NCBI GenBank assembly: GCA_903864935.1 | Contig: CAIPHT010000014.1 | Span: 1 to 42,985 of the forward strand | Length of the DNA: 42,985 bases | Reading direction: 5' to 3' | From: Candidatus Vogelbacteria bacterium | GTDB lineage: Bacteria; Patescibacteriota; Minisyncoccia; Phycocordibacterales; XYD1-FULL-46-19 | Notes under the pieces: generated by a model | What the model was told of the DNA's origin: nothing | What the model saw: only the letters and a program-made list of their open reading frames with translations | The model's database searches: none | Program-made: the position numbers and the translations under genes | Shown: positions 1-42,985 of the stretch, one piece after another | Layout: each line of letters opens with the position of its first letter | How positions within the stretch are numbered: the first letter of the stretch is position 1

Positions 1-2
1 AA

Positions 3-1154
3 GATCTCAAAGCCAAGGATGATGTCTATGTTCGCAATGCTCAGGCTGGCGATGACTATCTTGTTACCTGCCGCGAGAAAGACAAAGTCGATGCTGAAGC
101 CAAAGTTAAGACGAGCGTGTTGGCTCGGGTGGTGGAGGGGACGCAAGGGGGAGCTTGCGAATTGCCTTGGAGTAACACAGAGGAGGGTCTTAAGCAAAAC
201 AAGCCTTTTCATGTGACAGAGGCAAATTTGAGTGATTGGGTTACCAAAATTCAAGAAAAAGATTTTTCTAAATATGGCTATGGCTCTGGTGACACGAGAG
301 ACATTTCTGATTTTATGATTGGCGGTCAGTGTGATTATACAGCTTGTATCCTTGGAAAAGGGGCTTGTCCTAAACCTATCTATTTTAGTTCGAAAATCAT
401 ACCAATAAGTCCCATGGGTCAAGCCTGGGCAGATGCTTTAACTGCAGCCAAAAAAACTGTTAATATTGCAGGTCTTCCAAAGGGCTTAGGTATTAGGTCG
501 CTAAACTGGGCAATGTCAATAAGTAACAACAAGCTTGTTTATACCGGACACGCGGTGATTCTTGTTGGGATAAATGACTTGGGAAATAACGTGTATAATT
601 TCGATATTATTGACCCTAATATTCCCGATAGAGTTTCTTCTCTTACTAATTGCAAGTATGCAGAAATGGACGTAACTTCTTCTGGTTTGACCGGGAAAGA
701 TCTTGGCTTAAGTTGTGATCCTCTGGATACTAATGTTTATCCAGCCAAAGATGGTCCAGCTTTCATCTATCAAATTAGTGATTTGTACGATAAAGCATTT
801 CTGGCTTTTTATAATTTTTGCCAAAATCCCAATAATGCGACTCAGTACAAAGATCTTTGTAGCCGAGACAAAGGTAAGAGTAGTATCAATCAGTGGCTTA
901 AAGATAACTTAACTTCTTTTTCTAATATCAATTATGGTGGAGGAACATGCCATGCTTGGTCGGAGTTCTTTGTTAATGTCGCCTTTTTGGGTGATTTTGT
1001 TGGTACGGACTATCATCCTGACGATGGCAAAATTGTTGGTAAAGACTGTGATATAAATCATTATCCTTTCAAGAAAACGAGCGTAGCGAACTCTAATAAC
1101 TGGTTGGCTAATGTCTGGGCTGCTTTTGGTCATCTTTTCCCCGTTAATCTCTAA
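3..1154 (+). CDS. Cys-rich hypothetical protein, 5'-partial; possible papain-like peptidase domain
   Basis: Frame is open from base 3 (DLKAKDDVYVRN...) through the tracked GTG at 117, so the true start lies upstream of the window. Contains GHAVILVG...IIDPN and FSNINYGGGTCHAWS motifs. Confidence 0.6.
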   Translation, partial: DLKAKDDVYVRNAQAGDDYLVTCREKDKVDAEAKVKTSVLARVVEGTQGGACELPWSNTEEGLKQNKPFHVTEANLSDWVTKIQEKDFSKYGYGSGDTRDISDFMIGGQCDYTACILGKGACPKPIYFSSKIIPISPMGQAWADALTAAKKTVNIAGLPKGLGIRSLNWAMSISNNKLVYTGHAVILVGINDLGNNVYNFDIIDPNIPDRVSSLTNCKYAEMDVTSSGLTGKDLGLSCDPLDTNVYPAKDGPAFIYQISDLYDKAFLAFYNFCQNPNNATQYKDLCSRDKGKSSINQWLKDNLTSFSNINYGGGTCHAWSEFFVNVAFLGDFVGTDYHPDDGKIVGKDCDINHYPFKKTSVANSNNWLANVWAAFGHLFPVNL

Positions 1155-1193
1155 TTTAATTTTTGCTACTTTTGTGTTATCATCTAAGCACTT

Positions 1194-1964
1194 ATGGCTT
1201 TATCTTGGGCAAGGCAGAGACAATTAAATTATCTAACCACCGTTGTGGCTTTCTTGGCGCTTGTTGGTTTGGTTATTTATTTTGTTTATAAACCCGTCCC
1301 GACCTGCTTTGACGGACGACAAAATCAAGATGAAGAGGGGGTGGATTGTGGCGGAGTTTGCTCTTTGGCTTGCTCTAACCAGATTCAAGCCTTGAAGATT
1401 GATTGGGTTCGTCCACTTAAGGTGGAGGACGGCTGGTATGATCTTACCGCCCAGGTTGAGAATCTTAATCAGAATTTAGGCAATCGTTATCTGCCTTATA
1501 TCTTTTCTGTTTATGATACGGACAATGTTTTAATTACTAAGCGTGAGGGAGTAACTTTCGCTAACGCGGGAGAAAAATTTGTTATCTTCGAAGGACGCGT
1601 AATTACCAAAGATAGATCCGTTGGCAAAGTTTTTGTCGAATTTCCCACCTCCACCCCTTGGGAGAAGGCGGCACCGGTGGCCAAAGATATTTTTATCGAA
1701 CGTCGTGAATTTGCCAATGAGCCCAAACCAGTTCTTCATCTCTCGGTCGGCAATAGTAGCCTGAAGACGATAAGAGATATTTCTATTATCACGGTTCTCT
1801 CTGATATTAATAATAACGCTTTTGCCGCTAGTGAGACGAAGCTCGATGCGGTCGAACCGAATTCGCGCCAAGAAACTTATTTTACTTGGCCCGAACCCTT
1901 CTCTGGCGATCCTTCTTACGTTGAGTCTTATTGGCGGGTGAATAGTTTTAATCCTAATAAATAA
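1194..1964 (+). CDS. Membrane-anchored hypothetical protein with Cys-rich TCxDGxQNxxExGVDCGGxC motif
   Basis: N-terminal hydrophobic helix followed by PTCFDGRQNQDEEGVDCGGVC, a motif common in Parcubacteria surface proteins. Confidence 0.7.
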   Translation: MALSWARQRQLNYLTTVVAFLALVGLVIYFVYKPVPTCFDGRQNQDEEGVDCGGVCSLACSNQIQALKIDWVRPLKVEDGWYDLTAQVENLNQNLGNRYLPYIFSVYDTDNVLITKREGVTFANAGEKFVIFEGRVITKDRSVGKVFVEFPTSTPWEKAAPVAKDIFIERREFANEPKPVLHLSVGNSSLKTIRDISIITVLSDINNNAFAASETKLDAVEPNSRQETYFTWPEPFSGDPSYVESYWRVNSFNPNK

Positions 1965-1971
1965 TTTGGCC

Positions 1972-3114
1972 ATGCTCGCTGCTTTGGGTAAAATTGGTCG
2001 ATTAGAGAATCGTCTTGATTGGCTCTTGCTCTCGGCCACTGTGCCCTTGGTTCTCTTTGGTTTGGTGACCATGAATTCTTTTACTGTTGAGAGTTATTAT
2101 TTTGCTCGACAGATTACTTGGATTTGTTTGGCCTATGCCTTGTTCTTAGGGGCAAGCTTTATTGATTGGCGTTGGTTGAGAAAAAGTGGGGCCGTGATAA
2201 CTTTTTATTTTGCTGTTTTGGGAATTCTACTTTCCCTTTTTCTTATTGGCCAAGTTTCTAAGGGGGCACAGAGTTGGTTGGCCCTTGGCGGATTTTCCCT
2301 TCAGCCGGCGGACTTTATGAAGCTCGCTTTAATCTTAGTCTTGGCCAAATATTTTTCTAAACGACATGTCGAGATTGCTAACATCCGTCACATTATTGTC
2401 TCTGGTCTCTATGCCCTTATCCCGTTTGGGATAATTCTGGTTCAACCTGATTTTGGTTCAGCCTTAATCATCTTTTCTATTTGGCTGGGGATGATCCTTG
2501 TCTCTGGGGTATCTAAGAAGCACTTAGCTTTGTTGCTAATCTTAGGGGTGGCTTCGTCGGTCTTCGCTTGGTCTTTTCTTCTTCATCCTTATCAACAGAA
2601 ACGTATTATGACTTTTGTTAATCCATTGGCGGATGTTCGAGGTTCTGGGTATAACGCCTTCCAATCCACTATTGCTGTTGGTTCGGGGGAGGTCTTGGGT
2701 AAGGGGGTTGGTTATGGGACCCAATCTCGACTCAAATTCTTGCCTGAATATCAGACCGATTTTATTTTTGCCGCTTTTGCTGAGGAGTGGGGCCTCATTG
2801 GGGTGCTAATCTTCTTCTTACTCTTTGGGATAATTTTGTGGCGCATCGCTAAGATCGCTATGGTGGGAGCGACTAATTTCGAGACACTTTTTGGACTTGG
2901 CTTAATTATTATGTTGCTGGCGCACTTCATTGTGCATGTCGGTATGAATATTGGGATACTCCCGGTGACCGGTCTCCCGATGCCCTTCATGAGTTATGGT
3001 GGGTCGCACTTGTTGGTTGAATTCTTGGGCCTTGGTATCCTAATGGGTATGCGCAAATATTCTCTCTCTTTTCACCGTGATGATGTGAAGAATGAGTTCA
3101 TTGGGCCACAGTAG
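1972..3114 (+). CDS. rodA: Rod shape-determining SEDS protein RodA
   Basis: Polytopic membrane protein with GAQSW, LQPADFMK, GTQSRLKFLPEYQTDFIFA and PFMSYGGS motifs. ATG 1972 preferred over TTG 1966. Confidence 0.88.
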   Translation: MLAALGKIGRLENRLDWLLLSATVPLVLFGLVTMNSFTVESYYFARQITWICLAYALFLGASFIDWRWLRKSGAVITFYFAVLGILLSLFLIGQVSKGAQSWLALGGFSLQPADFMKLALILVLAKYFSKRHVEIANIRHIIVSGLYALIPFGIILVQPDFGSALIIFSIWLGMILVSGVSKKHLALLLILGVASSVFAWSFLLHPYQQKRIMTFVNPLADVRGSGYNAFQSTIAVGSGEVLGKGVGYGTQSRLKFLPEYQTDFIFAAFAEEWGLIGVLIFFLLFGIILWRIAKIAMVGATNFETLFGLGLIIMLLAHFIVHVGMNIGILPVTGLPMPFMSYGGSHLLVEFLGLGILMGMRKYSLSFHRDDVKNEFIGPQ

Positions 3115-3120
3115 GCGCTC

Positions 3121-3283
3121 GGCCTTGCTTCAGTAAAACAACACAGAAAACCATTCCTGCGAACGGTTTTCTTACTCTCCGCGACGGCCATTTTGCCATC
3201 GTTCTTCGCTTTGCTCAGAACATAAATAATGGCAAAAGCCATGCTGGCCGTAGCTACGCGAGGTTGTTTTACTGAACAAGGCC
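3121..3283. repeat. ~163-nt multi-branched inverted-repeat element (REP/MITE-like or structured ncRNA)
   Basis: 3121-3127/3277-3283 and 3129-3142/3263-3276 pair perfectly. Inner stems are 3145-3152/3165-3172, 3184-3190/3245-3251, 3191-3199/3229-3237 and 3201-3205/3217-3221. Confidence 0.75.
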
Positions 3284-3437
3284 TCGCTTAGCTGCTGGCT
3301 ACAAAAATTTGCCTTATTCCTTACATTGTTCCTCCTAGGACCAAAGTGTAAAACATTAGAGACAAGAACCAACAAACATAAATTACTAAAATTGTTCCGA
3401 AAATAATTTTCAATATTTTTTCTAAGGTATTCATTTT

Positions 3438-4580
3438 TTAATTATTATATATTGTAATAGTTTTTTCGAGCATTTGCTTGAGGGAGAAATTTTGTTGGAC
3501 TTGGTGCTTAAGATTCATACCAGCTAGGTGGCGGTATTCTTTTTTCTTGATCATGAAGAGGAGGGACTTTTTAATCTCTTCGATATTGCCCTTTGGCACG
3601 AGGATACCTTGTTCGGCATCGGTGATTAGCTCGGGGATACCGCCAACTTCAGAGGCTATTACTGGCAAGCCGGCGAGGCCGGCTTCGAGAATAGAATAGG
3701 GGAGAGCTTCGGTGCGGGAAGTGAGGGTAAAAATGTCGAAGGCTTTGAGATAAGAGCGAGCATCTTCAACTCGGCCAACTAAGAAAATGCGATCATCCAT
3801 TCTCTTGTCTTTAATTAGTTTTTCGAGACGGGCCCGTTCTTCACCTTCACCGATAATAACCAAGTTTAAGGACCAACCAAGTGAATTGCCAAGTAGAGCT
3901 CGGACGGTCGCAGTGAAGGCTTCAATGAGATAATCCAAGCCTTTGTTTTTGTGGAGTTCGGAGATTGTGCCAATCCAAAAACGATCATTAGATTTTCCTA
4001 AAATTTCTTTTCTAGATATGGACCGTTCGAAGAGCTTTGCTGGACCAAGTCCATTATGAATAGTTGTAACTTTATCTCTTAAGCCAGACCAATTAACAAT
4101 TTCTTTTTTTAAGCTATCCGAGACGGTAATTATCTCATGACTTAAAATCATGGAGAGCCAGTGACTGAATTTAATTAAAATTTTTTGCCAGCTCGGCCGG
4201 TCCTCGTTGGTGGCTAGACCGTGCACTGTGAAGATAATTTTAGGAATACGGGCGAGTCTGCCGGCGAGGGCACCGAGGCCCCCAATCTTAGAACTATTAA
4301 GATGGATAACGTCGGGCCGTTCTTTAAGCAAGATGCTTAGAATATTCCAAAAAGATTGAAGTTCAGCGAGAATGTTGACGTCTCTTTGGAGTGAAGAGAT
4401 CTGTCGGGTTTTTATCCCGGCCGAGACCAGTTTTTCTCCCAGGATTTTTCCTTCACCAAAAATAACTGTGATATCAAAATCCGTTTTAGGTAGACTCGTA
4501 GCCAGATCATAGACATAACGTTGGGCTCCGCCGAAATTGCCCTTAGTGATAAAATAGAAAATCTTGGTTTTTGTAGCCAT
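3438..4580 (-). CDS. GT4 family glycosyltransferase
   Basis: GGAQRYV, IHLNSSKIG, FTVHG, IHNG, KGLDYLI and EALPYSILEAGLAGLPVIASEVGGIPE motifs. Confidence 0.92.
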   Translation of the reverse strand: MATKTKIFYFITKGNFGGAQRYVYDLATSLPKTDFDITVIFGEGKILGEKLVSAGIKTRQISSLQRDVNILAELQSFWNILSILLKERPDVIHLNSSKIGGLGALAGRLARIPKIIFTVHGLATNEDRPSWQKILIKFSHWLSMILSHEIITVSDSLKKEIVNWSGLRDKVTTIHNGLGPAKLFERSISRKEILGKSNDRFWIGTISELHKNKGLDYLIEAFTATVRALLGNSLGWSLNLVIIGEGEERARLEKLIKDKRMDDRIFLVGRVEDARSYLKAFDIFTLTSRTEALPYSILEAGLAGLPVIASEVGGIPELITDAEQGILVPKGNIEEIKKSLLFMIKKKEYRHLAGMNLKHQVQQNFSLKQMLEKTITIYNN

Positions 4581-4648
4581 AAAAAATACCCTCGCGGTAT
4601 GGGCTCAATATAGCATAATTTGACTTTTTGGTGTATGCTAGCCCTAAT

Positions 4649-5959
4649 ATGAGACTGACTTCTAAGAAGGAGACACTCGTTTTGTTGATAGGAGACATCA
4701 TCCTCTTCTATGTGGCAATTTGGCTGACCTTGGTTGTTCGTAATGCTGAATTGCCAGCCTGGAGCCTCTTCTCCCAATTTTTTGTGTCCTTTGCCTTCAT
4801 CTTTGCTTTATGGGTTTTTGTTTTTTATATTGCGGACCTTTATGGCAAACATACCTCCATCTTTCGTCGCAAGTTGTCTCGTGTCATCTTTAATGCTCAA
4901 TTGGTCAACTCCTTTGTGGCTGTTGTCTTCTTCTACTTCATCCCTTATTTTGGGGTGACCCCTAAGACCCTGCTTTTTGTTGACCTCTTCATTTCTTTTC
5001 TTTTGATTTTTATCTGGCGCAGTTTAATTGTGCCCAAACTATATTTGAATGTTTCGGAGAAAATTTATTTTGCTTGTTCGGGCCAAGAGGTAGATGAGAT
5101 TAAGGAGGAGATAAAGAATAACCCTTATTATAATATTAAGATTGCGAGCGAGATTGATTTCAAAAATATTAAAAATTCAGGCATTACCTCAATTGTTGTT
5201 GATCTTTATGATAAGGATATTGATTTGGCTTTAAAGAATTTTTACAGTTTAATTTTTTCTGGTATTCGCTTTATCCCTGTTACTAGTCTCTATGAAGAAC
5301 TTTTTGATCGAGAACCGGTCACCTCGCTTAAAGAACAATGGTTTTTGGAGAAGATTTCTAATCGGCCGAAGCCTATTTATGATGCCCTTAAGCGTCTGAT
5401 GGATATGGGGATTGCTAGCTTCCTCGGCCTTTTCTCCTTAATTTTCTATCCTTTTGTTTATGTCGCTATTAAATTAGAAGATGGGGGACCGATTTTTATC
5501 TCACAAGAAAGGATTGGTAAAGATAATAAAATCGTTAGGACTTATAAGTTTCGCTCGATGAGCAACAATGTTACTGACTTGAATTCAGAGAGCAATAAGA
5601 CAAATCGGATTACTCGGGTTGGAAATTTCTTACGCAAGACGAGGATCGATGAAGTGCCACAATTGTGGGCCGTGGTTAAGGGCGATATGTCTCTCATTGG
5701 CCCTCGACCAGAGTTGCCATCTGGTGTTGGCTATTACCAAGAAGAAATTCCTTATTATAATATTCGTCACATTATCAAACCAGGTCTCTCGGGTTGGGCT
5801 CAGATCTATGGCGAGCATCCGCACCACGGTCTTGATGTTGGCAGCACGCTAAACAAGTTTTCTTATGATCTTTACTATATTAAGAATCGTAGCTTCTGGC
5901 TGGATCTAAGTATTACCTTGAAGACGATAAAAATTTTATTAATGCGCAAAGGAGAATAA
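4649..5959 (+). CDS. Polyprenyl-phosphate glycosyl-1-phosphate transferase (WcaJ/WbaP-like initiating sugar transferase)
   Basis: N-terminal TM helices; C-terminal [51 protein letters not shown] and DLYYIKN. ATG 4649 preferred. Confidence 0.93.
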
Positions 5960-5960
5960 A

Positions 5961-6746
5961 ATGATTTTTGATGGCAAAAAACTAGCCGAGGAGATTAAGT
6001 CCGAACTCCGCTTGAAGTTAAAAGCTAAAAGCCAAAAGCTTAGTTTGGCCGTTGTCTGGGTAGGAGAAGATCCGGTGTCTGAACGTTATGTTGAGCGCAA
6101 GAAAAAATTTGGTTTGGATATCGGAGTCGAAGTTGTCGTTCATGAATATCCATCTGACGTCTTAGAAGAGGATTTGATAGAAGAAATAACAAAACTAAAT
6201 AATGACTCTAATGTCTCGGGAATTATTGTTCAGCTCCCACTTCCTGATGATATTGATCAACAAAAAATTCTTAATTTAATTTCACCTGATAAGGATGTTG
6301 ATGCTCTCAGCCAAGAGGCGAGAGTCTTGTCTCCAACGGTGGGAGCAATTAAAGAAATTTTAGAGCGGAATAATGTTGAACTTGCGGGTAAAAAAGCCGT
6401 GGTGCTTGGTAAAGGTAAGCTTGTGGGTAAACCCGTTGCCATTTGGCTCACAGGGGAAGGGGCGAGTGTCTCAATTATTGATTCAAAAACGGCTGATTCT
6501 GACAGCCTTTTAAAACAAGCCGATATTATTGTGAGTGGGGTGGGCAAGCCCGGCCTAATTACTCTAGACAAGATTAAAGATGGTGTTGTTTTGATTGACG
6601 CAGCCACATCTGAGCAGAATGGCAGTCTGAAGGGTGATGCTGATCCCGCCTGCGCCGACAAGTGTTCACTTTTCACGCCTGTCCCCGGTGGTGTGGGTCC
6701 GCTTACTGTTGTGATGCTTTTCAAAAATTTACTTGAACTTAATTAA
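5961..6746 (+). CDS. folD: Bifunctional methylenetetrahydrofolate dehydrogenase/cyclohydrolase
   Basis: GIIVQLPLP, KDVDA, GKGKLVGKP, ADIIVSGVGKP and TPVPGGVGPLTV motifs. Confidence 0.95.
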   Translation: MIFDGKKLAEEIKSELRLKLKAKSQKLSLAVVWVGEDPVSERYVERKKKFGLDIGVEVVVHEYPSDVLEEDLIEEITKLNNDSNVSGIIVQLPLPDDIDQQKILNLISPDKDVDALSQEARVLSPTVGAIKEILERNNVELAGKKAVVLGKGKLVGKPVAIWLTGEGASVSIIDSKTADSDSLLKQADIIVSGVGKPGLITLDKIKDGVVLIDAATSEQNGSLKGDADPACADKCSLFTPVPGGVGPLTVVMLFKNLLELN

Positions 6747-6761
6747 GCTTGGTGCTACTTT
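6733..6761 (+). promoter_or_regulatory. Sigma70-type promoter for orphan gene 6854
   Basis: TTGAAC-N17-TACTTT with extended TG; overlaps the end of folD. Confidence 0.5.
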
Positions 6762-6853
6762 TTAATTAGATTCTTTGTCATAGGCTGGGGGAGACCCTCG
6801 GCCTAAAACGTCGGAGGGGAGACCCCTCAATCGACAGAAAAGGAGATGTTCTC

Positions 6854-7510
6854 ATGAATAAAGGATATGACGTTCTTGCTTTGTGGAGGGCTCTTTCTGG
6901 GTGGGAATCGAGGCTCGTGACCACCGGTAAGTTTACCCTGGAAGATCGTCAGAGAGAGGCCGTCAACCTTCTTCGGATTGTTGTAGAGAGGGATATCCTT
7001 CCCTCCCTGAAGAATGACCCGCTTGTTCCTTTCTGGTCTGCCAACATCGTCAAAACGAAGAGGGAGTTTGTCGAGTTCGTTTCTCTCAAGGGCTTTATTC
7101 CCGAGGGCGAAGATTGGTCATCTTGGTTCAAGAGGGTTGAGGTTGATCCAATGAAGGAAACGGCGGATTTCCGGGGAATTTACTTCTTCTTGGACGACAA
7201 CGACGGCAACTTCGCTTGGGGTGTGACTTCCGGCGGAAAGGTTATCGTTTGCCGGGCTCACTTCATGTCCCACCCGACGGAGGATTTTTGCACCGTTATC
7301 AAGGATTGTGAAGTCCGAGGTGTTGGTTGGGATGAACTCGAAAAAGGGGATTTCCCTGTTGTCGAAATGATTGAGTGCCTTGACGGTTATCTCGAAGGTC
7401 TCGTTGCTCGTCGTGAGGAATTACTCAGAAAAGCGAAAGACCGGCGGCAACCGATCAAAGAGGCGTTAGACTTTTTCAGGCTGAAGGTTCAGGCCTCTGG
7501 ATTGCGGTGA
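6854..7510 (+). CDS. Orphan hypothetical protein (218 aa)
   Basis: Long ORF preceded by AAAAGGAG (6838-6845) and followed by a terminator; no family recognised. Confidence 0.7.
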   Translation: MNKGYDVLALWRALSGWESRLVTTGKFTLEDRQREAVNLLRIVVERDILPSLKNDPLVPFWSANIVKTKREFVEFVSLKGFIPEGEDWSSWFKRVEVDPMKETADFRGIYFFLDDNDGNFAWGVTSGGKVIVCRAHFMSHPTEDFCTVIKDCEVRGVGWDELEKGDFPVVEMIECLDGYLEGLVARREELLRKAKDRRQPIKEALDFFRLKVQASGLR

Positions 7511-7524
7511 TAAAATCTCTTCTC

Positions 7525-7552
7525 AAAAGCGGGCCCCACGTGGCCCGCTTTT
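7525..7552 (+). terminator. Intrinsic terminator, possibly bidirectional
   Basis: aaaagcgggcc-ccacgt-ggcccgctttt, an 11-bp stem. Confidence 0.8.
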
Positions 7553-7593
7553 CTTGTATATGAGAGATGGAAAAATTTTGATAAAATATAATT

Positions 7594-8067
7594 ATGACTT
7601 TTTATGAATACTTAATTTATTTCTGTGCTGTAATTTTGCCTTGGGTCATGGGCGGGGGATTGATTGTTTATTTATTTTTCACCAAGAAAAAAATTAGCAC
7701 TCTTCGTTTGGTTGGCCTGTCATTTTTTAGCGCGCTCCTGGCTTGGTTTCTCGCGAGTTTGGTTAAGTATAATATTCCGAGCCCCCGACCATTTGAAGTC
7801 TACGCTAATCTTAAACCACTTTTTACAACGGCTCATGGCGACGCTTTTCCTTCTGGCCATGCGACTTTCTTGGGAGCGTTCGCGGTTGGGGTTTTCTTGC
7901 AAAGAAAGAAACTTGGGATAATTTTTATCGTTGGGGCTGGTCTTGTCGCTATTGCCCGGGTCTTAGCTAATGTCCACTGGCCAGCCGATGTAATTGCTGG
8001 GCTCCTGTTTGGGGCCTTAGTAGCGGTTGTTGTGGGTGGGGTTTATCACAAAGTCTATTCGAAATAA
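7594..8067 (+). CDS. PAP2-family phosphatase (candidate undecaprenyl-pyrophosphate phosphatase)
   Basis: K-x6-RP (KYNIPSPRP), FPSGHA and ARVLANVHWPAD motifs in a membrane protein. Confidence 0.88.
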   Translation: MTFYEYLIYFCAVILPWVMGGGLIVYLFFTKKKISTLRLVGLSFFSALLAWFLASLVKYNIPSPRPFEVYANLKPLFTTAHGDAFPSGHATFLGAFAVGVFLQRKKLGIIFIVGAGLVAIARVLANVHWPADVIAGLLFGALVAVVVGGVYHKVYSK

Positions 8068-8075
8068 CTACCCCC

Positions 8076-8112
8076 CCCCGCCACACCTCGGGCTCACTTG
8101 AGGTCTGGCGGG
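8076..8112. repeat. 37-nt palindromic REP-like element, copy 1
   Basis: 36/37 identical to 10399-10435; CCCGCC...GGCGGG arms. Confidence 0.85.
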
Positions 8113-8127
8113 GGAAAGGGGGTGGGT

Positions 8128-8155
8128 TTGATTTTCCCCCTTATTTTGCTAGAAT
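8128..8155 (+). promoter_or_regulatory. secD promoter
   Basis: TTGATT-N16-TAGAAT with TGn extension, 8 nt before ATG. Confidence 0.65.
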
Positions 8156-8163
8156 AGCCCCAT

Positions 8164-9474
8164 ATGACTAAGACACGTTTTTGGGCCATTATCCTGCTTT
8201 TAGTGGGTATTTTGATTGGCTATTTTAATTATTATTCAGAAGTTAATCCCCAGTGGAGCTTCTATCGTCCGTTTAAGTTGGGTCTCGATTTATCAGGAGG
8301 AAGTCGCCTCACCTATGAGGCTGATGTCTCTAAGTTGAACCCGGCCGATGTCTCTGATGCCATGTCATCCCTCCGCGAGGTGATTGATCGTCGTGTTAAT
8401 GCTTTTGGTGTTTCTGAGGCTATTGTCCAGACCGAGAGCTCGGCTCTATCTGGTACTGTCCACAATCGTTTGATTGTTGAATTACCAGGGGTCACTGATG
8501 TTAAGCAGGCTGCCAATATGATTTCTGAGACGCCACAGCTTGAGTTTAAGGTTGAAGGCGCTACCTCGACGGCGAACCTTGATGCCTCAAGCACTCCATG
8601 GTTGGCGACTGGTTTGACCGGACGTTATCTTAAGAAGTCCCAAGTTTCTTTCAGCCAGAATTCTTTGTCTCCTTCGATCTCTATTGAGTTCAATAGTGAT
8701 GGAGCCAAACTCTTTGATCAAATTACTAAAGCTAGCGTTGGCAAACGTGTAGCAATCTTGCTCGATAATCAGATTATCTCGGCGCCGGTTGTGCGGGAAG
8801 AAATTCGCGATGGCAAGGCGGAGATCAGCGGTCAATTTACTGTTACCGAAGCCAAGGACCTCGTTCGCAATTTAAACCTTGGAGCTTTACCTGTCCCAAT
8901 TAAGCTAGCCTCCACTCAGGTGGTCGGCGCAACCTTGGGTACCGAAGCGGCCAAGAAGGGGGTCGAAGCTGGCATCATTGGCCTTCTTCTTGTCGCCATC
9001 TTCATGTTGCTTTGGTATCGTTTGCCCGGTCTGGTCTCGATTGTCGCCCTATCTATCTATGTGATGATAATGTTGGCCATTTTCAAATTAATGCCTGTGA
9101 CTCTAACGGCCGCTGGTATGGCTGGTTTCATCCTCTCCATTGGTATTGCTGTCGATGCGAATGTTCTTATCTTCGAGCGTTTCAAAGAAGAGTTGGCTAA
9201 GGGTAAGTCTCTCCACGCGGCTGTTACTGAAGGTTTCTCTCGCGCTTGGCTCTCTATTCGTGACTCCAATCTCTCCAGTATTATCTCGTCCATTATCCTC
9301 TTCTGGTTTGGGACAAGCATGATTAAGGGTTTCGCCTTAACTTTAGCTCTGGGTATCATTGTTAGTATGTTTACCGCTGTGGTGGTCACTCGAACTTTCC
9401 TTCTAGCGCTTGGCTTCCGGCAGTCGAACCGGCTAACCCGCTTCTTATTCGGTAATGGTTTCTTCAAAAATTAA
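8164..9474 (+). CDS. secD: Protein translocase subunit SecD
   Basis: LGLDLSGG, RRVNAFGVSE, GALPVP, VGATLG, DANVLIFERFKEEL and IRDSN motifs. Confidence 0.97.
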   Translation: MTKTRFWAIILLLVGILIGYFNYYSEVNPQWSFYRPFKLGLDLSGGSRLTYEADVSKLNPADVSDAMSSLREVIDRRVNAFGVSEAIVQTESSALSGTVHNRLIVELPGVTDVKQAANMISETPQLEFKVEGATSTANLDASSTPWLATGLTGRYLKKSQVSFSQNSLSPSISIEFNSDGAKLFDQITKASVGKRVAILLDNQIISAPVVREEIRDGKAEISGQFTVTEAKDLVRNLNLGALPVPIKLASTQVVGATLGTEAAKKGVEAGIIGLLLVAIFMLLWYRLPGLVSIVALSIYVMIMLAIFKLMPVTLTAAGMAGFILSIGIAVDANVLIFERFKEELAKGKSLHAAVTEGFSRAWLSIRDSNLSSIISSIILFWFGTSMIKGFALTLALGIIVSMFTAVVVTRTFLLALGFRQSNRLTRFLFGNGFFKN

Positions 9475-9478
9475 ATAT

Positions 9479-10393
9479 ATGTTTATTATCAAACATCGTC
9501 GTTATTTCTTTGTTTTCTCCCTTGTTCTTATCCTTGTTTCTCTATTCTCTTTAATGACCTATGGACTTAACTTAGGTATTGATTTTAAGGGTGGTTCGAT
9601 TATCGAAGTTGGCTATCTCGCTCAACGTCCCGCTCTTGATCAAATTAAGACGAGCCTCGCCCCGCTTAACCTCGGAGCTTACACCTTGCAACCGGTAGGG
9701 GATAAGGCCGTTTCGATTCGTCTTAAGGAATTAGATCAGACTGGCAAAGATTCTCTAATGAAAGCCTTGTCGCTCAATGGACAAGCTCCCGTTAAAGAAA
9801 ATCAGTCAAGCACCATCGGCCCTTCTCTTGGTAAGGAGCTCGAGACTAAGGGAATGATTGCTATCGTAATTGTTGTCTTGCTCATTATCATCTTCGTTGC
9901 CTTCGCCTTCCGCTCTGTCTCTTATCCAATCAAATCGTGGAAGTATGGGGTGGCCGCAATTATCGCTCTCGTTCACGATATCATTATCGCCGTTGGGGCA
10001 ATGTCGCTCTTAGCTCACTTTTTTGGGGCTGAGGCTGACGCCTTGTTCCTAACGGCCTTGTTGACCATTCTTGGTTTGTCAGTTAATGACACCATTGTTA
10101 TTTTCGACCGTATCCGTGAGAACTTGAGACTTAAGATTAGCAATAGCTTCGAAGAGGAGGTGGGGATTAGTTTGGGTCAAACCATTATTCGCTCAATGAA
10201 CGTTACTTCGACTATCGTTATTGTCTTGGTGGCCATGCTTCTCTTTGGTCCAGTTTCGATCAAATACTTCACCGCCGTCTTGATTGTTGGTATGATCTCG
10301 GGTGCCTACTCGTCCATCTTCGTGGCCGCCCCTGTTCTTGTTGAATGGGAAATGTGGTCCCGCAATAAAGCGGTGGCTAAAATTAAACGCTAA
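9479..10393 (+). CDS. secF: Protein translocase subunit SecF
   Basis: LGIDFKGG, IGPSLG, ALVHD, SVNDTIVIFDRIREN and GAYSSIFVA motifs. ATG 9479, just after the secD stop, preferred. Confidence 0.96.
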   Translation: MFIIKHRRYFFVFSLVLILVSLFSLMTYGLNLGIDFKGGSIIEVGYLAQRPALDQIKTSLAPLNLGAYTLQPVGDKAVSIRLKELDQTGKDSLMKALSLNGQAPVKENQSSTIGPSLGKELETKGMIAIVIVVLLIIIFVAFAFRSVSYPIKSWKYGVAAIIALVHDIIIAVGAMSLLAHFFGAEADALFLTALLTILGLSVNDTIVIFDRIRENLRLKISNSFEEEVGISLGQTIIRSMNVTSTIVIVLVAMLLFGPVSIKYFTAVLIVGMISGAYSSIFVAAPVLVEWEMWSRNKAVAKIKR

Positions 10394-10398
10394 AAAAT

Positions 10399-10435
10399 CC
10401 CCGCCAGACCTCGGGCTCACTTGAGGTCTGGCGGG
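10399..10435. repeat. 37-nt palindromic REP-like element, copy 2
   Basis: cccgccagacctc...gaggtctggcggg, a perfect 13-bp stem immediately after the secF stop. Confidence 0.85.
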
Positions 10436-10442
10436 AGAAGGG

Positions 10443-10470
10443 AAAAAATGGCCTATTTAGGCCATTTTTT
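10443..10470 (+). terminator. Bidirectional intrinsic terminator after secF
   Basis: aaaaaatggcct-attt-aggccatttttt. Confidence 0.8.
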
Positions 10471-10509
10471 GGTGGTTGAGGGTATCTGGGGGAGGGGGCG
10501 AAATTGAGG

Positions 10510-10537
10510 TTGACGGGCTTATTTTTTCCTGTATAAT
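10510..10537 (+). promoter_or_regulatory. 16S rRNA promoter
   Basis: TTGACG-N16-TATAAT about 210 nt upstream of the 16S. Confidence 0.8.
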
Positions 10538-10576
10538 GGCCTAGTCATCGGTTTTTCAACTGGTGGCTATTTAGAC

Positions 10577-10589
10577 AGTCCTTTGACAA
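10577..10589 (+). promoter_or_regulatory. boxA-like rRNA antitermination element
   Basis: AGTCCTTTGACAA in the rrn leader resembles the boxA consensus (GnTCTTTGAAAA type). Confidence 0.5.
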
Positions 10590-10701
10590 TCGAATCACGC
10601 AACAATCAAAATTAATCCTGCGAAGCTTTAATAAAGCGAAGCAGGGCAAACCAGTGCAAATTAAATTTTTTCAGAAGAAAACCCCGCCACGGCGGGACAA
10701 G

Positions 10702-10724
10702 TATTTTTTCTTCTGTTCCGTTCT
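10702..10724 (+). other. 5' arm of the 16S processing stalk (pairs with 12384-12406)
   Basis: tattttttcttctgttccgttct is the reverse complement of agaacggaacagaagaaagaata over 23 nt, with one G-U pair. Confidence 0.85.
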
Positions 10725-10745
10725 ATTAAGCTAAATCAAATTGCT

Positions 10746-12239
<1,494 letters not shown>

Positions 12240-12383
12240 TTGAACGGTCTTGTCGCAAGATAAGACAATTGGCGATTTCTCTCCTCAAGAGAGAAGCAGG
12301 TGATGATTCTATTTTCACCAATTGAATTCTTTTCGAAGGAATTCAAAGAACAATGAATCTGAGTTCTATCTCATTAATCTAGA

Positions 12384-12406
12384 AGAACGGAACAGAAGAA
12401 AGAATA
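12384..12406 (+). other. 3' arm of the 16S processing stalk
   Basis: Complementary to 10702-10724. Confidence 0.85.
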
Positions 12407-12432
12407 TTTTCTCTGGAGTTAGTTTTGATAAC

Positions 12433-12460
12433 AAAAGAGGCCTTAATAGGGGTCTTTTTT
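12433..12460 (+). terminator. Probable terminator of the 16S-only transcript
   Basis: aaaagaggcc...ggtctttttt stem (two G-U pairs) with a T tract. Confidence 0.6.
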
Positions 12461-12509
12461 GCGTTGTTTTTAAAGCCCTGCCCCGTGGGAGAGAAGCGAC
12501 TCTACGGGG

Positions 12510-12537
12510 TTGACAAAGGCTGTGGTTATGCTATAAT
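12510..12537 (+). promoter_or_regulatory. Consensus sigma70 promoter for orphan gene 12609
   Basis: TTGACA-N16-TATAAT with TGn extension; preceded by the hairpin ccccgt...acgggg (12481-12509). Confidence 0.85.
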
Positions 12538-12608
12538 AGAGGATGGAAGGGTATTAAATGTTCTTAAAACCAGGCTCGCTTAGCGGGCCAAGCAGAAGGA
12601 GAAGAGAG

Positions 12609-12890
12609 ATGAAGAGTTTCCTTAAAGGCCTCGCGGCCTTCGTGGCTTGTTGCGTTGTCTTCGTTGTCCTGGTTGCCGTTCTTGGCGGGCCAGTCCTGGG
12701 CTTTTTCCAGGATGAGCCGGTCATCTATGTCAAAACCTCGACGGGCGAAGCCTTCGAGGCGAAGACCTACGACCGGGAGGGGAAGGAAGTTTGGCATTCG
12801 GCCAGCTGGGCTCGGGCTCACCGAAACGAATGCCGGGCAGAATCCACCGGCAACGGCTATAAGGTCCACTCAGCAGAGTGGGTGGATTGA
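12609..12890 (+). CDS. Small exported or membrane-anchored orphan protein (93 aa)
   Basis: MK plus a hydrophobic N-terminus; AAGGAG at 12596-12601; strong upstream promoter. ATG 12609 preferred over 12558. Confidence 0.6.
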   Translation: MKSFLKGLAAFVACCVVFVVLVAVLGGPVLGFFQDEPVIYVKTSTGEAFEAKTYDREGKEVWHSASWARAHRNECRAESTGNGYKVHSAEWVD

Positions 12891-12906
12891 CTCCTATCTA
12901 CTGACC

Positions 12907-12934
12907 GCCCCTCAGCCTCTCGTGAGGTTGGGGC
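12907..12934 (+). terminator. GC-rich hairpin after gene 12609 (no clear U tract)
   Basis: gcccc(tc)agcctc-tcgt-gaggttggggc. Confidence 0.35.
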
Positions 12935-12996
12935 ATGCGGAACTTCGAGGCGCTCAGTTCGGTTTGTATACCGGGCTGGGCGCTTTATTGTTTAGG

Positions 12997-13025
12997 TTGA
13001 AATTAGAGGCGTTTTTTGATAGGAT
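12997..13025 (+). promoter_or_regulatory. Promoter for the tRNA-Ile locus
   Basis: TTGAAA-N17-TAGGAT with TGn extension. Confidence 0.55.
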
Positions 13026-13106
13026 TTAGATTGTCCCTCCTCGTTCGCCCTGGCGAACTTCGTCGGGACGCTAAATTTTTATAGTCGCTCCGCTTCTTAA
13101 AAATTT

Positions 13107-13164
13107 GCGCGTGTAGCTCAGGCTTGCCCGCCTTAGGCGGGTGAAGTTAGGCGCGTCACTGATA
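13107..13164 (+). pseudogene. Degenerate 5' half of tRNA-Ile with a palindromic insertion in the D-loop
   Basis: First 16 nt are identical to the tRNA, followed by the insert cttgcccgccttaggcgggtgaa, then GTTAG-GCGCGTCACTGATA, ending at position 37. Confidence 0.85.
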
Positions 13165-13226
13165 TAATCAGTATACTGTCGGTTCGCTCGTTGAAAATCA
13201 AAAGATAGGCCCTTAGTGCTTTTGGT

Positions 13227-13303
13227 GCGCGTGTAGCTCAGGTGGTTAGAGCGCGTCACTGATAATGACGAGGTCGTAGGTTCGAGTCCTACCATGCGCA
13301 CCA
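13227..13303 (+). tRNA. tRNA-Ile(GAT) with encoded CCA
   Basis: Full 77-nt cloverleaf: acceptor GCGCGTG/CATGCGC, D stem GCTC/GAGC, anticodon stem CGTCA/TGACG with loop CTGATAA, T arm GTAGG-TTCGAGT-CCTAC, then ACCA. Confidence 0.98.
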
Positions 13304-13346
13304 AGTGCAGTAGGCATATCTTTTGATTTTAACTCGATGCCAACAG

Positions 13347-13385
13347 TAATGACGAGGTCGTAGGTTCGAGTCCTACCATGCGCAC
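13347..13385 (+). repeat. Exact 39-bp copy of the tRNA-Ile 3' half (att-like direct repeat)
   Basis: taatgacgaggtcgtaggttcgagtcctaccatgcgcac is identical to 13263-13301. Confidence 0.95.
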
Positions 13386-13392
13386 TAGGGGG

Positions 13393-13423
13393 AAAACAGT
13401 CTCTGTTTAGGGTACTGTTTTTT
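13393..13423 (+). terminator. Intrinsic terminator after the tRNA locus
   Basis: aaaacagt...actgtttt stem with a T tract. Confidence 0.7.
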
Positions 13424-13425
13424 GT

Positions 13426-13454
13426 TTGACTTAATTAAATATAAGTGGTACTTT
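13426..13454 (+). promoter_or_regulatory. Promoter for orphan gene 13525
   Basis: TTGACT-N17-TACTTT with TGn extension. Confidence 0.65.
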
Positions 13455-13510
13455 CGAAGCAGACTGCTTGTTAGGCTTTGTGGCCTGATAAAAATAGAAT
13501 CCAACCCTTG

Positions 13511-13521
13511 AAGGAGGTGAT
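13511..13521 (+). promoter_or_regulatory. Full-length Shine-Dalgarno sequence
   Basis: AAGGAGGTGAT is the exact complement of the canonical anti-SD AUCACCUCCUU; ATG at 13525. Confidence 0.8.
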
Positions 13522-13524
13522 AAG

Positions 13525-14001
13525 ATGAAGATTGCCATGATTAGCAAAAACAACTTTCTCCCTGGTCGGGGGGAGGGTTGGCCCAGAATTGTTAATGGTC
13601 ACGAAGTTTACCTTATTCAGGGTCGCCCTGAAACTCCCGAGAGTCTTCGTCGAGACATGAGAAGGGCCGCTGATTATCCTCGAGTCAGAAGTGTCGACTC
13701 GAGACTTGAGGCACGTAGAGACTGGGAATCCCTTAGTCGACTCCTTCCCACACTGGATAGAGTGATTGTCTATGTTGGTACCGATGGGTCTGATGAGAAC
13801 ATCGACCTTGCTGCGAAGCATTGCGGTACGAGGGTCCCTGTGACCTTCGTCTTCTGTGATTGTAATCTTGACCTCAAGAAACAGCTTCTTGCGAGTAACG
13901 GATTTGACCGGGAGAAGTTTGTCCTATGTCTTTGCGGCGGGAAGGAGAAGATGGAGGAGATTTACGAAAGGTTCATAGAGACAGGGGAACTCCCTGTCTA
14001 A
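13525..14001 (+). CDS. Orphan alpha/beta protein with two CxC motifs (158 aa)
   Basis: Own promoter, SD and terminator; FVFCDCN and VLCLCGG motifs. Confidence 0.75.
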   Translation: MKIAMISKNNFLPGRGEGWPRIVNGHEVYLIQGRPETPESLRRDMRRAADYPRVRSVDSRLEARRDWESLSRLLPTLDRVIVYVGTDGSDENIDLAAKHCGTRVPVTFVFCDCNLDLKKQLLASNGFDREKFVLCLCGGKEKMEEIYERFIETGELPV

Positions 14002-14004
14002 CAG

Positions 14005-14044
14005 CAGCCCCTGGCGGATACCCATCCGCCAGGGGCTGGTTTTT
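14005..14044 (+). terminator. Strong intrinsic terminator
   Basis: Perfect 15-bp stem cagcccctggcggat-accc-atccgccaggggctg followed by GTTTTT. Confidence 0.9.
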
Positions 14045-14077
14045 GTCTCTTCGGGGACTTATGCTAGAATGCTTTAT

Positions 14078-17000
14078 ATGGAAATCAAATCTAGATTTGA
14101 ATTTTTTAGACGAGATAATATTACTTATCTTGATAGTGCCGCGACAACTCAAGTTCCTGATCAAGTGATTCGATCAGTGGAACAAGTTTTGCAATACCGA
14201 GGCAACCCAAGTCGTAGCGCTCATTTAGTTTCTCTCCGCAATGAAGAGTTGCTAGCTGAGGCCAGAGCTAATATTGCCAAATTTATTGGGGCTGAAGCTG
14301 AAGAGATCGTTTTCTCTGGTAATGCTACTGGGGCCTTAAATCTAGCTGTTGATTCTATTGCTGATCTGATTAAGAAAGATGACGAGATAATTATCTCCGT
14401 GGCTGAACATAATTCTAATATGTTGCCTTATCTTAAGTTGGTAAAAAGAGGGGCGAATATTCGAATTGTCGGGATCAAAGATGGGGTAGTGAGTCTTGAT
14501 GAAATTAAGAAGACCCTAAACGACAAAACAAAAATTGTCGCCATTGGCCATTGTTCCAATGTTTTGGGCAATATTAATGATGTCGAAGAAATTGGGAAGA
14601 TTGTCAAAGATCATAACAAAGACATTTTTTATTTTATTGATGGGACCCAAGCCGTGGCGCATCTCCCCGTTGACGTGAAGAAAATTCAAGTTGATTTCTA
14701 TGCTTTCTCCAGTCACAAGATGTATGGTCCCGATGGTGTGGGTGTTTTGTTTATTAAAAAAGATATTCATCATTTATTAACTCCTACTCAAGTTGGCGGG
14801 GGGACAGTGAAGAACGTGGCTGTTACTTATGGTCAAGAAAAGGATATTATTTCTCCTGAGTATCATCAATCTCTAATTACGTTAGAAGGGGGGACACCGA
14901 ACACTTCAAATATTATTGGTCTTTCAAGAGCGGTTTATTTTATCCGTTCTCTTGGGTTAGAAAATATCAGGAAGCATGAATTAGAGTTATTAGAATATCT
15001 TATTGAGGGATTAAAGAAGATAGAGGAAGTTATCGTTTTTGGCCCTGAAGATTTTACTAAAAAAATTGGCCTAGCTTCTTTTGGCTTAAAAGACCATTCC
15101 GTAAAAGAGCTCGGTGATTATCTTGGCCGTCAAAAGATTTGTATTCGTTATGGTTCCCATTGCGCTTTTCCTTTGGCCGATAAATTGGGCCAAGAGAGTC
15201 TGCGTATTAGTTTTGGGGCTTATTCTGATATTGAGGACATTGATCGAATATTGGGCGAAATAAAACTCTTTTTTGATAAGAAAAAAGGTCTGATAAAAAA
15301 TCCTAATTTAGAAATTCTTAAGAATAAAATTTATTACAAAAATACTTTTATCACTCAATCGATAGGGTCTATTTTGGATAAATTAAGATCTGCTATATAT
15401 AATCCAGCTGAGACAGAAGTTGTTGTTATGGGTGGTCATTTCTTGGCTATCCCGGACATGCAAGATAATAAATTTTGGCCCAGTATCAAGCCGATGCTAC
15501 CAGAGAGGCTTCATGGTTTACTTGAAGAGTTCGGGATGACTTCTTTCCCCCTATTTTCCTGGGAGATGGCTTGCCAGACTGTGTCGAAACTTAAAGAACA
15601 AGGCGTTAGGGCCAAGCTTCTTATTGTGGCTAACGATACCACTGGGATTAACGAATTGAGACTTTCTAGCGCTAATAAAAATTCTCGGACAGCCGAATCT
15701 TATCGAGATGAATTACTGGCTCTGTTTGCTGGGGATGACGGAATACCCAAAGAATATGTCGAGATCTTAAAGAAATACAAATTAAGCAAAAAGGACCTTA
15801 TTAAAAGTGGTAAGGACTGCTTTATGCGGGAGACTATCTTACGCGCTAATTTCAAGAAATTTATCAGCGGAAATAAGAAATTCTTTGATGGGGTTATAAA
15901 TTATTCGGCCGAGGAAGGGGAGAACATTGATGTCGCTATTAATATTCTTGATAACCAGCAAATAAAGACTTGTAGCTTCCAAACCTTTAATTCTAAGACG
16001 GGAGGAAGATTTTGTATCGCTGAAGTCGCCGAATTGATGGCGGAGCTATTTGGTAAGGCCCCAGATGTTAACTTCGATTTCTTAAAAGAAAAAGTTAAGG
16101 AACCAAAAATTGAAGGCAAACATAAAATTTTTGTCATGTATTCTCCGGCCATGTGTGATAACGCTATCACAAGAGGAGGGGAACTCTACACGAAGGTGTT
16201 TTTGCAAGAAAAAGGTGTGGGTTCCTTTAAATTCTTTAATATACCATTAGGCCCTAATGCTGAGAGAGATCTTGCGATAGGCACTGAGATGAAATATATT
16301 TCAGATAAGGATTCGCTTGAGGTCTTGAATGTTGAGACTGAGCCAAGTTTTGCTGATCTGTGGAAGATTACTGAATATAATCTTCTCTATAATAGTAGCG
16401 CTTATGCTGATGAGGTAGAAAGTGTTTTTGAGAAAATTGGTATCAATAAAAATTCTAAGATATTGGACACTTGTGTCGGCCCTGGCTTTTTCTCGACCGA
16501 ATTACTGCAGCGAGGCTATAATTTAAGTACGGCTGATATTAGCGAAGAGACAATTAAACCATTTTATAAAGGTCTAGAGGAACTTGGGATTGAACATAAA
16601 GTTACCAAGTCTGCTTGGCTAGATTTGCCGAAGAATTATACTAAAGAATCTTTTGATATCCTCTTTAATCGTGGAAACTCGTTTATTTATGCCGCTGGCG
16701 GCTGGAATGAGGAACTTCCTGTAAACAAGGAGAAGTCGTTAGAAATTTTCTCGCAAACCTTGAAGATTTATTATGACTTACTAAAACCAGGAGCTTATCT
16801 CTATATTGATAAGTTTAGAGACTCAGAAATCCCCGACAAAAAAGTTGCGGCCAGACTAGAGATTACGGATTCTAAAGAAGAAAAGGATGTCATGTTTTTA
16901 GTAGAAAGACGCCCTGAAGAAAATACACGTTTTGCCCAATTGTCCTTGCGTGATACCTCTGATAATAAGGAGAAAATGATGTTGACGGGGTTGGTCTATG

Positions 17001-17113
17001 ATCTCAGTGAGGGAGAAATGGAGGATTTGTTAAAGAATGTCGGTTTCAAAAAGGTAGACAAATTAAGTCTTAAAGAAGAAAGGCATTTCGTTGTTTGGTT
17101 GGCGCAAAAATAA
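14078..17113 (+). CDS. Three-domain fusion: group II (SufS/CsdA-like) cysteine desulfurase + unknown domain + class I SAM methyltransferase
   Basis: YLDSAATTQ, EHNSN, DGTQ, SSHKMYGP (PLP Lys) and RYGSHCA (catalytic Cys); C-terminal LDTCVGPG and NRGNSF. ATG 14078 preferred because 14069 overlaps the -10 box TGCTAGAAT. Confidence 0.88.
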   Translation: MEIKSRFEFFRRDNITYLDSAATTQVPDQVIRSVEQVLQYRGNPSRSAHLVSLRNEELLAEARANIAKFIGAEAEEIVFSGNATGALNLAVDSIADLIKKDDEIIISVAEHNSNMLPYLKLVKRGANIRIVGIKDGVVSLDEIKKTLNDKTKIVAIGHCSNVLGNINDVEEIGKIVKDHNKDIFYFIDGTQAVAHLPVDVKKIQVDFYAFSSHKMYGPDGVGVLFIKKDIHHLLTPTQVGGGTVKNVAVTYGQEKDIISPEYHQSLITLEGGTPNTSNIIGLSRAVYFIRSLGLENIRKHELELLEYLIEGLKKIEEVIVFGPEDFTKKIGLASFGLKDHSVKELGDYLGRQKICIRYGSHCAFPLADKLGQESLRISFGAYSDIEDIDRILGEIKLFFDKKKGLIKNPNLEILKNKIYYKNTFITQSIGSILDKLRSAIYNPAETEVVVMGGHFLAIPDMQDNKFWPSIKPMLPERLHGLLEEFGMTSFPLFSWEMACQTVSKLKEQGVRAKLLIVANDTTGINELRLSSANKNSRTAESYRDELLALFAGDDGIPKEYVEILKKYKLSKKDLIKSGKDCFMRETILRANFKKFISGNKKFFDGVINYSAEEGENIDVAINILDNQQIKTCSFQTFNSKTGGRFCIAEVAELMAELFGKAPDVNFDFLKEKVKEPKIEGKHKIFVMYSPAMCDNAITRGGELYTKVFLQEKGVGSFKFFNIPLGPNAERDLAIGTEMKYISDKDSLEVLNVETEPSFADLWKITEYNLLYNSSAYADEVESVFEKIGINKNSKILDTCVGPGFFSTELLQRGYNLSTADISEETIKPFYKGLEELGIEHKVTKSAWLDLPKNYTKESFDILFNRGNSFIYAAGGWNEELPVNKEKSLEIFSQTLKIYYDLLKPGAYLYIDKFRDSEIPDKKVAARLEITDSKEEKDVMFLVERRPEENTRFAQLSLRDTSDNKEKMMLTGLVYDLSEGEMEDLLKNVGFKKVDKLSLKEERHFVVWLAQK

Positions 17114-17131
17114 GAGATTAGACAAATAATT

Positions 17132-17935
17132 TTGGAAGATACAAATAGCAAGAAAATTTTAGAAATACATGCCAACCCAACCTTAGATGAGGTTTGGGAT
17201 TTATGTGTAAGGAATTTCCTTTATGATCAAAAAAAGTATGTGAACGAAGTACTAGAAATTTTTGCTCGACTTGGGATAACCAAAGAATCAAAGATCGCTG
17301 ATGTTAGTGCTGGCGGGGGATTTCCCGCTCTTAATCTTATTGCTTTGGGCTACAAGGTGGATTGTTTTGATGGCTTTGCCACCGACTTATTTGATCAAAA
17401 TGCCAAAAAAGAGGGGCAAGATGTGACATGTAAAAAGGCTCTTTGGGAGGAACTCCCTGAGCTGGTTTCTCCTGGCGAGTATGATTTTGTTTTTTGTCGA
17501 GGCAATTCATTTATTTATGCTGGCGGGGGTTGGTCAGAAACATCCGGTTTTGATATTGAGAAGGTTAGAGCTGATTATATTAAAACGGCCAAAATTTTTG
17601 CCGGGATGTTAAAGGCCGGTGGCTATATGTATATAGATAAATTCAAAGATAGCGAACTTGGGTATAGAGAAAAACTTGCCACAATAAAAGTTGGGAGCAA
17701 CCTTGAGGACTTAGTATTTTTTTCAGAAAGATCCCCTGAAAGTAAGTTAAGAAAGGCTTCTGTCCAAAGAATGGCTGGTGGAGATGTAACTAACTTTGAG
17801 GTAAAAATTACTTATGATCTATCAAAAGAAGAATTAATTAATTTTTTGAAAGAGGGAGGATTTTCTGATGTTGAGGTTATTAATTCTGAGGTCCCCGAAG
17901 AGAAGCATTTTGACGTCTGGTTGGCAAAAAAGTAG
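17132..17935 (+). CDS. Class I SAM-dependent methyltransferase, glycine/sarcosine N-methyltransferase-like; paralog of the upstream C-terminal domain
   Basis: IADVSAGGG motif I and FCRGNSFIYAGGGW; TTG start. Confidence 0.82.
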   Translation: MEDTNSKKILEIHANPTLDEVWDLCVRNFLYDQKKYVNEVLEIFARLGITKESKIADVSAGGGFPALNLIALGYKVDCFDGFATDLFDQNAKKEGQDVTCKKALWEELPELVSPGEYDFVFCRGNSFIYAGGGWSETSGFDIEKVRADYIKTAKIFAGMLKAGGYMYIDKFKDSELGYREKLATIKVGSNLEDLVFFSERSPESKLRKASVQRMAGGDVTNFEVKITYDLSKEELINFLKEGGFSDVEVINSEVPEEKHFDVWLAKK

Positions 17936-17949
17936 CCATCTCTTAGCTT

Positions 17950-17978
17950 TTGGCCTCTTTCTTGTCTTGTGCTAAAAT
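17950..17978 (+). promoter_or_regulatory. murD promoter (leaderless geometry)
   Basis: TTGGCC-N17-TAAAAT with TGn extension, 6 nt before ATG. Confidence 0.65.
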
Positions 17979-17984
17979 GCCTTT

Positions 17985-19496
17985 ATGACTAGTTATAGGG
18001 GCTATTTTAAGGATAAAAAAATTACCGTGCATGGGCTTGGGCTACTTGGCCGGGGGATTGGCGATGTAATTTTTTTGGCCAAAGAAGGGGCGGATTTGAT
18101 TGTCACGGATTTGAAGGTCAAGGATGATTTGGCCGATTCGTTGGTAAGAATTAAAAAAGAATTAGGCGAGACTTTATATAAAAAAATTAAGTTTGTTCTT
18201 GGCGAACATCGGCTCGGGGATTTCAAAAATCGAGACTTTATTTTGAAAGCAGCGGGAGTGCCCTTAGATTCGCCATTCATTGCCGAAGCGCGCAAAAATA
18301 ATATTCCTATTAAGATGGATGCCTCGTGGTTTGCCGAGCTGGCGCCGGAAGGGGTAATTATTGTTGGAGTGACCGGGACGAGGGGGAAATCTACTACGAC
18401 GCACTTAATCCATGAAATTTTAGAAGCTGCCCAAGGACTCTCCTTTGGGAACCTCTCAAGGAAAGTCCTTGGGCAGGAGAAGGCGGCTCTCGGCAAGATT
18501 TTTCTTGGCGGTAACGTACGAGGACTTGCGACATTGCCCTTGCTTAAGAAAGTAAAGGCGGGGGATATTGTGGTGATGGAGTTGGACTCGTGGCAACTGC
18601 AAGGCTTCGGTGATTCTAAAATTAGCCCAAATATCTCGGTCTTCACCAACTTGATGGTGGATCATCAGAATTATTATGGTTCAGCGGCGAAGGCTATGGG
18701 AGGGGATCCGATGGATATGTATTTTGCTGATAAAGCGAATATTTTCTTGAATCAGAAAGAGGGAGACGAATTAGTTTGTAGTAAGGAGGTTTTAGGTTTG
18801 ATAAGAAAAAAATACCCCGTAAAACTCGCGAAGCTCGTAACGGGGCAAGTAAGAAATTTTGCTGGCCAAGCGATTGTCCCCGATGCTGGAGTGGTGCCTA
18901 AGAGTTGGAAGGTAAAATTACTCGGTGAGCACAATCGCTTGAACATTGCTTATGCGGTGACTGTGGCGAGAATCTTAGATATTCCCGAGAAGATAATTAA
19001 AACAGCGGTAGAAAATTACGTCGGCGTACCGGGCCGCCTAGAATTTGTCCGCGAAGTGAAGGGGGTGAAATATTATAACGATACTACTGCGACAACACCG
19101 GATGGGGTGATTGCGGCGTTGAAGGCTCTTGGTGGTTCCCAAGGACGGTCCTTTGGGGGCCGTTCAAGGACCGTCCTTGGGAACATTGTTTTGATTGGTG
19201 GCGGCCGCGACAAAGAATTAGACTACAAAAAATATGCGCCAGTTGTTAAGAAAAGTGTTAAATCTCTGGCTCTTTTTGCTGGCACCGGTTCAGATAAAAT
19301 AATTAAAGCTCTTGGAAAAACAAAATTCCCCGTAAAAGTTTTTGATAATATGCCCGAGGCTTTCGCTTGGTCTAATAGCTTTGCCAAGAAAGGGGATATC
19401 GTTTTACTTTCTCCCGGCGCGGCTTCTTTTGGTGTCTTCAAAAATGAATTCGACCGTGGCGATCAATTTGTCGCTCAGGTTAAGAAATTAAAATAG
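17985..19496 (+). CDS. murD: UDP-N-acetylmuramoyl-L-alanine--D-glutamate ligase
   Basis: GLGLLGRG, GVTGTRGKSTT, GGN, ELDSWQL, GEHNRLN, GRLE, YNDTTAT, GGRDK and LLSPGAASFGVFKNEFDRG motifs. Confidence 0.96.
   Translation: MTSYRGYFKDKKITVHGLGLLGRGIGDVIFLAKEGADLIVTDLKVKDDLADSLVRIKKELGETLYKKIKFVLGEHRLGDFKNRDFILKAAGVPLDSPFIAEARKNNIPIKMDASWFAELAPEGVIIVGVTGTRGKSTTTHLIHEILEAAQGLSFGNLSRKVLGQEKAALGKIFLGGNVRGLATLPLLKKVKAGDIVVMELDSWQLQGFGDSKISPNISVFTNLMVDHQNYYGSAAKAMGGDPMDMYFADKANIFLNQKEGDELVCSKEVLGLIRKKYPVKLAKLVTGQVRNFAGQAIVPDAGVVPKSWKVKLLGEHNRLNIAYAVTVARILDIPEKIIKTAVENYVGVPGRLEFVREVKGVKYYNDTTATTPDGVIAALKALGGSQGRSFGGRSRTVLGNIVLIGGGRDKELDYKKYAPVVKKSVKSLALFAGTGSDKIIKALGKTKFPVKVFDNMPEAFAWSNSFAKKGDIVLLSPGAASFGVFKNEFDRGDQFVAQVKKLK
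18429..18474. repeat. In-frame palindromic element A within murD
   Basis: gcccaaggact/agtccttgggc 11-bp arms plus inner stems; encodes AQGLSFGNLSRKVLG. Confidence 0.88.
18815..18845. repeat. In-gene CCCCGT...ACGGGG palindrome within murD
   Basis: Same arms as the intergenic hairpin at 12481-12509; loop contains GCGAAGC. Confidence 0.55.
19135..19184. repeat. In-frame palindromic element B within murD
   Basis: Perfect 19-bp inverted repeat gttcccaaggacggtcctt/aaggaccgtccttgggaac; encodes SQGRSFGGRSRTVLG. Confidence 0.92.
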
Positions 19497-19498
19497 TT

Positions 19499-20134
19499 AT
19501 GGAAGAGGTTGATAAATATGCCAAGATAATTTGGGAGTATATGCTAATGCACCACAGCCTCGAACCAATGGATGCAATTTTTGCTCTTGGCTCAAATGAT
19601 ATTCGTGTGGCCGAAAGGGCTGCCGAACTGTATCTCCAAGGCCAGGGGAAATACGTGATATGTTCTGGCGGTAACGGTAAGGCTTCAACTCTACCGAAGA
19701 CGGAGGCAGAAGTCTTTGGTGATGTGGTACTCTCTAAAGGGGTTCCTCAAGATAAGATAATATTAGAACCTAATGCGACGAATACTGGCGAGAATGTTAT
19801 TTTTACTAAAAAACTTTTAGCTGAAAAAGGGTTAAACTTTGAGTCTTTTGTCTTGGTTCAAAAGCCCTATATGGAGAGACGAACTTTTGCTACTTTTAGA
19901 AAACAGTGGCCAGAAGCAAAATGTGTCGTCACTTCGCCTCAAGTCTCTTTTGAGCAATATTATAATAAGGATGAAGATCTGAAAAATAGGTTTATAAATG
20001 TTATGGTTGGAGATCTACAAAGGATTAAAGAATATCCAGCCAGGGGTTTTCAAATTTCACAAGATATTCCAGCGGATGTTTGGGAAGCTTATGAAAAATT
20101 AGTCTCCCTCGGTTATACTAAGTATGTAACTTAA
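19499..20134 (+). CDS. YdcF/DUF218 family protein
   Basis: DAIFALGSND, SGGNG, EAEVF, ILEPNATNTGEN and VQKPYMERR motifs. Confidence 0.88.
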   Translation: MEEVDKYAKIIWEYMLMHHSLEPMDAIFALGSNDIRVAERAAELYLQGQGKYVICSGGNGKASTLPKTEAEVFGDVVLSKGVPQDKIILEPNATNTGENVIFTKKLLAEKGLNFESFVLVQKPYMERRTFATFRKQWPEAKCVVTSPQVSFEQYYNKDEDLKNRFINVMVGDLQRIKEYPARGFQISQDIPADVWEAYEKLVSLGYTKYVT

Positions 20135-20138
20135 ATAT

Positions 20139-21476
20139 ATGAATTTCAAAGATACGGAAAAAGTTTATTTTATTGGGATTGGAGGAATTGGTATTTCAGC
20201 TCTGGCTCAATTGATGCACCACGAAGGGAAGACTGTTTCTGGGACAAATGATAATCCTAGCCCCGAAACCTTAGACCGAGTTCGAGCTTTAGGTATAGAA
20301 ATTAATATTGGTGCCGATATAGATAAGGTGCCCAAAGATGCGGATTTGATTGTTTATAGCTTGGCTTGGGATGATCGCGAGCCAGAATTTATGAAGGCTG
20401 TTCGTGCTCTTGGTATCCCGGTTTTCTCTTACCCTCAAGCTCTTGGTTTGGTTTCGGTTGATAAATATACTATTGCGATTTCTGGTACTCACGGCAAGAC
20501 CACGACTACTGCCATGATTGCCGAGATGATGATTGAAGCGAAGCTTGATCCGACAGTGATAGTGGGGTCGCTTCTTAAATCGGGCTCCAACTTTGTTCCT
20601 GGTGAGAGTAATTATTTTGTGGTTGAGGCTTGTGAATATCGCCGTTCATTTTTAAATCTGAATCCTAATATCGCAATTATTACCAACATTGATAATGACC
20701 ACTTAGATTATTATAAAGATCTCGCTGATATCCAAAGTGCTTTTGTCGAGTTTGTTGGCAAACTTCCGGCAGATGGATTTCTGATTTGCGATACTGATGA
20801 TTTGCTTCTCGTCCCCATTATTGAAGCCGCCAAGAAAGTCGGCGCGCAAATAATTAATTATCGTGCGCCGAGAGAAGAAAACAATGAACTTGGAGGTGAA
20901 ACCTCCAAGTTGGATTTGAAAGTCCCCGGGGAGCATAATATTAAGAATGCAATGTGCGCGCTGTCGGTGGGGGAGATATTGAAAGTCAGCCCCTCGACTG
21001 CGCTCGGGGCACTAAACAAGTTTAGTGGCACCTGGCGGCGTTTTGAATTTAAGGGTGAGACGAAAGAAGGAGCTCTGGTTTATGATGACTATGCACACCA
21101 TCCGACCGAGATCAAAGCTTCTATTTTAGGGGCACGAGAATTCATGAAGAAGCGGGGATTGGAGGGTAAATTAATTATTGCCTTCCAACCCCATCTCTAT
21201 AGCCGAACGAAGTTGCTCAAAGATGATTTTGCCGAGGCCTTGGCTCTGGCGGATCAAGTCATCTTGCTTCCAATTTATGCCGCCCGCGAACCGGTTGACC
21301 CGGAGATAACTTCAGACATTTTAGCCGAATTAATTAGGGCTAAAGGCGGAGCTGTGGATAGCGTCCAGAACCCCCTAGAAGCCTCTAAAATGGCCCTAGA
21401 ACAGGCTCAAAGGGGCGATTTGTTGATTACTATGGGGGCAGGAGATGTTTCCCAATTGGCCTCAAATTTGCTATAA
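20139..21476 (+). CDS. murC: UDP-N-acetylmuramate--L-alanine ligase
   Basis: FIGIGGIGIS, GTHGKTTTT, VEACEY, DNDHLDYY, GEHN, RRFE, DDYAHHPTEI, FQPHLYSRT and MGAGD motifs. Confidence 0.97.
   Translation: MNFKDTEKVYFIGIGGIGISALAQLMHHEGKTVSGTNDNPSPETLDRVRALGIEINIGADIDKVPKDADLIVYSLAWDDREPEFMKAVRALGIPVFSYPQALGLVSVDKYTIAISGTHGKTTTTAMIAEMMIEAKLDPTVIVGSLLKSGSNFVPGESNYFVVEACEYRRSFLNLNPNIAIITNIDNDHLDYYKDLADIQSAFVEFVGKLPADGFLICDTDDLLLVPIIEAAKKVGAQIINYRAPREENNELGGETSKLDLKVPGEHNIKNAMCALSVGEILKVSPSTALGALNKFSGTWRRFEFKGETKEGALVYDDYAHHPTEIKASILGAREFMKKRGLEGKLIIAFQPHLYSRTKLLKDDFAEALALADQVILLPIYAAREPVDPEITSDILAELIRAKGGAVDSVQNPLEASKMALEQAQRGDLLITMGAGDVSQLASNLL
20887..20911. repeat. In-gene perfect palindrome within murC
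   Basis: aacttggaggt-gaa-acctccaagtt, an 11-bp stem encoding ELGGETSKL. Confidence 0.75.
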
Positions 21477-21486
21477 TTACCCCTAT

Positions 21487-21732
21487 ATGAGACACATTAT
21501 TTGGCGCAATCGAGCCAGTGCGATTCTAGGTGTTTTTGTCATGCTGATCCCTTTTACTGGTTTCCCAGAGATTATCAGGGATTCTCTCGTCGTCTTATCG
21601 GGGTTCTTAATTGCCCTTTTTGGTTTTTATCATAGCTCGTCTAATTATGCCCTTGTCGAGGTTGAGGAGGCACACCACCACGCCAAAAAAGGAGACTCTA
21701 GAACCAATGAAGAAACATCATCTCTCGGTTAG
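21487..21732 (+). CDS. Small two-TM membrane protein
   Basis: Two hydrophobic segments with LIPFTGFP; ATG 9 nt after TGCTATAAT. Confidence 0.65.
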   Translation: MRHIIWRNRASAILGVFVMLIPFTGFPEIIRDSLVVLSGFLIALFGFYHSSSNYALVEVEEAHHHAKKGDSRTNEETSSLG

Positions 21733-22915
21733 TCGTCATAGCCTAACATTTTTTGCAATCACGCTGGGACTCTTTGTCTTTGTTTTTATTGCTTTGTCAT
21801 CTTTTCTCTCAACGGGAGCGATGGAGAAAGATAAAGAACCTGGTCTTTATCCTGAGTCAGTCGCTACTTCAGCCCCAGTCGCTTCGTCTGTCTCTGATTT
21901 TTCCCTTCCGCCGACGCTTGTTAGTCATAAAAAAACTCCTCCCGCTACCAAGGCTATTTATATGTCGAGTTGGGTGGCCGGATCGAAGGAGGCGCGTGAA
22001 AAAATGTTGAAGAAATTTGAAGGGACACAAATTAATACTGTCGTTTTAGATATTAAAGATACGACGGGCAAGATCGTTATCAAATTAAATTCTCCAACTC
22101 TAGCTAGATATCAGTCTGAAGAAAGTCGAGTCTCGGATATCAAAGAATTTGTCGAAGAGCTACATGCTAAGGGTTATTATGTTGTGGGACGCATTGCCGT
22201 CTTCCAAGACAATTATCTGACTCGGGTTCGCCCCGATCTCGCGATGCGGCGCAAAGATAATAATGAGCTGTGGCAGGATGCGAAGGGTATGGCTTGGCTT
22301 GATGTTAGCCAGCAAGAAGTTTGGGATTATACCATTGCCTTAGCGAGCGAAGCTTATGCTACGGGGTTTGATGAATTAAATTTTGACTTTGTTCGTTTCC
22401 CAACTGATGGGGATATCTCACAGATTCGTTATCGTAATTATGATCCAAGCAAAGAGACAAGGGTTGAGGCTCTGCGTAAATTCTTTGTTTATCTCCATGA
22501 ACATATCAAAGATATTGGGGTGCCAAGTTCGGCTGATGTCTTTGGGATGGTGACAACGAACGACGATGATCTGGGTATTGGTCAAGTGATGGAGAATATT
22601 GCGCCTTATGTTGATTATATTTCACCAATGCTTTACCCCTTCCAATATCCTAAGGGTTGGCAAGGCTATAAGAGGCCGGCGACTGTCCCTTATAAAGTGG
22701 TTAAGATTAGCCTTGATCGTGGTATCAAAAAAATTGAGGCCCTCGGTTTTTCTAAAGATAAGATTCGTCCGTGGTTGCAAGATTTTGATTTGGGTGCCAA
22801 TTATACTTCGGGCATGGTCAAAGCTGAGCAACAGGCTGTCTATGATGCAGGACTTTCTTCTTGGATGATGTGGGATTCATCCAACAAATACACACTTAGT
22901 GCCTACCAAAAATAA
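21707..22915 (+). CDS. Putative glycoside hydrolase (DUF4015/GHL-like TIM barrel), membrane-anchored
   Basis: KAIYMS, NTVVLDIKD, RIAVFQD, DELNFDFVRFP, SADVFG, DYISPMLYP and RPWLQDF motifs. ATG 21707 precedes the TM helix. Confidence 0.8.
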   Translation: MKKHHLSVSRHSLTFFAITLGLFVFVFIALSSFLSTGAMEKDKEPGLYPESVATSAPVASSVSDFSLPPTLVSHKKTPPATKAIYMSSWVAGSKEAREKMLKKFEGTQINTVVLDIKDTTGKIVIKLNSPTLARYQSEESRVSDIKEFVEELHAKGYYVVGRIAVFQDNYLTRVRPDLAMRRKDNNELWQDAKGMAWLDVSQQEVWDYTIALASEAYATGFDELNFDFVRFPTDGDISQIRYRNYDPSKETRVEALRKFFVYLHEHIKDIGVPSSADVFGMVTTNDDDLGIGQVMENIAPYVDYISPMLYPFQYPKGWQGYKRPATVPYKVVKISLDRGIKKIEALGFSKDKIRPWLQDFDLGANYTSGMVKAEQQAVYDAGLSSWMMWDSSNKYTLSAYQK

Positions 22916-22943
22916 TTCAATTAACTTATAATAGAAAGAGTTT

Positions 22944-24665
22944 ATGGCGGAAACTTTAATAAATTATTTTGGACAAACCGATTTTCGCGGCAAGCGACTT
23001 CGCTTTGGTATTAAAGATGAAGACCGGGCCAAGCACGTTTATATTATCGGTAAGACGGGGATGGGTAAGTCGACCTTGCTTGAGAATATGGTCATCCAAG
23101 ATATTAAGAATGGCGAGGGCGTAGCCTTTGTTGATCCTCACGGTAAGTCGGCTGAATTCTTGCTTGATTTTGTCCCGCCGGAGAGAGTAAAAGATGTTAT
23201 TTATTTTGCCCCCTTTGATCTCGAACATCCTATTTCTTTTAATATTATGGAGGATGTGGGGCAAGACAAGCGCCACTTGGTGGCCAACGGCTTGATGTCC
23301 TCGTTTAAGAAAATTTGGCCGGACGTCTGGTCTAGTCGTATGGAGTATATTCTGAACAATTGCCTCTTGGCCCTTCTTGAATACCCTGAGTCAACCCTGC
23401 TTGGTGTCAATCGTTTGCTCTCAGATAAGGCCTACCGTCAGAAGGTGGTGGATAATATTACCGACCCTTCGGTTCGTTCCTTTTGGGTTGACGAATTTGC
23501 TAAATATAATGAACGTTATATGCAGGAAGCGGGGGATGCGATTAAGAATAAGATTGGTCAATTTACCGCTAATCCTTTGATCCGTAATATTATTGGTCAA
23601 CCTAAGTCCACGATTGATTTGCGCCAAGTCATGGATGATAAGAAAATTTTGATTGTGAACTTGTCTAAGGGTCGCCTGGGAGAACAGAATGCTAACCTCT
23701 TGGGGGGCATTCTGATTACGAAGATTTATTTGGCGGCCATGTCGCGAGCGGGAGCTGAATCTAGCGCCTTATCACGTTTGCCCTATTTCTATCTCTTCGT
23801 TGACGAATTCCAATCTTTTGTAAACGAGTCTTTTGCCGATATTTTGTCTGAGGCCCGCAAGTATAAATTAAGTTTAACAATTGCTCATCAGTATATTGAG
23901 CAGATGCCGGAGGAGGTGAGGAATGCTGTCTTTGGCAACGTGGGTACAACCATTGCTTTTAGAGTTGGCCCCTTTGACGCGGAGGTGCTCGAGACAATCT
24001 TCTTCCCCACTTTCACTAAAGAAGATCTGGTTAATCTTGGTTTTGCTCAAATTTATTTAACCTTATCGATTGATGGTGTTGGCTCGCCACCTTTCTCGGC
24101 CACAACCTTGCCACCAATTCAAGTAGTTGGGGAGTCACTTAAAGAACAGATTATCGCCAATGTTAGACGTGTTTATGCCAAGCCTCGAGAAGTGGTTGAG
24201 AAAGAGGTGGTAGATTGGTATATCCCTGAGCCAAGTGCTGGTTCAAATAAAGGAACAAGCTCGACCTCTGGTGGAGGAGGGGCAAGTGCCCCGGCTCGTG
24301 TCAGTACCGGAGGAGGGGCCTCAGCTCCTTCACGAGCCAAGCCGGTTGAAACCACCACTCCTTTGCCAAGTAAGTCTCAGGTTACTGCACCCCTGCCTCC
24401 CAAACCCCTTACTCCATTAACGCCAAAGGAAGCACCCAAATCTTTTTCCTTAGGAATTTTAAATAATAAACCAAAAGATAATAGAAATAAGAATGAATTA
24501 AAGAATTTTTTGGATGAGATTCTGGCCGGTAAAAAAGAAAAGGCTGTCGTTGCTCCGAAGGTTGAGGTTAAACAAATGCCACAAACCCAAGCTCCCGTGC
24601 AAAATCAAGCTCAGAATAGTATGGAAGCGAAACTAAAAGAAATTCTAAAAGTTGACTCCGAGTAA
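22944..24665 (+). CDS. VirD4/TraD-like (HerA/FtsK superfamily) coupling-type ATPase with a low-complexity C-terminal tail
   Basis: HVYIIGKTGMGKST Walker A, FVDPHG, LFVDEFQ Walker B, LSEARKY, AHQY and GNVGT motifs. Confidence 0.88.
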   Translation: MAETLINYFGQTDFRGKRLRFGIKDEDRAKHVYIIGKTGMGKSTLLENMVIQDIKNGEGVAFVDPHGKSAEFLLDFVPPERVKDVIYFAPFDLEHPISFNIMEDVGQDKRHLVANGLMSSFKKIWPDVWSSRMEYILNNCLLALLEYPESTLLGVNRLLSDKAYRQKVVDNITDPSVRSFWVDEFAKYNERYMQEAGDAIKNKIGQFTANPLIRNIIGQPKSTIDLRQVMDDKKILIVNLSKGRLGEQNANLLGGILITKIYLAAMSRAGAESSALSRLPYFYLFVDEFQSFVNESFADILSEARKYKLSLTIAHQYIEQMPEEVRNAVFGNVGTTIAFRVGPFDAEVLETIFFPTFTKEDLVNLGFAQIYLTLSIDGVGSPPFSATTLPPIQVVGESLKEQIIANVRRVYAKPREVVEKEVVDWYIPEPSAGSNKGTSSTSGGGGASAPARVSTGGGASAPSRAKPVETTTPLPSKSQVTAPLPPKPLTPLTPKEAPKSFSLGILNNKPKDNRNKNELKNFLDEILAGKKEKAVVAPKVEVKQMPQTQAPVQNQAQNSMEAKLKEILKVDSE

Positions 24666-25448
24666 AGAGAGTATTTTTACAATGAAGAGACGGATTTCTC
24701 TTCTGGTTAAAGCCCAATAGAAATTTGGGTAATGTTCTCGATATTTTTTTATCAGCTCTAAATTGAGGGTCATTAATCTTATCCGGTCGGTAAGACTGAT
24801 ATTGCCCGGATGTTTTCTGTAGCCAAGATCAAGCGAAGGCAGATTGTGGAGTTTGTACTTTGCTCCGAGCCGTAGCCACAGGTCATAATCCTCAATACCG
24901 TTTAAATTAAGAGGATAAGCCCCAAGCTTAAGCGCTACCTCCCGACGGTAGAGGGCACTAGAATGAGCAAAAGCATTTTTAGCGAGGAGACTATTCTTAA
25001 TGGCAACAGCGCCTTCAGGATTAACATAGCGCTTAATCTCTTCTCCTTTCTCGTCAATTACGACAACACCTGTTCCAACCAAAGCGTATTCATAATTAAA
25101 ATCTAAGAAGTCGACTTGTTGGCTCAGTTTGTCTTTGGCGAGCCAGACATCGTCGCTATCAAGGACGGCGATATATTCGCCAGTAGATTTTTCTAGGGCG
25201 CGGTTGCGAGTAACACAGATGCCTAAATTTTTCTCATTTTTAAAATATTTAATCCTCTCATCTTTAAGATAGGGGAGTAAGACTTCGTGAGTATTGTCGG
25301 TTGATCCATCATCAACGATAATTAGTTCCCAGTCAGTAAAGTCTTGGGCCAAGATGCTGTCTATGGCCTCAGGTAGATATTGGCCACGATTGTAAGTGGC
25401 CATATTGATACTGACTTTAGGTTTTAATCGCGGGGTAATTTGATCCAT
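24645..25448 (-). CDS. GT2 glycosyltransferase
   Basis: VSINMATYN, ELIIVDDGSTD, LDSDD and EDYDLWLR motifs. Confidence 0.93.
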   Translation of the reverse strand: MDQITPRLKPKVSINMATYNRGQYLPEAIDSILAQDFTDWELIIVDDGSTDNTHEVLLPYLKDERIKYFKNEKNLGICVTRNRALEKSTGEYIAVLDSDDVWLAKDKLSQQVDFLDFNYEYALVGTGVVVIDEKGEEIKRYVNPEGAVAIKNSLLAKNAFAHSSALYRREVALKLGAYPLNLNGIEDYDLWLRLGAKYKLHNLPSLDLGYRKHPGNISLTDRIRLMTLNLELIKKYREHYPNFYWALTRREIRLFIVKILSLLGVNF

Positions 25449-26323
25449 GTTGAGGGAATAATATCGTCAACTTTTATACTACCATTAGTAAACCAGACAT
25501 CTGGGGCAATGACAATTTTGTTTGGATTTTGATTGAGCCAAGCTGGCCACCAGGCAAAACTAGAATTGGCGATAATATTGTGTTGGCATTTACTCATTAG
25601 CATCATTTCTTGATAATCGGTAAGGGGATTTTCTTGTTTTTTCTCTGAGACATAGGTTACCGGATGCCCGTTAAAAGAAATGTTTTCCTTGATCCAGGTG
25701 ATATCTTCGCTAAAGATGAAGAAGGTTGGGTTTTCCACTTTGCTCTCAATATATTTAACTGCTTTTTTGTAGTAATTTTCTGAGCAAATGCCAAAATCTT
25801 TTAAATTTTCTGGCCAGAGATAATCTCCACGCCTAACGGCGAGGGCGATAGAGTTTGTCGAGTTTATCTCGCGCAATAGATCGGGGTGAGTTTGCTCGAG
25901 AGGTATTTTGAGGGAAAAATCTCGTGCCAGAGTCTCTCGGACGTTATCAAAATATTTGTAGCTTTGCCAATAACCATTGAGATAGACATCTTTGTCGCTG
26001 GATATTTTTTCTATTGTTTTTTTGACAAAATTTGTCTCCCAGCCAATATGGTAATTTCTTAGTATCCTAAATTCAATGGCTCGACGGATTTTTCTAAAAA
26101 TACTCTTATCCTTTCGGCCGGGGTCAACTTCCTCTATCTCGTCTAAACTGGCAAAATTTTCAATGATATTGAAAATTCCTAGGCCATATGAGCGGTAAGT
26201 ATCTCGCTCGTAGTCTAGTTTATCTAACTTGAACTCTGTCTTTGTTTCGAGCGATAACCTTCGACCAAACGAATATTGGAACATCTGGTTACCGAGCCCA
26301 CCTTTTAAATTAACGATAATCAT
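25424..26323 (-). CDS. Alpha-1,2-fucosyltransferase-like (GT11)
   Basis: GGLGNQMFQY, GYWQSYKYF, VRRGDY, FSED and IIANSSFAWW motifs. ATG 26323 preferred. Confidence 0.9.
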   Translation of the reverse strand: MIIVNLKGGLGNQMFQYSFGRRLSLETKTEFKLDKLDYERDTYRSYGLGIFNIIENFASLDEIEEVDPGRKDKSIFRKIRRAIEFRILRNYHIGWETNFVKKTIEKISSDKDVYLNGYWQSYKYFDNVRETLARDFSLKIPLEQTHPDLLREINSTNSIALAVRRGDYLWPENLKDFGICSENYYKKAVKYIESKVENPTFFIFSEDITWIKENISFNGHPVTYVSEKKQENPLTDYQEMMLMSKCQHNIIANSSFAWWPAWLNQNPNKIVIAPDVWFTNGSIKVDDIIPSTWIKLPRD

Positions 26324-26333
26324 TTCTTTGACA

Positions 26334-27065
26334 TTATTTTTTAATAAACCAGAAACAGCCACAAGCATAAGAGCTTTTGTTCACTATTTCTTCCTTCTCG
26401 TTAACCACCGGGTCTCCCGATTCTGGGATAAAATAAAATTCTGCAAGTTCTAGGTCAGAAAAAAGCTCTTTAATCATTCGATAAGAATAAATACGATGAG
26501 CATTGAATTCTATTTTAGGTTGGCCAATCGGGACAACAAAGAGGAGGGAGCCACCTTTAGCCAAGACTCTCTTTAGTTCTTTGATTGCTTTAAGATCGCC
26601 GTCTGGGTCGAGGGGGTCGCCATAGCGCCCAAGACCGATATGCTCTATTGTGTGCATGCAAGATAAGGATTCAATACTCTCGTCAGGAAAGGGCAGCTTT
26701 GTTAGGTCGGCGGAGTAAGATTCAAGATTTGAGAGGGTTAACTTGGCTGGCCGGTAATCATAAAATTTTACCGGTAGCGAAGCGGAGAGAGTTGAGCTAA
26801 AGTAGAGGCTCGAAGAAATGTCGGTGTGGAAGTTTGGTTTGAGCTCAAGAACTTTTCTCACGGCCCAGGCTACATGGTAGACATAGTGACGATCGAAATT
26901 TGTGGTAATTGTTTTGTCTTTGATTTGGGGGTAAAAATCTTTTACTTTAATTTCAAATCTCTTCTTATTGTCCGCTTTTTTATATACCAAATAATCTCTT
27001 AGAACAAAAGGAGTTAGAGTTATCCGAATAGTTTTTTTGATGATTTTTTTTAGTTTGTTGCTCAT
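26334..27065 (-). CDS. DUF268-like methyltransferase-fold protein
   Basis: FDRHYVYH, DISS and SCMHTIEHIGLGRYGDPLDPDGD motifs. Confidence 0.8.
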   Translation of the reverse strand: MSNKLKKIIKKTIRITLTPFVLRDYLVYKKADNKKRFEIKVKDFYPQIKDKTITTNFDRHYVYHVAWAVRKVLELKPNFHTDISSSLYFSSTLSASLPVKFYDYRPAKLTLSNLESYSADLTKLPFPDESIESLSCMHTIEHIGLGRYGDPLDPDGDLKAIKELKRVLAKGGSLLFVVPIGQPKIEFNAHRIYSYRMIKELFSDLELAEFYFIPESGDPVVNEKEEIVNKSSYACGCFWFIKK

Positions 27066-28210
27066 ATTATCCTTAGTAAGTTGTCGATAGCTTCTTTTGC
27101 ATCCTCCACGCTTATTCCCTTTATACAGGGGGCCGGTTCGTCTGCTTTTAGATTTTTACTGCATAGCCAATTATCATTCAAGCACTTCATCTCTTTGTTG
27201 TAAATGATTAAGTTTTTTGTTAAATCCCCGTAAGGGAAAAATCGTTTAAAATGACCTCCTCCCATAAGACATATTGCTGGGGTTCCGGCGGCGGCCGCTA
27301 AGTGGAGAATCCCAGTATCGCTTCCAAAATAAAACCTAGATTTTGAAAGAAGGCCGAGCAATGATCCAATGCTAGTTTGACCGGCTAAATTTATAAAAGA
27401 GTCTTTGCCCGCGAGCTGTTTGGTAATGCTAGATATTACTGAAAGGTCGTCCTTCGTTCCGCAGATCACCGGGGTAATCTCTTTTTGTTTGAGATAATTG
27501 ATAACCTCGACATACTTGTTAGTGGGCCAAACTTTATAAGCTTGTCCCGCCCCGGGGAAGATTACACAAAATCTTTTTTTTGTTAGATCGTTCTCCTTAA
27601 TTATTGCTTCGGCTTGGTCCAAGTCATCTCGCTCAGGTTTGATTGTAGGGAAAGATATTTCGTTAATTGATGCCCCGAGAGATTTAATAAAAAAGATATT
27701 CCTTTCGAACTCGGTAGTGGCATTTTCGGGCACTTTTATAAGTTTGGTGTAGACCTTTTCTGAATGTTTTTCTTTTTTAGTATAAGAATAGTCTCCGTCA
27801 AAACCGATTTTTGTCTTTGCTCGACTAGCTGAGACAATTGCATCACCGATTACTTCTGGCGAAAATACGGGGTAGATTACTGTTTCGTACCCGTGTTTTA
27901 CGATATCTAGGATAAAACGTCGGCGATAAAGGAAATTCTTTGAGAACCTCTTGTTATCTAGAATGACAAATTTATCTATACCTTGAATCTTGGGGATTAA
28001 TTCTTGGGCAATCTTACTGACAACCAAGCTTATCTCGTGGTTAGGGAAGACCTCTCGGTAGTGCTTTAAGACAGGTAAGAAAATAATGTAATCGCCCAAC
28101 CCGTCTTTGCGAAAAATTAGCAGTCTCTTGATATCTGATTTTTCTTGTCTTGCAAAACCGGACTCAAAGTTAATCCAGCTATCAATAACGTTTTTTAAGA
28201 TTGATCTCAT
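27062..28210 (-). CDS. GT9 (heptosyltransferase-like) glycosyltransferase
   Basis: RKDGLGDYI, FPGAG..YKVWP and GSDTGILHLAAAAGTP motifs. Confidence 0.88.
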   Translation of the reverse strand: MRSILKNVIDSWINFESGFARQEKSDIKRLLIFRKDGLGDYIIFLPVLKHYREVFPNHEISLVVSKIAQELIPKIQGIDKFVILDNKRFSKNFLYRRRFILDIVKHGYETVIYPVFSPEVIGDAIVSASRAKTKIGFDGDYSYTKKEKHSEKVYTKLIKVPENATTEFERNIFFIKSLGASINEISFPTIKPERDDLDQAEAIIKENDLTKKRFCVIFPGAGQAYKVWPTNKYVEVINYLKQKEITPVICGTKDDLSVISSITKQLAGKDSFINLAGQTSIGSLLGLLSKSRFYFGSDTGILHLAAAAGTPAICLMGGGHFKRFFPYGDLTKNLIIYNKEMKCLNDNWLCSKNLKADEPAPCIKGISVEDAKEAIDNLLRII

Positions 28211-28211
28211 C

Positions 28212-28931
28212 TTACTTGGCCAAAACTTTTAATTCAAATGAGTATACTTCTGGGCTTGGTTTGTGGTATGAGCTGGCGGTAACTTTATTCCAGAATTTTT
28301 TATTGAGCTTGTAGATTTTGAGGAAGATTTTTTTAATTATTCTGGCTATCGGGGAATGACGGGCCAGGTCAGCTGGGTCAAGAAATTCTATTGTGTCGAA
28401 TCCCGCTGATCTTAGGACATAGATTAGACTGCCAGAAGTAAAGATTGTCGTATGAGTAAAATCTTCAAACATCCAGTATGACCCCGTGTTTGATTGAGCG
28501 TTTGGTGTGGTTAGATATAGTGCGCCCGTTGCTGTTAAAGTGTTTTTGATTTCTGTTAGGGTTTTAATGATTTCTTCTTTGTTAATATGTTCAATGACGT
28601 GAGTCATAATGATGAAGTCGTATTTTTTAGTATTCTTGCTAAAGAAGTCTTCAAGGGACGATATCTGTTCAACGTTTAGATTAATATTGTGGCAATGCAA
28701 GATGGCTTCATCTGAAATATCAATTCCTGACAGATTTGTGTAACCGAGAGACCTTAGATTATCTAGAACATGACCAAAACCACAACCAACATCGAGGATT
28801 GCCGCCCCTTTGTCTTCTGGCAAAATTGACAGCAGGTAGGGGGGTATCTTGTATCTCATCATAGATTCAGCTCCGATATTTCTATTAGCGAAGTATTTTT
28901 TATTTTGTATGCTACGGTTTAGGTTGTTCAT
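28212..28931 (-). CDS. Class I SAM-dependent methyltransferase
   Basis: ILDVGCGFG, GIDIS, HVIEH, TTPN and DFTH motifs. Confidence 0.88.
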   Translation of the reverse strand: MNNLNRSIQNKKYFANRNIGAESMMRYKIPPYLLSILPEDKGAAILDVGCGFGHVLDNLRSLGYTNLSGIDISDEAILHCHNINLNVEQISSLEDFFSKNTKKYDFIIMTHVIEHINKEEIIKTLTEIKNTLTATGALYLTTPNAQSNTGSYWMFEDFTHTTIFTSGSLIYVLRSAGFDTIEFLDPADLARHSPIARIIKKIFLKIYKLNKKFWNKVTASSYHKPSPEVYSFELKVLAK

Positions 28932-29698
28932 ATTTTTGAGGCTAAATATTTGCTATCTGAGCTCGTTTTGCTTATTAATATTTTTTTTATAATGAGATCC
29001 AGCTGAAGCCGGGAAAGCAATAGTATTAATGTGAATAACCAGTTAGGGATTTTTTTCTCAGTTAGTAAGTGTATATTTTTGCCATCTGAGCAGAGGTTTT
29101 TATTGAATTTTTTTGCTAAAAATTTTAGTGTCTCTGGAGAATAAAAAGAAATATGTTGACCGTGTTCGATTCCGTAATACTCCCAATTATCGTCAGGTAC
29201 TTCTTTTGGAAGAAGTCGAGTTGAAAAAAGAATATTTGAAGAAATTTTAAACATATCACCAATCTCTTCGAGGGGTGACAGCAAATGTTCAAAACACTCA
29301 AAGCAAGAAATGGCCTCTATATTTTCTCTGTCCTCGTAATCAAAGCCTTGGGCAAATAAGTTTGGAGTATATTTGTCATGATGTCGGAAATCTAGACCGT
29401 AATCACGCATTAGTCTCGTTAACACGCCGTAGCCTCCCGCGTAGTCTAAGTAGGTGTTTTTTCTCCCAAAAAGAGAAGTGAACAGAAGCAGTGTTTTTTT
29501 GGATAAATAGACGTTTCTTGATATGTAGCCCGTGTCACTGACATTTATCGGCTTCTCGTAAGCTTCTTCGAGCCAGGTTGGATTCTCTATAAACATGAAA
29601 CTGCAATCGCTACACTTCTCATAGCGGGCCTCATATTTACCCCTAATAACTGATTCTTTGACTATTTTTGCTTCTTTTCCACAGATTTTACATTTCAT
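28928..29698 (-). CDS. Class I SAM-dependent methyltransferase with an N-terminal CxxC-x-CxxC zinc-ribbon-like motif
   Basis: CKIC...CSDC, LDYAGGYG, FECFEH and GQHISFY motifs. Confidence 0.85.
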   Translation of the reverse strand: MKCKICGKEAKIVKESVIRGKYEARYEKCSDCSFMFIENPTWLEEAYEKPINVSDTGYISRNVYLSKKTLLLFTSLFGRKNTYLDYAGGYGVLTRLMRDYGLDFRHHDKYTPNLFAQGFDYEDRENIEAISCFECFEHLLSPLEEIGDMFKISSNILFSTRLLPKEVPDDNWEYYGIEHGQHISFYSPETLKFLAKKFNKNLCSDGKNIHLLTEKKIPNWLFTLILLLSRLQLDLIIKKILISKTSSDSKYLASKI

Positions 29699-30618
29699 AT
29701 TCCTAATATTTTTCTAATCCTCAGTCTTATCTTATCAGATGTGCTTACTAAGTAAACTTTTTTAAAGAGCCGAGAATCTGCCTCTTTGTTCACAATTGTT
29801 TCTATGGGGTGAGTTATTTTACTTAAGGGACTAGATTTTTGTCCCAATTTGCTACTTTTTTCGTTTGTGTGAGTAGAATTGTTTCCGAATCCTATGTTTT
29901 CGACCAAGTTAATATTGGGAGTTATCGCTATCCCTGACGCATTCATTATTGAATATGCCCATTGGGCATCCCAGGTATCTATTTTTTTATCTCTAACGTG
30001 CAAGAAGAGGGAATTTAAAAAGCGAGACATTCTCCTATCTTCAAATAATGCGTAAGCTTTATTGGAGGTGACGAGTTTTTCAAGACCTCTCATTTCGATG
30101 TCGTATTTCTTCCAGGCCCTTCTCCATGTCGCCCAGCCCCAAATGTGTGGGAAATGTGAAAAGTAGTAACTTCCTTGGCCAAATTGTTCCCCGAACTGGA
30201 GATTTAAACCACTTATGTGCATTATCCTCCCCTCATCTCTGTATCTCTCAAGTAACTCCTGGCAGAAAAGAAAGAAACTTTGGTTGGGTAAACAGTCATC
30301 TTCTAGAATTATACCCTCTTCAACATTTTGGAAAAACCAACTAATTGCCGAACTGACGCTATCTTTACAGCCAAGGTTTTTTTCTCTGAATAAGGTTTTA
30401 GTTTCGCAAGGCCAGTCTATCTCAGTGGCGACCTCTCTGGCCTCTTGGCAGAGTTTACCTTCTTCTGGTTTTGAGCTCCTTGGGCCATCCGCGGCGATAA
30501 AGAGCCTGGCTGGTTTTATTGATCTTATTGCTTCAAAAACGCGACGAGTTGTCTCGGGTCGGTTAAAAATAATAAAAAGAATTGGCACTTGATAAGATTG
30601 TGGGGATTCGATGTTCAT
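29695..30618 (-). CDS. Nucleotide-diphospho-sugar transferase (HlpA-like GT-A)
   Basis: PILFIIFNRP, AADGPR, NLGC, ILEDDC, WGWATWRRAW, WDAQW and NIGFG motifs. Confidence 0.85.
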   Translation of the reverse strand: MNIESPQSYQVPILFIIFNRPETTRRVFEAIRSIKPARLFIAADGPRSSKPEEGKLCQEAREVATEIDWPCETKTLFREKNLGCKDSVSSAISWFFQNVEEGIILEDDCLPNQSFFLFCQELLERYRDEGRIMHISGLNLQFGEQFGQGSYYFSHFPHIWGWATWRRAWKKYDIEMRGLEKLVTSNKAYALFEDRRMSRFLNSLFLHVRDKKIDTWDAQWAYSIMNASGIAITPNINLVENIGFGNNSTHTNEKSSKLGQKSSPLSKITHPIETIVNKEADSRLFKKVYLVSTSDKIRLRIRKILGI

Positions 30619-32546
30619 TATTGTTTACTGCAAAACAAATAATAATTATCTTTAGTATAAGCGGTTTCTTTATTGTAGATAGTCTGATAGTTATGGCTGG
30701 TATTTTTTATTTCTTCCGCATAAGAGAAGCTGGCATTTGATTTTTGATAGGCGAGGAGTAGATACTTGGCCTTAAAATAATCAAATTCTTTGATTAAGTC
30801 CTGCATGTTTTTATTTGACTCAGATAAGGCCCAGGTGCTGATAAAGAGATCGCAATTTATGACAGGGCCAATTGATTTGATTGTTTCTTTGTCGAGGGGG
30901 ATAATATTTATTTTCCCAGCTTTGACTATTGGATTTTCTCTGCTCACTAAATTAACAGTCGCTCTTCCCAGTATGGTCTTAAGATAAACTATTTGGATAA
31001 AAGAGAAGATGGGGATATCTATTATCGTGTAAGTTACCTCATTGTTAAGTTTTTTAAATAATTTGGCCATATTGCCATACCCGCCACCAACTTCTACAAT
31101 CGTCTTAAAATCAGAGGCCTTGGTTTTTGTTTCTTCAAAAAACTTAATGAGGTGGTAGAGATGGTGGATATTATTACCCGAAGAAATATACTCAATGTCA
31201 TTAAGGAGAGGTTTGCCAATCTTATATTCACGAAGAATCTCTCTTGCTTGGTTTCTAGTAAGATACTTGGCAATAAGAGATTTTTGAATATTTCGCCACG
31301 GCTTAAAAGTATACATAAACATCGTGTTTTTTATCACGGGGTTGTTTAGAAAAGAAAAAGAAAATTTATTGAGAAAATACTCTTCAATCGCTAGCATATT
31401 TTGGTTCCAGTCTGGCATGACAAAATCTGTGAAATCATAATTTCCCTTGGTTTCTAGATAAACCTTCTTGGTCTCCTGGTAAACATTCCAGAAATCTCTT
31501 CGGTTGATTCTTTTGGTAAGGGGGGAGAGGAGTGCCGAATAACCATAACGGTAGGCCTTAGCTCCGAAGGAATTTATTTTTGATTTTATTTTTTTTAACA
31601 TATTTTTTAATTTATGTTTGATTCTTAAATAATAACCGAAGAAACTATTTCTCTTGATATAGATCGCCGGGGGAAAAACAATGGGGAGGGGAGGATGATC
31701 TTTACCTAAAGTTTCAATAAAATTGGGTTTTAATGTGTTGCCCATATTTATTAATTCCTCCATGATGTTCCTGGTAAAATCTTGGTAGTCAAAATTGGTT
31801 ATAAAATCAAGAGCTTCTTTGGTAAAAACATAATAATGTTTAATGAGAATGTCTCGCCAATTATAATTCGTTTTGCCATTATTATATTCTCGTAAATAAT
31901 ACGATTCGTTGAAGTTTATGCGATGCAAATATTCAGCTTCAGGACAAGTGTAGGCCTTGAGACCAGCGCCTAAAAAATTCCAGGCAAAACCTTGGGTGTC
32001 ATAACCGTGGTCTGTGGGGTAGCCTCCCGCTTTGTCGAAAGCTTCTCTGGTATACATAAAATTAACATAGAGAGGGAAGAAGCCTTGGTTGGGAGTGAGA
32101 AGTGTCGCTAGTCCAATCTCTTGTCCGGGATAGAGTGAAGTGTCGACATGGTGAATATTTTTTATATTATTACCGCTAAATTTTATTGAACGATGAATTG
32201 ATACTCCGTCACACTTTTTCTCTTCGAGAAAGCCTACCATCTTCTCGAGTGTCCCCTTGGGCAAGAGGTCATCGCTGTCTAGACAAAAAATAATCTCACC
32301 CGTGGAGTTTTGGACCGCGGTGTTTCGAGTTGCTCCACCCCCCTTATTTTCTTCATGGCGGAAGGTTTTGATATTAGGGTGTTGTTTTTCTAGTTGTGTG
32401 ATTAGAGTAGGGCTATTGTCGGTTGAGCAGTCGTCTACGATAACAACTTCAAAAGGGAAGCTTAAATTTTGTTGGTAAAGAGAAGTTACCGCTTCTTCAA
32501 GAGTTTGAGCGCAATTGTAGCAGGGAATAATAACTGACAGTTTCAT
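30618..32546 (-). CDS. GT2 glycosyltransferase fused to a putative sugar O-methyltransferase
   Basis: N-terminal SVIIPCYN, VDDCSTD and LDSDD; C-terminal IVEVGGGYGNMA, IIDIP and ISTWALSE. Confidence 0.82.
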   Translation of the reverse strand: MKLSVIIPCYNCAQTLEEAVTSLYQQNLSFPFEVVIVDDCSTDNSPTLITQLEKQHPNIKTFRHEENKGGGATRNTAVQNSTGEIIFCLDSDDLLPKGTLEKMVGFLEEKKCDGVSIHRSIKFSGNNIKNIHHVDTSLYPGQEIGLATLLTPNQGFFPLYVNFMYTREAFDKAGGYPTDHGYDTQGFAWNFLGAGLKAYTCPEAEYLHRINFNESYYLREYNNGKTNYNWRDILIKHYYVFTKEALDFITNFDYQDFTRNIMEELINMGNTLKPNFIETLGKDHPPLPIVFPPAIYIKRNSFFGYYLRIKHKLKNMLKKIKSKINSFGAKAYRYGYSALLSPLTKRINRRDFWNVYQETKKVYLETKGNYDFTDFVMPDWNQNMLAIEEYFLNKFSFSFLNNPVIKNTMFMYTFKPWRNIQKSLIAKYLTRNQAREILREYKIGKPLLNDIEYISSGNNIHHLYHLIKFFEETKTKASDFKTIVEVGGGYGNMAKLFKKLNNEVTYTIIDIPIFSFIQIVYLKTILGRATVNLVSRENPIVKAGKINIIPLDKETIKSIGPVINCDLFISTWALSESNKNMQDLIKEFDYFKAKYLLLAYQKSNASFSYAEEIKNTSHNYQTIYNKETAYTKDNYYLFCSKQ

Positions 32547-32547
32547 T

Positions 32548-33186
32548 TTATCTTGCGGGTTCGATAACCATCATATCCCGAATAATTTTGAAGGAAAAGC
32601 GCTCTTGTTTGGCCACTAGCTCGCGGATCTCCTTAATCGTTGGGTAGTCGTGAGTGCCATCAAAACAACGAGCATCATCAATCATAATAACGTCTTTTTT
32701 ATTTTTTCTGGCAAATATGGTTAGCAGTTCTTTGACGATGGGTGTCTCTATTGCCGCTTTGGCGGTGCCCTCGCCTGAATAGTGGGCATCAAGCCAGAAG
32801 AAGACGGGTTCAGTAATCTGAGGCAATAACTCAATGAGTTTTTCTCCACTGTCACCGTGAATGATGGTTATGTTTTTGTCATCGGCAAACATTTTTTTAG
32901 CATTCTCGTAAAGTTCATCAAAGAGTTCAATTGAGATAATTTTAGAGAATGTTCGACGAACGGCTTTAACCATTAGGCCCCCGGCCGTGCCTGTCTCAAT
33001 AAAGGTTTTTAAGCCATGCTTTTTGCCTAAGCGGCGAATGATTCTGTGTTTGATTGGATCGGGGGCTGGATCTGGACGGCCCGCTAAGTACCATTTAATA
33101 TTGATGTTTGTTTGTCTCACTTTTCTGACAATAGTTTGAGGAATTATCGCCTTTAAAAAGGCTCTTATTTTTTTATACATATTCAC
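32548..33186 (-). CDS. Methyltransferase-fold protein
   Basis: FIETGT..G, SIEL, HGDS, FWLDAHYSG and IDDAR motifs. Confidence 0.72.
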   Translation of the reverse strand: MNMYKKIRAFLKAIIPQTIVRKVRQTNINIKWYLAGRPDPAPDPIKHRIIRRLGKKHGLKTFIETGTAGGLMVKAVRRTFSKIISIELFDELYENAKKMFADDKNITIIHGDSGEKLIELLPQITEPVFFWLDAHYSGEGTAKAAIETPIVKELLTIFARKNKKDVIMIDDARCFDGTHDYPTIKEIRELVAKQERFSFKIIRDMMVIEPAR

Positions 33187-33194
33187 AATACTAC

Positions 33195-34055
33195 TTAAAA
33201 ATTTTTAATCTGGCAAACTATTTTTTGGGCCAGTTCTTGAGGACTTATCTCTCGGATATTGATGCGGGGAATAATAAAATTATCTCTTGTCTTTGTGGCG
33301 AGAAATCCAGTATTAGTATAGGCAAAATCAAAGCCGGATTCTTTTACTATCCCTTTCGTTGTTTTATTAAAATCATAAGTTCCTCCAAAGGGATAGGCAA
33401 AAGTTTTTATTTCTTTTCCCGTTATCTCTTCTAATTTATTTTTGCTGTTTAATATTTCTTTTTTTTGCTCTTCTTGTTTAAGATTGGCTAGATTTGGGTG
33501 TGTCTCAGTGTGAGCTCCAATGTCAATAAGAGGATGCTTGGCCAGGGTCCTTATCTCCTCTTCAGTTAGGAAAAAGGCTCGGTCATCTTCTGGGTACTTC
33601 TTGTCCCAATCAAAATTAGCTTTTTCTCCAATATGACCAGTGGTGATAAAAATCGTCGCTGGTAGATTATATTTCTCAAGCAAAGGGAGCGCCTTTGTTA
33701 AATTGTCTTGGTAACCGTCGTCAAAGGTAATGGCCATCTCGTTTCCCTTAATTTTGCCGTTTGCTAACCTCTGACTTAATTCTCTAAGTGAGATAATGTC
33801 ATAATTTTTTTTGAGAAACACAAGATGTCTTTCAAAGTGCTCTGGGCTGACACACAACATCAGAGGATCTTGGGTTGGTGTAGCAATGCGATGATAAAGT
33901 AAGATTGGCGCTGTGCGGTAGAATTTTTTAGACAATAAATTAGTCACATTCACCTTTAATTCTAAAAGCAAAAAGAATAAGTGATGAGCTTGTTTGTAAA
34001 AGCCAAGAGCCTGGAGCGGCCTTTTAAAATATTTTTTTAAAAAATCTTTTATCAT
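33195..34055 (-). CDS. Polysaccharide deacetylase (CE4/NodB-like)
   Basis: ILLYHRI, ITFDDGY, ATIFI, GAHTETHP, FAYPFG and IPRI motifs. Confidence 0.9.
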   Translation of the reverse strand: MIKDFLKKYFKRPLQALGFYKQAHHLFFLLLELKVNVTNLLSKKFYRTAPILLYHRIATPTQDPLMLCVSPEHFERHLVFLKKNYDIISLRELSQRLANGKIKGNEMAITFDDGYQDNLTKALPLLEKYNLPATIFITTGHIGEKANFDWDKKYPEDDRAFFLTEEEIRTLAKHPLIDIGAHTETHPNLANLKQEEQKKEILNSKNKLEEITGKEIKTFAYPFGGTYDFNKTTKGIVKESGFDFAYTNTGFLATKTRDNFIIPRINIREISPQELAQKIVCQIKNF

Positions 34056-34753
34056 TTCTGAGCTTTAACTGTAATAATTAAAGGGAAGTTAGGGTCATTA
34101 TCTTTTAGAGTTTTTGTCGAGGCGTCTTCTTGGGCCAGACCAGCGTAGAAATATAGACCAGAACGCACGTTGCCAAAAGATTTAATTTCTGTTTGTTCTG
34201 GTTTAAATTTTTTGCTAAATAAATATGAAGCTGAAGCGACCGTAAAGCGCCAAAAATCGCCACCAACTCCGGAGATTGGGTCAACTCGGCTTAGTGAGGG
34301 GAGGGTTGCAAGAATTACACCGCCTGGTTTAAGTACTCGATAACATTCTGATATCACGGCTGGGACGTCGTCGATGAATTGTAGGACTTGAGTCAGGATG
34401 AGGCAGTCATAGGTATTATCAGCGACACTCGACAAATTTCTTAAATCATCAATAATTGTTGCGTTTTTGTTGGAACTGTCGATATCTAAGATGCCACTTT
34501 TGATGACATTTGTTCCACCATATTTGATTGTGTAATCATTGTTTAGTAACTCAAGACAAACCCCTTTGATGAGCCCCTTGTTTCCTTCGAGAAAATTTTC
34601 GATATAAAAGCGGTCAAGAGGTGCCCCGCGGTCGAAGCCATGATAAGCGCTAAGTGGCTCAGTGCGATGGCTAAGAAAGTATAAAAACTTAGGCTTTAAT
34701 ATCCGCCGGATAAATTTCTTGGTGCTATCAGAAAGTGGTATTTTATTGTTCAT
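34052..34753 (-). CDS. Class I SAM-dependent methyltransferase
   Basis: GFDRGAPLDRFYIE, DCLILTQVLQFI, RVLKPGG and DFWRFT motifs. Confidence 0.82.
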   Translation of the reverse strand: MNNKIPLSDSTKKFIRRILKPKFLYFLSHRTEPLSAYHGFDRGAPLDRFYIENFLEGNKGLIKGVCLELLNNDYTIKYGGTNVIKSGILDIDSSNKNATIIDDLRNLSSVADNTYDCLILTQVLQFIDDVPAVISECYRVLKPGGVILATLPSLSRVDPISGVGGDFWRFTVASASYLFSKKFKPEQTEIKSFGNVRSGLYFYAGLAQEDASTKTLKDNDPNFPLIITVKAQK

Positions 34754-35525
34754 TATTTTTTATAAATAAAGCATCATTTTCCCCAATTTGTTCAAGGAGT
34801 TTATAGCCTTGGGGAATTAAGAAGTCAGAAATTTTTTGAAGCTTAGCATTATTTTGTATTTCTACTAATATATAAGCAGGTGAATTCTTGGAGAAATCTA
34901 AACCTTGAAGAACCTCCAGTTCGTAACCTTCAACATCGGCGATGAATAAGTCAATTGCCACTTTCCCTTTGGCTAAGGCTTGCTCGTCAATGATAGATTG
35001 AATTGTCTTGGCTGGGACAATAATTTCACGGCATTTTATATCTTGGCAGGATTCACTGGCCTTTATCCAGCTAGAGCTATCTTCAATGCTACCCTTAACA
35101 AAAGACATGGCACTGCAGTCAATAAACGAAACAGTTTTTTCTGGATAAGCAAAAGAGACACAAGCGCTCTGGACAACCTCCGACCTTCGGCGATTTTTTT
35201 GACAAATTTTACTTAGAGGAGGAAGGGGCTCGGCAATAATTCCTCTCCAGCCTTTAAATTTTTCGAGATAATAACTGGGGTCATTGCTATAGCCTTCGTG
35301 CCCGCCACATTGAACGAAGAAGCCGTTATTTTTATTTACATATTTTAATAAAGCTTCGTGGCCGGAATATGGGTGAGAATATTTCTCTGAACCAAAAAAT
35401 TCATACAAATCTCTTTGGTAGGGGACGAGCTTGCTCTTTAAAAAGGGGATAATTTTGTTGGCATTCCCCTTGGGGTTTGAGATAAGCTTTCTTATTTTTT
35501 GGATATTTGTCTCGTGGTAGGCCAT
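34743..35525 (-). CDS. FkbM-family methyltransferase
   Basis: GFFVQCGGHEG..N, WRGIIAEP, DVEGYELEVLQG and YILVE motifs. Confidence 0.85.
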   Translation of the reverse strand: MAYHETNIQKIRKLISNPKGNANKIIPFLKSKLVPYQRDLYEFFGSEKYSHPYSGHEALLKYVNKNNGFFVQCGGHEGYSNDPSYYLEKFKGWRGIIAEPLPPLSKICQKNRRRSEVVQSACVSFAYPEKTVSFIDCSAMSFVKGSIEDSSSWIKASESCQDIKCREIIVPAKTIQSIIDEQALAKGKVAIDLFIADVEGYELEVLQGLDFSKNSPAYILVEIQNNAKLQKISDFLIPQGYKLLEQIGENDALFIKNNEQ

Positions 35526-35527
35526 AT

Positions 35528-36502
35528 TTATTTTGAAATAATTTTTTTAACTAGTTTTGTTATTTTTAATTTTACTAGGATCTTTATAATAAAATGAATT
35601 ACTCGCTCGCTTTTTCTTGTACTTCCTTTGCCCACGTTGCGGTAAAATTCTCTTAGCAATTTTGTTGCTTCTAGATTCTCTTCTATATTATCTTCAAAAA
35701 TTATCTCTCTTTCTTTCTCAAGATTTAACTCAAAAGGGTTTTTTCCAGATAATTTGTTTAGAATTGTAAAATGAGTCCCGTTAAACAAGCCATTGTTCTT
35801 GATTAGGGGATAAGGGGAATTAACGGCTAAACCATTATTTATAATAATTGCGATATTCCAACAAATGTCCCAAGGAATGGGTTTGGCCTTTAAGCTACCC
35901 AGACACTTAAAAACTCCACCCATCTCAATCTTATCTTTTTGTTCGGGCGAAAGAAGAGAGAGGCCTTCTTCTTCATTTTGGAACCAGGTGAATTTGTCCC
36001 AACGATTTCTCCAGGTACCCCAACCCCCACCGGTATTTTCTGAATAAGTGGTAAAGAAGGTCTTGTTGTTGCTAGGGGCTTTGATAAAAGTAAAGGTCGC
36101 GATATGCATCACTTTGTCTTTGTATTCGTAAAAATCGAGAGCATCGTTCATAAAGTTGAGGAAATTAGGGGCGGACACACCGTCGTCCTCTAAGACAATA
36201 ATTTTACCAAACTTGTTTATTATTTCGGTTACACCATCGGTGATGTTCTTCTCGATATAAAAATTTTCTGGACGCTCAATAATATTAAAAGATTTGAAGC
36301 CTGTTACTGTTTTGAGATATTGGCGGACCTCAGCCACCTTTCTTTCATTGGCGGGATTTTTAAGGATATTTGGTCCATCAGAAAAAACAAAAACATCGGT
36401 GTCTTTGGCCAAATAATTTTTCTGCAAAGCCTCAATAACCCCTCGAGTATTAGCTAGTCGATTGTAGACGAAGATGGCAACCGGGGCTAAATTCTTATCC
36501 AT
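35528..36502 (-). CDS. GT-A glycosyltransferase (sugar transferase)
   Basis: APVAIFVYNR, FSDGP, IVLEDD, WGTWRNRW and WDICW motifs. Confidence 0.85.
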   Translation of the reverse strand: MDKNLAPVAIFVYNRLANTRGVIEALQKNYLAKDTDVFVFSDGPNILKNPANERKVAEVRQYLKTVTGFKSFNIIERPENFYIEKNITDGVTEIINKFGKIIVLEDDGVSAPNFLNFMNDALDFYEYKDKVMHIATFTFIKAPSNNKTFFTTYSENTGGGWGTWRNRWDKFTWFQNEEEGLSLLSPEQKDKIEMGGVFKCLGSLKAKPIPWDICWNIAIIINNGLAVNSPYPLIKNNGLFNGTHFTILNKLSGKNPFELNLEKEREIIFEDNIEENLEATKLLREFYRNVGKGSTRKSERVIHFIIKILVKLKITKLVKKIISK

Positions 36503-36511
36503 ATTAATGAA

Positions 36512-37318
36512 TTATTGTATTTTTTTATCTTTAGCAGCTAATTCTCTTTCAAATCTACAAGGGGTATTGAATAATACTGCTTTGCAACTGAAGACACGCT
36601 TTTCTGGTGGTGGCGGTGTTAGGTAATTACCACCGTACATAAGAGATAGGTATTCGTGTGCTTTGTTTGGGGCTGGGTATAATTTGCCCTCAAATTCGAT
36701 CTCCTTTAAGGGGTAAATAAGAGATTGGGGGATGGTGTAGAAATACCAATTATCTTCGACCGTCTGACCAACCTTGTCACTTTTGATAGGGGATAAGACT
36801 AGCCAGATAAATTTACATAGATAATAAATAATGTAATTTAGAAAGATTTTTTTCTTTAAAACGTAGATGTTCCCATAGGAACGGCCAGTGATGTATAGGA
36901 GCCCCTTCCTTAACAAGTCTGGCATTTTGGGATAATTAGCCGAGGGAAAGATATCCATATAGATGCCTTGATGGTGATTTTCTTCGTCTGTCTCAGCTGG
37001 ATGAATAAAAGTAGAATTGCGATTACATAGTTTTGTAAAATTTTGATGATAGTTTTTGTCTGTTTTGGGTGTCTGTAAAAAGATATTTTTAGGTAATTCT
37101 TTTGGTGCAATTTCTAAAAACTTTTTATAGTCAGTCATTGGCATTGAGACATCAACGTCGTCGTCCCAAGGGATAAATCCTTTTTGCCTGACAGCTCCCA
37201 AAAAGGCTCCAAAATCTAGCCAGTAGACTAATTTGTGCTTGTCGCAAAGAGCCTTAAAATCGTCCAGAAGACGTATTTGAATCTCTCTCAATTTGGTCAT
37301 GTCTTGCTCCGTTACCAT
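36512..37318 (-). CDS. LicD-family phosphotransferase
   Basis: GAFLGAVRQKGFIPWDDDVDV, YMDIFP, FEG...PAP and YLSLMYG motifs. ATG 37318 preferred. Confidence 0.9.
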   Translation of the reverse strand: MVTEQDMTKLREIQIRLLDDFKALCDKHKLVYWLDFGAFLGAVRQKGFIPWDDDVDVSMPMTDYKKFLEIAPKELPKNIFLQTPKTDKNYHQNFTKLCNRNSTFIHPAETDEENHHQGIYMDIFPSANYPKMPDLLRKGLLYITGRSYGNIYVLKKKIFLNYIIYYLCKFIWLVLSPIKSDKVGQTVEDNWYFYTIPQSLIYPLKEIEFEGKLYPAPNKAHEYLSLMYGGNYLTPPPPEKRVFSCKAVLFNTPCRFERELAAKDKKIQ

Positions 37319-37322
37319 TTTC

Positions 37323-37958
37323 TTATTTTTTTGTCGCAATTACTCTAATAAACTTTTGGTTGGCTTGGTTGGCCTTGTTTGATGGAGCAAACCCTGATTT
37401 TTCTTCGGCCATAACTATCTCGAAGCCGATTGATTTTAATTTTGCAACAAGCTTGTCAATATCTATAAAGCGACGATAATGACCCTCGTAAATATAAGAA
37501 TCTGTTTCTCCTTTTACTGGTTCACCTAATTTATAGAATTCATTCTTTTTACCCCTTGCTTCTATTAATATTTTGCCACCCTCTTTTAAATTTTTATAAG
37601 CCCACTTAATTACCTCATCCTCTTCTTTTTCTGAGATTGAGTGTAGTGTGAAACGGGAATAAACATGGTCAAATGTTTCTAATTTTTTTAGTTTTGTAAA
37701 ATCCGCAGAAATAAAATTTAAGGTTGAGAGATCGTTTTTTTCTATTAAAATTTTAATTTCTTCTTCACACTGGTCTATGGCGACAACATTTATCCCGTGA
37801 CTGGCGAAAAAAATACTATCACGGCCGTTTCCGCAACCAAGTTCAATAAGGGAGTGCTCACTTCTTAGATGGTTGTCTAGCACAAACTGAGCAAAAGGCG
37901 ATGACTCCAGCGGTGCCCCTTGGTGTTTGTAGTATTTTTCCCAATATTCTTTATCCAT
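37323..37958 (-). CDS. Class I SAM-dependent methyltransferase
   Basis: YWEKYY, LIELGCGNGRDS, YSRFTLHSI and GHYRRF motifs. Confidence 0.88.
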   Translation of the reverse strand: MDKEYWEKYYKHQGAPLESSPFAQFVLDNHLRSEHSLIELGCGNGRDSIFFASHGINVVAIDQCEEEIKILIEKNDLSTLNFISADFTKLKKLETFDHVYSRFTLHSISEKEEDEVIKWAYKNLKEGGKILIEARGKKNEFYKLGEPVKGETDSYIYEGHYRRFIDIDKLVAKLKSIGFEIVMAEEKSGFAPSNKANQANQKFIRVIATKK

Positions 37959-37987
37959 GTTTATATATTATTATCAGGTAATGGTAA

Positions 37988-39292
37988 TTATGCAAAGATT
38001 TTCATTATACCATCTCTCGACTTTTTGAAGAAAAAGAGACTCAAGACAACTGACATATAGGATAACATTGTTCCCCAAGCAGATCCCTCTGAGCCAAAAA
38101 GGGGAATCAAGATAAGGTTAAGAACAACATTTGTTGTCGCACCAATGATACTGGTATATAAAAAGATACGGGTGAAGTTCTCGGCGATAAAATAATGTTG
38201 AACTAAAACCACGAGGGTTATAGCGATACTCGTCCAAAGATAAATTCGAAGGATGGGCGTCGCCCCGATAAAAGCTTGGCCGAAGACAAGTTTAATGATC
38301 AAGGGAGCAAAGATAAAAAGAGGCAGGGCAATAATAGCAGTAATCCCAATTGTTAAACCGGCAAGAGCTCGGAATCTCTTGGCGTAGAGAGGAAAATTTG
38401 TTTTTTTGGCATTAACAATTGCGGGGAAGACCGAGCCAATAATCATCCCGGGTAAGAAGGCCCAGATTTGGGTCAATTTAACAGCGACACCATAGATACC
38501 AACCGTGGCTGAATCGATTAAATGGAGAAGTAGAACTTGGTCTATCTTGGCATAAACATAACCAGAAAAACCAGCCAAAATTAAGGGCCAAGAATCTCGA
38601 AGAAGCAATTTAAAGGTATCTAATTTAAATTTCCACGAAGAGGGCTTGTTGTGGAAACGGGCAATATAAACATAGATAGACCAAAGGGCCGAGATAAAAC
38701 CTTCGATAAAAATTATTAAAGCAAAATAAATTAAACCTCGATTCAAAAAGATGACGAGGATCTTAAGAGCGGGGATAAAGAAGGCCAAGAAGATTGAAAT
38801 TTGTGAGCTATACTTAGCTTTAACCTGAGCATTAAAAAGGACACCGACTGTACCAATGGGGTTGATAAGGAAATTCAAGGCACAAATACCGACAAGAGTC
38901 GTCAGGAGTAAGTTGTCACCCAAAAGATGGGAGATAGTAACGGCGATGATAAAAGCGATAAGACCAAAAAATAGTTTAGCAAAAATAGCTGTTCCTAATA
39001 ATTCATTTTCTTTCTCTGGATAGCTTATTAAGTCACGATAGAGAATCTGGTCAATGCCGAGTGAAGAGAAGATTGAGATAATTGCCACGAAACTTTGGGC
39101 ATAATCGAGCTTCCCTAAATTTTCTGGACCGAGATAGCGGGCGACCATGGCCACGGTGAGGAAGGAAGTGAAGAAAGAGGTAATTCGGGCCGCAAACAAC
39201 CAGCCGGTATTTTTAAAATACTTTTGAAAGCCGGCGTGTTGCCACCACTGCTTAGTGAATGTTTGGGTCTCTTTGTAAAATCTCTTGAACAT
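37988..39292 (-). CDS. wzx: Wzx flippase
   Basis: KNTGWL, ARYLGPENLG, SLGID, KIDQVLL, GIYGVA, LIPLFG and GSAW motifs in a polytopic membrane protein. Confidence 0.9.
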   Translation of the reverse strand: MFKRFYKETQTFTKQWWQHAGFQKYFKNTGWLFAARITSFFTSFLTVAMVARYLGPENLGKLDYAQSFVAIISIFSSLGIDQILYRDLISYPEKENELLGTAIFAKLFFGLIAFIIAVTISHLLGDNLLLTTLVGICALNFLINPIGTVGVLFNAQVKAKYSSQISIFLAFFIPALKILVIFLNRGLIYFALIIFIEGFISALWSIYVYIARFHNKPSSWKFKLDTFKLLLRDSWPLILAGFSGYVYAKIDQVLLLHLIDSATVGIYGVAVKLTQIWAFLPGMIIGSVFPAIVNAKKTNFPLYAKRFRALAGLTIGITAIIALPLFIFAPLIIKLVFGQAFIGATPILRIYLWTSIAITLVVLVQHYFIAENFTRIFLYTSIIGATTNVVLNLILIPLFGSEGSAWGTMLSYMSVVLSLFFFKKSRDGIMKIFA

Positions 39293-39295
39293 GTT

Positions 39296-39541
39296 TTACC
39301 AATTAAGAATTTTATCGGCGACCTTCTTCTTTGTTTTTAGGTATTTGTCGATTGCTTTTTCTTCAAGCTCTGGTGAGACTAAGCGGAGGATTTCTTTTCC
39401 CATAATGCGATATTGTCCGCCAATTTTGTTGGCCCGGATGGCTCCATTTTTGAGTAAGCGCTTAATTGTGCTTTCACTAATGCGGAGCACCTTTTGGGTC
39501 TCAGTGGTTGTATAGACGGCGAGAGGTTTAATTTCTTCCAT
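39296..39541 (-). CDS. Small helix-turn-helix DNA-binding protein (excisionase/HTH_17-like)
   Basis: YTTTETQKVLRISESTIKRLLKNGAIRANKIGGQYRI motif. Confidence 0.85.
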   Translation of the reverse strand: MEEIKPLAVYTTTETQKVLRISESTIKRLLKNGAIRANKIGGQYRIMGKEILRLVSPELEEKAIDKYLKTKKKVADKILNW

Positions 39542-39549
39542 TAACCGCT

Positions 39550-39588
39550 ATTCTAGCTGATAGGTCAGAAGGTGTCAACGGGTGTCAA
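39550..39588 (-). promoter_or_regulatory. Promoter and candidate operator of the HTH/wzx glycan operon
   Basis: Minus strand reads TTGACA-N17-TAGAAT-N8-ATG. There is a second TTGACA 10 nt upstream and CTGA-N4-TCAG in the spacer. Confidence 0.8.
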
Positions 39589-39593
39589 GTGGA

Positions 39594-40796
39594 TTAGTCG
39601 CGAATTATCTCCCTCATAATCTTCACCCTAATCGATTCAGGCAAGGGCTCTTTGGTGATGCAGATGAGATAACCTCCGCCCCCAGCGCCGGAGAGCTTGT
39701 AGCCAAGGATATTACCTTTGCTCTCTTTTATCTTGTCTTTAATAAATTGCTCGATTTCTTTATTTGTCATTAAGGGAAACATTGCCACTTGGGCGCGGAA
39801 GCTTGCGGTTACTCCTTCGGCCAATAGGTTTATATCCTTGTTTTTTATTGCCTCCCAAACTTTTTGACTAGCCTCGCTTAATTTCTTTGTGCCAGATTTT
39901 GTAACTCTTGTTTTTTCTAGGACGCGGAAGTTTTGGCCTCGTGGGGTAAGGGGAAGAAGAAAAATGTGGTCACTTAAGAATTTTATTGTTGAAGGGGTGT
40001 TGATTGTCTCTATTTTCTCTGGCCAGTATTTACCATTATATAGAGAGTTGGTAATGCCCGGGATAACAATACCGATTGAATCTTGGGAACCAGCCACCTC
40101 AACTGTGCCCGGTGGATTCTCGTGAGCAAAGAGAATTTTGGCCAATTTAAGAGGATCGCCTTTATCAATATGATTACCCCAAAGGTCGAGGGCCTTTTGT
40201 CTGGTGCTTGTGGCCATGCCGCTGCGCAAATTAAAAGTAATTGTTCTTTCTATATTAAGCGATTTGTCTTTAAACTTAAGAGGTACCCCAAAGATAGGGA
40301 AGGTGATGACCGAGCCTGGGTAATTTTTGGAAACATTCGGTTGATCAAGCCAACCCCCAGCTAGATCAATGCGATAGGGGATCTTAATTATCTTCTTAAG
40401 GCCTGTTGTTGATCGGGGGGTTAAGCCTTCGGCTGGGGTTCTACTTAAAACAACATACTTAATACCCAGTTTCTCGACGAACTTTTTCTTTTTGGGAGAA
40501 TCGCCATCGGTGTTTACGATAAAATAATTAGGCTTTATTTTTCTGATTGATTTTTTTAAATCGAGAACACCCATTTCTTGAGAGATAAAGGCATCTTTGA
40601 CATAGCGAATGGCTTTAACCATAAAAAGTCTTTCTCCTTCTGTATTTGTTGGTCTCCGGTCTTTTAATTGAGAAATGTTTTTATCTGAGCCAATAGACAC
40701 ATAAAGATCTCCATAAGCCGAAGCCTCTTTAAAAAATTGCACATGTCCCGAGTGGAGCAGGTCAAAACAGCCACTGATCATCACTTTTTTTGCCAT
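39594..40796 (-). CDS. Cytidylyl/adenylyltransferase-GHMP kinase fusion
   Basis: N-terminal SGCFDLLHSGH (HIGH) and ERLFMV; C-terminal PYRIDLAGGWLD, GMATS, GSQD and KLSGAGGGGY. ATG 40796 preferred because 40811 overlaps the -10 box. Confidence 0.85.
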   Translation of the reverse strand: MAKKVMISGCFDLLHSGHVQFFKEASAYGDLYVSIGSDKNISQLKDRRPTNTEGERLFMVKAIRYVKDAFISQEMGVLDLKKSIRKIKPNYFIVNTDGDSPKKKKFVEKLGIKYVVLSRTPAEGLTPRSTTGLKKIIKIPYRIDLAGGWLDQPNVSKNYPGSVITFPIFGVPLKFKDKSLNIERTITFNLRSGMATSTRQKALDLWGNHIDKGDPLKLAKILFAHENPPGTVEVAGSQDSIGIVIPGITNSLYNGKYWPEKIETINTPSTIKFLSDHIFLLPLTPRGQNFRVLEKTRVTKSGTKKLSEASQKVWEAIKNKDINLLAEGVTASFRAQVAMFPLMTNKEIEQFIKDKIKESKGNILGYKLSGAGGGGYLICITKEPLPESIRVKIMREIIRD

Positions 40797-40876
40797 AAAC
40801 GGTTTGAGCATAACACGATTTTGTCGTCTTTACCACCTTTTTATTCCTTGAAAATCTGTGTTATATTAGAGCCATT

Positions 40877-42961
40877 ATGACAACTAACAAATGGCTCAAG
40901 TATTTTATATACGCCGGTATTTTTGTAATACCGTTTATTCCGTGGATTGTAGCGAGTTCCTCGTACTTTCCCTTTATTACTGGTAAAGGCTTTGCCTTTA
41001 GACTTATTGTCGAATTAATTTTTGCGGCCTGGGCAGTTCTTGCCCTGCGCGATAATTCGGCTCGACCCGAGAAGTCTTGGGTTCTTTATTCGGTCCTAAT
41101 ATTGGGGGCTGTTGATATCTTGGCCACTATCTTTGGCCTTAATCCCTACCGCTCCTTCTGGTCTAATTATGAGCGTATGGATGGTTTAGTCACAATCTTG
41201 CATCTTGTGGCTTACTTTATTGTTCTCATTTCCGTTCTTAAGGATAAGATGAAGTGGTTCTACTTAGCTAATGTTGCTCTTATCGCCAATGTCTATATTG
41301 CGCTTTATGGTTTCTTACAACTGGCCGGCAAGGCTCAGATTCACCAGAGTGCCGCCCGTCTTGATGCTTCACTTGGTAACTCGGCTTATCTCGCGGTCTA
41401 CGTTCTCTTCATGATCTTCATCGCTGGTTATTTGTTGTTCTTGACTTGGTCTAAGAATAAGGCTCTCGCCATTTTCTATATCGTGATGATGGTGCTCGAT
41501 ATTGTTGTCTTGTATTATACCGCAACTCGTGGAGCCATCTTGGGTCTTATTGGGGGAGTCTTTTTGACTTGTCTGCTTCTCGCCATCTTCAAATCAGGGG
41601 TGACGAGAAAGATTGCGGGAGCGGTTGTTATCTTGGCAATTGTTTTGGTTGCCGGATTCTACTCAATTAGAAATACTGACTTTGTAAAAAGTAGCCAGGT
41701 TCTCTCACGTTTTACCGATATCTCCCTTTCGGGTGGTACGGCTGGTTCACGTCTAATGATTTGGAAGATGAGTTTACAGGGCTTTAAGGAGCACCCCGTG
41801 CTTGGTTGGGGACCAGAAAATTACTCGATGGTCTTTAGCAAATATTATGACCCTGGTATGTATGGCCAGGAGCCGTGGTTTGATCGCTCTCACAATATTT
41901 TCTTTGATTGGTTAATTAACGCCGGTCTCTTGGGTTTGCTCGCTTATCTCTCTGTTTATATTAGTGCGCTCTACTATCTCTGGTTTGGTCAAAAGAAAAA
42001 AGAAGAAGAAAAAGTTTTTACGAGTTCACTCGTTGCTAAGAGTTTGCTGACTGGTTTATTCGCGGCTTATTTCTTCCACAATATTTTTGTCTTCGATAAT
42101 CTTATTAGTTATATTCTTTTCTTCTCAGTGATTGCGTTTATTCATTTTCTTTCAATCAGTAAAGATTATGAAAAAGAAAAAACTCTAGCGGTAAAAAAAG
42201 ATTATCAGGTTAAGAAAAAAAATAATGACGAGATTGATTTGCTTGCGACAGGAGGAGCAATTGTTATTGTCATTGTTTTGCTTGGTTGTCTTTATTATGT
42301 TAATTACAAACCATATCAAGTCTCAGTTAATTTAATTCGGGCCATCGCGACGGGTACAACCCAGGCCGATAATAGCCTAAAAATTTTCCAACAAGTTTTT
42401 GCGGCTGATACTTTTGGTTCGGGTGAGGCACGCGAGCAACTTATCTCCATGACAATGGGTGTGCTTAATGATTCTAAAATTTCGAACGAGACCAAGACCG
42501 CCTTCGTTAACTTAACGGGCGAGCAAATTAAGGCTCATCAAATACATTTTGCTGATGATGCCAGGTCTAACCTCCTCTTTGGCTCTTATCTCTCGGCTCT
42601 TGGTCAGACTGACGCTGGCCTCGTTTTCCTTAAGAAAGCGGAGCAAGAATCGCCAAAAAAGCAACAAATTCTCTTTGAATTGGGGGGCGCGTATATTCGG
42701 AAGCAAGACGCGGCCAATGCCGTTAGAGTTATCAAAGAGGCTTATGATCTCGATACTAATTATGTCGAAGCGAGAAAAATGTACGCCATTGTTTCTCTTA
42801 TGACGGGCCAAACTAAATTGGCGATGGAACTCTTGGCTCCAATAAAAAATTCTCCTGATTATTATAATGATGATCGGTTTGTAAATTTGTATCAGCAAAT
42901 GGGTGATAAAAAAGATTTGCAAGAAATAAATTTATTGCGCGCGAGTTCAACAAAAAAATAA
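40877..42961 (+). CDS. O-antigen ligase / O-oligosaccharyltransferase-like (Wzy_C) membrane protein with a TPR-like C-terminus
   Basis: SLGNSAYLA, TATRGA, SRLMIW, HPVLGWGPENY and DRSHNIFFDWL motifs; helical-repeat C-terminus. Confidence 0.88.
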   Translation: MTTNKWLKYFIYAGIFVIPFIPWIVASSSYFPFITGKGFAFRLIVELIFAAWAVLALRDNSARPEKSWVLYSVLILGAVDILATIFGLNPYRSFWSNYERMDGLVTILHLVAYFIVLISVLKDKMKWFYLANVALIANVYIALYGFLQLAGKAQIHQSAARLDASLGNSAYLAVYVLFMIFIAGYLLFLTWSKNKALAIFYIVMMVLDIVVLYYTATRGAILGLIGGVFLTCLLLAIFKSGVTRKIAGAVVILAIVLVAGFYSIRNTDFVKSSQVLSRFTDISLSGGTAGSRLMIWKMSLQGFKEHPVLGWGPENYSMVFSKYYDPGMYGQEPWFDRSHNIFFDWLINAGLLGLLAYLSVYISALYYLWFGQKKKEEEKVFTSSLVAKSLLTGLFAAYFFHNIFVFDNLISYILFFSVIAFIHFLSISKDYEKEKTLAVKKDYQVKKKNNDEIDLLATGGAIVIVIVLLGCLYYVNYKPYQVSVNLIRAIATGTTQADNSLKIFQQVFAADTFGSGEAREQLISMTMGVLNDSKISNETKTAFVNLTGEQIKAHQIHFADDARSNLLFGSYLSALGQTDAGLVFLKKAEQESPKKQQILFELGGAYIRKQDAANAVRVIKEAYDLDTNYVEARKMYAIVSLMTGQTKLAMELLAPIKNSPDYYNDDRFVNLYQQMGDKKDLQEINLLRASSTKK

Positions 42962-42985
42962 TTAATAAAAATTAATTTAAAATAA

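Follow-up and report, generated by a model that had tools for sequence, protein, structure and literature searches.

Sigma-70 promoters directly before start codons in a Paceibacteria genome lacking the anti-SD sequence

In group C of GeneMarkS-2, operon-first genes have a Pribnow box some 10 nt ahead of their start codon (PMC6028130). This group comprises Actinobacteria and Deinococcus-Thermus, with TSS verification in Mycobacterium, Streptomyces, and Deinococcus deserti. The stretch of DNA analyzed here (42,985 nt, referred to as the window) shares with group C the box-abutted first genes, the absence of an SD on those genes, and the preference for AUG, and in our positive control, loci dominated by a phylum whose leaderless mRNAs have been demonstrated experimentally (Actinomycetota), TANNNT peaks at the same 6 to 9 nt as here. 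However, the group C ribosome retains the anti-SD, with SDs used by internal and leadered genes, whereas the window has no anti-SD and its internal genes show no SD enrichment. Moreover, promoters of the window are often of the extended -10 type (TGn), and spacings are longer, up to 11 nt.

Lineages with anti-SD-less 16S rRNA have been reported in Parcubacteria (Tsurumaki et al. 2022; PMC9297842), and an "SD-scarce" class lists Campbellbacteria and Wolfebacteria (PMC10783764). The window, which belongs to a Paceibacteria (Parcubacteria, candidate phyla radiation [CPR]) genome, resembles these lineages in affiliation and in having a 16S rRNA without CCUCC. The two papers report loss and SD scarcity, and the passages retrieved from them say nothing about where promoters lie or about leaderless initiation in such lineages. 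Publications exist on leaderless regimes and, separately, on the loss of the anti-SD in Parcubacteria, and the literature searched yielded no coupling of both traits in these lineages; what we describe is an initiation regime of a known kind in a lineage where it is apparently undescribed.

The window also shares a genome-wide lack of SD use with Bacteroidota (Flavobacterium johnsoniae; PMC6847099). The latter, however, keep the anti-SD and rely on leadered mRNAs in which contexts are A-rich and Kozak-like, whereas the window has lost the anti-SD and has promoters that adjoin the ATG. Mammalian mitochondria have a small-subunit rRNA without an anti-SD and mRNAs that begin at, or a few nucleotides before, the AUG. 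This trait, without shared descent, offers a working analogy only: mitochondrial mRNAs are processed from polycistronic transcripts, with no promoter per unit, and the mitoribosome has dedicated mRNA-delivery proteins.

Promoters in front of unit-first genes

The earlier note on this DNA had proposed a ribosome without an anti-SD, which the 16S rRNA tail of the window bears out (Table 1); CCUCC is also missing from 117 related 16S genes with the same tail type. SD-like 5-mers precede 4 of 36 genes in the window, compared to 7% of control ATGs (i.e., no enrichment), and the ten starts listed in the note as having no SD indeed have no GGAG, GAGG, or AGGA core between -20 and -4. At these ten starts, every claimed -10 box was found at its spacing (counted between the final T of the hexamer and the ATG), with the correction that the box of 39541, on the minus strand, is preceded by AGc and not by TGn. 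T occupies position -1 at nine of the ten, as had largely been claimed; since CPR starts generally tend to have this base, it says little about the TSS. Three members were added to the list (4649, 13537, and, on the minus strand, 37958), and spacings in the window run from 6 to 11 nt (median, 9).

Table 1. Promoters, start codons, and RNA genes in the window
Positions	Strand	Promoter element	Spacer (nt)	ATG	Gene or remark
1175..1196	+	extended -10 TGTTATCAT (TGtTATCAT)	10	1194	256-aa protein, no Pfam match
4578..4615	-	extended -10 TGCTATATT (4615-4607)	26 (4606-4581), with hairpin and T-run	4580	GT4 glycosyltransferase
4634..4651	+	-10-like TATGCT	9	4649	Bac_transf sugar transferase (Pfam)
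6733..6856	+	TTGAAC-17-TACTTT (TG present)	92, structured leader	6854	two GGGGAGACCCC hairpins and AGGAG in leader
7579..7596	+	extended -10 TGATAAAAT (TGaTAAAAT)	6	7594	PAP2 phosphatase; terminator 7525-7552 directly upstream
8128..8166	+	TTGATT-16-TAGAAT with TG (TGcTAGAAT)	8	8164	secD
10510..10537	+	TTGACG-16-TATAAT			16S rRNA promoter, 11/12 consensus matches; gene starts at 10746
10746..12246	+				16S rRNA gene; after helix 45, 3' tail GGAUUUAUUUCAAAUUGAAC without CCUCC anti-SD
12510..12560	+	perfect consensus TTGACA-16-TGcTATAAT	5	12543	in spacer after 16S gene; this ATG opens a 4-codon ORF only
13160..13168	+	extended -10 TGATATAAT			about 58 nt before tRNA-Ile (13227)
13518..13539	+	extended -10 TGATAAGAT (TGaTAAGAT)	10	13537 (candidate)	154-aa ORF; terminator 14005-14038 after stop codon
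14043..14080	+	TTGTCT-16-TAGAAT with TG (TGcTAGAAT)	7	14078	cysteine desulfurase-methyltransferase fusion
17950..17987	+	TTGGCC-17-TAAAAT with TG (TGcTAAAAT)	6	17985	MurD-like ligase
21449..21489	+	TTCCCA-17-TATAAT with TG (TGcTATAAT)	9	21487	81-aa ORF, two hydrophobic stretches
22927..22946	+	TATAAT without TG	11	22944	TraG/VirD4-like ATPase
37956..37970	-	TAATAT	6	37958	methyltransferase
39539..39578	-	TTGACA-17-TAGAAT without TG (aGcTAGAAT)	8	39541	81-aa HTH protein; 11/12 consensus matches
40794..40815	-	extended -10 TGTTATGCT (TGtTATGCT)	10	40796	cytidylyltransferase-kinase
40859..40879	+	extended -10 TGTTATATT (TGtTATATT)	9	40877	O-antigen-ligase-like protein; divergent from 40815 promoter

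TGnTAnnnT is found 6 to 11 nt upstream of 9 of the 16 unit-first genes, and TAnnnT at this distance upstream of 13; composition-preserving shuffles of the 45 nt upstream of these genes gave means of 0.2 and 3.06, respectively, and reached the observed counts in 0 of 5,000 cases. Operon-internal genes, which by their coordinates mostly overlap the upstream stop codon or sit no more than 10 nt from it, have the two motifs in 0/22 and 4/22 cases (expected, 0.2 and 3.9). For five ORFs, the start codons used (14078, 40796, 21487, 13537, and 4649) lie downstream of the first possible ATG or start and were chosen partly on the basis of the motif or orthologues; when only the 5'-most ATG of each ORF is considered, counts in the window are still 5/41 and 11/41. 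The arrangement, previously called pervasive, is so for unit-first genes but not for the operon-internal ones (roughly 22), where both promoter and SD are missing.

Loose motifs are frequent in the window (116 TGnTAnnnT and 1,745 TAnnnT sites), as would be expected if the boxes were chance TA-rich hexamers in AT-rich intergenic DNA. Nevertheless, TGnTAnnnT is found 10 times at 6 to 10 nt from an ATG opening an ORF of at least 80 aa, compared to 11 times at 12 to 40 nt (29 bins), and sites are conserved at orthologous positions. A comparison of motif position with shuffles, suggested in the earlier note, gave a highly significant result both for the window and for 1.09 Mb of independent DNA from relatives (see below), which refutes a chance origin and leaves it a negligible probability. 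The pattern in the window is genuine and goes far beyond what chance would give.

The boxes are true sigma-70 promoters, with -35 elements at 16 to 17 bp and terminators directly upstream; as the same box type is found before 16S rRNA and tRNA-Ile, it drives noncoding genes, too. A TAnnnT box does lie where a ribosome-binding site would be, and the new 16S tail is A/U rich (AUUUAUUUCAAA), making short A/U pairings conceivable, so that the box might act at the RNA level, by pairing with the altered tail or through S1, instead of as a promoter. We regard this as highly improbable: the TG at -15/-14 and the TTGACA-like hexamers are promoter specific, the box precedes untranslated RNA genes and is not a feature of the internal genes, which need ribosomes as well, and hexamers such as TAGAAT, TATGCT, and TATCAT have no consistent complementarity to the tail.

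Start codons and their conservation

Several individual sites could be compared with related genomes (L001, L002, and L006). The promoter of secD, its 8-nt spacing, and the N terminus of the protein are all kept in the three relatives (four genomes with the window), and a clear -10-like box stands 6 to 16 nt before the conserved ATG in 13 of the 20 more distant secD orthologues listed. For the PAP2 phosphatase, the 6-nt spacing is kept in L006 (TGtTATAAT-6-GTG) and L002 (TGgTAAAAT-6-GTG), while the spacer sequence has diverged and the start codon has changed between ATG and GTG. In L006 and L002, the orthologues of 1194 retain TGnTAnnnT with spacers of 10 and 11 nt, respectively. The ATG at 4649 and its TGTATGCTA block are kept in the same two genomes, with spacers of 10 nt, and TTG 4628 was therefore rejected as the start of the Bac_transf gene; without TG and without a good -35, this is the weakest member.

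In-frame ATGs upstream of 14078 (14069) and of 40796 on the minus strand (40811) fall within the respective -10 boxes, and a start at 40796 would place the CTP_transf_like domain at residue 7. The choice between 13537 and 13525 is ambiguous, the latter ATG being located within the box of the former and preceded by GGAGG. Assignment of the box to 37958 (minus strand) is uncertain because of a stronger box, TGGTATAAT, 45 nt upstream. The start at 39541, on the same strand, heads a row of 16 glycan synthesis genes.

The start codons are predictions, five of them picked among alternatives, and in a metatranscriptome of a related organism, with only 2-6x contig coverage, one piece begins upstream of a predicted promoter. 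None of the RNA runs searched contains the mRNA regions of the window. True promoters might thus be combined with start codons further downstream or TSSs further upstream, yielding ordinary leaders. To this we assign little probability, in view of orthologue N termini conserved from the proposed ATG (secD, 1194, and Bac_transf), Pfam domains starting few residues past the proposed starts, and the selection of 1194 by an independent gene caller, that of the public collection. Also, a positional peak specific to ATG would not arise if these ATGs were irrelevant.

Such a peak was found in a replication set of 143 loci from anti-SD-less relatives (1.09 Mb, independent DNA). Here, TGnTAnnnT precedes an ORF-opening ATG at 6, 7, 8, 9, 10, and 11 nt in 64, 39, 27, 22, 22, and 7 cases, with a background of about 6.5 per bin; the mode is 6 nt, and the peak is nearly missing for GTG and absent for TTG. 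The earlier note had also pointed to relatives that retain the anti-SD, and there the arrangement is about 2.5 times rarer, with an SD-like peak instead: a box at 6 to 10 nt was found for 85 of 777 first-ATG ORFs in anti-SD-less loci and for 36 of 788 in anti-SD-retaining Patescibacteria (odds ratio, 2.57; P = 2.7e-6), the same ORF sets containing 51 and 137 SD-like 5-mer matches, respectively. The link between anti-SD loss and promoter position is a quantitative shift and not a switch, as some genes of anti-SD-retaining relatives also show the arrangement, and in anti-SD-less relatives, some 4% of ORFs still have strong SD-like motifs, placed at the canonical distance, roughly 2% over background.

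Leader length and translation initiation

Transcription starts 7 bp after the -10 box, at a YRY triplet in 93% or 79% of cases when that triplet is centered at 7 or 8 bp, respectively (PMC12641261). Of 74 proximal promoters in our analysis, 61 have a pyrimidine at -1. On this basis, we infer mRNAs with leaders of 0 to 5 nt: with a sigma-70 box 6 to 11 bases before the ATG, almost no leader is expected on most operon-first mRNAs. At spacings of 6 to 8 nt, the A of the ATG would most likely be the first transcribed base, given the 7-bp rule and the preferred tATg-type pyrimidine-purine-pyrimidine triplet, while spacings of 9 to 11 nt would leave a leader of 1 to 5 nt. Because spacings in the window exceed the 6-nt mode of the relatives, several of its mRNAs probably carry such a leader. 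Leaders of 1 to 5 nt weaken leaderless initiation in E. coli.

A transcription unit of this genome consists of a terminator, a sigma-70 promoter (often extended -10), and an ATG, with 6 to 11 bp from hexamer to start codon. With neither an anti-SD nor SD-like enrichment, 5'-end-dependent, AUG-specific (leaderless-type) translation is the most likely route, and operon-internal genes, having no promoter or SD, would most likely be reached via termination-reinitiation coupling. Taken as a whole, we consider this explanation probable.

Genome compaction could produce real short leaders as a by-product, with initiation by an ordinary 30S pathway independent of both an SD and a 5'-terminal AUG (unstructured A/U-rich starts, as in Bacteroidota and chloroplasts). 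Intergenic regions are indeed short, with promoters often overlapping the end of the upstream gene (that of 21487, at 21449-21477, lies within the 3' end of the Mur ligase gene), SD-less leadered genes occur in the same window (4580 and 12558), and spacings in secD orthologues reach 11 to 16 nt. We nonetheless find this explanation unlikely, since anti-SD-retaining Patescibacteria are equally compact, at similar GC, and yet have the arrangement less often; in addition, the mode is sharp, at exactly the 6 nt that place the A of the ATG at +1, the ATG specificity of the peak matches the expectation for 5'-terminal AUG recognition, and the 6-nt spacing is kept while the spacer sequence drifts.

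Next to the predicted leaderless-type units, leadered SD-independent initiation must also exist, as 4580, 6854, and 12558 have leaders of 13 to 85 nt. The ATG at 12558 opens a 110-aa ORF 20 nt past the perfect consensus box, with terminators before the promoter (12432-12461) and after the ORF (12947-12986); a Pfam search with this ORF gave no match. The leader of 6854 folds with a z score of -3.35 and had no match in a search of Rfam families. This gene is absent from L006, marking it as an insertion, and in L002 its position is occupied by a gene whose leader is related. Finally, the hairpin upstream of the GT4 gene is present in L002 as in the window, while L006 lacks it and has the same promoter at a distance of 6 nt from the ATG.

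A -10 box close to the first codon of transcription units

The earlier note had claimed a -10 box, of the TGnTAnnnT type at all but 22944, located 6 to 11 nt before each of ten start codons (7594, 17985, 14078, 8164 [secD], 21487, 40877, 1194, and 22944, together with 39541 and 40796 on the minus strand), almost all with T at -1 and none with an SD. A box was indeed present at the claimed spacing in all 10 cases, and the assignment needed correction only for minus-strand start 39541, where the box reads AGcTAGAAT (not TGn) and a perfect TTGACA is located 17 bp upstream. An SD core was found upstream of none of the 10, and T occupied position -1 in 9, which by itself is weak evidence, since a T is also common there at other CPR starts. 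Longer leaders were found at three unit-first genes: 4580 (minus strand), 6854, and the open reading frame (ORF) starting at 12558.

With 116 occurrences of the loose motif TGnTAnnnT across the window, it is the position of the motif that counts. With respect to ATGs of ORFs of at least 80 aa, 10 matches were found at 6 to 10 nt versus 11 across the entire range of 12 to 40 nt. Among the 16 genes that come first in their transcription unit, 9 had TGnTAnnnT and 13 had TAnnnT ending 6 to 11 nt upstream (five of the window starts having been picked with the motif or orthologues in view, a weakness not shared by the analyses of other genomes), versus means of 0.2 and 3.06, respectively, when each 45-nt upstream region was shuffled (5000 rounds, 0/5000 as high). 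Operon-internal genes had the box at chance level (TGnTAnnnT, 0/22; TAnnnT, 4/22). A -10 box at a short, fixed distance (about 6 to 10 nt) before unit-first starts is thereby confirmed to be commoner than expected by chance, and its absence before internal genes disfavors a ribosome-binding role, the alternative to a promoter.

Many of the boxes carry a TG at -15/-14 plus a -35-like hexamer at 16 to 17 bp, and strong intrinsic terminators are located directly 5' of several of them (7525-7552 before 7560-7587; 14005-14038 before 14043-14070). Promoters of this type also stand before two untranslated genes, those for 16S rRNA and tRNA-Ile. Judging by hexamers, unit-head position, and terminators, the boxes are, as far as sequence can tell, sigma-70 (extended -10) promoters.

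Promoters, starts, and a short ORF in the window (spacing, nucleotides between the last T of the -10 hexamer and the start codon; minus strand marked)
Feature	Position	Sequence or spacing	Remark
Sugar transferase (Bac_transf) start	4649	TATGCT, 9 nt	Beyond the ten starts of the earlier note; real start by orthologue alignment
Gene start	13537	10 nt	Beyond the ten starts of the earlier note
Gene start	37958 (minus)	6 nt	Beyond the ten starts of the earlier note
16S rRNA promoter	10510-10537	TTGACG-16-TATAAT	Common promoter type, before untranslated gene
tRNA-Ile promoter	13160-13168	TGATATAAT	Common promoter type, before untranslated gene
Promoter in spacer 3' of 16S gene	12510-12537	TTGACA-16-TGcTATAAT	Perfect consensus, within the unit 12432-12986
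Four-codon ORF	ATG 12543	MEGY-stop	Stop directly adjoins the ATG of the 110-aa ORF

Two related loci, L006 and L002, show synteny to window positions 1187-10681, with nucleotide identity of about 75%. The secD arrangement, TTGATT-16-TGcTAGAAT-8-ATG, was kept in four genomes, and a clear -10-like box lies 6 to 16 nt before the conserved ATG in 13 of the 20 more distant secD orthologues listed. For the PAP2 gene (7594), the spacing is exactly 6 nt in three genomes, with variation in spacer sequence and start codon (ATG or GTG), GTG at 6 nt being used by two orthologues; the spacing of gene 1194, encoding a 256-aa protein, is 10, 10, and 11 nt across genomes. In L006, the spacing between promoter and ATG of the GT4 glycosyltransferase gene (4580, minus strand) is 6 nt. 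The window and L002 share an insertion at this point that is not seen in L006, a hairpin of 20 nt with a T-run (CAUACCGCGAGGGUAUUUUUU; 4581-4606, minus strand). Being terminator-like and directly before the start codon, this hairpin may act as an attenuator or derive from the insertion of a small element.

The clearest exception is gene 6854, which has a 92-nt structured leader with AGGAG and, being absent from L006, is an insertion. This leader (6747-6853) contains two tandem hairpins with GGGGAGACCCC cores (fold z = -3.35), and in its closing helix the conserved AGAUUCUUUGU pairs with AAGGAGA just before the ATG. A related leader was found in L002, and an Rfam search of the 6854 leader returned no family; it is possibly an undescribed cis-regulatory RNA.

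For no fewer than three genes, the start of the longest ORF is incorrect, at 4628 (corrected to 4649), 14069 (to 14078), and 40811 (to 40796), and probably so for a fourth, at 13525 (possibly to 13537). Start-codon prediction in these genomes should rest on promoter distance instead of on an SD model.

Anti-SD loss and promoter-proximal starts among relatives

The anti-SD that the earlier note had taken to be missing is missing from the window's 16S gene, which, after helix 45, reads GGAUUUAUUUCAAAUUGAAC, without CCUCC. The anti-SD is reported lost in about half of Parcubacteria, together with a co-occurring loss of uL1 (PMC9297842), and some Parcubacteria are classed as "SD-scarce" (PMC10783764). 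In the window, 4 of 36 genes have an SD-like 5-mer upstream, which is no more than for random ATGs (7%).

In 26 Patescibacteria loci collected via SecD (326 kb), the histogram for ATG peaked at 6 to 11 nt (15, 15, 12, 7, 10, and 5, the background being about 2.3 per bin), and GTG and TTG showed no peak. From three scans with the helix-45 sequence of the lineage came two groups of near-equal GC, i.e., group A, comprising 117 loci with a 16S gene without CCUCC (named records: Parcubacteria, Paceibacterota, Nomura-, Kaiser-, Zambryskibacteria, and the like), and group B, comprising 122 loci with a 16S gene ending in GGAUCACCUCC (Magasanik-, Falkow-, Uhr-, Kerfeld-, Doudna-, Moranbacteria, and the like); both were sampled around rRNA genes, are small and unweighted, and include some records with implausible taxon labels from automated submissions. 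The connection that the earlier note had drawn between such starts and a ribosome without an anti-SD held up in this comparison: among ORFs of at least 100 aa counted from their 5'-most ATG, an extended -10 at 6 to 10 nt was found in 85/777 (10.9%) of group A versus 36/788 (4.6%) of the anti-SD-retaining group B (odds ratio, 2.57; p = 2.7e-6), with per-nucleotide profiles of 42, 16, 10, 12, and 5 in A and 18, 6, 7, 3, and 2 in B. SD-like 5-mers at 4 to 9 nt ran opposite (51 in A versus 137 in B). Anti-SD-retaining Patescibacteria have some promoter-proximal starts, too, and the association between such starts and loss of the anti-SD is quantitative rather than all-or-none. The graded contrast suggests a path along which leaderless units accumulate as SD use decays. 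In a first, smaller set from the 16S scan, the contrast for the loose TAnnnT was not significant for the subset explicitly labeled Patescibacteria, and significance was reached only once about 120 loci per group were included.

AUG is preferred at promoter-proximal starts: pooling group A with the SecD loci (1.09 Mb) gave 64, 39, 27, 22, 22, and 7 ATGs at 6 to 11 nt, almost nothing for GTG (7, 7, 3, 2, and 6), and no peak for TTG. Loci from the same helix-45 scan that were dominated by Actinomycetota, in which leaderless mRNAs are experimentally established, showed a TANNNT peak at 6 to 9 nt (7, 6, 10, and 5), validating both method and spacing. No peak was seen in Nitrospirae/Phycisphaerae outgroup loci, an unfair contrast since these are GC-rich and contain few motifs, and GC-matched anti-SD-retaining Patescibacteria were used instead. 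An SD measure over all in-frame ATG, GTG, and TTG codons had too much noise, even in the outgroup, and gave way to one based on first-ATG ORFs. Many public metagenome-assembled genome (MAG) records (L037, L053, L058, L062, L088, L094, and others) carry Gammaproteobacteria, Udaeobacter, Spiroplasmataceae, or Saccharibacteria labels; their helix 45 and tail being of the Patescibacteria type, mislabeled or contaminated bins are suggested.

Where the anti-SD would otherwise lie, 16S genes lacking it carry a conserved element, GGA-WYAWTTCAAnTTGAA (12227-12246 in the window; also in the related locus L010 and the 117 group A loci). A Watson-Crick inverted repeat of at least 5 bp was found in 52 of 110 distinct 16S gene tails versus 12.3 in shuffles (0/500), and its variants are compensatory (TTCAA/TTGAA, TCCAA/TTGGA, CTCAA/TTGAG, and GTCAA/TTGAC). 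Because the tails differ in length, RNAalifold recovered only helix 45 from ungapped tails and failed to show the hairpin, which was therefore judged sequence by sequence. A CUCCUC at about 12281-12286, considered as a displaced anti-SD, was rejected, as it has no counterpart in L010 or the other relatives.

Of the 777 group A ORFs, 32 (about 4%, roughly twice background) were preceded, at the canonical distance, by a strong SD-like motif (AAGGAGG, GGAGG); these are spread over 25 of the 117 loci (e.g., L137, L157, L174, L193, and L208), and SD-like motifs are also present in the window at 5961, 6854, 13525, and 21707. No 16S partner for such motifs was evident in the anti-SD-less genomes, and they may be relics or belong to recently acquired genes.

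Predicted leader length and a proposed mode of initiation

In published transcription start site (TSS) maps of 49 bacteria, the TSS is located 7 bp after the -10 box, and a pyrimidine-purine-pyrimidine triplet coincides with the TSS in 93% and 79% of cases when centered at 7 or 8 bp, respectively (PMC12641261). The sequence tATg is such a triplet, and a pyrimidine at -1 was found in 61 of 74 proximal promoters. By the 7-bp rule and the triplet, spacings of 6 to 7 nt would make the A of the ATG the first transcribed base (+1), and those of 8 to 11 nt would produce leaders of about 1 to 5 nt; since the median spacing in the window (9) exceeds the lineage mode (6), "near-leaderless" is the fairer description for many window genes. 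Among public RNA runs searched for window positions 14001-24000, no run contained that sequence; runs sharing 16S words held conserved 16S fragments only, without 3'-end information, and mRNA coverage at 85% likeness was none. Sludge metatranscriptomes covered pieces of the contig of L181, a related anti-SD-less locus, at 2-6x, too sparsely to place a TSS, and left the 16S 3' end uncovered.

Most internal genes overlap the stop codon of the preceding gene (ATGA at 27065, 28931, 29698, and 34055) or start at most 10 nt from it, a layout that fits termination-reinitiation. In the scheme we propose, unit-first genes would be translated from 5'-terminal or near-terminal AUGs made by promoters 6 to 11 bp upstream, downstream genes would be reached by reinitiation, and a mini-hairpin (GGA-WYAWUUCAAnUUGAA), conserved and covarying, would have taken the place of the freed 16S 3' tail and would serve a separate function. 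That anti-SD-less Paceibacteria gave up SD/anti-SD pairing wholly, with all three elements in its place, is a tentative joint reading, to which we give somewhat less than an even chance; if true, it would provide a bacterial counterpart of mitochondrial initiation, and one that extends to an entire class of bacteria, free-living or episymbiotic. The interpretation in the earlier note, i.e., leaders of 0 to 4 nt and a coherent alternative initiation regime, is supported, agreeing with every computational test available.

Leaderless mRNAs inferred from -10 boxes are already well known in other phyla, and the advance lies in lineage and context, not in mechanism. [quoted passage not shown] Unit-first genes in the window resemble this group in having a -10 box close to the start and no SD, as do promoter-proximal starts of the relatives in preferring AUG; the main difference is that the window's ribosome lacks an anti-SD and its internal genes lack an SD, the SD use by internal and leadered genes of the group C dual model not being found in the window. 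With anti-SD and internal SD both lacking, the window would be functionally closer to mammalian mitochondria than to group C. It also differs from Bacteroidota, which keep an unused anti-SD and leadered mRNAs, in having no anti-SD and promoters that adjoin start codons. The 16S gene without CCUCC(U) and the Parcubacteria/Paceibacteria placement are shared with the anti-SD-less Parcubacteria (Tsurumaki 2022). Targeted term searches found no treatment of promoter position in PMC9297842 or PMC10783764, the literature searched yielded no account of leaderless mRNAs in Parcubacteria or Patescibacteria lineages, and, as far as such term searches show, the papers reporting the loss leave initiation in anti-SD-less Parcubacteria unexplained. 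Promoter-proximal ATGs represent a concrete, testable answer.

Gene content and placement of the window

Besides cell-envelope genes (FtsW, glycosyltransferases, and MurD/MurC-like ligases), the window contains SecDF, a row of 16 genes for glycan synthesis, a 16S rRNA gene (10746-12239), and a tRNA-Ile gene, with no ribosomal protein genes within it. The window is probably a complete contig, a search for contigs with identical sequence having yielded short ones and a single one of 20-50 kb. The nearest relatives of SecD (81-85% identity) are Paceibacteria/Parcubacteria MAGs, and named records among loci with the window's helix-45 type are Paceibacterota, Vogel-, Zambryski-, Nomura-, Kaiser-, Taylorbacteria, and the like; SecD relatives and record labels together place the organism in Parcubacteria/Paceibacteria. 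Lake-water metagenomes contain window DNA.

The 16S gene directly follows secDF on its 3' side, an order kept in many Paceibacteria relatives (L005, L006, L009, L010, L024, L031, and L032), and no 23S gene comes after it (window region 10746-14000), so that the rRNA genes are unlinked. The spacer 3' of the 16S gene contains a self-contained unit (12432-12986) with a terminator at each end, and a Pfam search with its 110-aa ORF (12558-12890) gave no match. Further downstream, the 3' half of tRNA-Ile(GAU) at 13265-13303 recurs about 45 nt beyond the gene (13347-13385) as a 37-nt direct repeat, which looks like a scar left behind by the past integration of an element into the tRNA gene. ARAGORN called a 90-nt "tRNA-Stop(tta)" at this repeat, a misreading, Rfam having no second tRNA there. 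Finally, an 81-aa ORF with two hydrophobic stretches (21487-21732) overlaps, in another frame, the 5' part of the DUF4015 glycosyl-hydrolase gene (21611-22915), the start of which is probably ATG 21707 (MKKHHLSVS...), not TTG 21611 of the longest ORF.

Follow-up and report, generated by a model that had tools for sequence, protein, structure and literature searches.

Three leadered genes beside a 16S rRNA gene without an anti-SD

Why should genes in a bacterium whose 16S rRNA lacks the anti-Shine–Dalgarno (anti-SD) sequence be preceded by well-placed SD sites? Pairing of SD and anti-SD is the textbook rule for the choice of start sites by bacterial ribosomes. Lineages without an anti-SD are assumed to have dropped SDs, yet in the lineage considered here a conserved, position-specific SD signal survives on a defined class of genes. 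The source is a lake-water member of the Parcubacteria (Paceibacteria), and the window, meaning the whole stretch of DNA analyzed, is 43 kb long and holds 38 genes; features are given on its forward strand.

The 16S rRNA gene (10746-12239) has the 3′ end GGAUUUAUUUCAAA. CCUCC is missing from the rRNA terminus, GGAUUUAUUUCAAAUU, where ...GGTCGTGGAT is followed by TTATTTCAAATT in place of the expected GGATCACCTCCTTA, and the sole CCUCC within the 16S body is internal. The tail was read from the one 16S copy of the window, and MAGs leave room for a second, anti-SD-bearing copy; the same tail type is common to at least 119 GTDB Paceibacteria species. An anti-SD motif occurs in just 48% of Parcubacteria, its absence overlapping with the group lacking uL1 (PMC9297842), and Campbellbacteria and Wolfebacteria are listed as having neither CCUCC nor SD binding (PMC10783764). 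The initial annotation had stated that the resident 16S cannot pair with the cassette SDs at the canonical site, and the 16S end confirms this.

AGGAG or GGAGG lies 4-12 nt before the start codon in 4 of the 38 window genes, about 0.3 being expected by chance. Three of these are orf6854, orf12609 and orf13525 (cassettes 1, 2 and 3), with the motif 7-8 nt 5′ of the ATG. The fourth is folD, whose motif sits in the coding end of the preceding gene; that of gene 21707 falls within a small ORF (21487-21732). Both exceptions had been pointed out in the initial annotation, and SD sites are indeed nearly restricted to the three units. Only these combine an intergenic SD with a leader, and each was found, as also described there, to have its own promoter, a 5′ leader (63-85 nt as predicted) and a 3′ hairpin terminator. 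They are flanked by folD, PAP2, secDF, 16S, tRNA-Ile and murD. The remaining genes are either coupled stop-to-start or leaderless, TGnTAnAAT in the latter preceding the ATG by 6-11 nt; about 11 of them fit the leaderless mode, and the three leadered genes do not. All three thus carry a GGAGG-type motif in a window whose 16S has no terminal CCUCC to match. The AT-rich polysaccharide locus of the window is accessory too, and is without SDs.

Random purine runs, ORFs that are not genes, or a chimeric contig could in principle produce such a picture. Two further frames contain long ORFs that overlap orf12609, and the AlphaFold models are poor. Nevertheless, four motifs stand against the roughly 0.3 expected, among them a perfect SD of 11 nt; conserved homologues exist for orf6854 and orf13525, and relatives show the same start and N-terminal anchor as orf12609. 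The assembly is sound, with independent assemblies in agreement and Logan contigs, together with these, covering every junction at even depth. Chance or artefact is scarcely credible and is already largely refuted by this evidence.

Composition and histories of the three units

The three genes had been said, before any computation, to look GC-richer than their neighbours. Their GC contents (0.504, 0.582 and 0.497 for 6854, 12609 and 13525) exceed those of the other genes (0.355-0.471), as do their GC3 values (0.566, 0.681 and 0.503 versus 0.31-0.49 in 35 other genes), marginally so for 13525, the composition of which is barely above that of secDF. A GC3 of 0.50-0.68 against 0.31-0.49 favors a relic explanation, in which all units are recent imports from GC-richer, SD-using donors and their SDs are inert and undecayed.

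The promoter of cassette 1 (6733-6761) consists of TTGAAC at 6733-6738, 17 nt and TGcTACTTT with the -10 at 6756-6761, its -35 and spacer overlapping the final codons of folD. The leader of about 85 nt (6768-6853; fold z = -4.0) matched no Rfam family. GGGGAGACCC is repeated in its two hairpins (6788-6797 and 6816-6825), and the SD AAAAGGAG lies at 6838-6845, 8 nt before the ATG at 6854. The uncharacterised product of orf6854 (6854-7510; 218 aa, GC3 0.57) gave no Pfam or PHROG match. An 11-bp terminator hairpin (7525-7552) with an A-run and a T-run on its flanks follows. The one homologue found, P0002, is 70% identical and likewise sits syntenically between folD and PAP2, and locus L082 has an SD-led positional analogue. 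In the nearest relative, 26 nt replace the cassette and the stop codon of folD directly adjoins the start of PAP2. On these comparisons cassette 1 is patchily distributed, being syntenic in one relative and missing from the nearest, as the relic explanation would have it.

Cassette 3 has a similar promoter (13426-13454; TTGACT, 17 nt, TGgTACTTT). Both promoters, TTGAAC/TTGACT and TGnTACTTT at 17 nt, match the consensus at 8/12 positions plus the extended TG; they were read from the sequence and lie under the promoter-scan threshold. The exact 10-mer ACTTAATTAA is common to the two and found nowhere else in the window, and the similarity runs on into the leader. Beyond this 5′ promoter module and the terminators, no repeat is shared among the cassettes. 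The leader of cassette 3, about 63 nt (13461-13524), contains a hairpin and the SD AAGGAGGTGAT at 13511-13521, which is perfectly complementary to the canonical tail over 11 nt; its GGAGG ends 7 nt before the ATG at 13525. An intrinsic terminator from the terminator scan (14005-14038; 15-bp stem, then GTTTTTG) lies behind the ORF.

orf13525 (13525-14001; 158 aa, GC3 0.50) belongs to an uncharacterised, CPR-only family of proteins of about 150 aa with the motifs Y-N..NGW, LDxVVxYVGxxGSE, FVxCxC and CxCGG. The family comprises 121 cluster representatives at E < 1e-3 (phmmer E-values from 2e-20 downward), all from Patescibacteria; Y83, G85, C111, C113, C137 and G139 are invariant in the 39-sequence alignment A2, and a search for Pfam and PDB relatives found none. 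The three genes had been called orphans. Cassette 3 is not one because its family is CPR-wide; the term holds loosely for orf6854, with one homologue, and orf12609, with positional counterparts. Family members carry SD sites in SD-using Patescibacteria (AAAGGAGG(TGA) in L163 and L165) and are GC-richer than their own locus in 7/8 loci. Both observations agree with the relic explanation, and the first supports the SD-using donors postulated initially.

The setting of cassette 3 suggests a further alternative, in which the cassettes, or at least this one, are cargo of an element that integrated at tRNA-Ile. The rearranged tRNA-Ile region (13108-13385) comprises a 5′-half copy (13108-13160), the intact tRNA (13227-13303) and a 3′-half copy (13347-13385), a 39-nt direct repeat with 100% identity; given the 5′-half copy, the intact tRNA is nested in a split older copy. 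The nearest relative has both half copies, and its sequence diverges right after the 3′-half copy. A 4.7-kb stretch between tRNA-Ile and murD (13304-17984), containing the 3′-half copy and cassette 3, is missing in five species (L258, L178, L284, L274 and L249), murD lying within 8 nt of the tRNA in three; in L249 the tRNA-Ile is inverted and accompanied by a partial copy. This absence from five relatives also suits the relic explanation. Nevertheless, the tRNA repeats are 84 nt apart with cassette 3 downstream of both, and the remainder of the insertion, which holds a gene of 267 aa and a cysteine-desulfurase/methyltransferase fusion of 1011-1014 aa, looks native and is rich in AT (GC3 0.33-0.36). 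No integrase, transposase, phage gene or attC-like repeat was found in the 43-kb window, which leaves the mobility route proposed initially without a candidate there, and integration at tRNA-Ile would not explain cassettes 1 and 2. Integration at tRNA-Ile therefore appears improbable.

Cassette 2 has a perfect promoter (12510-12537; TTGACA, 16 nt, TGcTATAAT; 12/12) and a leader of about 64 nt (12544-12608), in which the SD AAGGAG (12596-12601) ends 7 nt before the ATG at 12609. Its product is small and anchored in the membrane by its N-terminus (orf12609, 12609-12890; 93 aa, GC3 0.68), and the hairpin scan gave a terminator-like hairpin at 12947-12986. In the nearest relative, the -35 and -10 are unchanged despite 5 spacer substitutions, and 12590-12611 is identical next to 5 substitutions and 4 indels in 12557-12589. 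The -35, -10, SD and ATG are thus invariant versus 16 differences in the surrounding 112 nt, and the relative's ORF, behind the same SD and ATG, begins MLKKAVLVVVV. A promoter, SD and small membrane ORF also follow 16S in L258, L249, L284 and L178. The promoter consensus recurs in these four, with AAGGAG, AAAGGAGGTGAT, CAGGAG and AGGAAGGG, respectively, before the ATG; the leaders are otherwise unalignable. The exact SD motif is present in 4/5 species with counterparts, the chance being about 1.5% per gene as estimated from off-spacing controls. orf12609 shows weak homology to its L258, L249 and L178 counterparts (13 columns aligned by hhalign, E = 0.004).

Because the same unit follows 16S in five related species, cassette 2 is, on comparative grounds, an old, vertical resident of this slot. 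Its SD was kept in at least five anti-SD-less species while the leaders diverged beyond alignment; the reading as a donor relic is therefore incomplete, and the site is probably more than a leftover of gene transfer. The initial annotation had regarded all three units as plug-in cassettes, either acquired from SD-using donors or kept by an unknown route of mobility, and had proposed presence or absence at syntenic sites as a check. Cassettes 1 and 3 vary among relatives and combine this patchiness with atypical composition, as horizontally acquired ORFans do; cassette 2 is retained, and vertical conservation at the same locus is the outcome that the annotation itself had named as refuting. With histories that differ from unit to unit, that interpretation holds only in part.

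SD sites across the lineage and how they may be read

SD positions were further counted in 864 kb from 124 anti-SD-less loci with crude ORF calls. AGGAG or GGAGG occurred 19, 25, 30, 37 and 20 times at 4, 5, 6, 7 and 8 nt before ATG, where the background is about 9; control motifs were flat. SD-led ORFs numbered 68/869 (about 8%), compared with 15 and 9 at off-spacing controls, an excess amounting to about a third of the one obtained likewise for Firmicutes-type loci. TGnTAnAAT ended 6-8 nt before ATG in 37/242 cases. A persistent positional SD signal in an anti-SD-less lineage was not found described in the literature.

The SD-led ORFs were shifted upward in GC3 relative to their neighbours (+0.056 versus +0.002, p = 3.5e-6), in part through the compositional bias inherent in searching for the motif, as off-spacing controls gave +0.03 to +0.04. 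Of the 10 most shifted, 8 lack a Pfam family. A GC3 excess of SD-led ORFs is also expected from foreign origin. The lineage-wide shift thus adds to the case for relics, from which the search bias detracts; an SD excess one third of that in Firmicutes-type loci is much for relics alone, and the polysaccharide locus, accessory as it is, has none. Taken with the retention of the cassette 2 site, these points make it unlikely, although well worth considering, that relics account for all units.

An anti-SD might instead be hidden, with CCUCC in a 16S 3′ extension or in another RNA, such as the CCCUCCUC hairpin (13033-13070) at the 5′ end of the tRNA-Ile leader, in which case the SDs would be canonical. 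The 16S trailer (12240-12414), an arm of which (12381-12399) pairs with 10707-10724 in a processing stem, is 100% identical in the nearest relative, strongly structured (z = -3.97) and contains UCUCUCCUC at 12276-12284; the tRNA-Ile leaders of the window, L258 and L284 begin with GUCC(C)UCCU(U/C). Nevertheless, CCUCC or CUCCU within 243 nt 3′ of 16S is at chance frequency (15/116 tails versus about 17 expected, no enrichment) and without fixed position. L012 and L019 have another hairpin at that location. In L178 the tRNA-leader hairpin is CCCACC...GGUAGGG, conserving the stem and not CCUCC, and at both places the motif lies within a stem. Neither a relocated nor a new anti-SD was found in the 16S, trailers or 16S-tRNA region of the compared loci, and a hidden anti-SD is considered very improbable.

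We infer that the AGGAG sites are read at all; since the 16S tail rules out canonical pairing, the partner would be another one. The preferred reading, to which a probability of roughly 0.5 is assigned from sequence comparisons, is that the units differ in age and that their SDs are selected and functional. The three would be autonomous, leadered single-gene units (promoter, structured leader, SD, ORF, terminator) encoding accessory proteins of anti-SD-less Paceibacteria. They would occupy insertion-prone slots, namely the folD|secD junction, the 16S-tRNA-Ile spacer and the tRNA-Ile|murD junction, in an otherwise conserved backbone, the synteny of which holds across Parcubacteria. Cassette 2 would be the old resident, cassette 1 patchy, and cassette 3 may have come within the 4.7-kb insertion by the rearranged tRNA-Ile, its family circulating among Patescibacteria. 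AGGAG would be a genuine initiation signal kept by selection for a minority of leadered mRNAs, beside core genes that are leaderless or stop-start coupled. More speculatively, translation might be two-tiered, with an SD-dependent route through another rRNA segment, a separate RNA or a protein; it would serve mostly accessory, often secreted or membrane genes, including the strongly promoted small membrane protein after 16S.

If the sites are functional, an unrecognised SD-reading route exists, and gene finders run with SD models off mis-call the starts of this class. If they are relics, they can serve as a ready marker of, and clock for, genes entering CPR genomes from donors that use SDs.

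Comparison with known systems

Phage morons, described by Hendrix and colleagues, are reportedly autonomous promoter-gene-terminator units of deviant composition between prophage genes. The cassettes resemble them in having their own promoter, a single ORF, a factor-independent terminator and deviant GC, and in lying between genes adjacent in relatives, cassette 1 splitting the folD-PAP2 pair. They differ in that the host is a cellular chromosome backbone rather than a phage or prophage, the three proteins have no PHROG matches and cassette 2 is vertical. Integron cassettes are likewise small, uncharacterised single-gene units with variable content at a fixed site; the units here have their own promoters and terminators instead of promoterless ORFs, and no attC-like site, integrase (IntI) or array. 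With tRNA-linked islands the locus shares the duplicated tRNA 3′ segment and the strain-specific DNA directly after it, missing in relatives; it differs in having no integrase and in repeats that do not bracket the island.

Bacteroidetes, as cited in PMC10783764, have an anti-SD that is present but occluded, with SDs rare and a few genes, rpsU among them, keeping strong SDs for regulation. Both cases combine a genome poor in SDs with a small group of genes bearing strong ones; the Bacteroidetes 16S retains CCUCC and can expose it, whereas here it is gone from the gene. The closest counterparts are the anti-SD-less Parcubacteria (PMC9297842, PMC10783764), and the 16S of the window shows exactly their state. 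Those papers treat such genomes as essentially SD-free, whereas a positional SD was detected here in about 8% of ORFs, concentrated in leadered, GC-richer and mostly uncharacterised genes and, in one gene family, conserved across species.

Three autonomous units and an anti-SD-less 16S rRNA

The window comes from an uncultured member of the Parcubacteria/Paceibacteria (CPR) found in lake-water metagenomes. Its 43 kb hold cell-envelope and polysaccharide genes, folD, secDF, a 16S rRNA gene (10746-12239) and tRNA-Ile, while 23S is absent. The order FtsW - GT4 - Bac_transf - folD - secD - secF - 16S is conserved across Parcubacteria. A scan of JGI metagenomes with SecF found no close relative (top match 50% identical). 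The 16S terminates ...GGTCGTGGAT-TTATTTCAAATT at the position where GGATCACCTCCTTA, the normal 16S end of bacteria, is expected; in short forms, its 3' end is GGAUUUAUUUC and its tail GGAUUUAUUUCAAAUU. Similar tails occur in five loci from other Patescibacteria (L012, L019, L083, L097, L100), and a search for the exact pattern detected this type in 119 or more GTDB species representatives, including Kaiserbacteria, Nomurabacteria, Zambryskibacteria and Paceibacteria. Judged by this distribution, the tail without anti-SD is a lineage trait. Loss of the anti-SD and scarcity of SD sites in part of the Parcubacteria have been published (PMC9297842, PMC10783764).

The 16S 3' trailer (12240-12414) is identical in the window and its nearest relative, an organism known from assembled contigs of runs X6-X9. 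The 100% identity extends over 12230-12414, a predicted domain of four hairpins (z = -3.97) that the new 16S tail closes by pairing. The sequence AATTGG(T)CGAT behind the first trailer hairpin is kept as far as Kaiserbacteria.

In about 11 operon-first genes among the window's 38, a -10 box, in most cases TGnTAnAAT, ends 6-11 nt ahead of the ATG, and these genes read as probably leaderless; about 21 are coupled to the upstream gene by overlap or a gap of at most 18 nt. TGnTAnAAT lies 6-9 nt before an ATG at 7560-7593, 8128-8163, 14043-14077, 17950-17984, 39542-39570 and 40840-40876, among others. A long intergenic leader with AGGAG or GGAGG 7-8 nt before the ATG was found only at genes 6854, 12609 and 13525 (cassettes 1, 2 and 3), the chance expectation being about 0.3 SD-bearing starts per 38 genes. 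The proposal in the initial annotation that these are autonomous units with their own promoter, leader, SD and terminator holds. Its caveat about AGGAG at folD and 21707 was justified, both sites lying within upstream coding sequence. The folD motif sits inside the last codons of the preceding gene, and that before 21707 is explained by a small ORF (21487-21732) with a leaderless-type promoter. This hydrophobic 81-aa ORF has TATAAT 9 nt before its ATG and overlaps the likely start of a DUF4015 gene (21707) by 26 nt.

Transcription is predicted to start near 6768, 12544 and 13461 in cassettes 1, 2 and 3, and a hairpin terminator closes each unit. No known RNA families were found in the three leaders. 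The promoter of cassette 2 is of the perfect extended type. Those of cassettes 1 and 3 are weaker (TTGAAC and TTGACT, 17 nt, TGnTACTTT) and have in common the 10-mer ACTTAATTAA, which spans the -35 and spacer and occurs nowhere else in the window. Their likeness (6733-6800 and 13426-13490) continues into the leader, where CTTGT..TAGGCT opens a hairpin after the -10 TGnTACTTT. That the two cassettes share this 5' module points to one regulator for both or to a single origin; TTAATTAA is palindromic. The three genes had been described as GC-richer than their neighbors, and computation bears this out: GC3 is 0.57, 0.68 and 0.50, respectively, versus 0.31-0.49 in all other window genes. Independent assemblies and Logan contigs cover every window junction, ruling out chimeric assembly. 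The units are shown to be moron-like autonomous genes in three variable slots of a conserved backbone.

None of the three proteins matches Pfam or PHROG. Their earlier description as orphans stands by sequence for orf12609, which has no detectable sequence homologue, only positional counterparts. For orf6854 a single homologue (70% identity) was found among 5.8 billion proteins, in the same folD-orf-PAP2 arrangement; this protein, P0002, belongs to ENA contig ERZ1426829. The label is wrong for orf13525. A word-indexed protein search had missed the whole family, a sensitivity artefact; an exhaustive search returned 121 cluster representatives of about 150 aa with the conserved motifs Y-N, NGW, YVGxxGSE, CxC and CxCGG. 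All named sources are Patescibacteria. Profile searches against PDB, and Pfam searches with 39 family members, found nothing. Structure models of orf6854 (pLDDT 46) and orf13525 (pLDDT 55) were too poor for use, and Foldseek returned generic Rossmann-like matches only (E > 0.007).

Slots and histories of the cassettes

Cassette 1 is a patchy occupant of a variable slot. Across Parcubacteria, folD adjoins secD in many genomes. A 7.7-kb contig of the nearest relative (even depth of about 40x) lacks 6738-7611 and has 26 nt in its place, with the folD stop TAA directly against the GTG start of PAP2; cassette 1 therefore splits a coupled gene pair. Both junctions carry an imperfect 20-nt direct repeat, the first 8 nt of which (ACTTAATT) are identical. 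At L082 (folD 59% identical), the same slot holds a Pfam-less SD-led ORF (GAGGAG-7-ATG). Its similarity to orf6854 is marginal (E = 0.017-0.03 over 20 residues), and it was counted as a positional analogue only. The same locus (44% GC) has a 263-aa ORF with GC3 of 0.78 on the minus strand between PAP2 and secD (6972-7763), an insertion by which the folD-secD interval stands out as a hot spot of foreign genes in the clade. At L232, the interval consists of 164 nt and nothing more.

Downstream, a 44-nt GC-rich hairpin (CCCCGCCAGACCTCGGGCTCACTTGAGGTCTGGCGGGG) closes both PAP2 (8076-8119) and secF (10399-10442), the two copies being 93% identical. At least three further contigs of the nearest relative carry it as well, and in runs X1 and X2 there are variants whose loop is enlarged by an insertion of about 30 nt. 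The element resembles a dispersed repeat of terminator type.

The suggestion of plug-in acquisition is not supported for cassette 2. Over 12429-12589, the window and its nearest relative differ by 18 substitutions and 4 indels, all of them outside the -35, the extended -10 and the final 22 nt, which hold SD and ATG. The two sequences align exactly as far as the ATG, and the relative's ORF (ATG TTG AAG AAA GCG GTT TTG GTG GTT GTC GTT) encodes another N-terminal hydrophobic anchor. Closer GTDB species were brought in by the tail scan: L249 and L258 (MurD-like protein 75% identical), and L284, L274 and L178 (69-72%). In four of these five, a corresponding unit stands right after the 16S trailer and terminator, with a consensus promoter (TTGACA-16-TGnTATAAT/TATACT), a leader of 24-57 nt and an SD (AAGGAG, AAAGGAGGTGAT, CAGGAG or AGGAAGGG). 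Each SD leads an ORF of 65-91 aa with an N-terminal membrane helix, followed by a conserved tRNA-Ile promoter and hairpin and then tRNA-Ile. The proteins of L258, L249 and L178 are 33-41% identical; orf12609 shares with them only the motif PV(I/V)..(D/K)(S/T).T. In these genomes the 16S-tRNA-Ile spacer usually measures 0.6-3 kb, and a small SD-led ORF on the plus strand is frequent in it (by a lenient test, in 16 of about 60). The recurrence of promoter, SD and small ORF argues that cassette 2 is an old, vertically kept unit, in which the SD survives in anti-SD-less species while leaders have become unalignable.

The tRNA-Ile promoter that follows (12997-13070; TTGAAA-17-TGnTAGGAT) is conserved in L258, L284 and L178, and its leader opens with a hairpin carrying CCCUCCUC. 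The hairpin includes CCUCCUU in L258 and has the stem CCCACC/GGUAGGG in L178, indicating conservation of the structure rather than of CCUCC.

For cassette 3, the proposed acquisition is supported, import being the best reading of the unit. In L258, L178 and L284 murD starts 1-8 nt past the tRNA-Ile 3' end, so that tRNA 3' processing would leave a (nearly) leaderless murD mRNA; in L274 the distance is about 250 nt. In the window, the two genes are 4.7 kb apart, the interval comprising a tRNA 3'-half copy, cassette 3, a cysteine-desulfurase/methyltransferase fusion and a 267-aa gene. No part of this stretch has a counterpart in the four loci, and the nearest relative departs from the window exactly after the tRNA 3'-half copy. 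In SD-using Patescibacteria, family members of orf13525 have AAAGGAGG(TGA) sites, and in 7 of 8 cases the member is GC-richer than its own locus. At L167-L170, a member stands at the head of a 6-kb series of nine small genes that lack Pfam matches (GC3 0.52-0.74), most with AAGGAGA, adjoining SD-less core genes (GC3 0.36-0.42) and a TrmB-type regulator gene. The SD sites of the three units might be relics of an SD-using origin, a reading that fits both cassette 3 and the GC shift.

Several features surround members of this family. Four repeated promoter/operator modules (TTGTCAnnnnnnTTGACAA...TAGnAT) precede the nine genes (L167 5310-12308, also L168-L170), and TrmB genes neighbor the homologues in L163 and L171. 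In one Uhrbacteria genome (L162 5891-7026), a homologue is bracketed by three hairpin copies of about 75 nt (GCCAGACCTCTCGTC...GACGAGATGCCTGGCAGAGCCTGA), 600 and 460 nt apart, which looks like a small cassette array. A possible shared leader motif in L163, ATCAACCyyyAAAGGAGGTGA, was discarded as the ordinary SD context of an SD-using genome.

Upstream of cassette 3, the nested tRNA-Ile (13108-13385) consists of two halves around a 186-nt insert, in which an intact tRNA-Ile (13227-13303) lies between inverted repeats. In the 5' half (13108-13160) a 25-nt hairpin replaces the D-loop; the 3' half (13347-13385) is 39 nt long and 100% identical. The junction CACTGATA|TAAT makes a TGnTATAAT box. ARAGORN's tRNA-Stop call (13296-13385) is spurious and stems from the half copy. 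The nearest relative has both half copies as well, and L249 has an inverted tRNA-Ile with a partial copy. Downstream, the fusion (14069-17113, 1014 aa) joins a class-V aminotransferase (cysteine desulfurase-like), about 400 aa without family match and a SAM methyltransferase domain; from its leaderless signature, the true start is probably ATG 14078. Another assembly of the same organism splits it into a 581-aa gene and a separate ORF downstream, which may reflect a frameshift or a stop polymorphism. In the window, murD is served by a leaderless-type promoter of its own.

The lineage-wide SD signal and its partner

In 124 pooled loci without anti-SD (864 kb), AGGAG or GGAGG followed by an ATG opening an ORF of at least 60 aa was counted 19, 25, 30, 37 and 20 times at spacings of 4-8 nt, and about 9 times elsewhere. 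Reverse-complement and shuffled-purine controls were flat or weak. With crude ORF calls, 68 of 869 ORFs were SD-led, versus 15 and 9 at off-spacing controls. By the same crude measure, the SD excess per kb reaches about a third of the level of Firmicutes-type loci. The GC3 of SD-led ORFs exceeded the locus median by 0.056, compared with 0.002 for the rest (p = 3.5e-6). At the off-spacing controls the shift fell to 0.03-0.04 and was not significant, so compositional bias of the motif accounts for some of the effect. Of the ten SD-led ORFs with the largest GC3 shift, eight lack a Pfam family. The leaderless signature is equally clear in the 124 loci, with TGnTAnAAT 6-8 nt before an ATG in 37 of 242 occurrences.

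As sequenced, the resident 16S tail cannot pair with the SD. A move of the anti-SD to the 16S 3' trailer was rejected: 15 of 116 tails contain CCTCC/CTCCT, where about 0.15 per tail would be expected, and its position is not fixed. Nor did a new anti-SD emerge from the new tail, the complements GGAATT..ATTAAT (major type) and GAAATAAAT (window type) giving no positional peak before starts.

Cassette 2 and the size of the lineage-wide signal require the alternative to relics, namely that AGGAG-type SD sites are working signals. A mixed picture of a selected AGGAG-type element plus gene inflow is favored with moderate confidence. Leadered mRNAs of the lineage would use this element with a putative partner; it may act through base pairing, through a protein that recognizes it or by preventing structure around the start, while gene flow from SD-using Patescibacteria would keep adding SD-led genes.

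No description of a position-specific SD class kept in anti-SD-less Parcubacteria genomes, or of a conserved SD-led gene after 16S, turned up in a literature search. Among known systems, the three units fail on the defining features of integrons, prophages and classical tRNA islands, and in architecture they come closest to the phage moron. In regulation the nearest analogue is found in Bacteroidetes, where a few genes keep SD sites; in that group, however, the anti-SD still exists, whereas here it is absent.

Follow-up and report, generated by a model that had tools for sequence, protein, structure and literature searches.

A tRNA-Ile gene nested between the halves of another: a putative self-nesting tRNA-replacement cassette in CPR bacteria

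Why should a complete tRNA-Ile gene lie between two tRNA-Ile halves, both broken in the anticodon loop? This question is raised by a locus in the window, the whole 42,985-nt stretch of DNA from Candidatus Vogelbacteria bacterium that was analyzed here (contig CAIPHT010000014.1, 43 kb). The nested layout of a tRNA-Ile between its own halves had been described in an earlier note made from the DNA letters alone, and ARAGORN, Rfam and repeat matches confirmed all its coordinates (Table 1).

Table 1. Features of the nested tRNA-Ile locus in the window.
Feature	Position	Strand	Basis	Details
Promoter-like site TTGAAA-17-TAGGAT with TG extension	12997-13025	+	Consensus scan, 9/12 match	
Outer 5' half of an older tRNA-Ile(GAU) gene, positions 1-37, pseudogene fragment	13107-13164	+	Identity to inner tRNA	13106-13122 matches 13226-13242 (17/17); 13151-13164 matches 13251-13264 (14/14); acceptor strand pairs with 13377-13383 (fold)
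24-nt GC-rich hairpin CTTGCCCGCC-TTA-GGCGGGTGAAG in D loop of outer 5' half	13123-13146	+	Alignment to inner tRNA	Sole CCGCC-N3-9-GGCGG site in the window
Inverted repeat ACTGAT-ATA-ATCAGT	13158-13172			
Cassette, 182 nt, non-coding	13165-13346			
Left arm of cassette, 62 nt	13165-13226	+	Fold; family W alignment and covariation	ATCAGT 13167-13172 pairs with outer anticodon loop (fold); helix strand 13174-13186; conserved TTCGCTCG motif 13183-13190; second helix strand 13190-13211; leader 13214-13226 pairs with inner 3' ACCA end
Intact inner tRNA-Ile(GAU), CCA encoded	13227-13303	+	ARAGORN tRNA-Ile(GAT); Rfam tRNA 72.2 bits, E = 5e-14	
Right arm of cassette, 43 nt	13304-13346	+	Inverted repeats I1 and I2; fold; family W covariation	13313-13333 complements 13190-13211; 13335-13348 complements 13174-13186; conserved CTCGATG motif 13333-13339
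Outer 3' half of the older tRNA-Ile gene, T36 to C74, 39 nt	13347-13385	+	Direct repeat D1	Identical to 13263-13301 of the inner copy (39/39)
Terminator-like AT-rich hairpin AAAACAGT...ACTGTTTT and T run	13393-13423	+	Fold; terminator scan made no call	

The promoter-like site is presumed to be that of the resident tRNA gene, which would now drive the whole unit; the consensus scan found no better plus-strand promoter between it and the inner tRNA. The inner tRNA is presumed to be a functional gene, and the 3' hairpin with its T run is presumed to be the resident gene's terminator. The earlier note had placed the unit between one promoter and one terminator: the promoter corresponds to the 9/12 consensus match, and the terminator-like hairpin is seen in the fold but was not called by the terminator scan. 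Hairpin and T-run sequences were also read 3' of the outer 3' half in two other loci (L112 and L070). The cassette occurs once in the window. Its arms are complementary over ~45 bp, the left arm beginning ~9 nt inside the left end, and terminal inverted repeats, the criterion for MITE and TIR transposons, are present. Since TA stands at both junctions, breaks at 35/36, 36/37 and 37/38 are indistinguishable in the window. Chance alone would come nowhere near producing repeats of this length in 43 kb. The predicted fold of the 326-nt region is nested (z = -6.9), the whole unit forming an outer cloverleaf, a long helix and the inner tRNA. No Rfam family was found in the arms at gathering thresholds or at E <= 10. 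Among the neighboring genes, the 158-aa ORF next to the locus is an orphan, and the downstream 1014-aa gene has homologues, but on contigs without a tRNA-Ile kept upstream.

Comparison of the locus with other CPR genomes, a check that the earlier note had proposed, showed that the layout recurs. Nine fully nested and ~10 half-nested loci were present among 112 CPR/Patescibacteria tRNA-Ile loci sampled without bias, which puts the nested layout at ~8-17% of them. In a metagenome sample chosen by a pattern that required the 3' half, this half was found downstream in 101 loci and both halves in 32 distinct loci. Analogous cassettes occur in ~100 further CPR contigs. The break lies in the anticodon loop in every case, the inserts are compact in all loci (about 100-250 nt), and the arms abut the tRNA on both sides in >100 loci. 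The arms of nested loci pair into a long helix: a leader-trailer helix with z < -3 was obtained for 67% of nested but only 6% of simple loci, the value for the window being -8.4. Junction overlaps range from 0 to 3 nt and vary by family, with TA in the window, ATA in three relatives of its family (family W, below), CTG in loci of the L135 type and no overlap at all in the CCCGCC family, to which the clean insertion of L232 (below) belongs; these differing junction positions and overlaps may reflect several mechanisms. A full-text literature search found no published description of nested tRNA genes in CPR bacteria. When neighboring ORFs were clustered, small GIY-YIG and LAGLIDADG proteins appeared in ~17 loci each. 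As candidates for a linked enzyme both were rejected: none is present in the window, and neither has a clear tie to nesting.

Closely similar cassettes define family W, which comprises the window locus and L073, L140, L162 and L203, and thus the window and at least four other CPR lineages. Their insertions in the tRNA-Ile anticodon loop have like junctions, CTGATA/T... on the left and ...TGCC(N)/TAATGACG on the right (the slash marks the break), and the arms share the motifs TTCG(C/T)TCG on the left and CTC(R)(M)TG(CC) on the right, at 13183-13190 and 13333-13342 of the window. On either side of these motifs lie covarying helices that continue into the inner acceptor stem, and 91.7% of the arm cells in the alignment are paired. 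Compensatory changes were counted at 34 pairs, compared with 14.0 +/- 2.6 in shuffles (0/500 reached 34) and 6-12 when the partners were slid as a control, showing that arm pairing has been kept. A U-G pair is invariant in 5/5 members. Counts of G-U and A-C mismatches in the arms, which bear on selection at the RNA or the DNA level, were 41 and 28, a difference that is not significant. The outer tRNA of L073 is divergent and internally compensated; this tRNA, together with the analogy to the CCCGCC family, suggests that family W cassettes may be mobile. In the window the inner copy equals the outer one, so that a local origin would be compatible with this locus taken by itself.

An uninterrupted tRNA and the same tRNA with an insert exist in related genomes, in a cassette family related to that of the window. 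L064 carries the plain gene, while in L232 an identical tRNA is split at A35/T36 by 250 nt, the flanks of the two loci being 86-93% identical. The insertion site in L232 displays no duplication, no loss and no common core. The insert consists of two nested copies of one cassette with a different tRNA-Ile allele, that is, the cassette has itself been re-invaded. The inserted tRNA can differ in allele from the resident one, and an insert can re-enter its own tRNA, giving two or three layers; at least two layers were counted in at least five loci. When joined, the outer halves of L232 and of L045 form valid tRNA-Ile genes that are distinct from their inner tRNAs. In L167 the outer T arm is chimeric, making recombination between layers visible.

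The outer halves, in turn, decay like pseudogenes. Single changes broke 22 pairs and kept 11, stem and loop change rates were equal, and 15 clean hairpin insertions were found at positions 8-61, along with truncations. In the window, one D-stem base adjoining the 24-nt hairpin is deleted in the alignment to the inner tRNA. The hairpin belongs to the CCYGCCYGCC/GGCRGGCRGG palindromes, a class that shows enrichment around CPR tRNA genes; related "empty" GC hairpins occur here and there in the neighborhood of tRNA genes and within outer halves. The claim that the halves would rejoin into a tRNA upon removal of 184 nt needs qualifying: with its hairpin and its missing D-stem base the 5' half is not clean, and ARAGORN finds no tRNA in the joined halves unless the D-loop hairpin is removed as well. 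Selection of the 3' half as a landing pad, as had been suggested, is not supported, since outer halves gather broken pairs and hairpin insertions; a recent event, or else recombination with the inner copy, offers a better explanation of its 39/39 identity. Compensated double changes in outer halves (11 vs 1) were considered as a sign of selection and rejected, being no less to be expected had the changes occurred in the inner copy or in a foreign allele; they are also countered by the pair-breaking single changes and the equal stem and loop rates. The insert keeps the outer halves apart, and nothing in the sequence of the arms makes them whole, so that the host tRNA is not rebuilt at the junction.

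We therefore consider it probable that a self-nesting tRNA-replacement cassette, small and non-coding, split a resident tRNA-Ile(GAU) gene in the anticodon loop; this cassette is a complete tRNA-Ile gene between two mutually complementary arms. The earlier note had proposed a tRNA-carrying minimal element integrated into the ancestral tRNA, and this essentially matches the wide recurrence, the L064/L232 pair, the differing alleles and the self-reinsertion. The resident gene would be dead, with its promoter and terminator giving a single precursor of outer half, arm, tRNA, arm and outer half. By zipping into a ~45 bp helix that prolongs the inner acceptor stem, the arms would stop the inner tRNA from pairing wrongly with outer halves identical to it and would expose it to processing; its release would probably start with a cut of the RNase III type, after which RNase P would act and the 3' end would be trimmed. 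The cell would then draw its tRNA-Ile(GAU) from the inner gene. The outer halves would be left to decay, in the window through the 24-nt D-loop hairpin and the 1-nt deletion, and could be re-homogenized by recombination with the inner copy; the 39/39 identity would be due either to this or to a recent origin. The cassette might have been inserted by templated repair after a break in the DNA that codes for the anticodon, by copying of an allele that already bore a cassette, or by transposition of a hairpin-like element through an enzyme encoded elsewhere.

Whether these cassettes form an undescribed class of mobile element is, in our judgment, evenly balanced. Such an element would be a protein-less, self-nesting "selfish tRNA gene" that homes to the cognate anticodon loop, kills and replaces the gene there and moves between CPR lineages. 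Its insertion would proceed through an unrecognized enzyme or repair pathway acting on hairpin-forming tRNA-gene DNA, or possibly RNA, and its arms would act as a processing signal of a new type, through which a tRNA is freed from within a tRNA-like precursor.

The same arrangement could also have been left by integrative elements or phages that crossed over in the anticodon loop (attL/attR), one of them carrying a tRNA-Ile, and whose bodies were later deleted so that the tRNA and short remnants stayed behind. Tyrosine integrases with an attB in the tRNA anticodon loop are known, and crossover in this loop is classic for integrases that target tRNA genes. Such a history would fit the 2-3 nt overlaps (TA, ATA, CTG) at some junctions and also the family W arm ends, in which pieces similar to a tRNA can be made out by eye, namely GGTTCG with the offset of the T loop and TCACTG ahead of the right junction. 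There are phages that disrupt a tRNA of the host and bring along one of the same isotype to replace it (PMC10865867). However, a Pfam scan of the 38 window ORFs revealed no integrase, recombinase or transposase domain, and an identical core of about 7 bp or more at both junctions is absent, the window having the 2-nt TA and the clean L232 insertion no common core. Random deletion of kb-scale elements would not yield uniformly compact inserts in >100 loci, and within the fetched loci there was no kb-scale element between the halves, no phage gene and no pair of distant halves enclosing a larger element. Moreover, the arms covary as a helix. Their likeness to tRNA halves gave p = 0.05-0.98 in a permutation test, which leaves the arm ends unsupported as decayed tRNA halves, be they att-like or remnants of tandem copies. 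Carriage by phages was likewise rejected: the tRNA arm occurs in only 2 viral contigs, and a 14-mer junction scan gave chance matches in GC-rich phages only. We thus regard this origin as unlikely, and neither the tyrosine-integrase mechanism nor the successive integration and excision events that the earlier note had offered are supported.

Local duplication appears quite unlikely. It would require that a tandem duplication or triplication of tRNA-Ile was followed by decay on the 3' side of the first copy and on the 5' side of the last, while gene conversion held whatever remained to the sequence of the middle copy. Plain tandem duplications of only part of the gene, with a single breakpoint within a tRNA, do exist in CPR loci (L014, L015, L104, L120), the inner and outer sequences of the window are identical, and the chimeric T arm of L167 attests to recombination between layers. 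Yet dozens of lineages would each have had to undergo complementary decay that stops in the anticodon loop. The L064/L232 pair, with a foreign allele inserted into an otherwise identical tRNA, argues against it, as do the distinct, internally compensated outer tRNAs of L045, L232 and L073, the conservation of arm motifs and pairing across lineages, and the lack of significant homology between the arms and tRNA halves.

It is very unlikely that the unit works as a functional nested RNA, in which the outer halves would be exons or a tRNA-shaped scaffold around an intron-like insert that is cut out, the halves being ligated into a second tRNA-Ile or serving in processing, stability or regulation. 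The fold of outer cloverleaf, helix and inner tRNA would suit such a role, the insertion point falls in or close to the part of the anticodon loop where introns are canonically found, the U-G pair is invariant in the five family W members, and freshly invaded outer halves would still make a valid tRNA. But outer halves break pairs at equal stem and loop rates, gain hairpins and are truncated, and the joined halves of the window fail tRNA detection. No group I intron or other ribozyme family matched Rfam in 12200-13600 down to E = 10. The fold and the family W consensus contain no bulge-helix-bulge (BHB) at the junctions; a BHB intron was rejected, as no 3-4-3 motif can be drawn, the 5' junction lying in a loop of ~15 nt and the 3' junction inside a helix.

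Finally, an assembly artefact caused by the repeats, which the earlier note had named as a counter-explanation and to which contig L004, beginning inside a repeat, might point, is ruled out for practical purposes because six independent metagenome assemblies from different samples, with two styles of contig naming (k141_ and scaffold_), are 100% identical over 1.1-1.7 kb spanning the locus, and the same layout is present in >100 unrelated contigs.

If the replacement-cassette reading is true, a gene central to translation is overwritten again and again, within a very large radiation of bacteria, by a minimal element that carries nothing but a functioning copy of the gene it targets. This would be genetic addiction without any protein gene, and the element would be of a new kind, with a new route for the horizontal spread of tRNA alleles. 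Past tRNA alleles would be recorded, layer upon layer, in the stacked outer halves. The site-specific, scarless insertion in L232 points to an enzyme or a repair route, and the conserved arm helix is a possible way for organisms with a reduced RNase set to free tRNAs from long precursors. The loci also matter for annotation, as tRNA finders mis-call the halves (ARAGORN reports a false "tRNA-Stop" at 13296-13385 of the window) and half-tRNAs near tRNA genes are routinely taken as integrase att sites.

Several known systems share features with the cassettes. REP/REPIN and MITE-type elements are short, non-coding, hairpin-forming and non-autonomous, as the cassettes are. Unlike them, the cassettes carry a functional gene, hit the cognate anticodon loop and lack a consistent target-site duplication, and no RAYT or transposase is linked to them. 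Group I introns sit in the anticodon loops of bacterial tRNAs, for example tRNA-Leu(UAA) and the Azoarcus tRNA-Ile, and have in common with the cassettes the precise insertion in this loop, horizontal spread between lineages and nesting, as in twintrons. The cassettes differ in that no ribozyme core was detected, the arms total only ~105 nt, the exons decay and the cargo is a tRNA instead of a homing endonuclease.

Bacterial rRNA intervening sequences, among them short insertions in CPR rRNA genes that are not introns, are frequent in CPR bacteria and are thought to be cut out by RNase III with no religation (PMC11270868, with 0 occurrences of tRNA in the text). Like them, the cassette is a helical insertion in a structural RNA gene. 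However, fragmented rRNA works, whereas a tRNA cut in the anticodon loop would not, and here a replacement tRNA is part of the insert. In archaea, disrupted tRNA genes include BHB introns as well as split and permuted tRNAs, and the introns appear to transpose between tRNA genes (PMC4090602, PMC3978253). There, too, a long complementary helix by the anticodon stem joins two tRNA halves, but in our case the host is bacterial, BHB motifs are absent from the junctions, the halves appear non-functional and the insert contains a complete tRNA.

As with integrative elements that use the anticodon loop, the target of the cassette is this loop and partial tRNA copies lie at its borders. Classical integration rebuilds the tRNA gene and duplicates one part of it, usually the 3' part, around a kb-scale element; here, by contrast, both halves flank ~180 nt and the rebuilt gene lies inside. 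In the tRNA-dependent lysogeny of actinobacteriophages, the invader disrupts an essential host tRNA gene without rebuilding it (Guerrero-Bustamante and Hatfull, 2024, PMC10865867). There the invader is an entire temperate phage that has a tyrosine integrase and uses a ~10 bp common core (PMC10865867), whereas the cassettes are non-coding and 100-250 nt long, have complementary arms, nest within themselves, come with no integrase that we found and insert cleanly where this can be judged. As with these phages, the host tRNA in the window is disrupted and not rebuilt; the gene inside the window's insert is a tRNA-Ile(GAT).

The earlier note had placed an intact tRNA-Ile gene between the two halves of another copy, and ARAGORN, Rfam and repeat comparison showed its coordinates to be correct (see table). 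The outer 5' half is not clean, as it contains a hairpin in its D loop and has lost one D-stem base. The joined outer halves of the window are not called as a tRNA by ARAGORN; a call is obtained only if the hairpin is also cut out. The spacers of 62 and 43 nt on the two sides of the inner gene, here termed arms, are mutually complementary, and the encoded ACCA end of the inner tRNA pairs with the leader in the fold. The predicted RNA fold of 13100-13425 (-134 kcal/mol, z = -6.9) has three parts, namely the acceptor stem and T arm of the outer tRNA, a long helix and the cloverleaf of the inner tRNA. A false tRNA-Stop(tta) call by ARAGORN at this locus exemplifies how nested loci can pollute tRNA annotations.

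Features of the window, and free-standing GC palindromes on other contigs
Feature	Position	Remark
16S rRNA gene	10746-12239	isolated; 23S and 5S both absent from the 43 kb
Perfect promoter TTGACA-16-TATAAT	12510-12537	of the membrane-protein ORF
Small membrane-protein ORF	12610-12890	between 16S rRNA gene and tRNA-Ile
Terminator	12947-12986	of the membrane-protein ORF
Promoter-like site	12997-13025	upstream of the unit
Outer 5' half, start	13106-13122	repeat of the inner tRNA's first 16 nt and the T before
24-nt GC hairpin	13123-13146	within D loop of outer 5' half
Outer 5' half, end	13151-13164	repeat of 14 nt GCGCGTCACTGATA
Arm helix strands	13174-13186 with 13335-13348	complementarity and fold
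Arm helix strands	13190-13211 with 13313-13333	complementarity and fold
Intact inner tRNA-Ile(GAT)	13227-13303	ARAGORN and Rfam, 72.2 bits; single tRNA there by both
False 90-nt tRNA-Stop(tta)	13296-13385	built from right arm and outer 3' half
Outer 3' half	13347-13385	exact repeat of the inner tRNA's last 39 nt, from T36
AT-rich hairpin and T run	13393-13423	closes the unit on the far side
158-aa orphan ORF	13525-14001	directly downstream of the locus
1014-aa fusion, then 267-aa ORF	14069-17935	fusion of class V aminotransferase (cysteine desulfurase-like) and methyltransferase
TraG/VirD4-like coupling protein	22944-24665	
Mostly glycosyltransferase, methyltransferase, polysaccharide gene cluster	24.6-43 kb	
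80-aa HTH_17 (excisionase-type) ORF	39296-39541	distant from tRNA-Ile locus
Free-standing GC palindromes	L052 1743-1772, 2521, 3276; L142 12195; L106 4304; L200 5139	

The locus lies 870 nt downstream of the 16S rRNA gene, amid housekeeping and cell-envelope genes. The host belongs to the CPR/Patescibacteria; the 1014-aa protein encoded nearby has homologues under the labels Parcubacteria and Pacebacteria. This fusion is kept at 45-81% identity in many CPR contigs and some contigs labelled as DPANN archaea, and its C-terminus is resembled by that of the 267-aa ORF. A comparison with 5.8 billion proteins gave the 158-aa orphan no match but itself, and Pfam assigns it no domain, yet 12 other contigs, drawn from several samples, encode it without a difference. 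Six of the 12 span the tRNA-Ile locus; they represent different samples and two contig-naming styles, and agree at 100% identity across 1.1-1.7 kb. An assembly artefact, a possibility raised in the earlier note, was thus checked and excluded by six identical assemblies, and the layout is real.

A compact arm/tRNA-Ile/arm cassette sits in a resident tRNA-Ile gene at its anticodon loop, an arrangement that is widespread. Scanning one genome per species with the tRNA-Ile anticodon arm yielded 120 loci, mostly from CPR, 112 of them with usable flanks. Both halves surround an intact tRNA-Ile in nine of the 112 (L112, L048, L103, L018, L056, L045, L070, L107, L099), and a single half is present at ~10 further loci. 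The scan found no nesting where the contig label was Actinomycetes, Acidimicrobiaceae, Planctomycetota or similar; of the contigs with nested or half-nested loci, three (L018, L112, L123) have non-CPR database labels as deposited. A metagenome scan for the anticodon arm, 45-75 nt and the start of a second 3' half returned 104 contigs, a sample biased by the pattern, in which an intact tRNA is followed by a 3' half in 101; a clear 5' half is also present in 32 distinct contigs. In every nested case the halves resemble the tRNA of their own lineage and the break lies within the anticodon loop, with G34 (14 cases) and A35 (9 cases) the commonest ends of 5' halves, and T36 (40), A35 (18) and C32 (13) the commonest starts of 3' halves.

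Other tRNAs (Ala, Val, Phe, Pro, Leu, Lys) are sometimes flanked by their own fragments, some of which are plain tandem duplications. Equally strong leader-trailer helices were seen for tRNA-Phe (L204, L156, L120) and tRNA-Pro (L094, L204), and for tRNA-Phe own-tRNA fragments and surrounding CCTGCCCGCC arms are also present; the cassettes are therefore probably not confined to tRNA-Ile. Tandem tRNA-Ile copies occur in L104 and L157. L120 carries three tandem tRNA-Val copies (3680-4400), of which two have a T loop that contains a 30-nt double hairpin. In L015 (2240-2490), tRNA-Ala is preceded by two identical 86-nt units, each made of the gene's first 17 nt and a hairpin.

Comparison of two related loci documents at least one gain of the cassette by insertion. 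The Paceibacterota genome L064 and the metagenome contig L232 have flanks of 86-93% identity. L064 has a plain tRNA-Ile, whereas in L232 the identical tRNA is split exactly between A35 and T36, with zero nt duplicated and zero nt lost. The 250-nt insert is one cassette in two nested copies (CCCGCCCGCC..., a tRNA-Ile whose acceptor and T stems differ, ...GGGCGAGG), the second of which splits the cassette's own tRNA at the same point. In L232, as in L045, a valid tRNA-Ile gene results when the outer halves are joined, and the inner gene is valid too. In L112, L048 and L103, cassettes with similar ends (CCCGCCTGCC...GGCGGGCAGG) enclose different tRNA alleles and sit at the same insertion point.

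The cassette also nests in itself, two or more layers being present in at least five loci. The L135 group has three layers whose acceptor stems differ stepwise; the outer T arm diverges in L151, is a chimera in L167 and resembles the inner one in L135, and so the layers recombine. In L073 the outer tRNA has its own D and anticodon stem sequences, distinct from those of the inner tRNA but still paired, as would be expected had a foreign cassette entered a resident allele. L237 (locus at 12413-12545), an IMG/VR contig classed as viral, carries tRNA-Lys, tRNA-Ile and tRNA-Ala, and behind the tRNA-Ile, after ...GCGGGGTAAGC, stands a 3' half that belongs to a different tRNA-Ile allele; this may be a mis-classed CPR contig or a phage that acquired a nested locus.

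The arms are under selection for pairing. Leader-trailer pairing with z < -3 was found at 67% of nested loci versus 6% of simple loci (window, z = -8.4). The window's cassette forms a family with those of L073, L140, L162 and L203, all of which share the left junction CTGATA|T, a right junction TGCC(N4-6)|(A)TAATGACG and the motifs TTCG(C/T)TCG and CTC(R)(M)TG. The central helices of the five show no sequence relationship, yet each is complementary. Aligning the five sequences gives 91.7% paired cells and one invariant U-G pair, and compensatory changes occur in 34 of 70 pairs (14.0 +/- 2.6 in shuffles, 0/500; 6-12 in a partner-slid control). The acceptor and T stems of the tRNA differ among the five lineages, and thus the arms either predate those differences or move between lineages. 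Arm mismatches at 56 loci, a test of RNA- versus DNA-level selection, showed no significant difference (G-U 41, A-C 28).

The outer halves are relics, judging from outer and inner copies at 32 distinct loci. Single stem changes break a pair in 22 cases and keep it in 11, double changes are compensated in 11 and broken in one, unpaired positions show 19 changes in 817, and the change rate is equal in stems and loops. The compensated doubles are accounted for by inner and outer copies that were once separate functional alleles. Clean hairpin insertions of 13-63 nt occur at positions 8-61 of the outer halves, in stems and loops alike, many being GC palindromes of the type CCYGCCYGCC/GGCRGGCRGG. 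This motif is over-represented (100 matches in 1.45 Mb), with 70% of matches within 250 nt of a tRNA, a zone making up 12.7% of the sequence; the D-loop hairpin is its sole site in the window. Many tRNA cassettes have this motif at their ends, and the "empty" hairpins within outer halves consist of it as well. Free-standing copies (CCTGCCTGCC-GGCAGGCAGG) recur in AT-rich CPR contigs and look like a REP-like repeat family common to CPR lineages.

The earlier note had read the locus as the scar of a minimal element that brought a tRNA into the ancestral gene, or of repeated integration and excision, against a background of tyrosine integrases that cross over in anticodon loops. An integrase origin is not supported: Pfam scans of 38 window ORFs revealed no integrase, recombinase or transposase, the junctions lack a common core, the inserts are uniformly compact, with no larger elements between halves in the loci compared, and the arm-end likeness to tRNA pieces is not significant. 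Tandem tRNA-Ile duplication followed by decay, named in the same note as a refutation, leaves the L064/L232 pair, the foreign alleles and the conserved arms unexplained. A spliced or scaffold RNA built on the outer halves is at odds with their decay, the failed tRNA call for the window's joined halves, the lack of any intron or ribozyme match and the absence of a BHB motif.

Small GIY-YIG nuclease ORFs (~100 aa; e.g. L136/L192, L227, L190) and LAGLIDADG homing-endonuclease ORFs (e.g. L225, L037, L236, L232) lie within a few kb of tRNA-Ile, each at ~17 loci, the latter probably in rRNA introns. Neither is present in the window, and no clear tie to nesting was seen in the CPR contigs.

Our confidence in a recurrent, inserted, self-nesting tRNA-replacement cassette, as a description, is moderate to high. 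We propose that the whole unit would be transcribed from the resident gene's promoter to its terminator, and that the arm helix would keep the inner tRNA apart from the identical outer halves and then be cut, an RNase III-type cut being the obvious candidate. The inner tRNA would be finished by RNase P and 3' trimming and serve the cell, while the outer halves would decay or become homogenised. Insertion may occur during repair of broken anticodon-coding DNA if the template used carries a cassette; this template could be incoming DNA or, giving an extra layer, the outer split copy in cis; alternatively, a hairpin-like element may be transposed by an enzyme encoded elsewhere. Both fit the data, and our confidence in any specific mechanism is low. 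Junction overlaps differ by family (none, CTG, ATA/TA), and therefore more than one insertion route may exist.

A limited search of the full-text literature turned up no account of a tRNA gene lying between its own halves. In function, the nearest parallel is tRNA-dependent lysogeny, in which a phage with an integrase disrupts and replaces a tRNA gene (PMC10865867); disruption and replacement are common to both, but the elements of that system are phages with integrases. Anticodon-loop integrases and tRNA group I introns use the same target site as the nested cassette. rRNA intervening sequences, common in CPR rRNA genes according to a survey that makes no mention of tRNA (PMC11270868), resemble it as helical inserts, probably processed by RNase III, and REPINs and MITEs in their small palindromic nature. 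None of the known families compared here has all of its defining features in the nested tRNA-Ile cassette, which we rate as a new kind of element.

Follow-up and report, generated by a model that had tools for sequence, protein, structure and literature searches.

A conserved alpha/beta domain joined to a SufS-type cysteine desulfurase and GNMT/GSMT-type methyltransferases, with a possible role in sulfur transfer

CPR bacteria and DPANN archaea live on a minimal metabolism, and many of their genes have no assignment. The locus described here raises one such question: which role does a long central region undertake when it is encoded between a cysteine desulfurase and a methyltransferase in a single reading frame? 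In the window, i.e., the whole 42,985-nucleotide stretch of DNA that was analyzed, this frame occupies positions 14069-17113 of the plus strand and encodes 1014 amino acids. Its N-terminal part (aa 1-397, 14069-15259) is a cysteine desulfurase domain of the SufS kind (type II, class V aminotransferase fold), and its C-terminal part (aa 746-1014 plus the stop codon, 16304-17113) is a GNMT/GSMT-type SAM methyltransferase domain matched by Pfam Methyltransf_31. The region of interest, hereafter X, corresponds to aa 425-745 (15341-16303). It comprises the end of a poorly conserved linker (15260-15412), which bears a long helix at aa ~421-442 in AF2 model 2, and a core with an alpha/beta fold (aa 449-745, 15413-16303). 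The initial annotation had labeled this part of the protein as unassigned, correctly so, since aa ~400-745 are covered by no Pfam or NCBIfam model.

The desulfurase domain was recognized with high significance by Pfam Aminotran_5 (E = 1e-104) and by TIGR01979 (sufS, E = 5e-103), although the TIGR01979 score of 345 bits lies under the 475-bit equivalog cut-off. The PLP-binding Lys217 as well as His114, Arg360, His364, and the persulfide Cys365 (within GSHCA) were invariant in 30/30 fused proteins. Hence, all catalytic residues are kept, and the domain is predicted from its sequence to make persulfide. Type II SufS enzymes require a dedicated sulfur acceptor, and Pfam and further scans detected neither a SufE nor a SufU gene in the window.

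The linkage between the desulfurase and X is strict. All 29 fused genes retrieved from 28 GTDB loci carry SufS and X in one frame, as does the window protein, and 21 of these 29 genes also include the methyltransferase domain. In 13 of these 28 loci, the main gene is adjoined by a separate methyltransferase of the same family. The hosts are 28 species-level genomes, which belong to CPR bacteria and DPANN archaea apart from a few MAGs labeled otherwise. The earlier suggestion that X accepts sulfur from the SufS domain fits with this invariable fusion, with the intact catalytic residues of the desulfurase, and with the two or three invariant cysteines that the alignments point to in X. We infer that X is a dedicated partner of the fused desulfurase in the window protein.

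X is also encoded by standalone genes in several phyla, often beside a TrmB-type regulator and in many cases with no desulfurase or methyltransferase nearby. In a search over 1.84 billion proteins, the informative matches were the best ~30, so that weaker X relatives may be missed; most matches of that search were SufS proteins because the query alignment included SufS C-termini. No X relative was found in IMG/VR, and there was no plasmid match. The distribution of the SufS-X genes is sporadic and near recombinase genes. Standalone homologs from Bacteroidota were seen near integrases, R-M genes, and Fic; a defense role considered for them was discarded after a negative PADLOC result. In a Flavobacteriaceae MAG, a PLP protein resembling cystathionine lyase is encoded two genes away from a standalone X gene, which lends some context to the sulfur-transfer reading given below.

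Within X, a script run on the ORF translation recovered every motif that the initial annotation had listed, each at its expected position. GGHF (aa 455-458, 15431-15442) directly follows the first strand, AND (aa 521-523, 15629-15637) closes the second, and RET occupies aa 587-589 (15827-15835). The C649-x-x-E652 motif reads FCIAE (aa 648-652), its cysteine being the end of a Gly-rich SKTGGRFC segment (aa 642-649, 15992-16015), and P693-x-x-C696 corresponds to SPAMC (aa 692-696, 16142-16156). Five cysteines (502, 584, 635, 649, and 696) are found in aa 425-745, as had been counted. The lack of an SGGxDS PP-loop was also borne out, given that a regular-expression search for [ST]GGxD[ST] found none in the whole protein and that the loop in question reads MGGHF.

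The conservation of these residues is pronounced. In an alignment of 22 homologs with 18-55% identity, the invariant columns were G456, H457, N522, F553, Y563, E588, C649, P693, and C696, so that the noted residues G456, H457, N522, E588, C649, and C696 are all invariant, with D523 nearly so. Both diverse alignments show E588 without variation; in the one of 29 sequences it is the sole fully invariant column, and Cys635 (IKTC, 15971-15973) is there a third, nearly invariant cysteine. A total of 68 positions were invariant or had a single exception across the 30 fused orthologs, which share 43-94% identity, and in the fused clade the AND motif extends as NDTTGINEL. The Asp following C696, in turn, loses its conservation in the wider X family. 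Considering the invariant columns across the 22 homologs and the 68 near-invariant positions in the orthologs, the motif pattern lies far above chance.

None of this could be ascribed to a described family. X and 29 family members gave no match to Pfam, NCBIfam, or PADLOC, phmmer and profile searches of X against the PDB sequences returned no match, and literature searches on a SufS-X fusion gave nothing relevant. Residues ~420-745 thus constitute a new, autonomous, strongly conserved, and enzyme-like domain that has not been described before. With known catalytic motifs absent, one could regard X as a non-catalytic spacer, oligomerization, or regulatory domain. We find this hardly credible, for polar residues and cysteines are invariant at 18-55% identity, standalone genes exist in several phyla, and the structure prediction is confidently globular.

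The better of two independent AF2 models (model 2; pLDDT 86.3, pTM 0.90; the other with pLDDT 69) depicts X as a discrete alpha/beta domain that is nucleotide-binding-like, with a predicted Rossmann/HUP-like core. Five strands were assigned (b1 449-454, b2 514-520, b3 685-693, b4 719-727, and b5 742-745), and the core is split by a ~160-residue insertion (aa ~523-684). The secondary-structure calls of the initial annotation hold in this high-confidence model: b1 is followed by GGH, a helix leads to b2, which ends in AND, and b3 ends at P693, with a helix (694-711) beginning at C696. E588 and C649 are placed at the N-termini of helices 588-601 and 647-661, respectively. The invariant residues G456-H457, N522-D523, E588, C649, and C696 would thereby be clustered where the strands of the modeled sheet end, along its C-terminal edge, and the topology of the model suggests that H457, C649, and C696 are probably close in space.

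Such an arrangement could also be read as a Cys-His-Glu/Asp triad of a hydrolase or transferase, amidase- or acyltransferase-like, which would act, for example, on alanine or an acyl intermediate with no relation to the sulfur of SufS. C696 sits in a strand-turn-helix position resembling a "nucleophile elbow", H457 and E588 are invariant, and there are standalone X genes without desulfurases. The best 50 Foldseek matches, on the other hand, included no GATase, DJ-1, alpha/beta-hydrolase, or cysteine-hydrolase fold, and a triad would leave the invariant C649, the third near-invariant cysteine, and the strict fusion with SufS without explanation. We therefore deem this reading very improbable.

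In both models, the best PDB matches were the catalytic domains of class I aminoacyl-tRNA synthetases (ArgRS, CysRS, MetRS, and LysRS-I) and MshC, along with cyclodipeptide synthases. PP-loop NAD synthetases came next as weaker matches, and all of these are nucleotide binders of the HUP type; no competing non-Rossmann fold was present among the matches of either model. These matches are weak, with TM scores of 0.31-0.39 and rmsd values of 7-16 A. The best E-value was 1.9e-4 on the low-confidence model (pLDDT 69) and 1.1e-2 on the good one (pLDDT 86), for which no PDB structure matched with E below 1e-3. The initial annotation had described X as having a HUP/class I synthetase-like layout. This stands insofar as synthetase cores and cyclodipeptide synthases top both Foldseek lists, and it falls short in the low TM scores, in the missing HIGH and KMSKS signatures, and in the profile comparison. 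Neither an H.GH nor a T.GN string occurs in the whole protein, only the x-G-H of M-G-G-H457, whose first residue varies among M, C, I, and S within the X family. Likewise, a string search of the whole protein found nothing KMSKS-like, and the segment following strand 719-727 (NIPLGPNAER) is unconserved in the wider family. Pfam tRNA-synt_1* models had no match in 29 X members at E<=5. By hhalign, the X-family profile reached a probability of 0.5% against E. coli CysRS and of 0.4% against a CysRS profile of 25 sequences (29-54% identity to the E. coli enzyme), collected by a DNA-pattern scan of viral contigs. No anticodon-binding, tRNA-binding, or stem-contact domain was detected in the X protein. 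For these reasons, the likeness of X to class I synthetases is best taken as a loose fold resemblance and not as membership.

A stronger version of the same kinship would have X as a true class I derivative, CysRS-, MshC-, or ArgRS-like or else resembling cyclodipeptide synthases, which adenylates an amino acid or uses aminoacyl-tRNA, along the lines that the initial annotation had proposed. The invariant His and Cys residues would then make up a Zn site of the CysRS type, by which a thiol substrate is selected. Besides the Foldseek ranking, a manual reading against the topology of the model found the elements of X colinear with those of E. coli CysRS: b1/GH with b1/HIGH, b2/ND-TT with b2/N-ITD, FMRET with EPRAT, the insertion with CP1, the GGxxC-helix with the GWHIEC209-helix, and strand-PxxC with strand-...H234. 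H457, C649, and C696 would then align with C28, C209, and H234, which are reportedly the Zn ligands of CysRS. An AlaX-like gene was also seen near one standalone X homolog. Since this colinearity is manual pattern matching, and considering the missing signatures and tRNA-synt_1* matches, the negligible hhalign probabilities, the low TM scores, and the lack of anticodon- or tRNA-binding domains, we regard such descent as distinctly unlikely.

The methyltransferase partners provide further hints on the type of product. When compared with the PDB, the methyltransferase family profile matched GSMT (5gwx, 9.7e-14) and GNMT (1d2g, 1.1e-7) over profile positions 13-165, a similarity that takes in the N-terminal substrate-cage region as well as the SAM-binding motifs. 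Immediately downstream, on the same strand, a second and paralogous GNMT/GSMT-type gene (17132-17935, 267 aa) is 34% identical to the fused domain (E = 7e-52), and it is missing from the closest relative. NF051855 scored 33.6 bits on these methyltransferases, far under its cut-off of 350 bits, and we hence assign them, by sequence, to the GNMT/GSMT superfamily and not to an equivalog. The usual activity of GNMT-type methyltransferases is the N-methylation of small amino acids. A LicD glycan cluster lies 20 kb downstream of the SufS-X-methyltransferase gene. A phosphoethanolamine methyltransferase feeding that cluster was considered and set aside, as the PDB profile matches included no such structure and the linkage is unconserved in other genomes. 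A tRNA-modification enzyme, combining an MnmA-like thiouridylase with an N-methylase, is unlikely too, given the GNMT-type methyltransferases, the sporadic distribution near recombinases, and the lack of an RNA-binding domain.

The nature of these partners bears on another possibility, namely that X is only an acceptor of sulfur or metal, akin to SufE, SufU, or IscU. C635, C649, and C696, together with H457, D523, and E588, would in that case be a holding site for a persulfide, Zn, or an Fe-S cluster, from which sulfur or the cluster is passed to other proteins with no nucleotide chemistry. The three invariant or nearly invariant cysteines and the invariant His, Asp, and Glu agree with this, as do the missing ATP motifs, the occurrence of standalone X genes without a methyltransferase, and the lack of SufE and SufU in the window of a type II SufS that needs a dedicated acceptor. 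X is, however, a domain of ~300 residues that has a Gly-rich loop and a crevice of the Rossmann kind, twice the ~140-aa size of SufE and SufU and different from them in fold, and it has no Pfam match to SufE or NifU and no NCBIfam match. Moreover, X is conserved in being fused to, or encoded beside, GNMT-type methyltransferases of small molecules, which favors a small-molecule product over cluster delivery. An acceptor-only role is accordingly an unlikely alternative.

The proposal that we lean toward, tentatively and with somewhat less than even confidence, is that X takes the persulfide sulfur of SufS and delivers it to a small molecule that it has bound and possibly activated with a nucleotide, and that this molecule is then methylated. 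Cys365 of the SufS domain would form a persulfide from L-cysteine from which the sulfane sulfur would move to either C649 or C696 in X. The other of these two cysteines would resolve or relay the persulfide, or both may instead, with H457, be ligands of a metal. The Gly-rich loop after b1 and the acidic residue after b2 would be the binding site for a nucleotide that contains adenosine, which X would use to activate a small carboxylate or carbonyl acceptor, in which an oxygen is replaced by sulfur, before one or both GNMT-like methyltransferases methylate the thiolated product. By analogy, this putative chemistry is modeled on pairs of a desulfurase and an adenylating thiolase, such as MnmA, ThiI, TtuA, and LarE. 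Speaking against nucleotide chemistry in X are the joint absence of PP-loop, HIGH, and KMSKS motifs, the unconserved Asp after C696 in the wider family, and the weak structural similarity to every nucleotide-binding enzyme (TM <=0.39), and a GNMT-type methylation does not obviously need a thiolated substrate. In addition, many standalone genes, paired with a TrmB-type regulator, lack a desulfurase, so that a sulfur donor in the same chain cannot be a general requirement for the function of X. Extending the sulfur-transfer proposal, SufS-X-methyltransferase, with or without the second methyltransferase, could be a self-contained synthase, spread horizontally among CPR bacteria and DPANN archaea, of a previously unknown methylated S/Se metabolite, for instance an ergothioneine-like thio-betaine or a low-molecular-weight thiol. 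X would then be a new C-S bond-forming class, with a fold that has diverged far from that of class I synthetases, losing HIGH and KMSKS but retaining the His-Cys-Cys metal site of CysRS and MshC. As a sulfurtransferase, it would belong to none of the PP-loop, rhodanese, radical-SAM, and YcaO families. This extension is speculative, and we give it little credence.

What makes the locus worth attention is an intact desulfurase hard-wired to a new domain and to glycine-type methyltransferases, an arrangement kept in 28 species-level genomes, mostly of CPR bacteria and DPANN archaea, which together cover both domains of life. Were X a sulfurtransferase, it would represent a new family by which small molecules receive sulfur from a persulfide, and CPR/DPANN symbionts could be expected to contain a sulfur metabolite not yet described. 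Were it a descendant of a class I synthetase, it would add a new non-translational use of the synthetase core beside MshC and the cyclodipeptide synthases. Under either reading, the X family merits a Pfam entry.

Comparison with known systems places these features in context. With class I synthetases and MshC, X shares an alpha/beta core that a long insertion interrupts, a Gly-His immediately behind the first strand, and conserved residues on the C-terminal edge of the sheet, and in the manual comparison its conserved Cys and His fall on the Zn positions of CysRS and MshC; unlike the synthetases, which are translation enzymes, X shares its polypeptide with a desulfurase and a methyltransferase. 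Cyclodipeptide synthases are HUP/class-I-like Rossmann enzymes that have lost their ATP motifs. X has no sequence similarity to them and Foldseek probabilities of only 0.2-0.7, carries GH where they have a catalytic Ser loop, and spans ~300 aa instead of about 230 aa. The glycine-betaine pathway of GSMT and SDMT likewise sets two paralogous GNMT/GSMT-family methyltransferases side by side, but it has no SufS-X, to which the methyltransferases are here fused or linked.

The scheme of a desulfurase working with an adenylating alpha-hydrolase is a known paradigm, and the HUP-type sulfurtransferases that work with a desulfurase have either two catalytic or three cluster-binding cysteines (PMC12494993). 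X may resemble MnmA, ThiI, TtuA, TtcA, Ncs6, and LarE in its two invariant and one near-invariant cysteines, and it resembles them in its desulfurase partnership, for which the physical fusion to SufS is genetic evidence. It differs from PP-loop sulfurtransferases in having no SGGxDS, no Pfam or NCBIfam relationship, and no THUMP or OB-like RNA-binding domain, and its methyltransferase partners are small-molecule GNMT types, unlike RNA methyltransferases. In the YcfA-YcfC system of 6-thioguanine, a nucleotide-activating alpha-hydrolase-type enzyme and a desulfurase-fold PLP enzyme create a C=S on a small molecule, with YcfC lacking a persulfide Cys and cleaving the C-S bond of a cysteine adduct as a lyase (PMC12494993). 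X, unlike YcfA, is no canonical alpha-hydrolase, and the SufS domain here keeps the invariant Cys365 that sets it apart from YcfC; the two systems would nonetheless share a two-part layout, in which X takes the place of the nucleotide-activating enzyme beside a desulfurase-fold PLP enzyme.

The region 15341-16303 corresponds precisely to aa 425-745 of a single long forward-strand ORF (14069-17113, 1014 aa), and the unassigned domain encoded there, here called X, lies between a class V aminotransferase/SufS-type cysteine desulfurase domain (SufS, aa 19-393; Pfam and NCBIfam, 1e-104; TIGR01979, 5e-103) and a class I SAM methyltransferase domain (MT, aa ~777-1010; Pfam and NCBIfam). No Pfam or NCBIfam model matched aa ~400-745 of this protein. 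The ORF adjoins a second methyltransferase gene (MT2, 17132-17935), a paralog with 34% identity to the C-terminal MT, which is followed in order by MurD, a DUF218 gene (19499-20134), and MurC. Upstream are a complete 16S rRNA gene (10746-12239) and then a tRNA-Ile gene (13227-13303); no 23S or 5S gene was found in the remaining 30 kb of the window, and the rRNA operon appears unlinked. The gene context is typical of CPR (Patescibacteria), and the closest public relative, a Candidatus Paceibacterota MAG (L005), shares synteny and a 95% identical main protein. Two exact 39-bp copies of the 3' half of tRNA-Ile(GAT) stand in direct orientation at 13263-13301 and 13347-13385, the second being named "tRNA-Stop" by ARAGORN; the 683 bp that follow, up to 14068, have 48% GC against 38% in the main gene and include a 158-aa ORF (13525-14001) with no Pfam match. 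This stretch is missing in L005, where the SufS-X-MT gene begins directly after the tRNA, and it resembles a scar left by an insertion next to the tRNA gene. Farther downstream, an ORF (22944-24665) with weak matches to TrwB/TraG-type coupling proteins (type IV secretion ATPases), kept in L005, separates a DUF4015 glycosyl-hydrolase-like gene from a large glycan-synthesis cluster (24645-42961) comprising GT2, GT11, and GT9 glycosyltransferases, several SAM methyltransferases including DUF268 and FkbM types, a polysaccharide deacetylase, LicD, a flippase, a Wzy_C/TPR protein, and a cytidylyltransferase-GHMP kinase fusion (39594-40811).

X is rare; when 5.8 billion proteins were searched with a word index, 8 matched. 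A HMMER scan of 1.84 billion representatives, whose query alignment contained SufS C-termini and was partly obscured by SufS matches, returned fused SufS-X and SufS-X-MT proteins together with at least about 15 clusters of standalone X (290-390 aa); an indexed search using an alignment free of SufS added further "hypothetical proteins," Dyadobacter among others. Across 22 sequences (18-55% identity), G456, H457, N522, F553, Y563, E588, C649, P693, and C696 are invariant and D523, P560, F595, and G645 nearly so, C635 joining the latter with 29 sequences. These conserved columns include every residue singled out by the initial annotation. The 30 fused orthologs (43-94% identity) share 68 positions with no or almost no variation, NDTTG.NE and SKTGG.FC being among them. 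No Pfam model matched any of the 29 X members, even at a cutoff of E<=5, and X is an undescribed family. The invariant columns contain Cys, His, and Glu, and a Cys-His-Glu hydrolase or transferase seems quite improbable to us; that a domain conserved to this degree is non-catalytic we consider highly improbable.

In a survey of one genome per GTDB species, X was fused behind SufS at 28 of 28 loci, which were distributed over CPR (Paceibacterota, Andersenbacteria, Falkowbacteria, Saccharibacteria, and Peregrinibacteria), DPANN archaea (Woesearchaeota and Nanoarchaeota), and a few MAGs labelled Gammaproteobacteria or Bdellovibrionales. The SufS-X-MT form (~1010 aa) occupies 20 of these loci (21 of 29 genes), one MAG carrying two complete genes in tandem (L008:6738-12918; 1013 and 1041 codons stop to stop), and a second methyltransferase gene follows in 10 of the 20. 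SufS-X alone (~750 aa) occurs at the other 8, with a methyltransferase after it in two and before it in one. The 34-sequence methyltransferase profile matches glycine sarcosine N-methyltransferase (1e-13) and GNMT (1e-7), with similarity that takes in the N-terminal substrate-cage region. In SufS, the catalytic residues H114, K217, R360, H364, and C365 are invariant in 30 of 30 proteins, and this SufS therefore makes a persulfide. In an alphaproteobacterial contig (L001:8650-10957), SufS and X lie in different frames with an overlap of ~135 bp, attributable to a frameshift or else to an assembly error; it has no methyltransferase, and the downstream 3.5 kb look non-coding (rRNA-like junk ORFs).

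Apart from the methyltransferases, the only conserved neighbor of the 28 fused loci is a TrmB-family HTH gene (~260-275 aa), divergent to the SufS-X genes in six of them and also adjoining standalone X in four of five CPR-type contexts; this pair is a conserved two-gene unit (divergent HTH genes at L010:5732-6550, L035:7033-7818, L136:5979-6803, L138:6063-6857, and L139:5598-6410). L005 has neither MT2 nor the DUF218 gene in an otherwise matching gene order, and MT2 is therefore accessory even among near neighbors. Since neighbors are mostly unconserved, serine recombinases and UmuDC lie near some fused loci, and L005 lacks MT2, the SufS-X unit looks like a mobile, accessory, largely self-contained module. 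Standalone X lies two genes away from a 614-aa cystathionine-lyase-like PLP protein in a Flavobacteriaceae MAG, and directly behind a conserved 460-490-aa protein in Dyadobacter (L002:6448-7929) and a related metagenome contig (L004:2040-3416). The two 460-490-aa proteins share 34% identity (E 4e-80) and gave nothing significant in Pfam, NCBIfam, PADLOC, or PDB; integrase, resolvase, and type I R-M genes lie in the vicinity of the pairs. In the metagenome contig, the neighborhood of X further includes an amino-acid permease, a flavin N-monooxygenase-like gene, and an AlaX-like gene.

A first AF2 model of X from 8 sequences was mediocre (pLDDT 69), and a second from the 29-sequence alignment was confident (pLDDT 86.3, pTM 0.90). 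In the predicted order, a linker helix precedes strand 449-454 (b1) with G456-H457, a beta-hairpin and two helices, strand 514-520 (b2) with N522-D523, an insertion of ~160 residues, mainly helical with small hairpins, in which helix 588-601 begins at E588, a Gly-rich loop and helix 647-661 beginning at C649, strand 685-693, P693 and C696 starting helix 694-711, strand 719-727, a helix, and strand 742-745. From this topology we infer the strand order and a spatial clustering of the invariant residues. A scripted string check located GGHF (455-458), AND (521-523), RET (587-589), C649-x-x-E652, and P693-x-x-C696 where the initial annotation had placed them, along with the five Cys counted in X (502, 584, 635, 649, and 696), and its strand/helix contexts agree with the model. 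A motif search likewise bore out the lack of a PP-loop in the main protein, which also has no H.GH or KMSKS-like strings. Foldseek against PDB gave the same top families for both models (ArgRS, CysRS, MetRS, MshC, class I LysRS, and cyclodipeptide synthases), PP-loop NAD synthetases ranking after them. The matches were weak (TM 0.31-0.39): the best E value, 1.9e-4, came from the poorer model, and the good model reached 1.1e-2 (probability 0.85), with nothing in PDB below E 1e-3. The predicted fold is thus without a close structural relative in PDB. The HUP/class I synthetase-like layout originally proposed for X holds in that we read the modelled core as Rossmann/HUP-like, with class I synthetase cores as its nearest known shapes, but profile-profile comparison with CysRS was flat (0.5% against one sequence, 0.4% against a 25-sequence profile), and the data do not place X within that family. 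A true class-I-synthetase derivative activating an amino acid or using aminoacyl-tRNA, to which these shapes would point, is accordingly an unlikely reading.

Together, these data show X to be an obligate covalent partner domain, with a nucleotide-binding-type alpha/beta core, of an intact desulfurase that forms a persulfide. Its invariant cluster includes two Cys, each modelled at a helix N-terminus, the position that usually marks reactive thiols, and downstream of X stand one or two enzymes of small-molecule N-methyltransferase type. Because type II desulfurases need a dedicated sulfur acceptor and the window encodes no SufE or SufU, X may be the acceptor of its fused SufS; it would hand the sulfur to a substrate held in its crevice, and the thiolated product would then be methylated by the downstream methyltransferase(s). 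We put this sequence of steps forward tentatively. The acceptor may be adenylated first, by analogy with MnmA, ThiI, TtuA, and LarE: the Gly-rich loop after b1 and the acidic residue after b2 occupy the positions where adenosine is classically bound, but all canonical ATP motifs are lost in X, which makes this step uncertain, with chances about evenly balanced. That X is a C-S bond-forming enzyme of a new class, which in CPR/DPANN organisms would produce a methylated sulfur metabolite not known so far, is a speculative extension.

Manual comparison with E. coli CysRS revealed a colinear series, in which b1-GH, b2-ND, FMRET, the X insertion, GGxxC-helix, and strand-PxxC correspond to b1-HIGH, b2-N-ITD, EPRAT, CP1, GWHIEC-helix, and strand-...HH, respectively. 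By this pattern matching, H457, C649, and C696 would sit at what we take to be the Zn-ligand positions of CysRS. X as an acceptor or metal/Fe-S station devoid of nucleotide chemistry is rather doubtful. Under the preferred reading of X as a sulfur-transferring acceptor, its function would most resemble the desulfurase-coupled HUP sulfurtransferases and its shape class I synthetase cores, yet X shows neither the defining motifs nor the homology expected of either group. The SufS of these proteins keeps its Cys (C365), unlike YcfC, the desulfurase-fold C-S lyase of the 6-thioguanine system, which is without the persulfide cysteine (PMC12494993). We class the system as a desulfurase paired with a sulfur-handling enzyme of Rossmann type.

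Follow-up and report, generated by a model that had tools for sequence, protein, structure and literature searches.

The window, as the whole analysed stretch of 42,985 nucleotides is called here, contains an intact murD gene in which two similar palindromic segments are embedded in frame. This raises the question of what these segments are and how an essential gene came to contain them. The gene and the parts of the two segments, named elements A and B, are located as follows:

17985..19496, plus strand: murD (UDP-N-acetylmuramoylalanine--D-glutamate ligase), 503 aa (from the list of open reading frames and Pfam)
18427..18476, plus strand: element A, REPIN-like hairpin in murD with 19-nt arms and a 12-nt loop
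18427-18445, plus strand: left arm of element A, with the REP AAGGACTCTCCTT at 18433-18445
18446-18457, plus strand: loop of element A
18458-18476, plus strand: right arm of element A, with AAGGAAAGTCCTT at 18458-18470
19135..19184, plus strand: element B, REPIN-like hairpin in murD with 19-nt arms and a 12-nt loop
19135-19153, plus strand: left arm of element B, with the REP AAGGACGGTCCTT at 19141-19153
19154-19165, plus strand: loop of element B
19166-19184, plus strand: right arm of element B, with AAGGACCGTCCTT at 19166-19178

A Pfam scan of the murD product showed the domains Mur_ligase_M/C and MurD-like_N (MurD_N), 3lk7 came first among the solved structures (E=2.6e-34), and orthologues with 60-88% identity are annotated as MurD in Paceibacterota MAGs. 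An earlier note on this DNA had described 45-nt units at 18429 and 19137 that share 36 of 45 nt in the same orientation and frame. The sequence comparison bore this out, with an identity of 82% (36/44) between 18430-18473 and 19138-19181. Both units are kept in the murD frame, and their translation to AQGLSFGNLSRKVLG (aa 149-163) and SQGRSFGGRSRTVLG (aa 385-399) confirmed the claimed 10 identical residues out of 15. The 19-bp arms are complementary to 95% in element A and to 100% in element B, which had correctly been called perfect. The differences between the copies are indeed matched on both sides of the stem, the outermost three pairs being CTG/CAG in one copy and GTT/AAC in the other, complementary in each. 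Folding of either strand gave energies of -36 and -39 kcal/mol for the two hairpins, with z values between -5 and -8. The full pattern was found in none of 100 shuffles of the sequence, while CCCAAGGAC occurred four times compared to an expected 0.33. Within the 43-kb window, these two units are the only copies of their sub-family.

Compared to the solved MurD 3lk7, A and B represent insertions into short loops. In the AlphaFold model, A is located between helix 135-151 and strand 172-176 and B between helix 372-386 and strand 401-406, in agreement with the earlier proposal that each unit lies between a helix and the next strand. In this model, pLDDT values below 50 were obtained solely at 153-167 and 385-397, i.e. 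for the two inserts. All catalytic motifs are intact despite the inserts, as had been noticed before. According to this model, A and B, if translated as predicted, would form disordered MurD surface loops of about 15 residues.

The similarity of the peptides (10/15), the kept frame and the intact catalytic motifs would also suit ordinary lineage-specific functional loop extensions of MurD, in which the palindromic nature of the DNA is incidental. We regard this as extremely improbable, since orthologues 70-76% identical to the window MurD carry no inserts, the modelled loops are disordered, half of the copies described below are non-coding, and the same DNA (GTTGCCAAGGACTCTCCTTTGGGGGCAATTCAAGGAAAGTCCTTGGCAAC) occurs in murC of L005 in another reading frame (AKDSPLGAIQGKSLA). 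The comparison of eight murD genes at the DNA level revealed that site B is empty in L007, while hairpins with other stems occupy it in the remaining seven. Site A followed the same pattern, with element A absent or different in the orthologues, and P0006 is the closest MurD orthologue in which both sites are empty. The alignment of orthologues, proposed as a check for empty sites, was thus successful, and the murD hairpins are insertions and not ancestral sequence.

A pattern search, which the earlier note had proposed for this genome, was performed with 22 fixed bases against species-representative genomes; it showed that further genes and genomes carry the element, at 119 loci at least. Nearly all of them belong to Patescibacteria, with several copies per genome (among the matches listed, at least seven loci in MAG JBAXYM01 and three to four in other MAGs). 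Neither orthologues that all carry the segments without palindromic DNA nor a lack of further copies was found, the two outcomes which the earlier note had named as speaking against its proposal. In viral contigs the element had no match, and there is accordingly no sign of it riding on phages. Among the matches listed, 62 of 120 copies (52%) were located within ORFs, when a copy was counted as intragenic in an ORF of at least 150 aa with at least 25 aa on either side of the element. All 20 ORFs scanned were housekeeping genes, with most copies between Pfam domains; the host genes include those of GyrB, SecA, PolA, LigA, TopA, UvrB, IleRS, PheT and TGT. The remaining copies, about half of the 120, were intergenic or at gene ends. 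Measured against the coding density of these genomes (approximately 86%), the elements are under-represented in coding sequence. Units A and B are true copies of a small dispersed mobile hairpin repeat.

The suggested test for frame bias showed that the intragenic copies occur in all three phases (29, 27 and 6) and in both orientations. The combination of phase 0 with a loop starting with AA was never seen among them, which can be explained by a stop-codon filter, since this combination would create a TAA stop. In eight murD genes and 62 ORFs, the inserts are stop-free in the host frame and have a length that is a multiple of three. Reading in another frame in murC, both orientations and intergenic copies indicate that the unit is defined by its DNA and not by its peptide. 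Of the coding-repeat family that had been proposed for Patescibacteria core enzymes, the dispersal and the in-frame insertion into surface loops were retained, whereas the family is not specifically coding.

The pairing of the stem is conserved. Free NN stem positions were complementary in 104 of the 120 copies listed, compared to 1 in 16 by chance, which shows that the arms are in inverted orientation; the second free base was G in 95 of these 120. In 14 murD and murC hairpins, 95% of the cells pair and 12 of 17 pairs are changed on both sides, a result matched by none of 500 shuffles. The spacer of the hairpins comprises 10-14 nt. Nearly identical elements of 40 nt, including the loop AAGAGAGTTTCCCC with nine occurrences, were found in different genomes, both between genes and within genes that are not related to each other. 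Across the phylum and beside the RAYT genes described below, the arm motif AAGG-N5-CCTT is kept; the conserved part of the repeat is the AAGG/CCTT or AGG..CCT apex. Scanning of the flanks for a target consensus or duplication gave only a stem extension (C...G) and no conserved target, and neither GTAG nor CGTC was present at the hairpin foot.

The high stability (z as low as -8), the strong stem covariation and the position of many hairpins between protein domains could mean that selection keeps them as structures of the mRNA, for instance for pausing translation at domain boundaries, as RNase III sites or as stability elements; the repeat family would then be regulatory and not selfish. However, a hairpin of equal stability is formed by the antisense strand, both orientations and intergenic copies occur, and the presence among close orthologues of the essential murD is sporadic. 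In the intragenic copies, no excess of G-U on the sense strand was observed (7 G-U, 5 A-C and 17 other, which are small numbers), and a linker position is equally expected from purifying selection on random insertions. Furthermore, a search of Rfam 15 with the whole window (gathering scores) and with the murD region (E up to 10) gave no family at threshold and only generic hairpin look-alikes, the matches below threshold including miRNA precursors and potC (30 bits compared to a threshold of 44 bits). A role as mRNA structure is consequently judged very unlikely. An intein, an intron or an element excised from the mRNA was rejected as well, judging from the sequence, as the segments are too short, are stop-free multiples of three and carry no splicing signature. 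An assembly artefact was rejected since the family is present in hundreds of independent assemblies.

Which enzyme could move such a repeat is suggested by its neighbours. At 9 of the 119 listed element loci, a count that stands without a proper background rate, a protein of 215-260 aa is encoded. All nine proteins match the NCBIfam model 'REP-associated tyrosine transposase' (RAYT), with a best E of 3.5e-19 and, wherever a score was shown, a value under the curated cut-off; they also match Pfam Y1_Tnp (best 5e-15). Among solved structures, E. coli TnpA-REP (4ER8) ranked first for the candidate RAYT, which carries an HUH motif (PNHFH) as well as a tyrosine motif (YIHLNP). Clustering of the ORFs near the elements in the listed loci gave no recurrent family besides RAYT and housekeeping genes, and no DDE or other transposase family recurs in these loci. 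Recurrent housekeeping neighbours were UvrA, ATP synthase, RecJ, TsaD, EF-G, SecD, GyrB, UvrB and ComEC.

Several RAYT genes are themselves flanked by the palindromes of the repeat. CAAGGAC-N-GTCCTTG lies 10 and 21 nt from the ends of the L087 gene, and AAGGACGGTCCTT occurs three times downstream of the L035 gene. A second sample comprised another 80 RAYT genes of metagenomic origin, and in 67 of them short palindromes border the gene on at least one side; this finding and the RAYT genes at nine of the listed element loci are new here. Palindromes at both ends were determined for 36 of 69 RAYT loci, with a common 8-mer in 34 of these 36 pairs, and the apex of the flanking palindrome was AGG..CCT in 37 of 67 loci. 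The arm of element A is identical to the RAYT-flanking REP of L166 and L135 (AAGGACTCTCCTT), and that of element B to the one of L087, L035 and L165 (AAGGAcggTCCTT in L165). RAYTs with the same REP apex are more alike than others (46.7% compared to 42.4% identity; permutation 1 in 2000), and there appears to be covariation between several sub-families of REP and the lineages of RAYT. Palindromes were also found inside some RAYT genes (L064, L071). Against the link to RAYT, many RAYTs beside AAGGAC elements have palindromes of a different sequence at their ends (L018, L071, L064). Since no RAYT gene is present in the 43-kb window or in the murD loci L001-L007, the link is one by family and not for this genome.

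The dispersal, the frame and the presence/absence evidence would fit equally well to an RPE- or MITE-like palindromic element that is moved by another transposase or by recombination, in which case the RAYT link would be a coincidence based on a common motif. The window without a RAYT, the nearby RAYTs with other flanking palindromes and the lack of classical REP tags speak for this possibility. It is opposed by the five RAYT loci with palindromes identical to the element arms, the frequency of the AGG..CCT apex together with the RAYT similarity that follows it, the absence of a second recurring transposase family in the listed loci, and a murC junction in L004 that shows neither target duplication nor separate inverted repeats. 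Altogether, we consider this possibility unlikely. The units are probably doublets of the REPIN type that belong to a REP-RAYT system of Patescibacteria and survive in frame in tolerant loops.

In this REP-RAYT explanation, each unit is an inverted doublet of a 13-nt REP-type palindrome (AAGGAC-N-GTCCTT or AAGGACTCTCCTT) folding into a hairpin of about 50 nt; such an inverted doublet of the 13-nt REP is the REPIN architecture. The units belong to a superfamily of dispersed Patescibacteria palindromes of the form AAGG-N5-CCTT ... AAGG-N5'-CCTT. IS200/IS605-type enzymes move folded single-stranded DNA hairpins and serve as the model for the RAYT step. Correspondingly, the RAYT (HUH/Y1) presumably binds the folded single-stranded hairpin and then moves or copies it; from the sequence, RAYT is the putative mobilising enzyme and a single-strand mechanism the probable route. 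Many copies would land in genes because of the high coding density. Survivors would be those with a length that is a multiple of three, stop-free in the host frame and located in tolerant loops or inter-domain linkers. The inserts are presumably translated and neutral, and those of MurD are most probably without any role.

The murD sites do not represent clean one-off insertions, as the hairpins change between genomes and are homogenised within a genome. Copies A and B of one genome have common loops in L003, L004 and L005, the L004 copies run opposite to window copy A, and in L006 murD a second hairpin is nested within the loop of the first. In addition, the murD junctions are not clean, since the stem continues into the host-derived flank. 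In L004 murC, a clean 48-nt insertion between AAG and TCGGGT carries ACCCGA, the complement of the downstream host TCGGGT; at this junction, the target site is not duplicated, and the hairpin itself provides the only terminal inverted repeats to be seen. Such flank-complement junctions are not predicted by simple cut-and-paste, and the unclean murD junctions count against the REP-RAYT explanation. The same applies to TGT, where hairpins recur at the same codon in orthologues that are merely 45% identical, which needs a strong target preference or strong selection.

The stems reaching into the host flank, the ACCCGA/TCGGGT pair and the site-specific outer pairs could originate from palindromes that arise locally, in loops tolerating a change of length, by template-switching during replication or by hairpin-end repair and spread to nearby sites by gene conversion without transposition; the common A and B loops within single genomes would point to gene conversion. 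Near-identical 40-nt elements in unrelated genes and genomes, a loop found nine times and the arm motif kept phylum-wide and beside RAYT genes argue against this origin, which we hold to be highly improbable. Template switching may nevertheless be the source of the extension and perfection of the stems.

For a REP-RAYT system, this turnover could be explained by an occupied site being later overwritten or re-invaded, so that the arms stay complementary and copies of the same genome resemble each other. A wider claim, to which we give somewhat less than an even chance, would be that REP-RAYT is present phylum-wide with a RAYT group thought to be REP-less, that its repeats reside habitually inside essential genes and that the loop sites are re-invaded landing pads. 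Each site would be re-invaded or overwritten by the REPIN variant that prevails in the respective genome at the time. This reading is based on the different hairpins held by the murD, murC and TGT codon sites, the nested copy and the homogenisation within genomes.

Among known systems, REP/REPIN with RAYT (TnpA-REP; Nunvar 2010, PMC2817692; Bertels & Rainey 2011, PMC3116915, PMC3337134; Quentin et al. 2018, PMC6006769) is the closest kind, rather than the Rickettsia palindromic elements (RPEs) with which the units had been compared. Common features are short imperfect palindromes, inverted doublets forming one hairpin with a variable spacer, several dispersed copies per genome and, in related genomes, the same palindrome at both ends of an HUH/Y1 RAYT gene. 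In contrast, classical REPs are nearly all extragenic, while 52% of the sampled copies reside in frame in housekeeping genes, and the unit is shorter, comprising 13 nt with a 3-nt loop in a doublet of 44-50 nt compared to approximately 90 nt. Classical REPs also conserve a GTAG or CGTC tetranucleotide at the hairpin foot (PMC3733652, PMC6006769), whereas here the AGG..CCT apex is conserved without such a foot, which counts against the REP-RAYT reading. The host phylum is missing from the published surveys. Moreover, judged by their motifs (NHFH, F[EQ], YIHLNP), the RAYTs look like subclass 2.1 / Group 1 (PMC6006769, Table 1), which is reported to have no REPs, and this resemblance is a further point against. 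In-frame REP insertions are described for subclass 2.4 tnpA-REP genes of Cyanobacteria and Bacteroidetes and called unique to the transposase gene (PMC6006769). The repeats described here likewise place REP hairpins in coding sequence without breaking the frame, and palindromes are present in some RAYT genes too, but here dozens of core genes that have no relation to each other carry the insertions.

The RPE analogy holds for the in-frame palindromic repeat in genes at tolerated surface positions, the new peptide and the existence of intergenic copies (compare PMC1779305). Unlike RPEs, which have about 100-150 bp and are not known outside Rickettsia, the repeat has 44-50 nt, is distributed phylum-wide and has a candidate transposase. 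The likeness is functional only, and a relation in sequence is not expected. Hairpin repeats in organelle coding regions, namely the RHEs of sponge mitochondria (PMC2800124) and the coding palindromes of Nematomorpha (PMC6649704), share genome invasion, overlap with coding sequence and frame conservation; as their sizes and sequences differ and they occur in organelles without an associated transposase, they represent an analogy only. As for MITEs, neither a target-site duplication (L004 murC) nor a recurrent DDE transposase was found. A classical MITE comprises terminal inverted repeats and a target-site duplication caused by a DDE transposase. In the literature, covered incompletely, no paper was found that connects Patescibacteria or the Candidate Phyla Radiation with palindromic or hairpin elements, MITEs, REPs or RAYTs.

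The very name of REP elements describes them as extragenic, and palindromic invaders of genes in frame have mainly been a Rickettsia curiosity; RPEs are not known to have a transposase. With RAYT, a mechanistic candidate is available for a gene-invading palindrome family, and this behaviour now extends across one of the largest bacterial radiations, including murD, gyrB, secA, polA, ligA and aminoacyl-tRNA synthetase genes. Patescibacteria proteins are lengthened by sporadic insertions of low complexity, which hamper alignment and modelling and of which many are explained by it, and annotators and structure predictors should be aware that such segments are repeat-derived. The inserts can serve as natural markers for permissive loop sites of essential enzymes, and REP-RAYT biology would be extended to tiny gene-dense symbiont genomes with almost no intergenic space. 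If the landing-pad reading were true, a selfish single-strand DNA element would steadily supply new surface loops and linkers to the core proteome of the whole phylum.

Besides the two murD units, the 43-kb window contains one hairpin apparently of another sub-family and a weak hairpin:

18815..18845, plus strand: weak hairpin CCCCGT...ACGGGG in murD, -13.5 kcal/mol, in a 13-codon insert
20887..20911, plus strand: hairpin insert in murC (ORF 20139..21476), the third one kept in frame, AACTTGGAGGTgaaACCTCCAAGTT (hairpin finder)

The 13-codon insert (VKLAKLVTGQVRN, aa 278-290) is shared, among 40 aligned orthologues, with P0006 only, and it is uncertain whether its hairpin is a member of the repeat family. 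Further AAGG-N5-CCTT 13-mers at 17209, 33683 and 40986 showed no extended palindrome and were treated as chance occurrences. The murC insert forms an 11-bp stem with a 3-nt loop within the extra protein segment EENNELGGETSKLD, which is missing in all six murC orthologues compared. Judged by its sequence, it looks like a single REP from another sub-family, with a similarity to palindromes at the ends of RAYT genes, for example TTGGGAGGAaatTCCTCCCAA in L150 and L152.

The murD gene of the window, the two units inserted in it and a smaller insert in murC are located as follows:

17985..19496, + strand: murD, ORF of 503 aa with Mur-ligase N, M and C domains
18430-18473, same orientation and frame as unit B: unit A, 44 nt, encoding AQGLSFGNLSRKVLG (aa 149-163)
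19138-19181, same orientation and frame as unit A: unit B, 44 nt, encoding SQGRSFGGRSRTVLG (aa 385-399)
20887-20911: small hairpin insert of the window murC, not found in six orthologues

The two murD units show 82% identity, and each folds into a hairpin whose 19-bp arms enclose a loop of 12 nt. Pairing of the arms is perfect in B, with one mismatch in A; the outermost three pairs differ between the copies with pairing kept (CTG/CAG vs GTT/AAC). The hairpin pattern was found 0 times in shuffled sequence, and folding energies of -36 and -39 kcal/mol (z = -5 to -8) were determined, whichever strand is folded. For the window MurD, AlphaFold gave an overall confident model (mean pLDDT 84.8, pTM 0.83), with pLDDT values below 50 only at 153-167 and 385-397, i.e. 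at the two inserts. In this model a helix precedes each insert and a strand follows it, at a position where the best solved relative, Streptococcus MurD (3lk7), comprises a short loop. The GTRGKST P-loop and the other residues invariant across 40 homologues are intact. Altogether, the description in the earlier note of paired similar units with compensated arm differences, placed in short loops of a MurD with intact catalytic motifs, was confirmed.

A comparison with the closest 40 MurD homologues (Paceibacterota MAG proteins, ~60-88% identity) showed about 10 sites with sporadic presence or absence of in-frame segments, sites A and B included; several orthologues (P0006, P0021, P0024 and others) lack the insert at both. 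In the codon alignment with the DNA of seven murD orthologues (L001-L007), the L007 gene has no insert at site B (ALKALAG directly joined to SNIILI), and the other seven genes carry a hairpin of 44-50 nt with differing stems (CCCAAGGACGGTCCTT, GCCAAGGACTCCCCTT, GAGGGTAACCCTT, GTCTCCAA..CTCTCCTT), L006 with a second hairpin of 30 nt nested in the loop of the first. The same behaviour was observed at site A. The hairpin segments are insertions, present or absent at orthologous sites. Furthermore, copies A and B of one genome are closer to each other than to the orthologous copy elsewhere, reflecting homogenisation within the genome: in L005 both share the loop TGGGAGCAGTTC with different stems, in L003 they share one loop, and in L004 they are near-identical and inverted relative to A of the window.

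The same element was found in murC of L005 and L004 in another reading frame (in L005 GTTGCCAAGGACTCTCCTTTGGGGGCAATTCAAGGAAAGTCCTTGGCAAC, translated AKDSPLGAIQGKSLA), and L007 carries a relative with a 22-bp stem at the same codon; this site is empty in four other murC genes, including that of the window. Since the element is read in another frame in murC, its unit is DNA and not peptide. L007 also shows a variant of its own, ACGACGGTCATT...AATGACCGTCGT, in two unrelated genes (murC, 3818-3865; TraG-like, 7688-7732), which suggests genome-specific master sequences. A further murC segment of 25 residues (DGFLICDTDDLLLVPIIEAAKKVGA, ~20139+3*205 to +3*230, alignment columns 240-264) occurs in the genes of the window, L006 and L001 and is lacking in L002, L004, L005 and L007. 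It forms no hairpin and is therefore an ordinary indel, dividing murC into two clades.

A search of one genome per species with the pattern AAGGACNNTCCTT-N(10-14)-AAGGANNGTCCTT (22 fixed bases; calculated chance expectation below 0.1 in 596 Gb) matched at least 119 loci. The matches listed come almost exclusively from Patescibacteria (Nomura-, Kaiser-, Vogel-, Terry-, Taga-, Adler- and Berkelbacteria, Paceibacterota), a single MAG often contributing several of them, and 0 matches were found in 2.9 million viral contigs. A few element-bearing bins (L009, L067, L025, L033, L045, L050, L075, L083) bear the labels Gammaproteobacteria, Bdellovibrionales, Lachnospiraceae, Burkholderiales or Pseudomonadales; their GC of 34-52% lies within the range of the Patescibacteria loci, and they may either be mislabelled or point to a wider host range.

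Among the matches listed, 62 of 120 copies lie inside ORFs of at least 150 aa, flanked by 25 aa or more to either side, and many of the remaining ones adjoin a gene 3' end. Given a coding density of 86% in these loci, the element is therefore depleted in genes, yet far from excluded. The 20 host ORFs scanned were without exception housekeeping genes (PheT, TGT (x2), class-V aminotransferase (x2), trigger factor, ComM-like ATPase, amino-acid kinase, PurH, LigA, PriA, PilB, SMC/RecN, UvrB, PolA, SecA, GyrB, TopA, IleRS), with the insert mostly between Pfam domains; the two TGT hosts are only 45% identical and carry it at the same profile position. The intragenic copies are divided among the three reading phases as 29, 27 and 6, and the rarest phase never occurs with loops starting with AA, which would make a TAA stop. 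This would be the filter expected if the copies are translated. A dispersed palindromic family, defined at the DNA level, thus lies in frame in many core genes. Separately, the TsaD gene of L102 (1856-3241, +, 462 aa) contains five strong in-frame hairpins (2174, 2298, 2480, 2709, 2866), an extreme multiple invasion of one essential gene; the TsaD homologues in L055 and L124 carry the element too.

At the two stem positions not fixed by the search pattern, 104 of 120 copies show complementary bases, compared to 1 in 16 by chance. Because G occupies the second of these positions in 95/120, each arm is itself a palindrome, AAGGAC-N-GTCCTT. In a set of 14 murD/murC hairpins, selected by indels in the protein alignments, pairing holds in 95% of cells and both sides changed in 12 of 17 pairs, a value reached by 0/500 shuffles. 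A blind scan of 976 kb yielded 315 strong hairpins (132 in coding sequence) and the superfamily AAGG-N5-CCTT / loop / AAGG-N5'-CCTT with a covarying middle. Since the mismatches showed no sense-strand G-U bias (7 G-U vs 5 A-C, small numbers) and folding is equally good on the antisense strand, we take the pairing to be constrained in the DNA, or in both strands, rather than at the mRNA level.

Clustering of the ORFs from the 119 listed loci gave one recurrent non-housekeeping family, of 215-260 aa, in nine loci. All nine match NCBIfam NF047646, REP-associated tyrosine transposase (RAYT; best E 3.5e-19, one member displayed with a score under the curated cut-off), and Pfam Y1_Tnp (best 5e-15). 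The first match of the family profile among solved structures is E. coli TnpA-REP (4ER8), and conservation extends to the HUH motif (PNHFH) and the tyrosine motif (YIHLNP). Short palindromes flank these genes, in the manner of classical REP-RAYT pairs: CAAGGAC-N-GTCCTTG at 10 and 21 nt from the two ends in L087, three AAGGACGGTCCTT copies 3' of the gene in L035, and other palindromes on one or both sides in L018, L097 and L085. A metagenome scan with the RAYT protein alignment found at least 472 relatives. In 67 of the 80 loci kept, a short palindrome (loop of 3-5 nt) lies at a gene end, with the apex AGG..CCT in 37/67; palindromes occur at both ends in 36/69, sharing a common 8-mer in 34/36. 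The arm of copy B (AAGGAcggTCCTT) recurs exactly beside the RAYTs of L165, L087 and L035, and that of copy A (AAGGACTCTCCTT/AAGGAGAGTCCTT) beside those of L166 and L135. A shared REP apex goes along with higher RAYT identity (46.7%, compared to 42.4% otherwise; permutation 1 in 2000). No RAYT gene was found in the window or L001-L007. In L203, a tandem array of AGGCCCGGCCTCGAACA units 3' of the RAYT gene (~945-1100) resembles a BIME-like cluster of REPs. Flanking-type palindromes also occur inside the RAYT genes of L064 (5116-5142) and L071 (635-655), recalling the in-frame REP insertions of subclass 2.4 tnpA-REP genes, the only place where such insertion was previously noted (PMC6006769).

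In architecture and gene association the element corresponds to REP/REPIN-RAYT systems, from which it differs in being half intragenic, in size, in the missing GTAG/CGTC tag and in its host phylum. We found no literature linking REP or RAYT with Patescibacteria; coverage was incomplete, and "unreported" is provisional. The analogy to Rickettsia palindromic elements (RPEs) drawn in the earlier note holds for functional behaviour only, the element lying outside the RPE family. The repeat family in Patescibacteria core enzymes proposed in the earlier note is borne out by many in-frame hosts; the family is defined by DNA, with 62/120 copies intragenic. The finding is real and the earlier interpretation essentially right; what is added is the scale, spanning the phylum and dozens of core genes, together with a definition of the family at the level of DNA and a candidate enzyme for its mobilisation.

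By analogy to hairpin binding and mobilisation, proposed for REPINs and demonstrated for IS200/IS605 (PMC3337134, PMC6006769), a RAYT would bind the hairpin in its folded single-stranded form and would move or copy the doublet. With 86% of the genome coding, many insertions would fall inside genes, and the survivors would be stop-free, of a length divisible by three and in tolerant loops. Occupied sites could be re-invaded or converted by the current variant of the genome. Not explained by this RAYT model is the extension of the stem into the host flank, with the inserted side bearing the complement of the flank (murC of L004, ACCCGA vs host TCGGGT; window, outer pairs specific to each site). 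For such stems, template-switch "palindrome perfecting" is a plausible add-on.

The window contains a second palindromic family at 8075-8114 and 10400-10435 with identical loop (CCCGCCAGACCTC gggctcactt GAGGTCTGGCGGG), intergenic and directly past ORF ends (7594..8067; 9455..10393) in a terminator-like position. A full-length 16S rRNA gene without insertion (10746-12239) is followed ~1 kb downstream by a tRNA (13227-13300); because no 23S follows within the window, the rRNA genes appear unlinked. At 14069-17113 a 1014-aa fusion of class-V aminotransferase and a methyltransferase-like C-terminal part is 95% identical to its L006 orthologue; the next ORF (17132-17935, 267 aa) is 35% identical to that orthologue, which suggests a duplicated part of the fusion protein. 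Between murD and murC lies a 211-aa ORF (19499-20134), in the same place as a 211-aa DUF218 gene on the P0006 contig; in L001, L002, L004 and L006 murD and murC lie side by side without an intervening gene.
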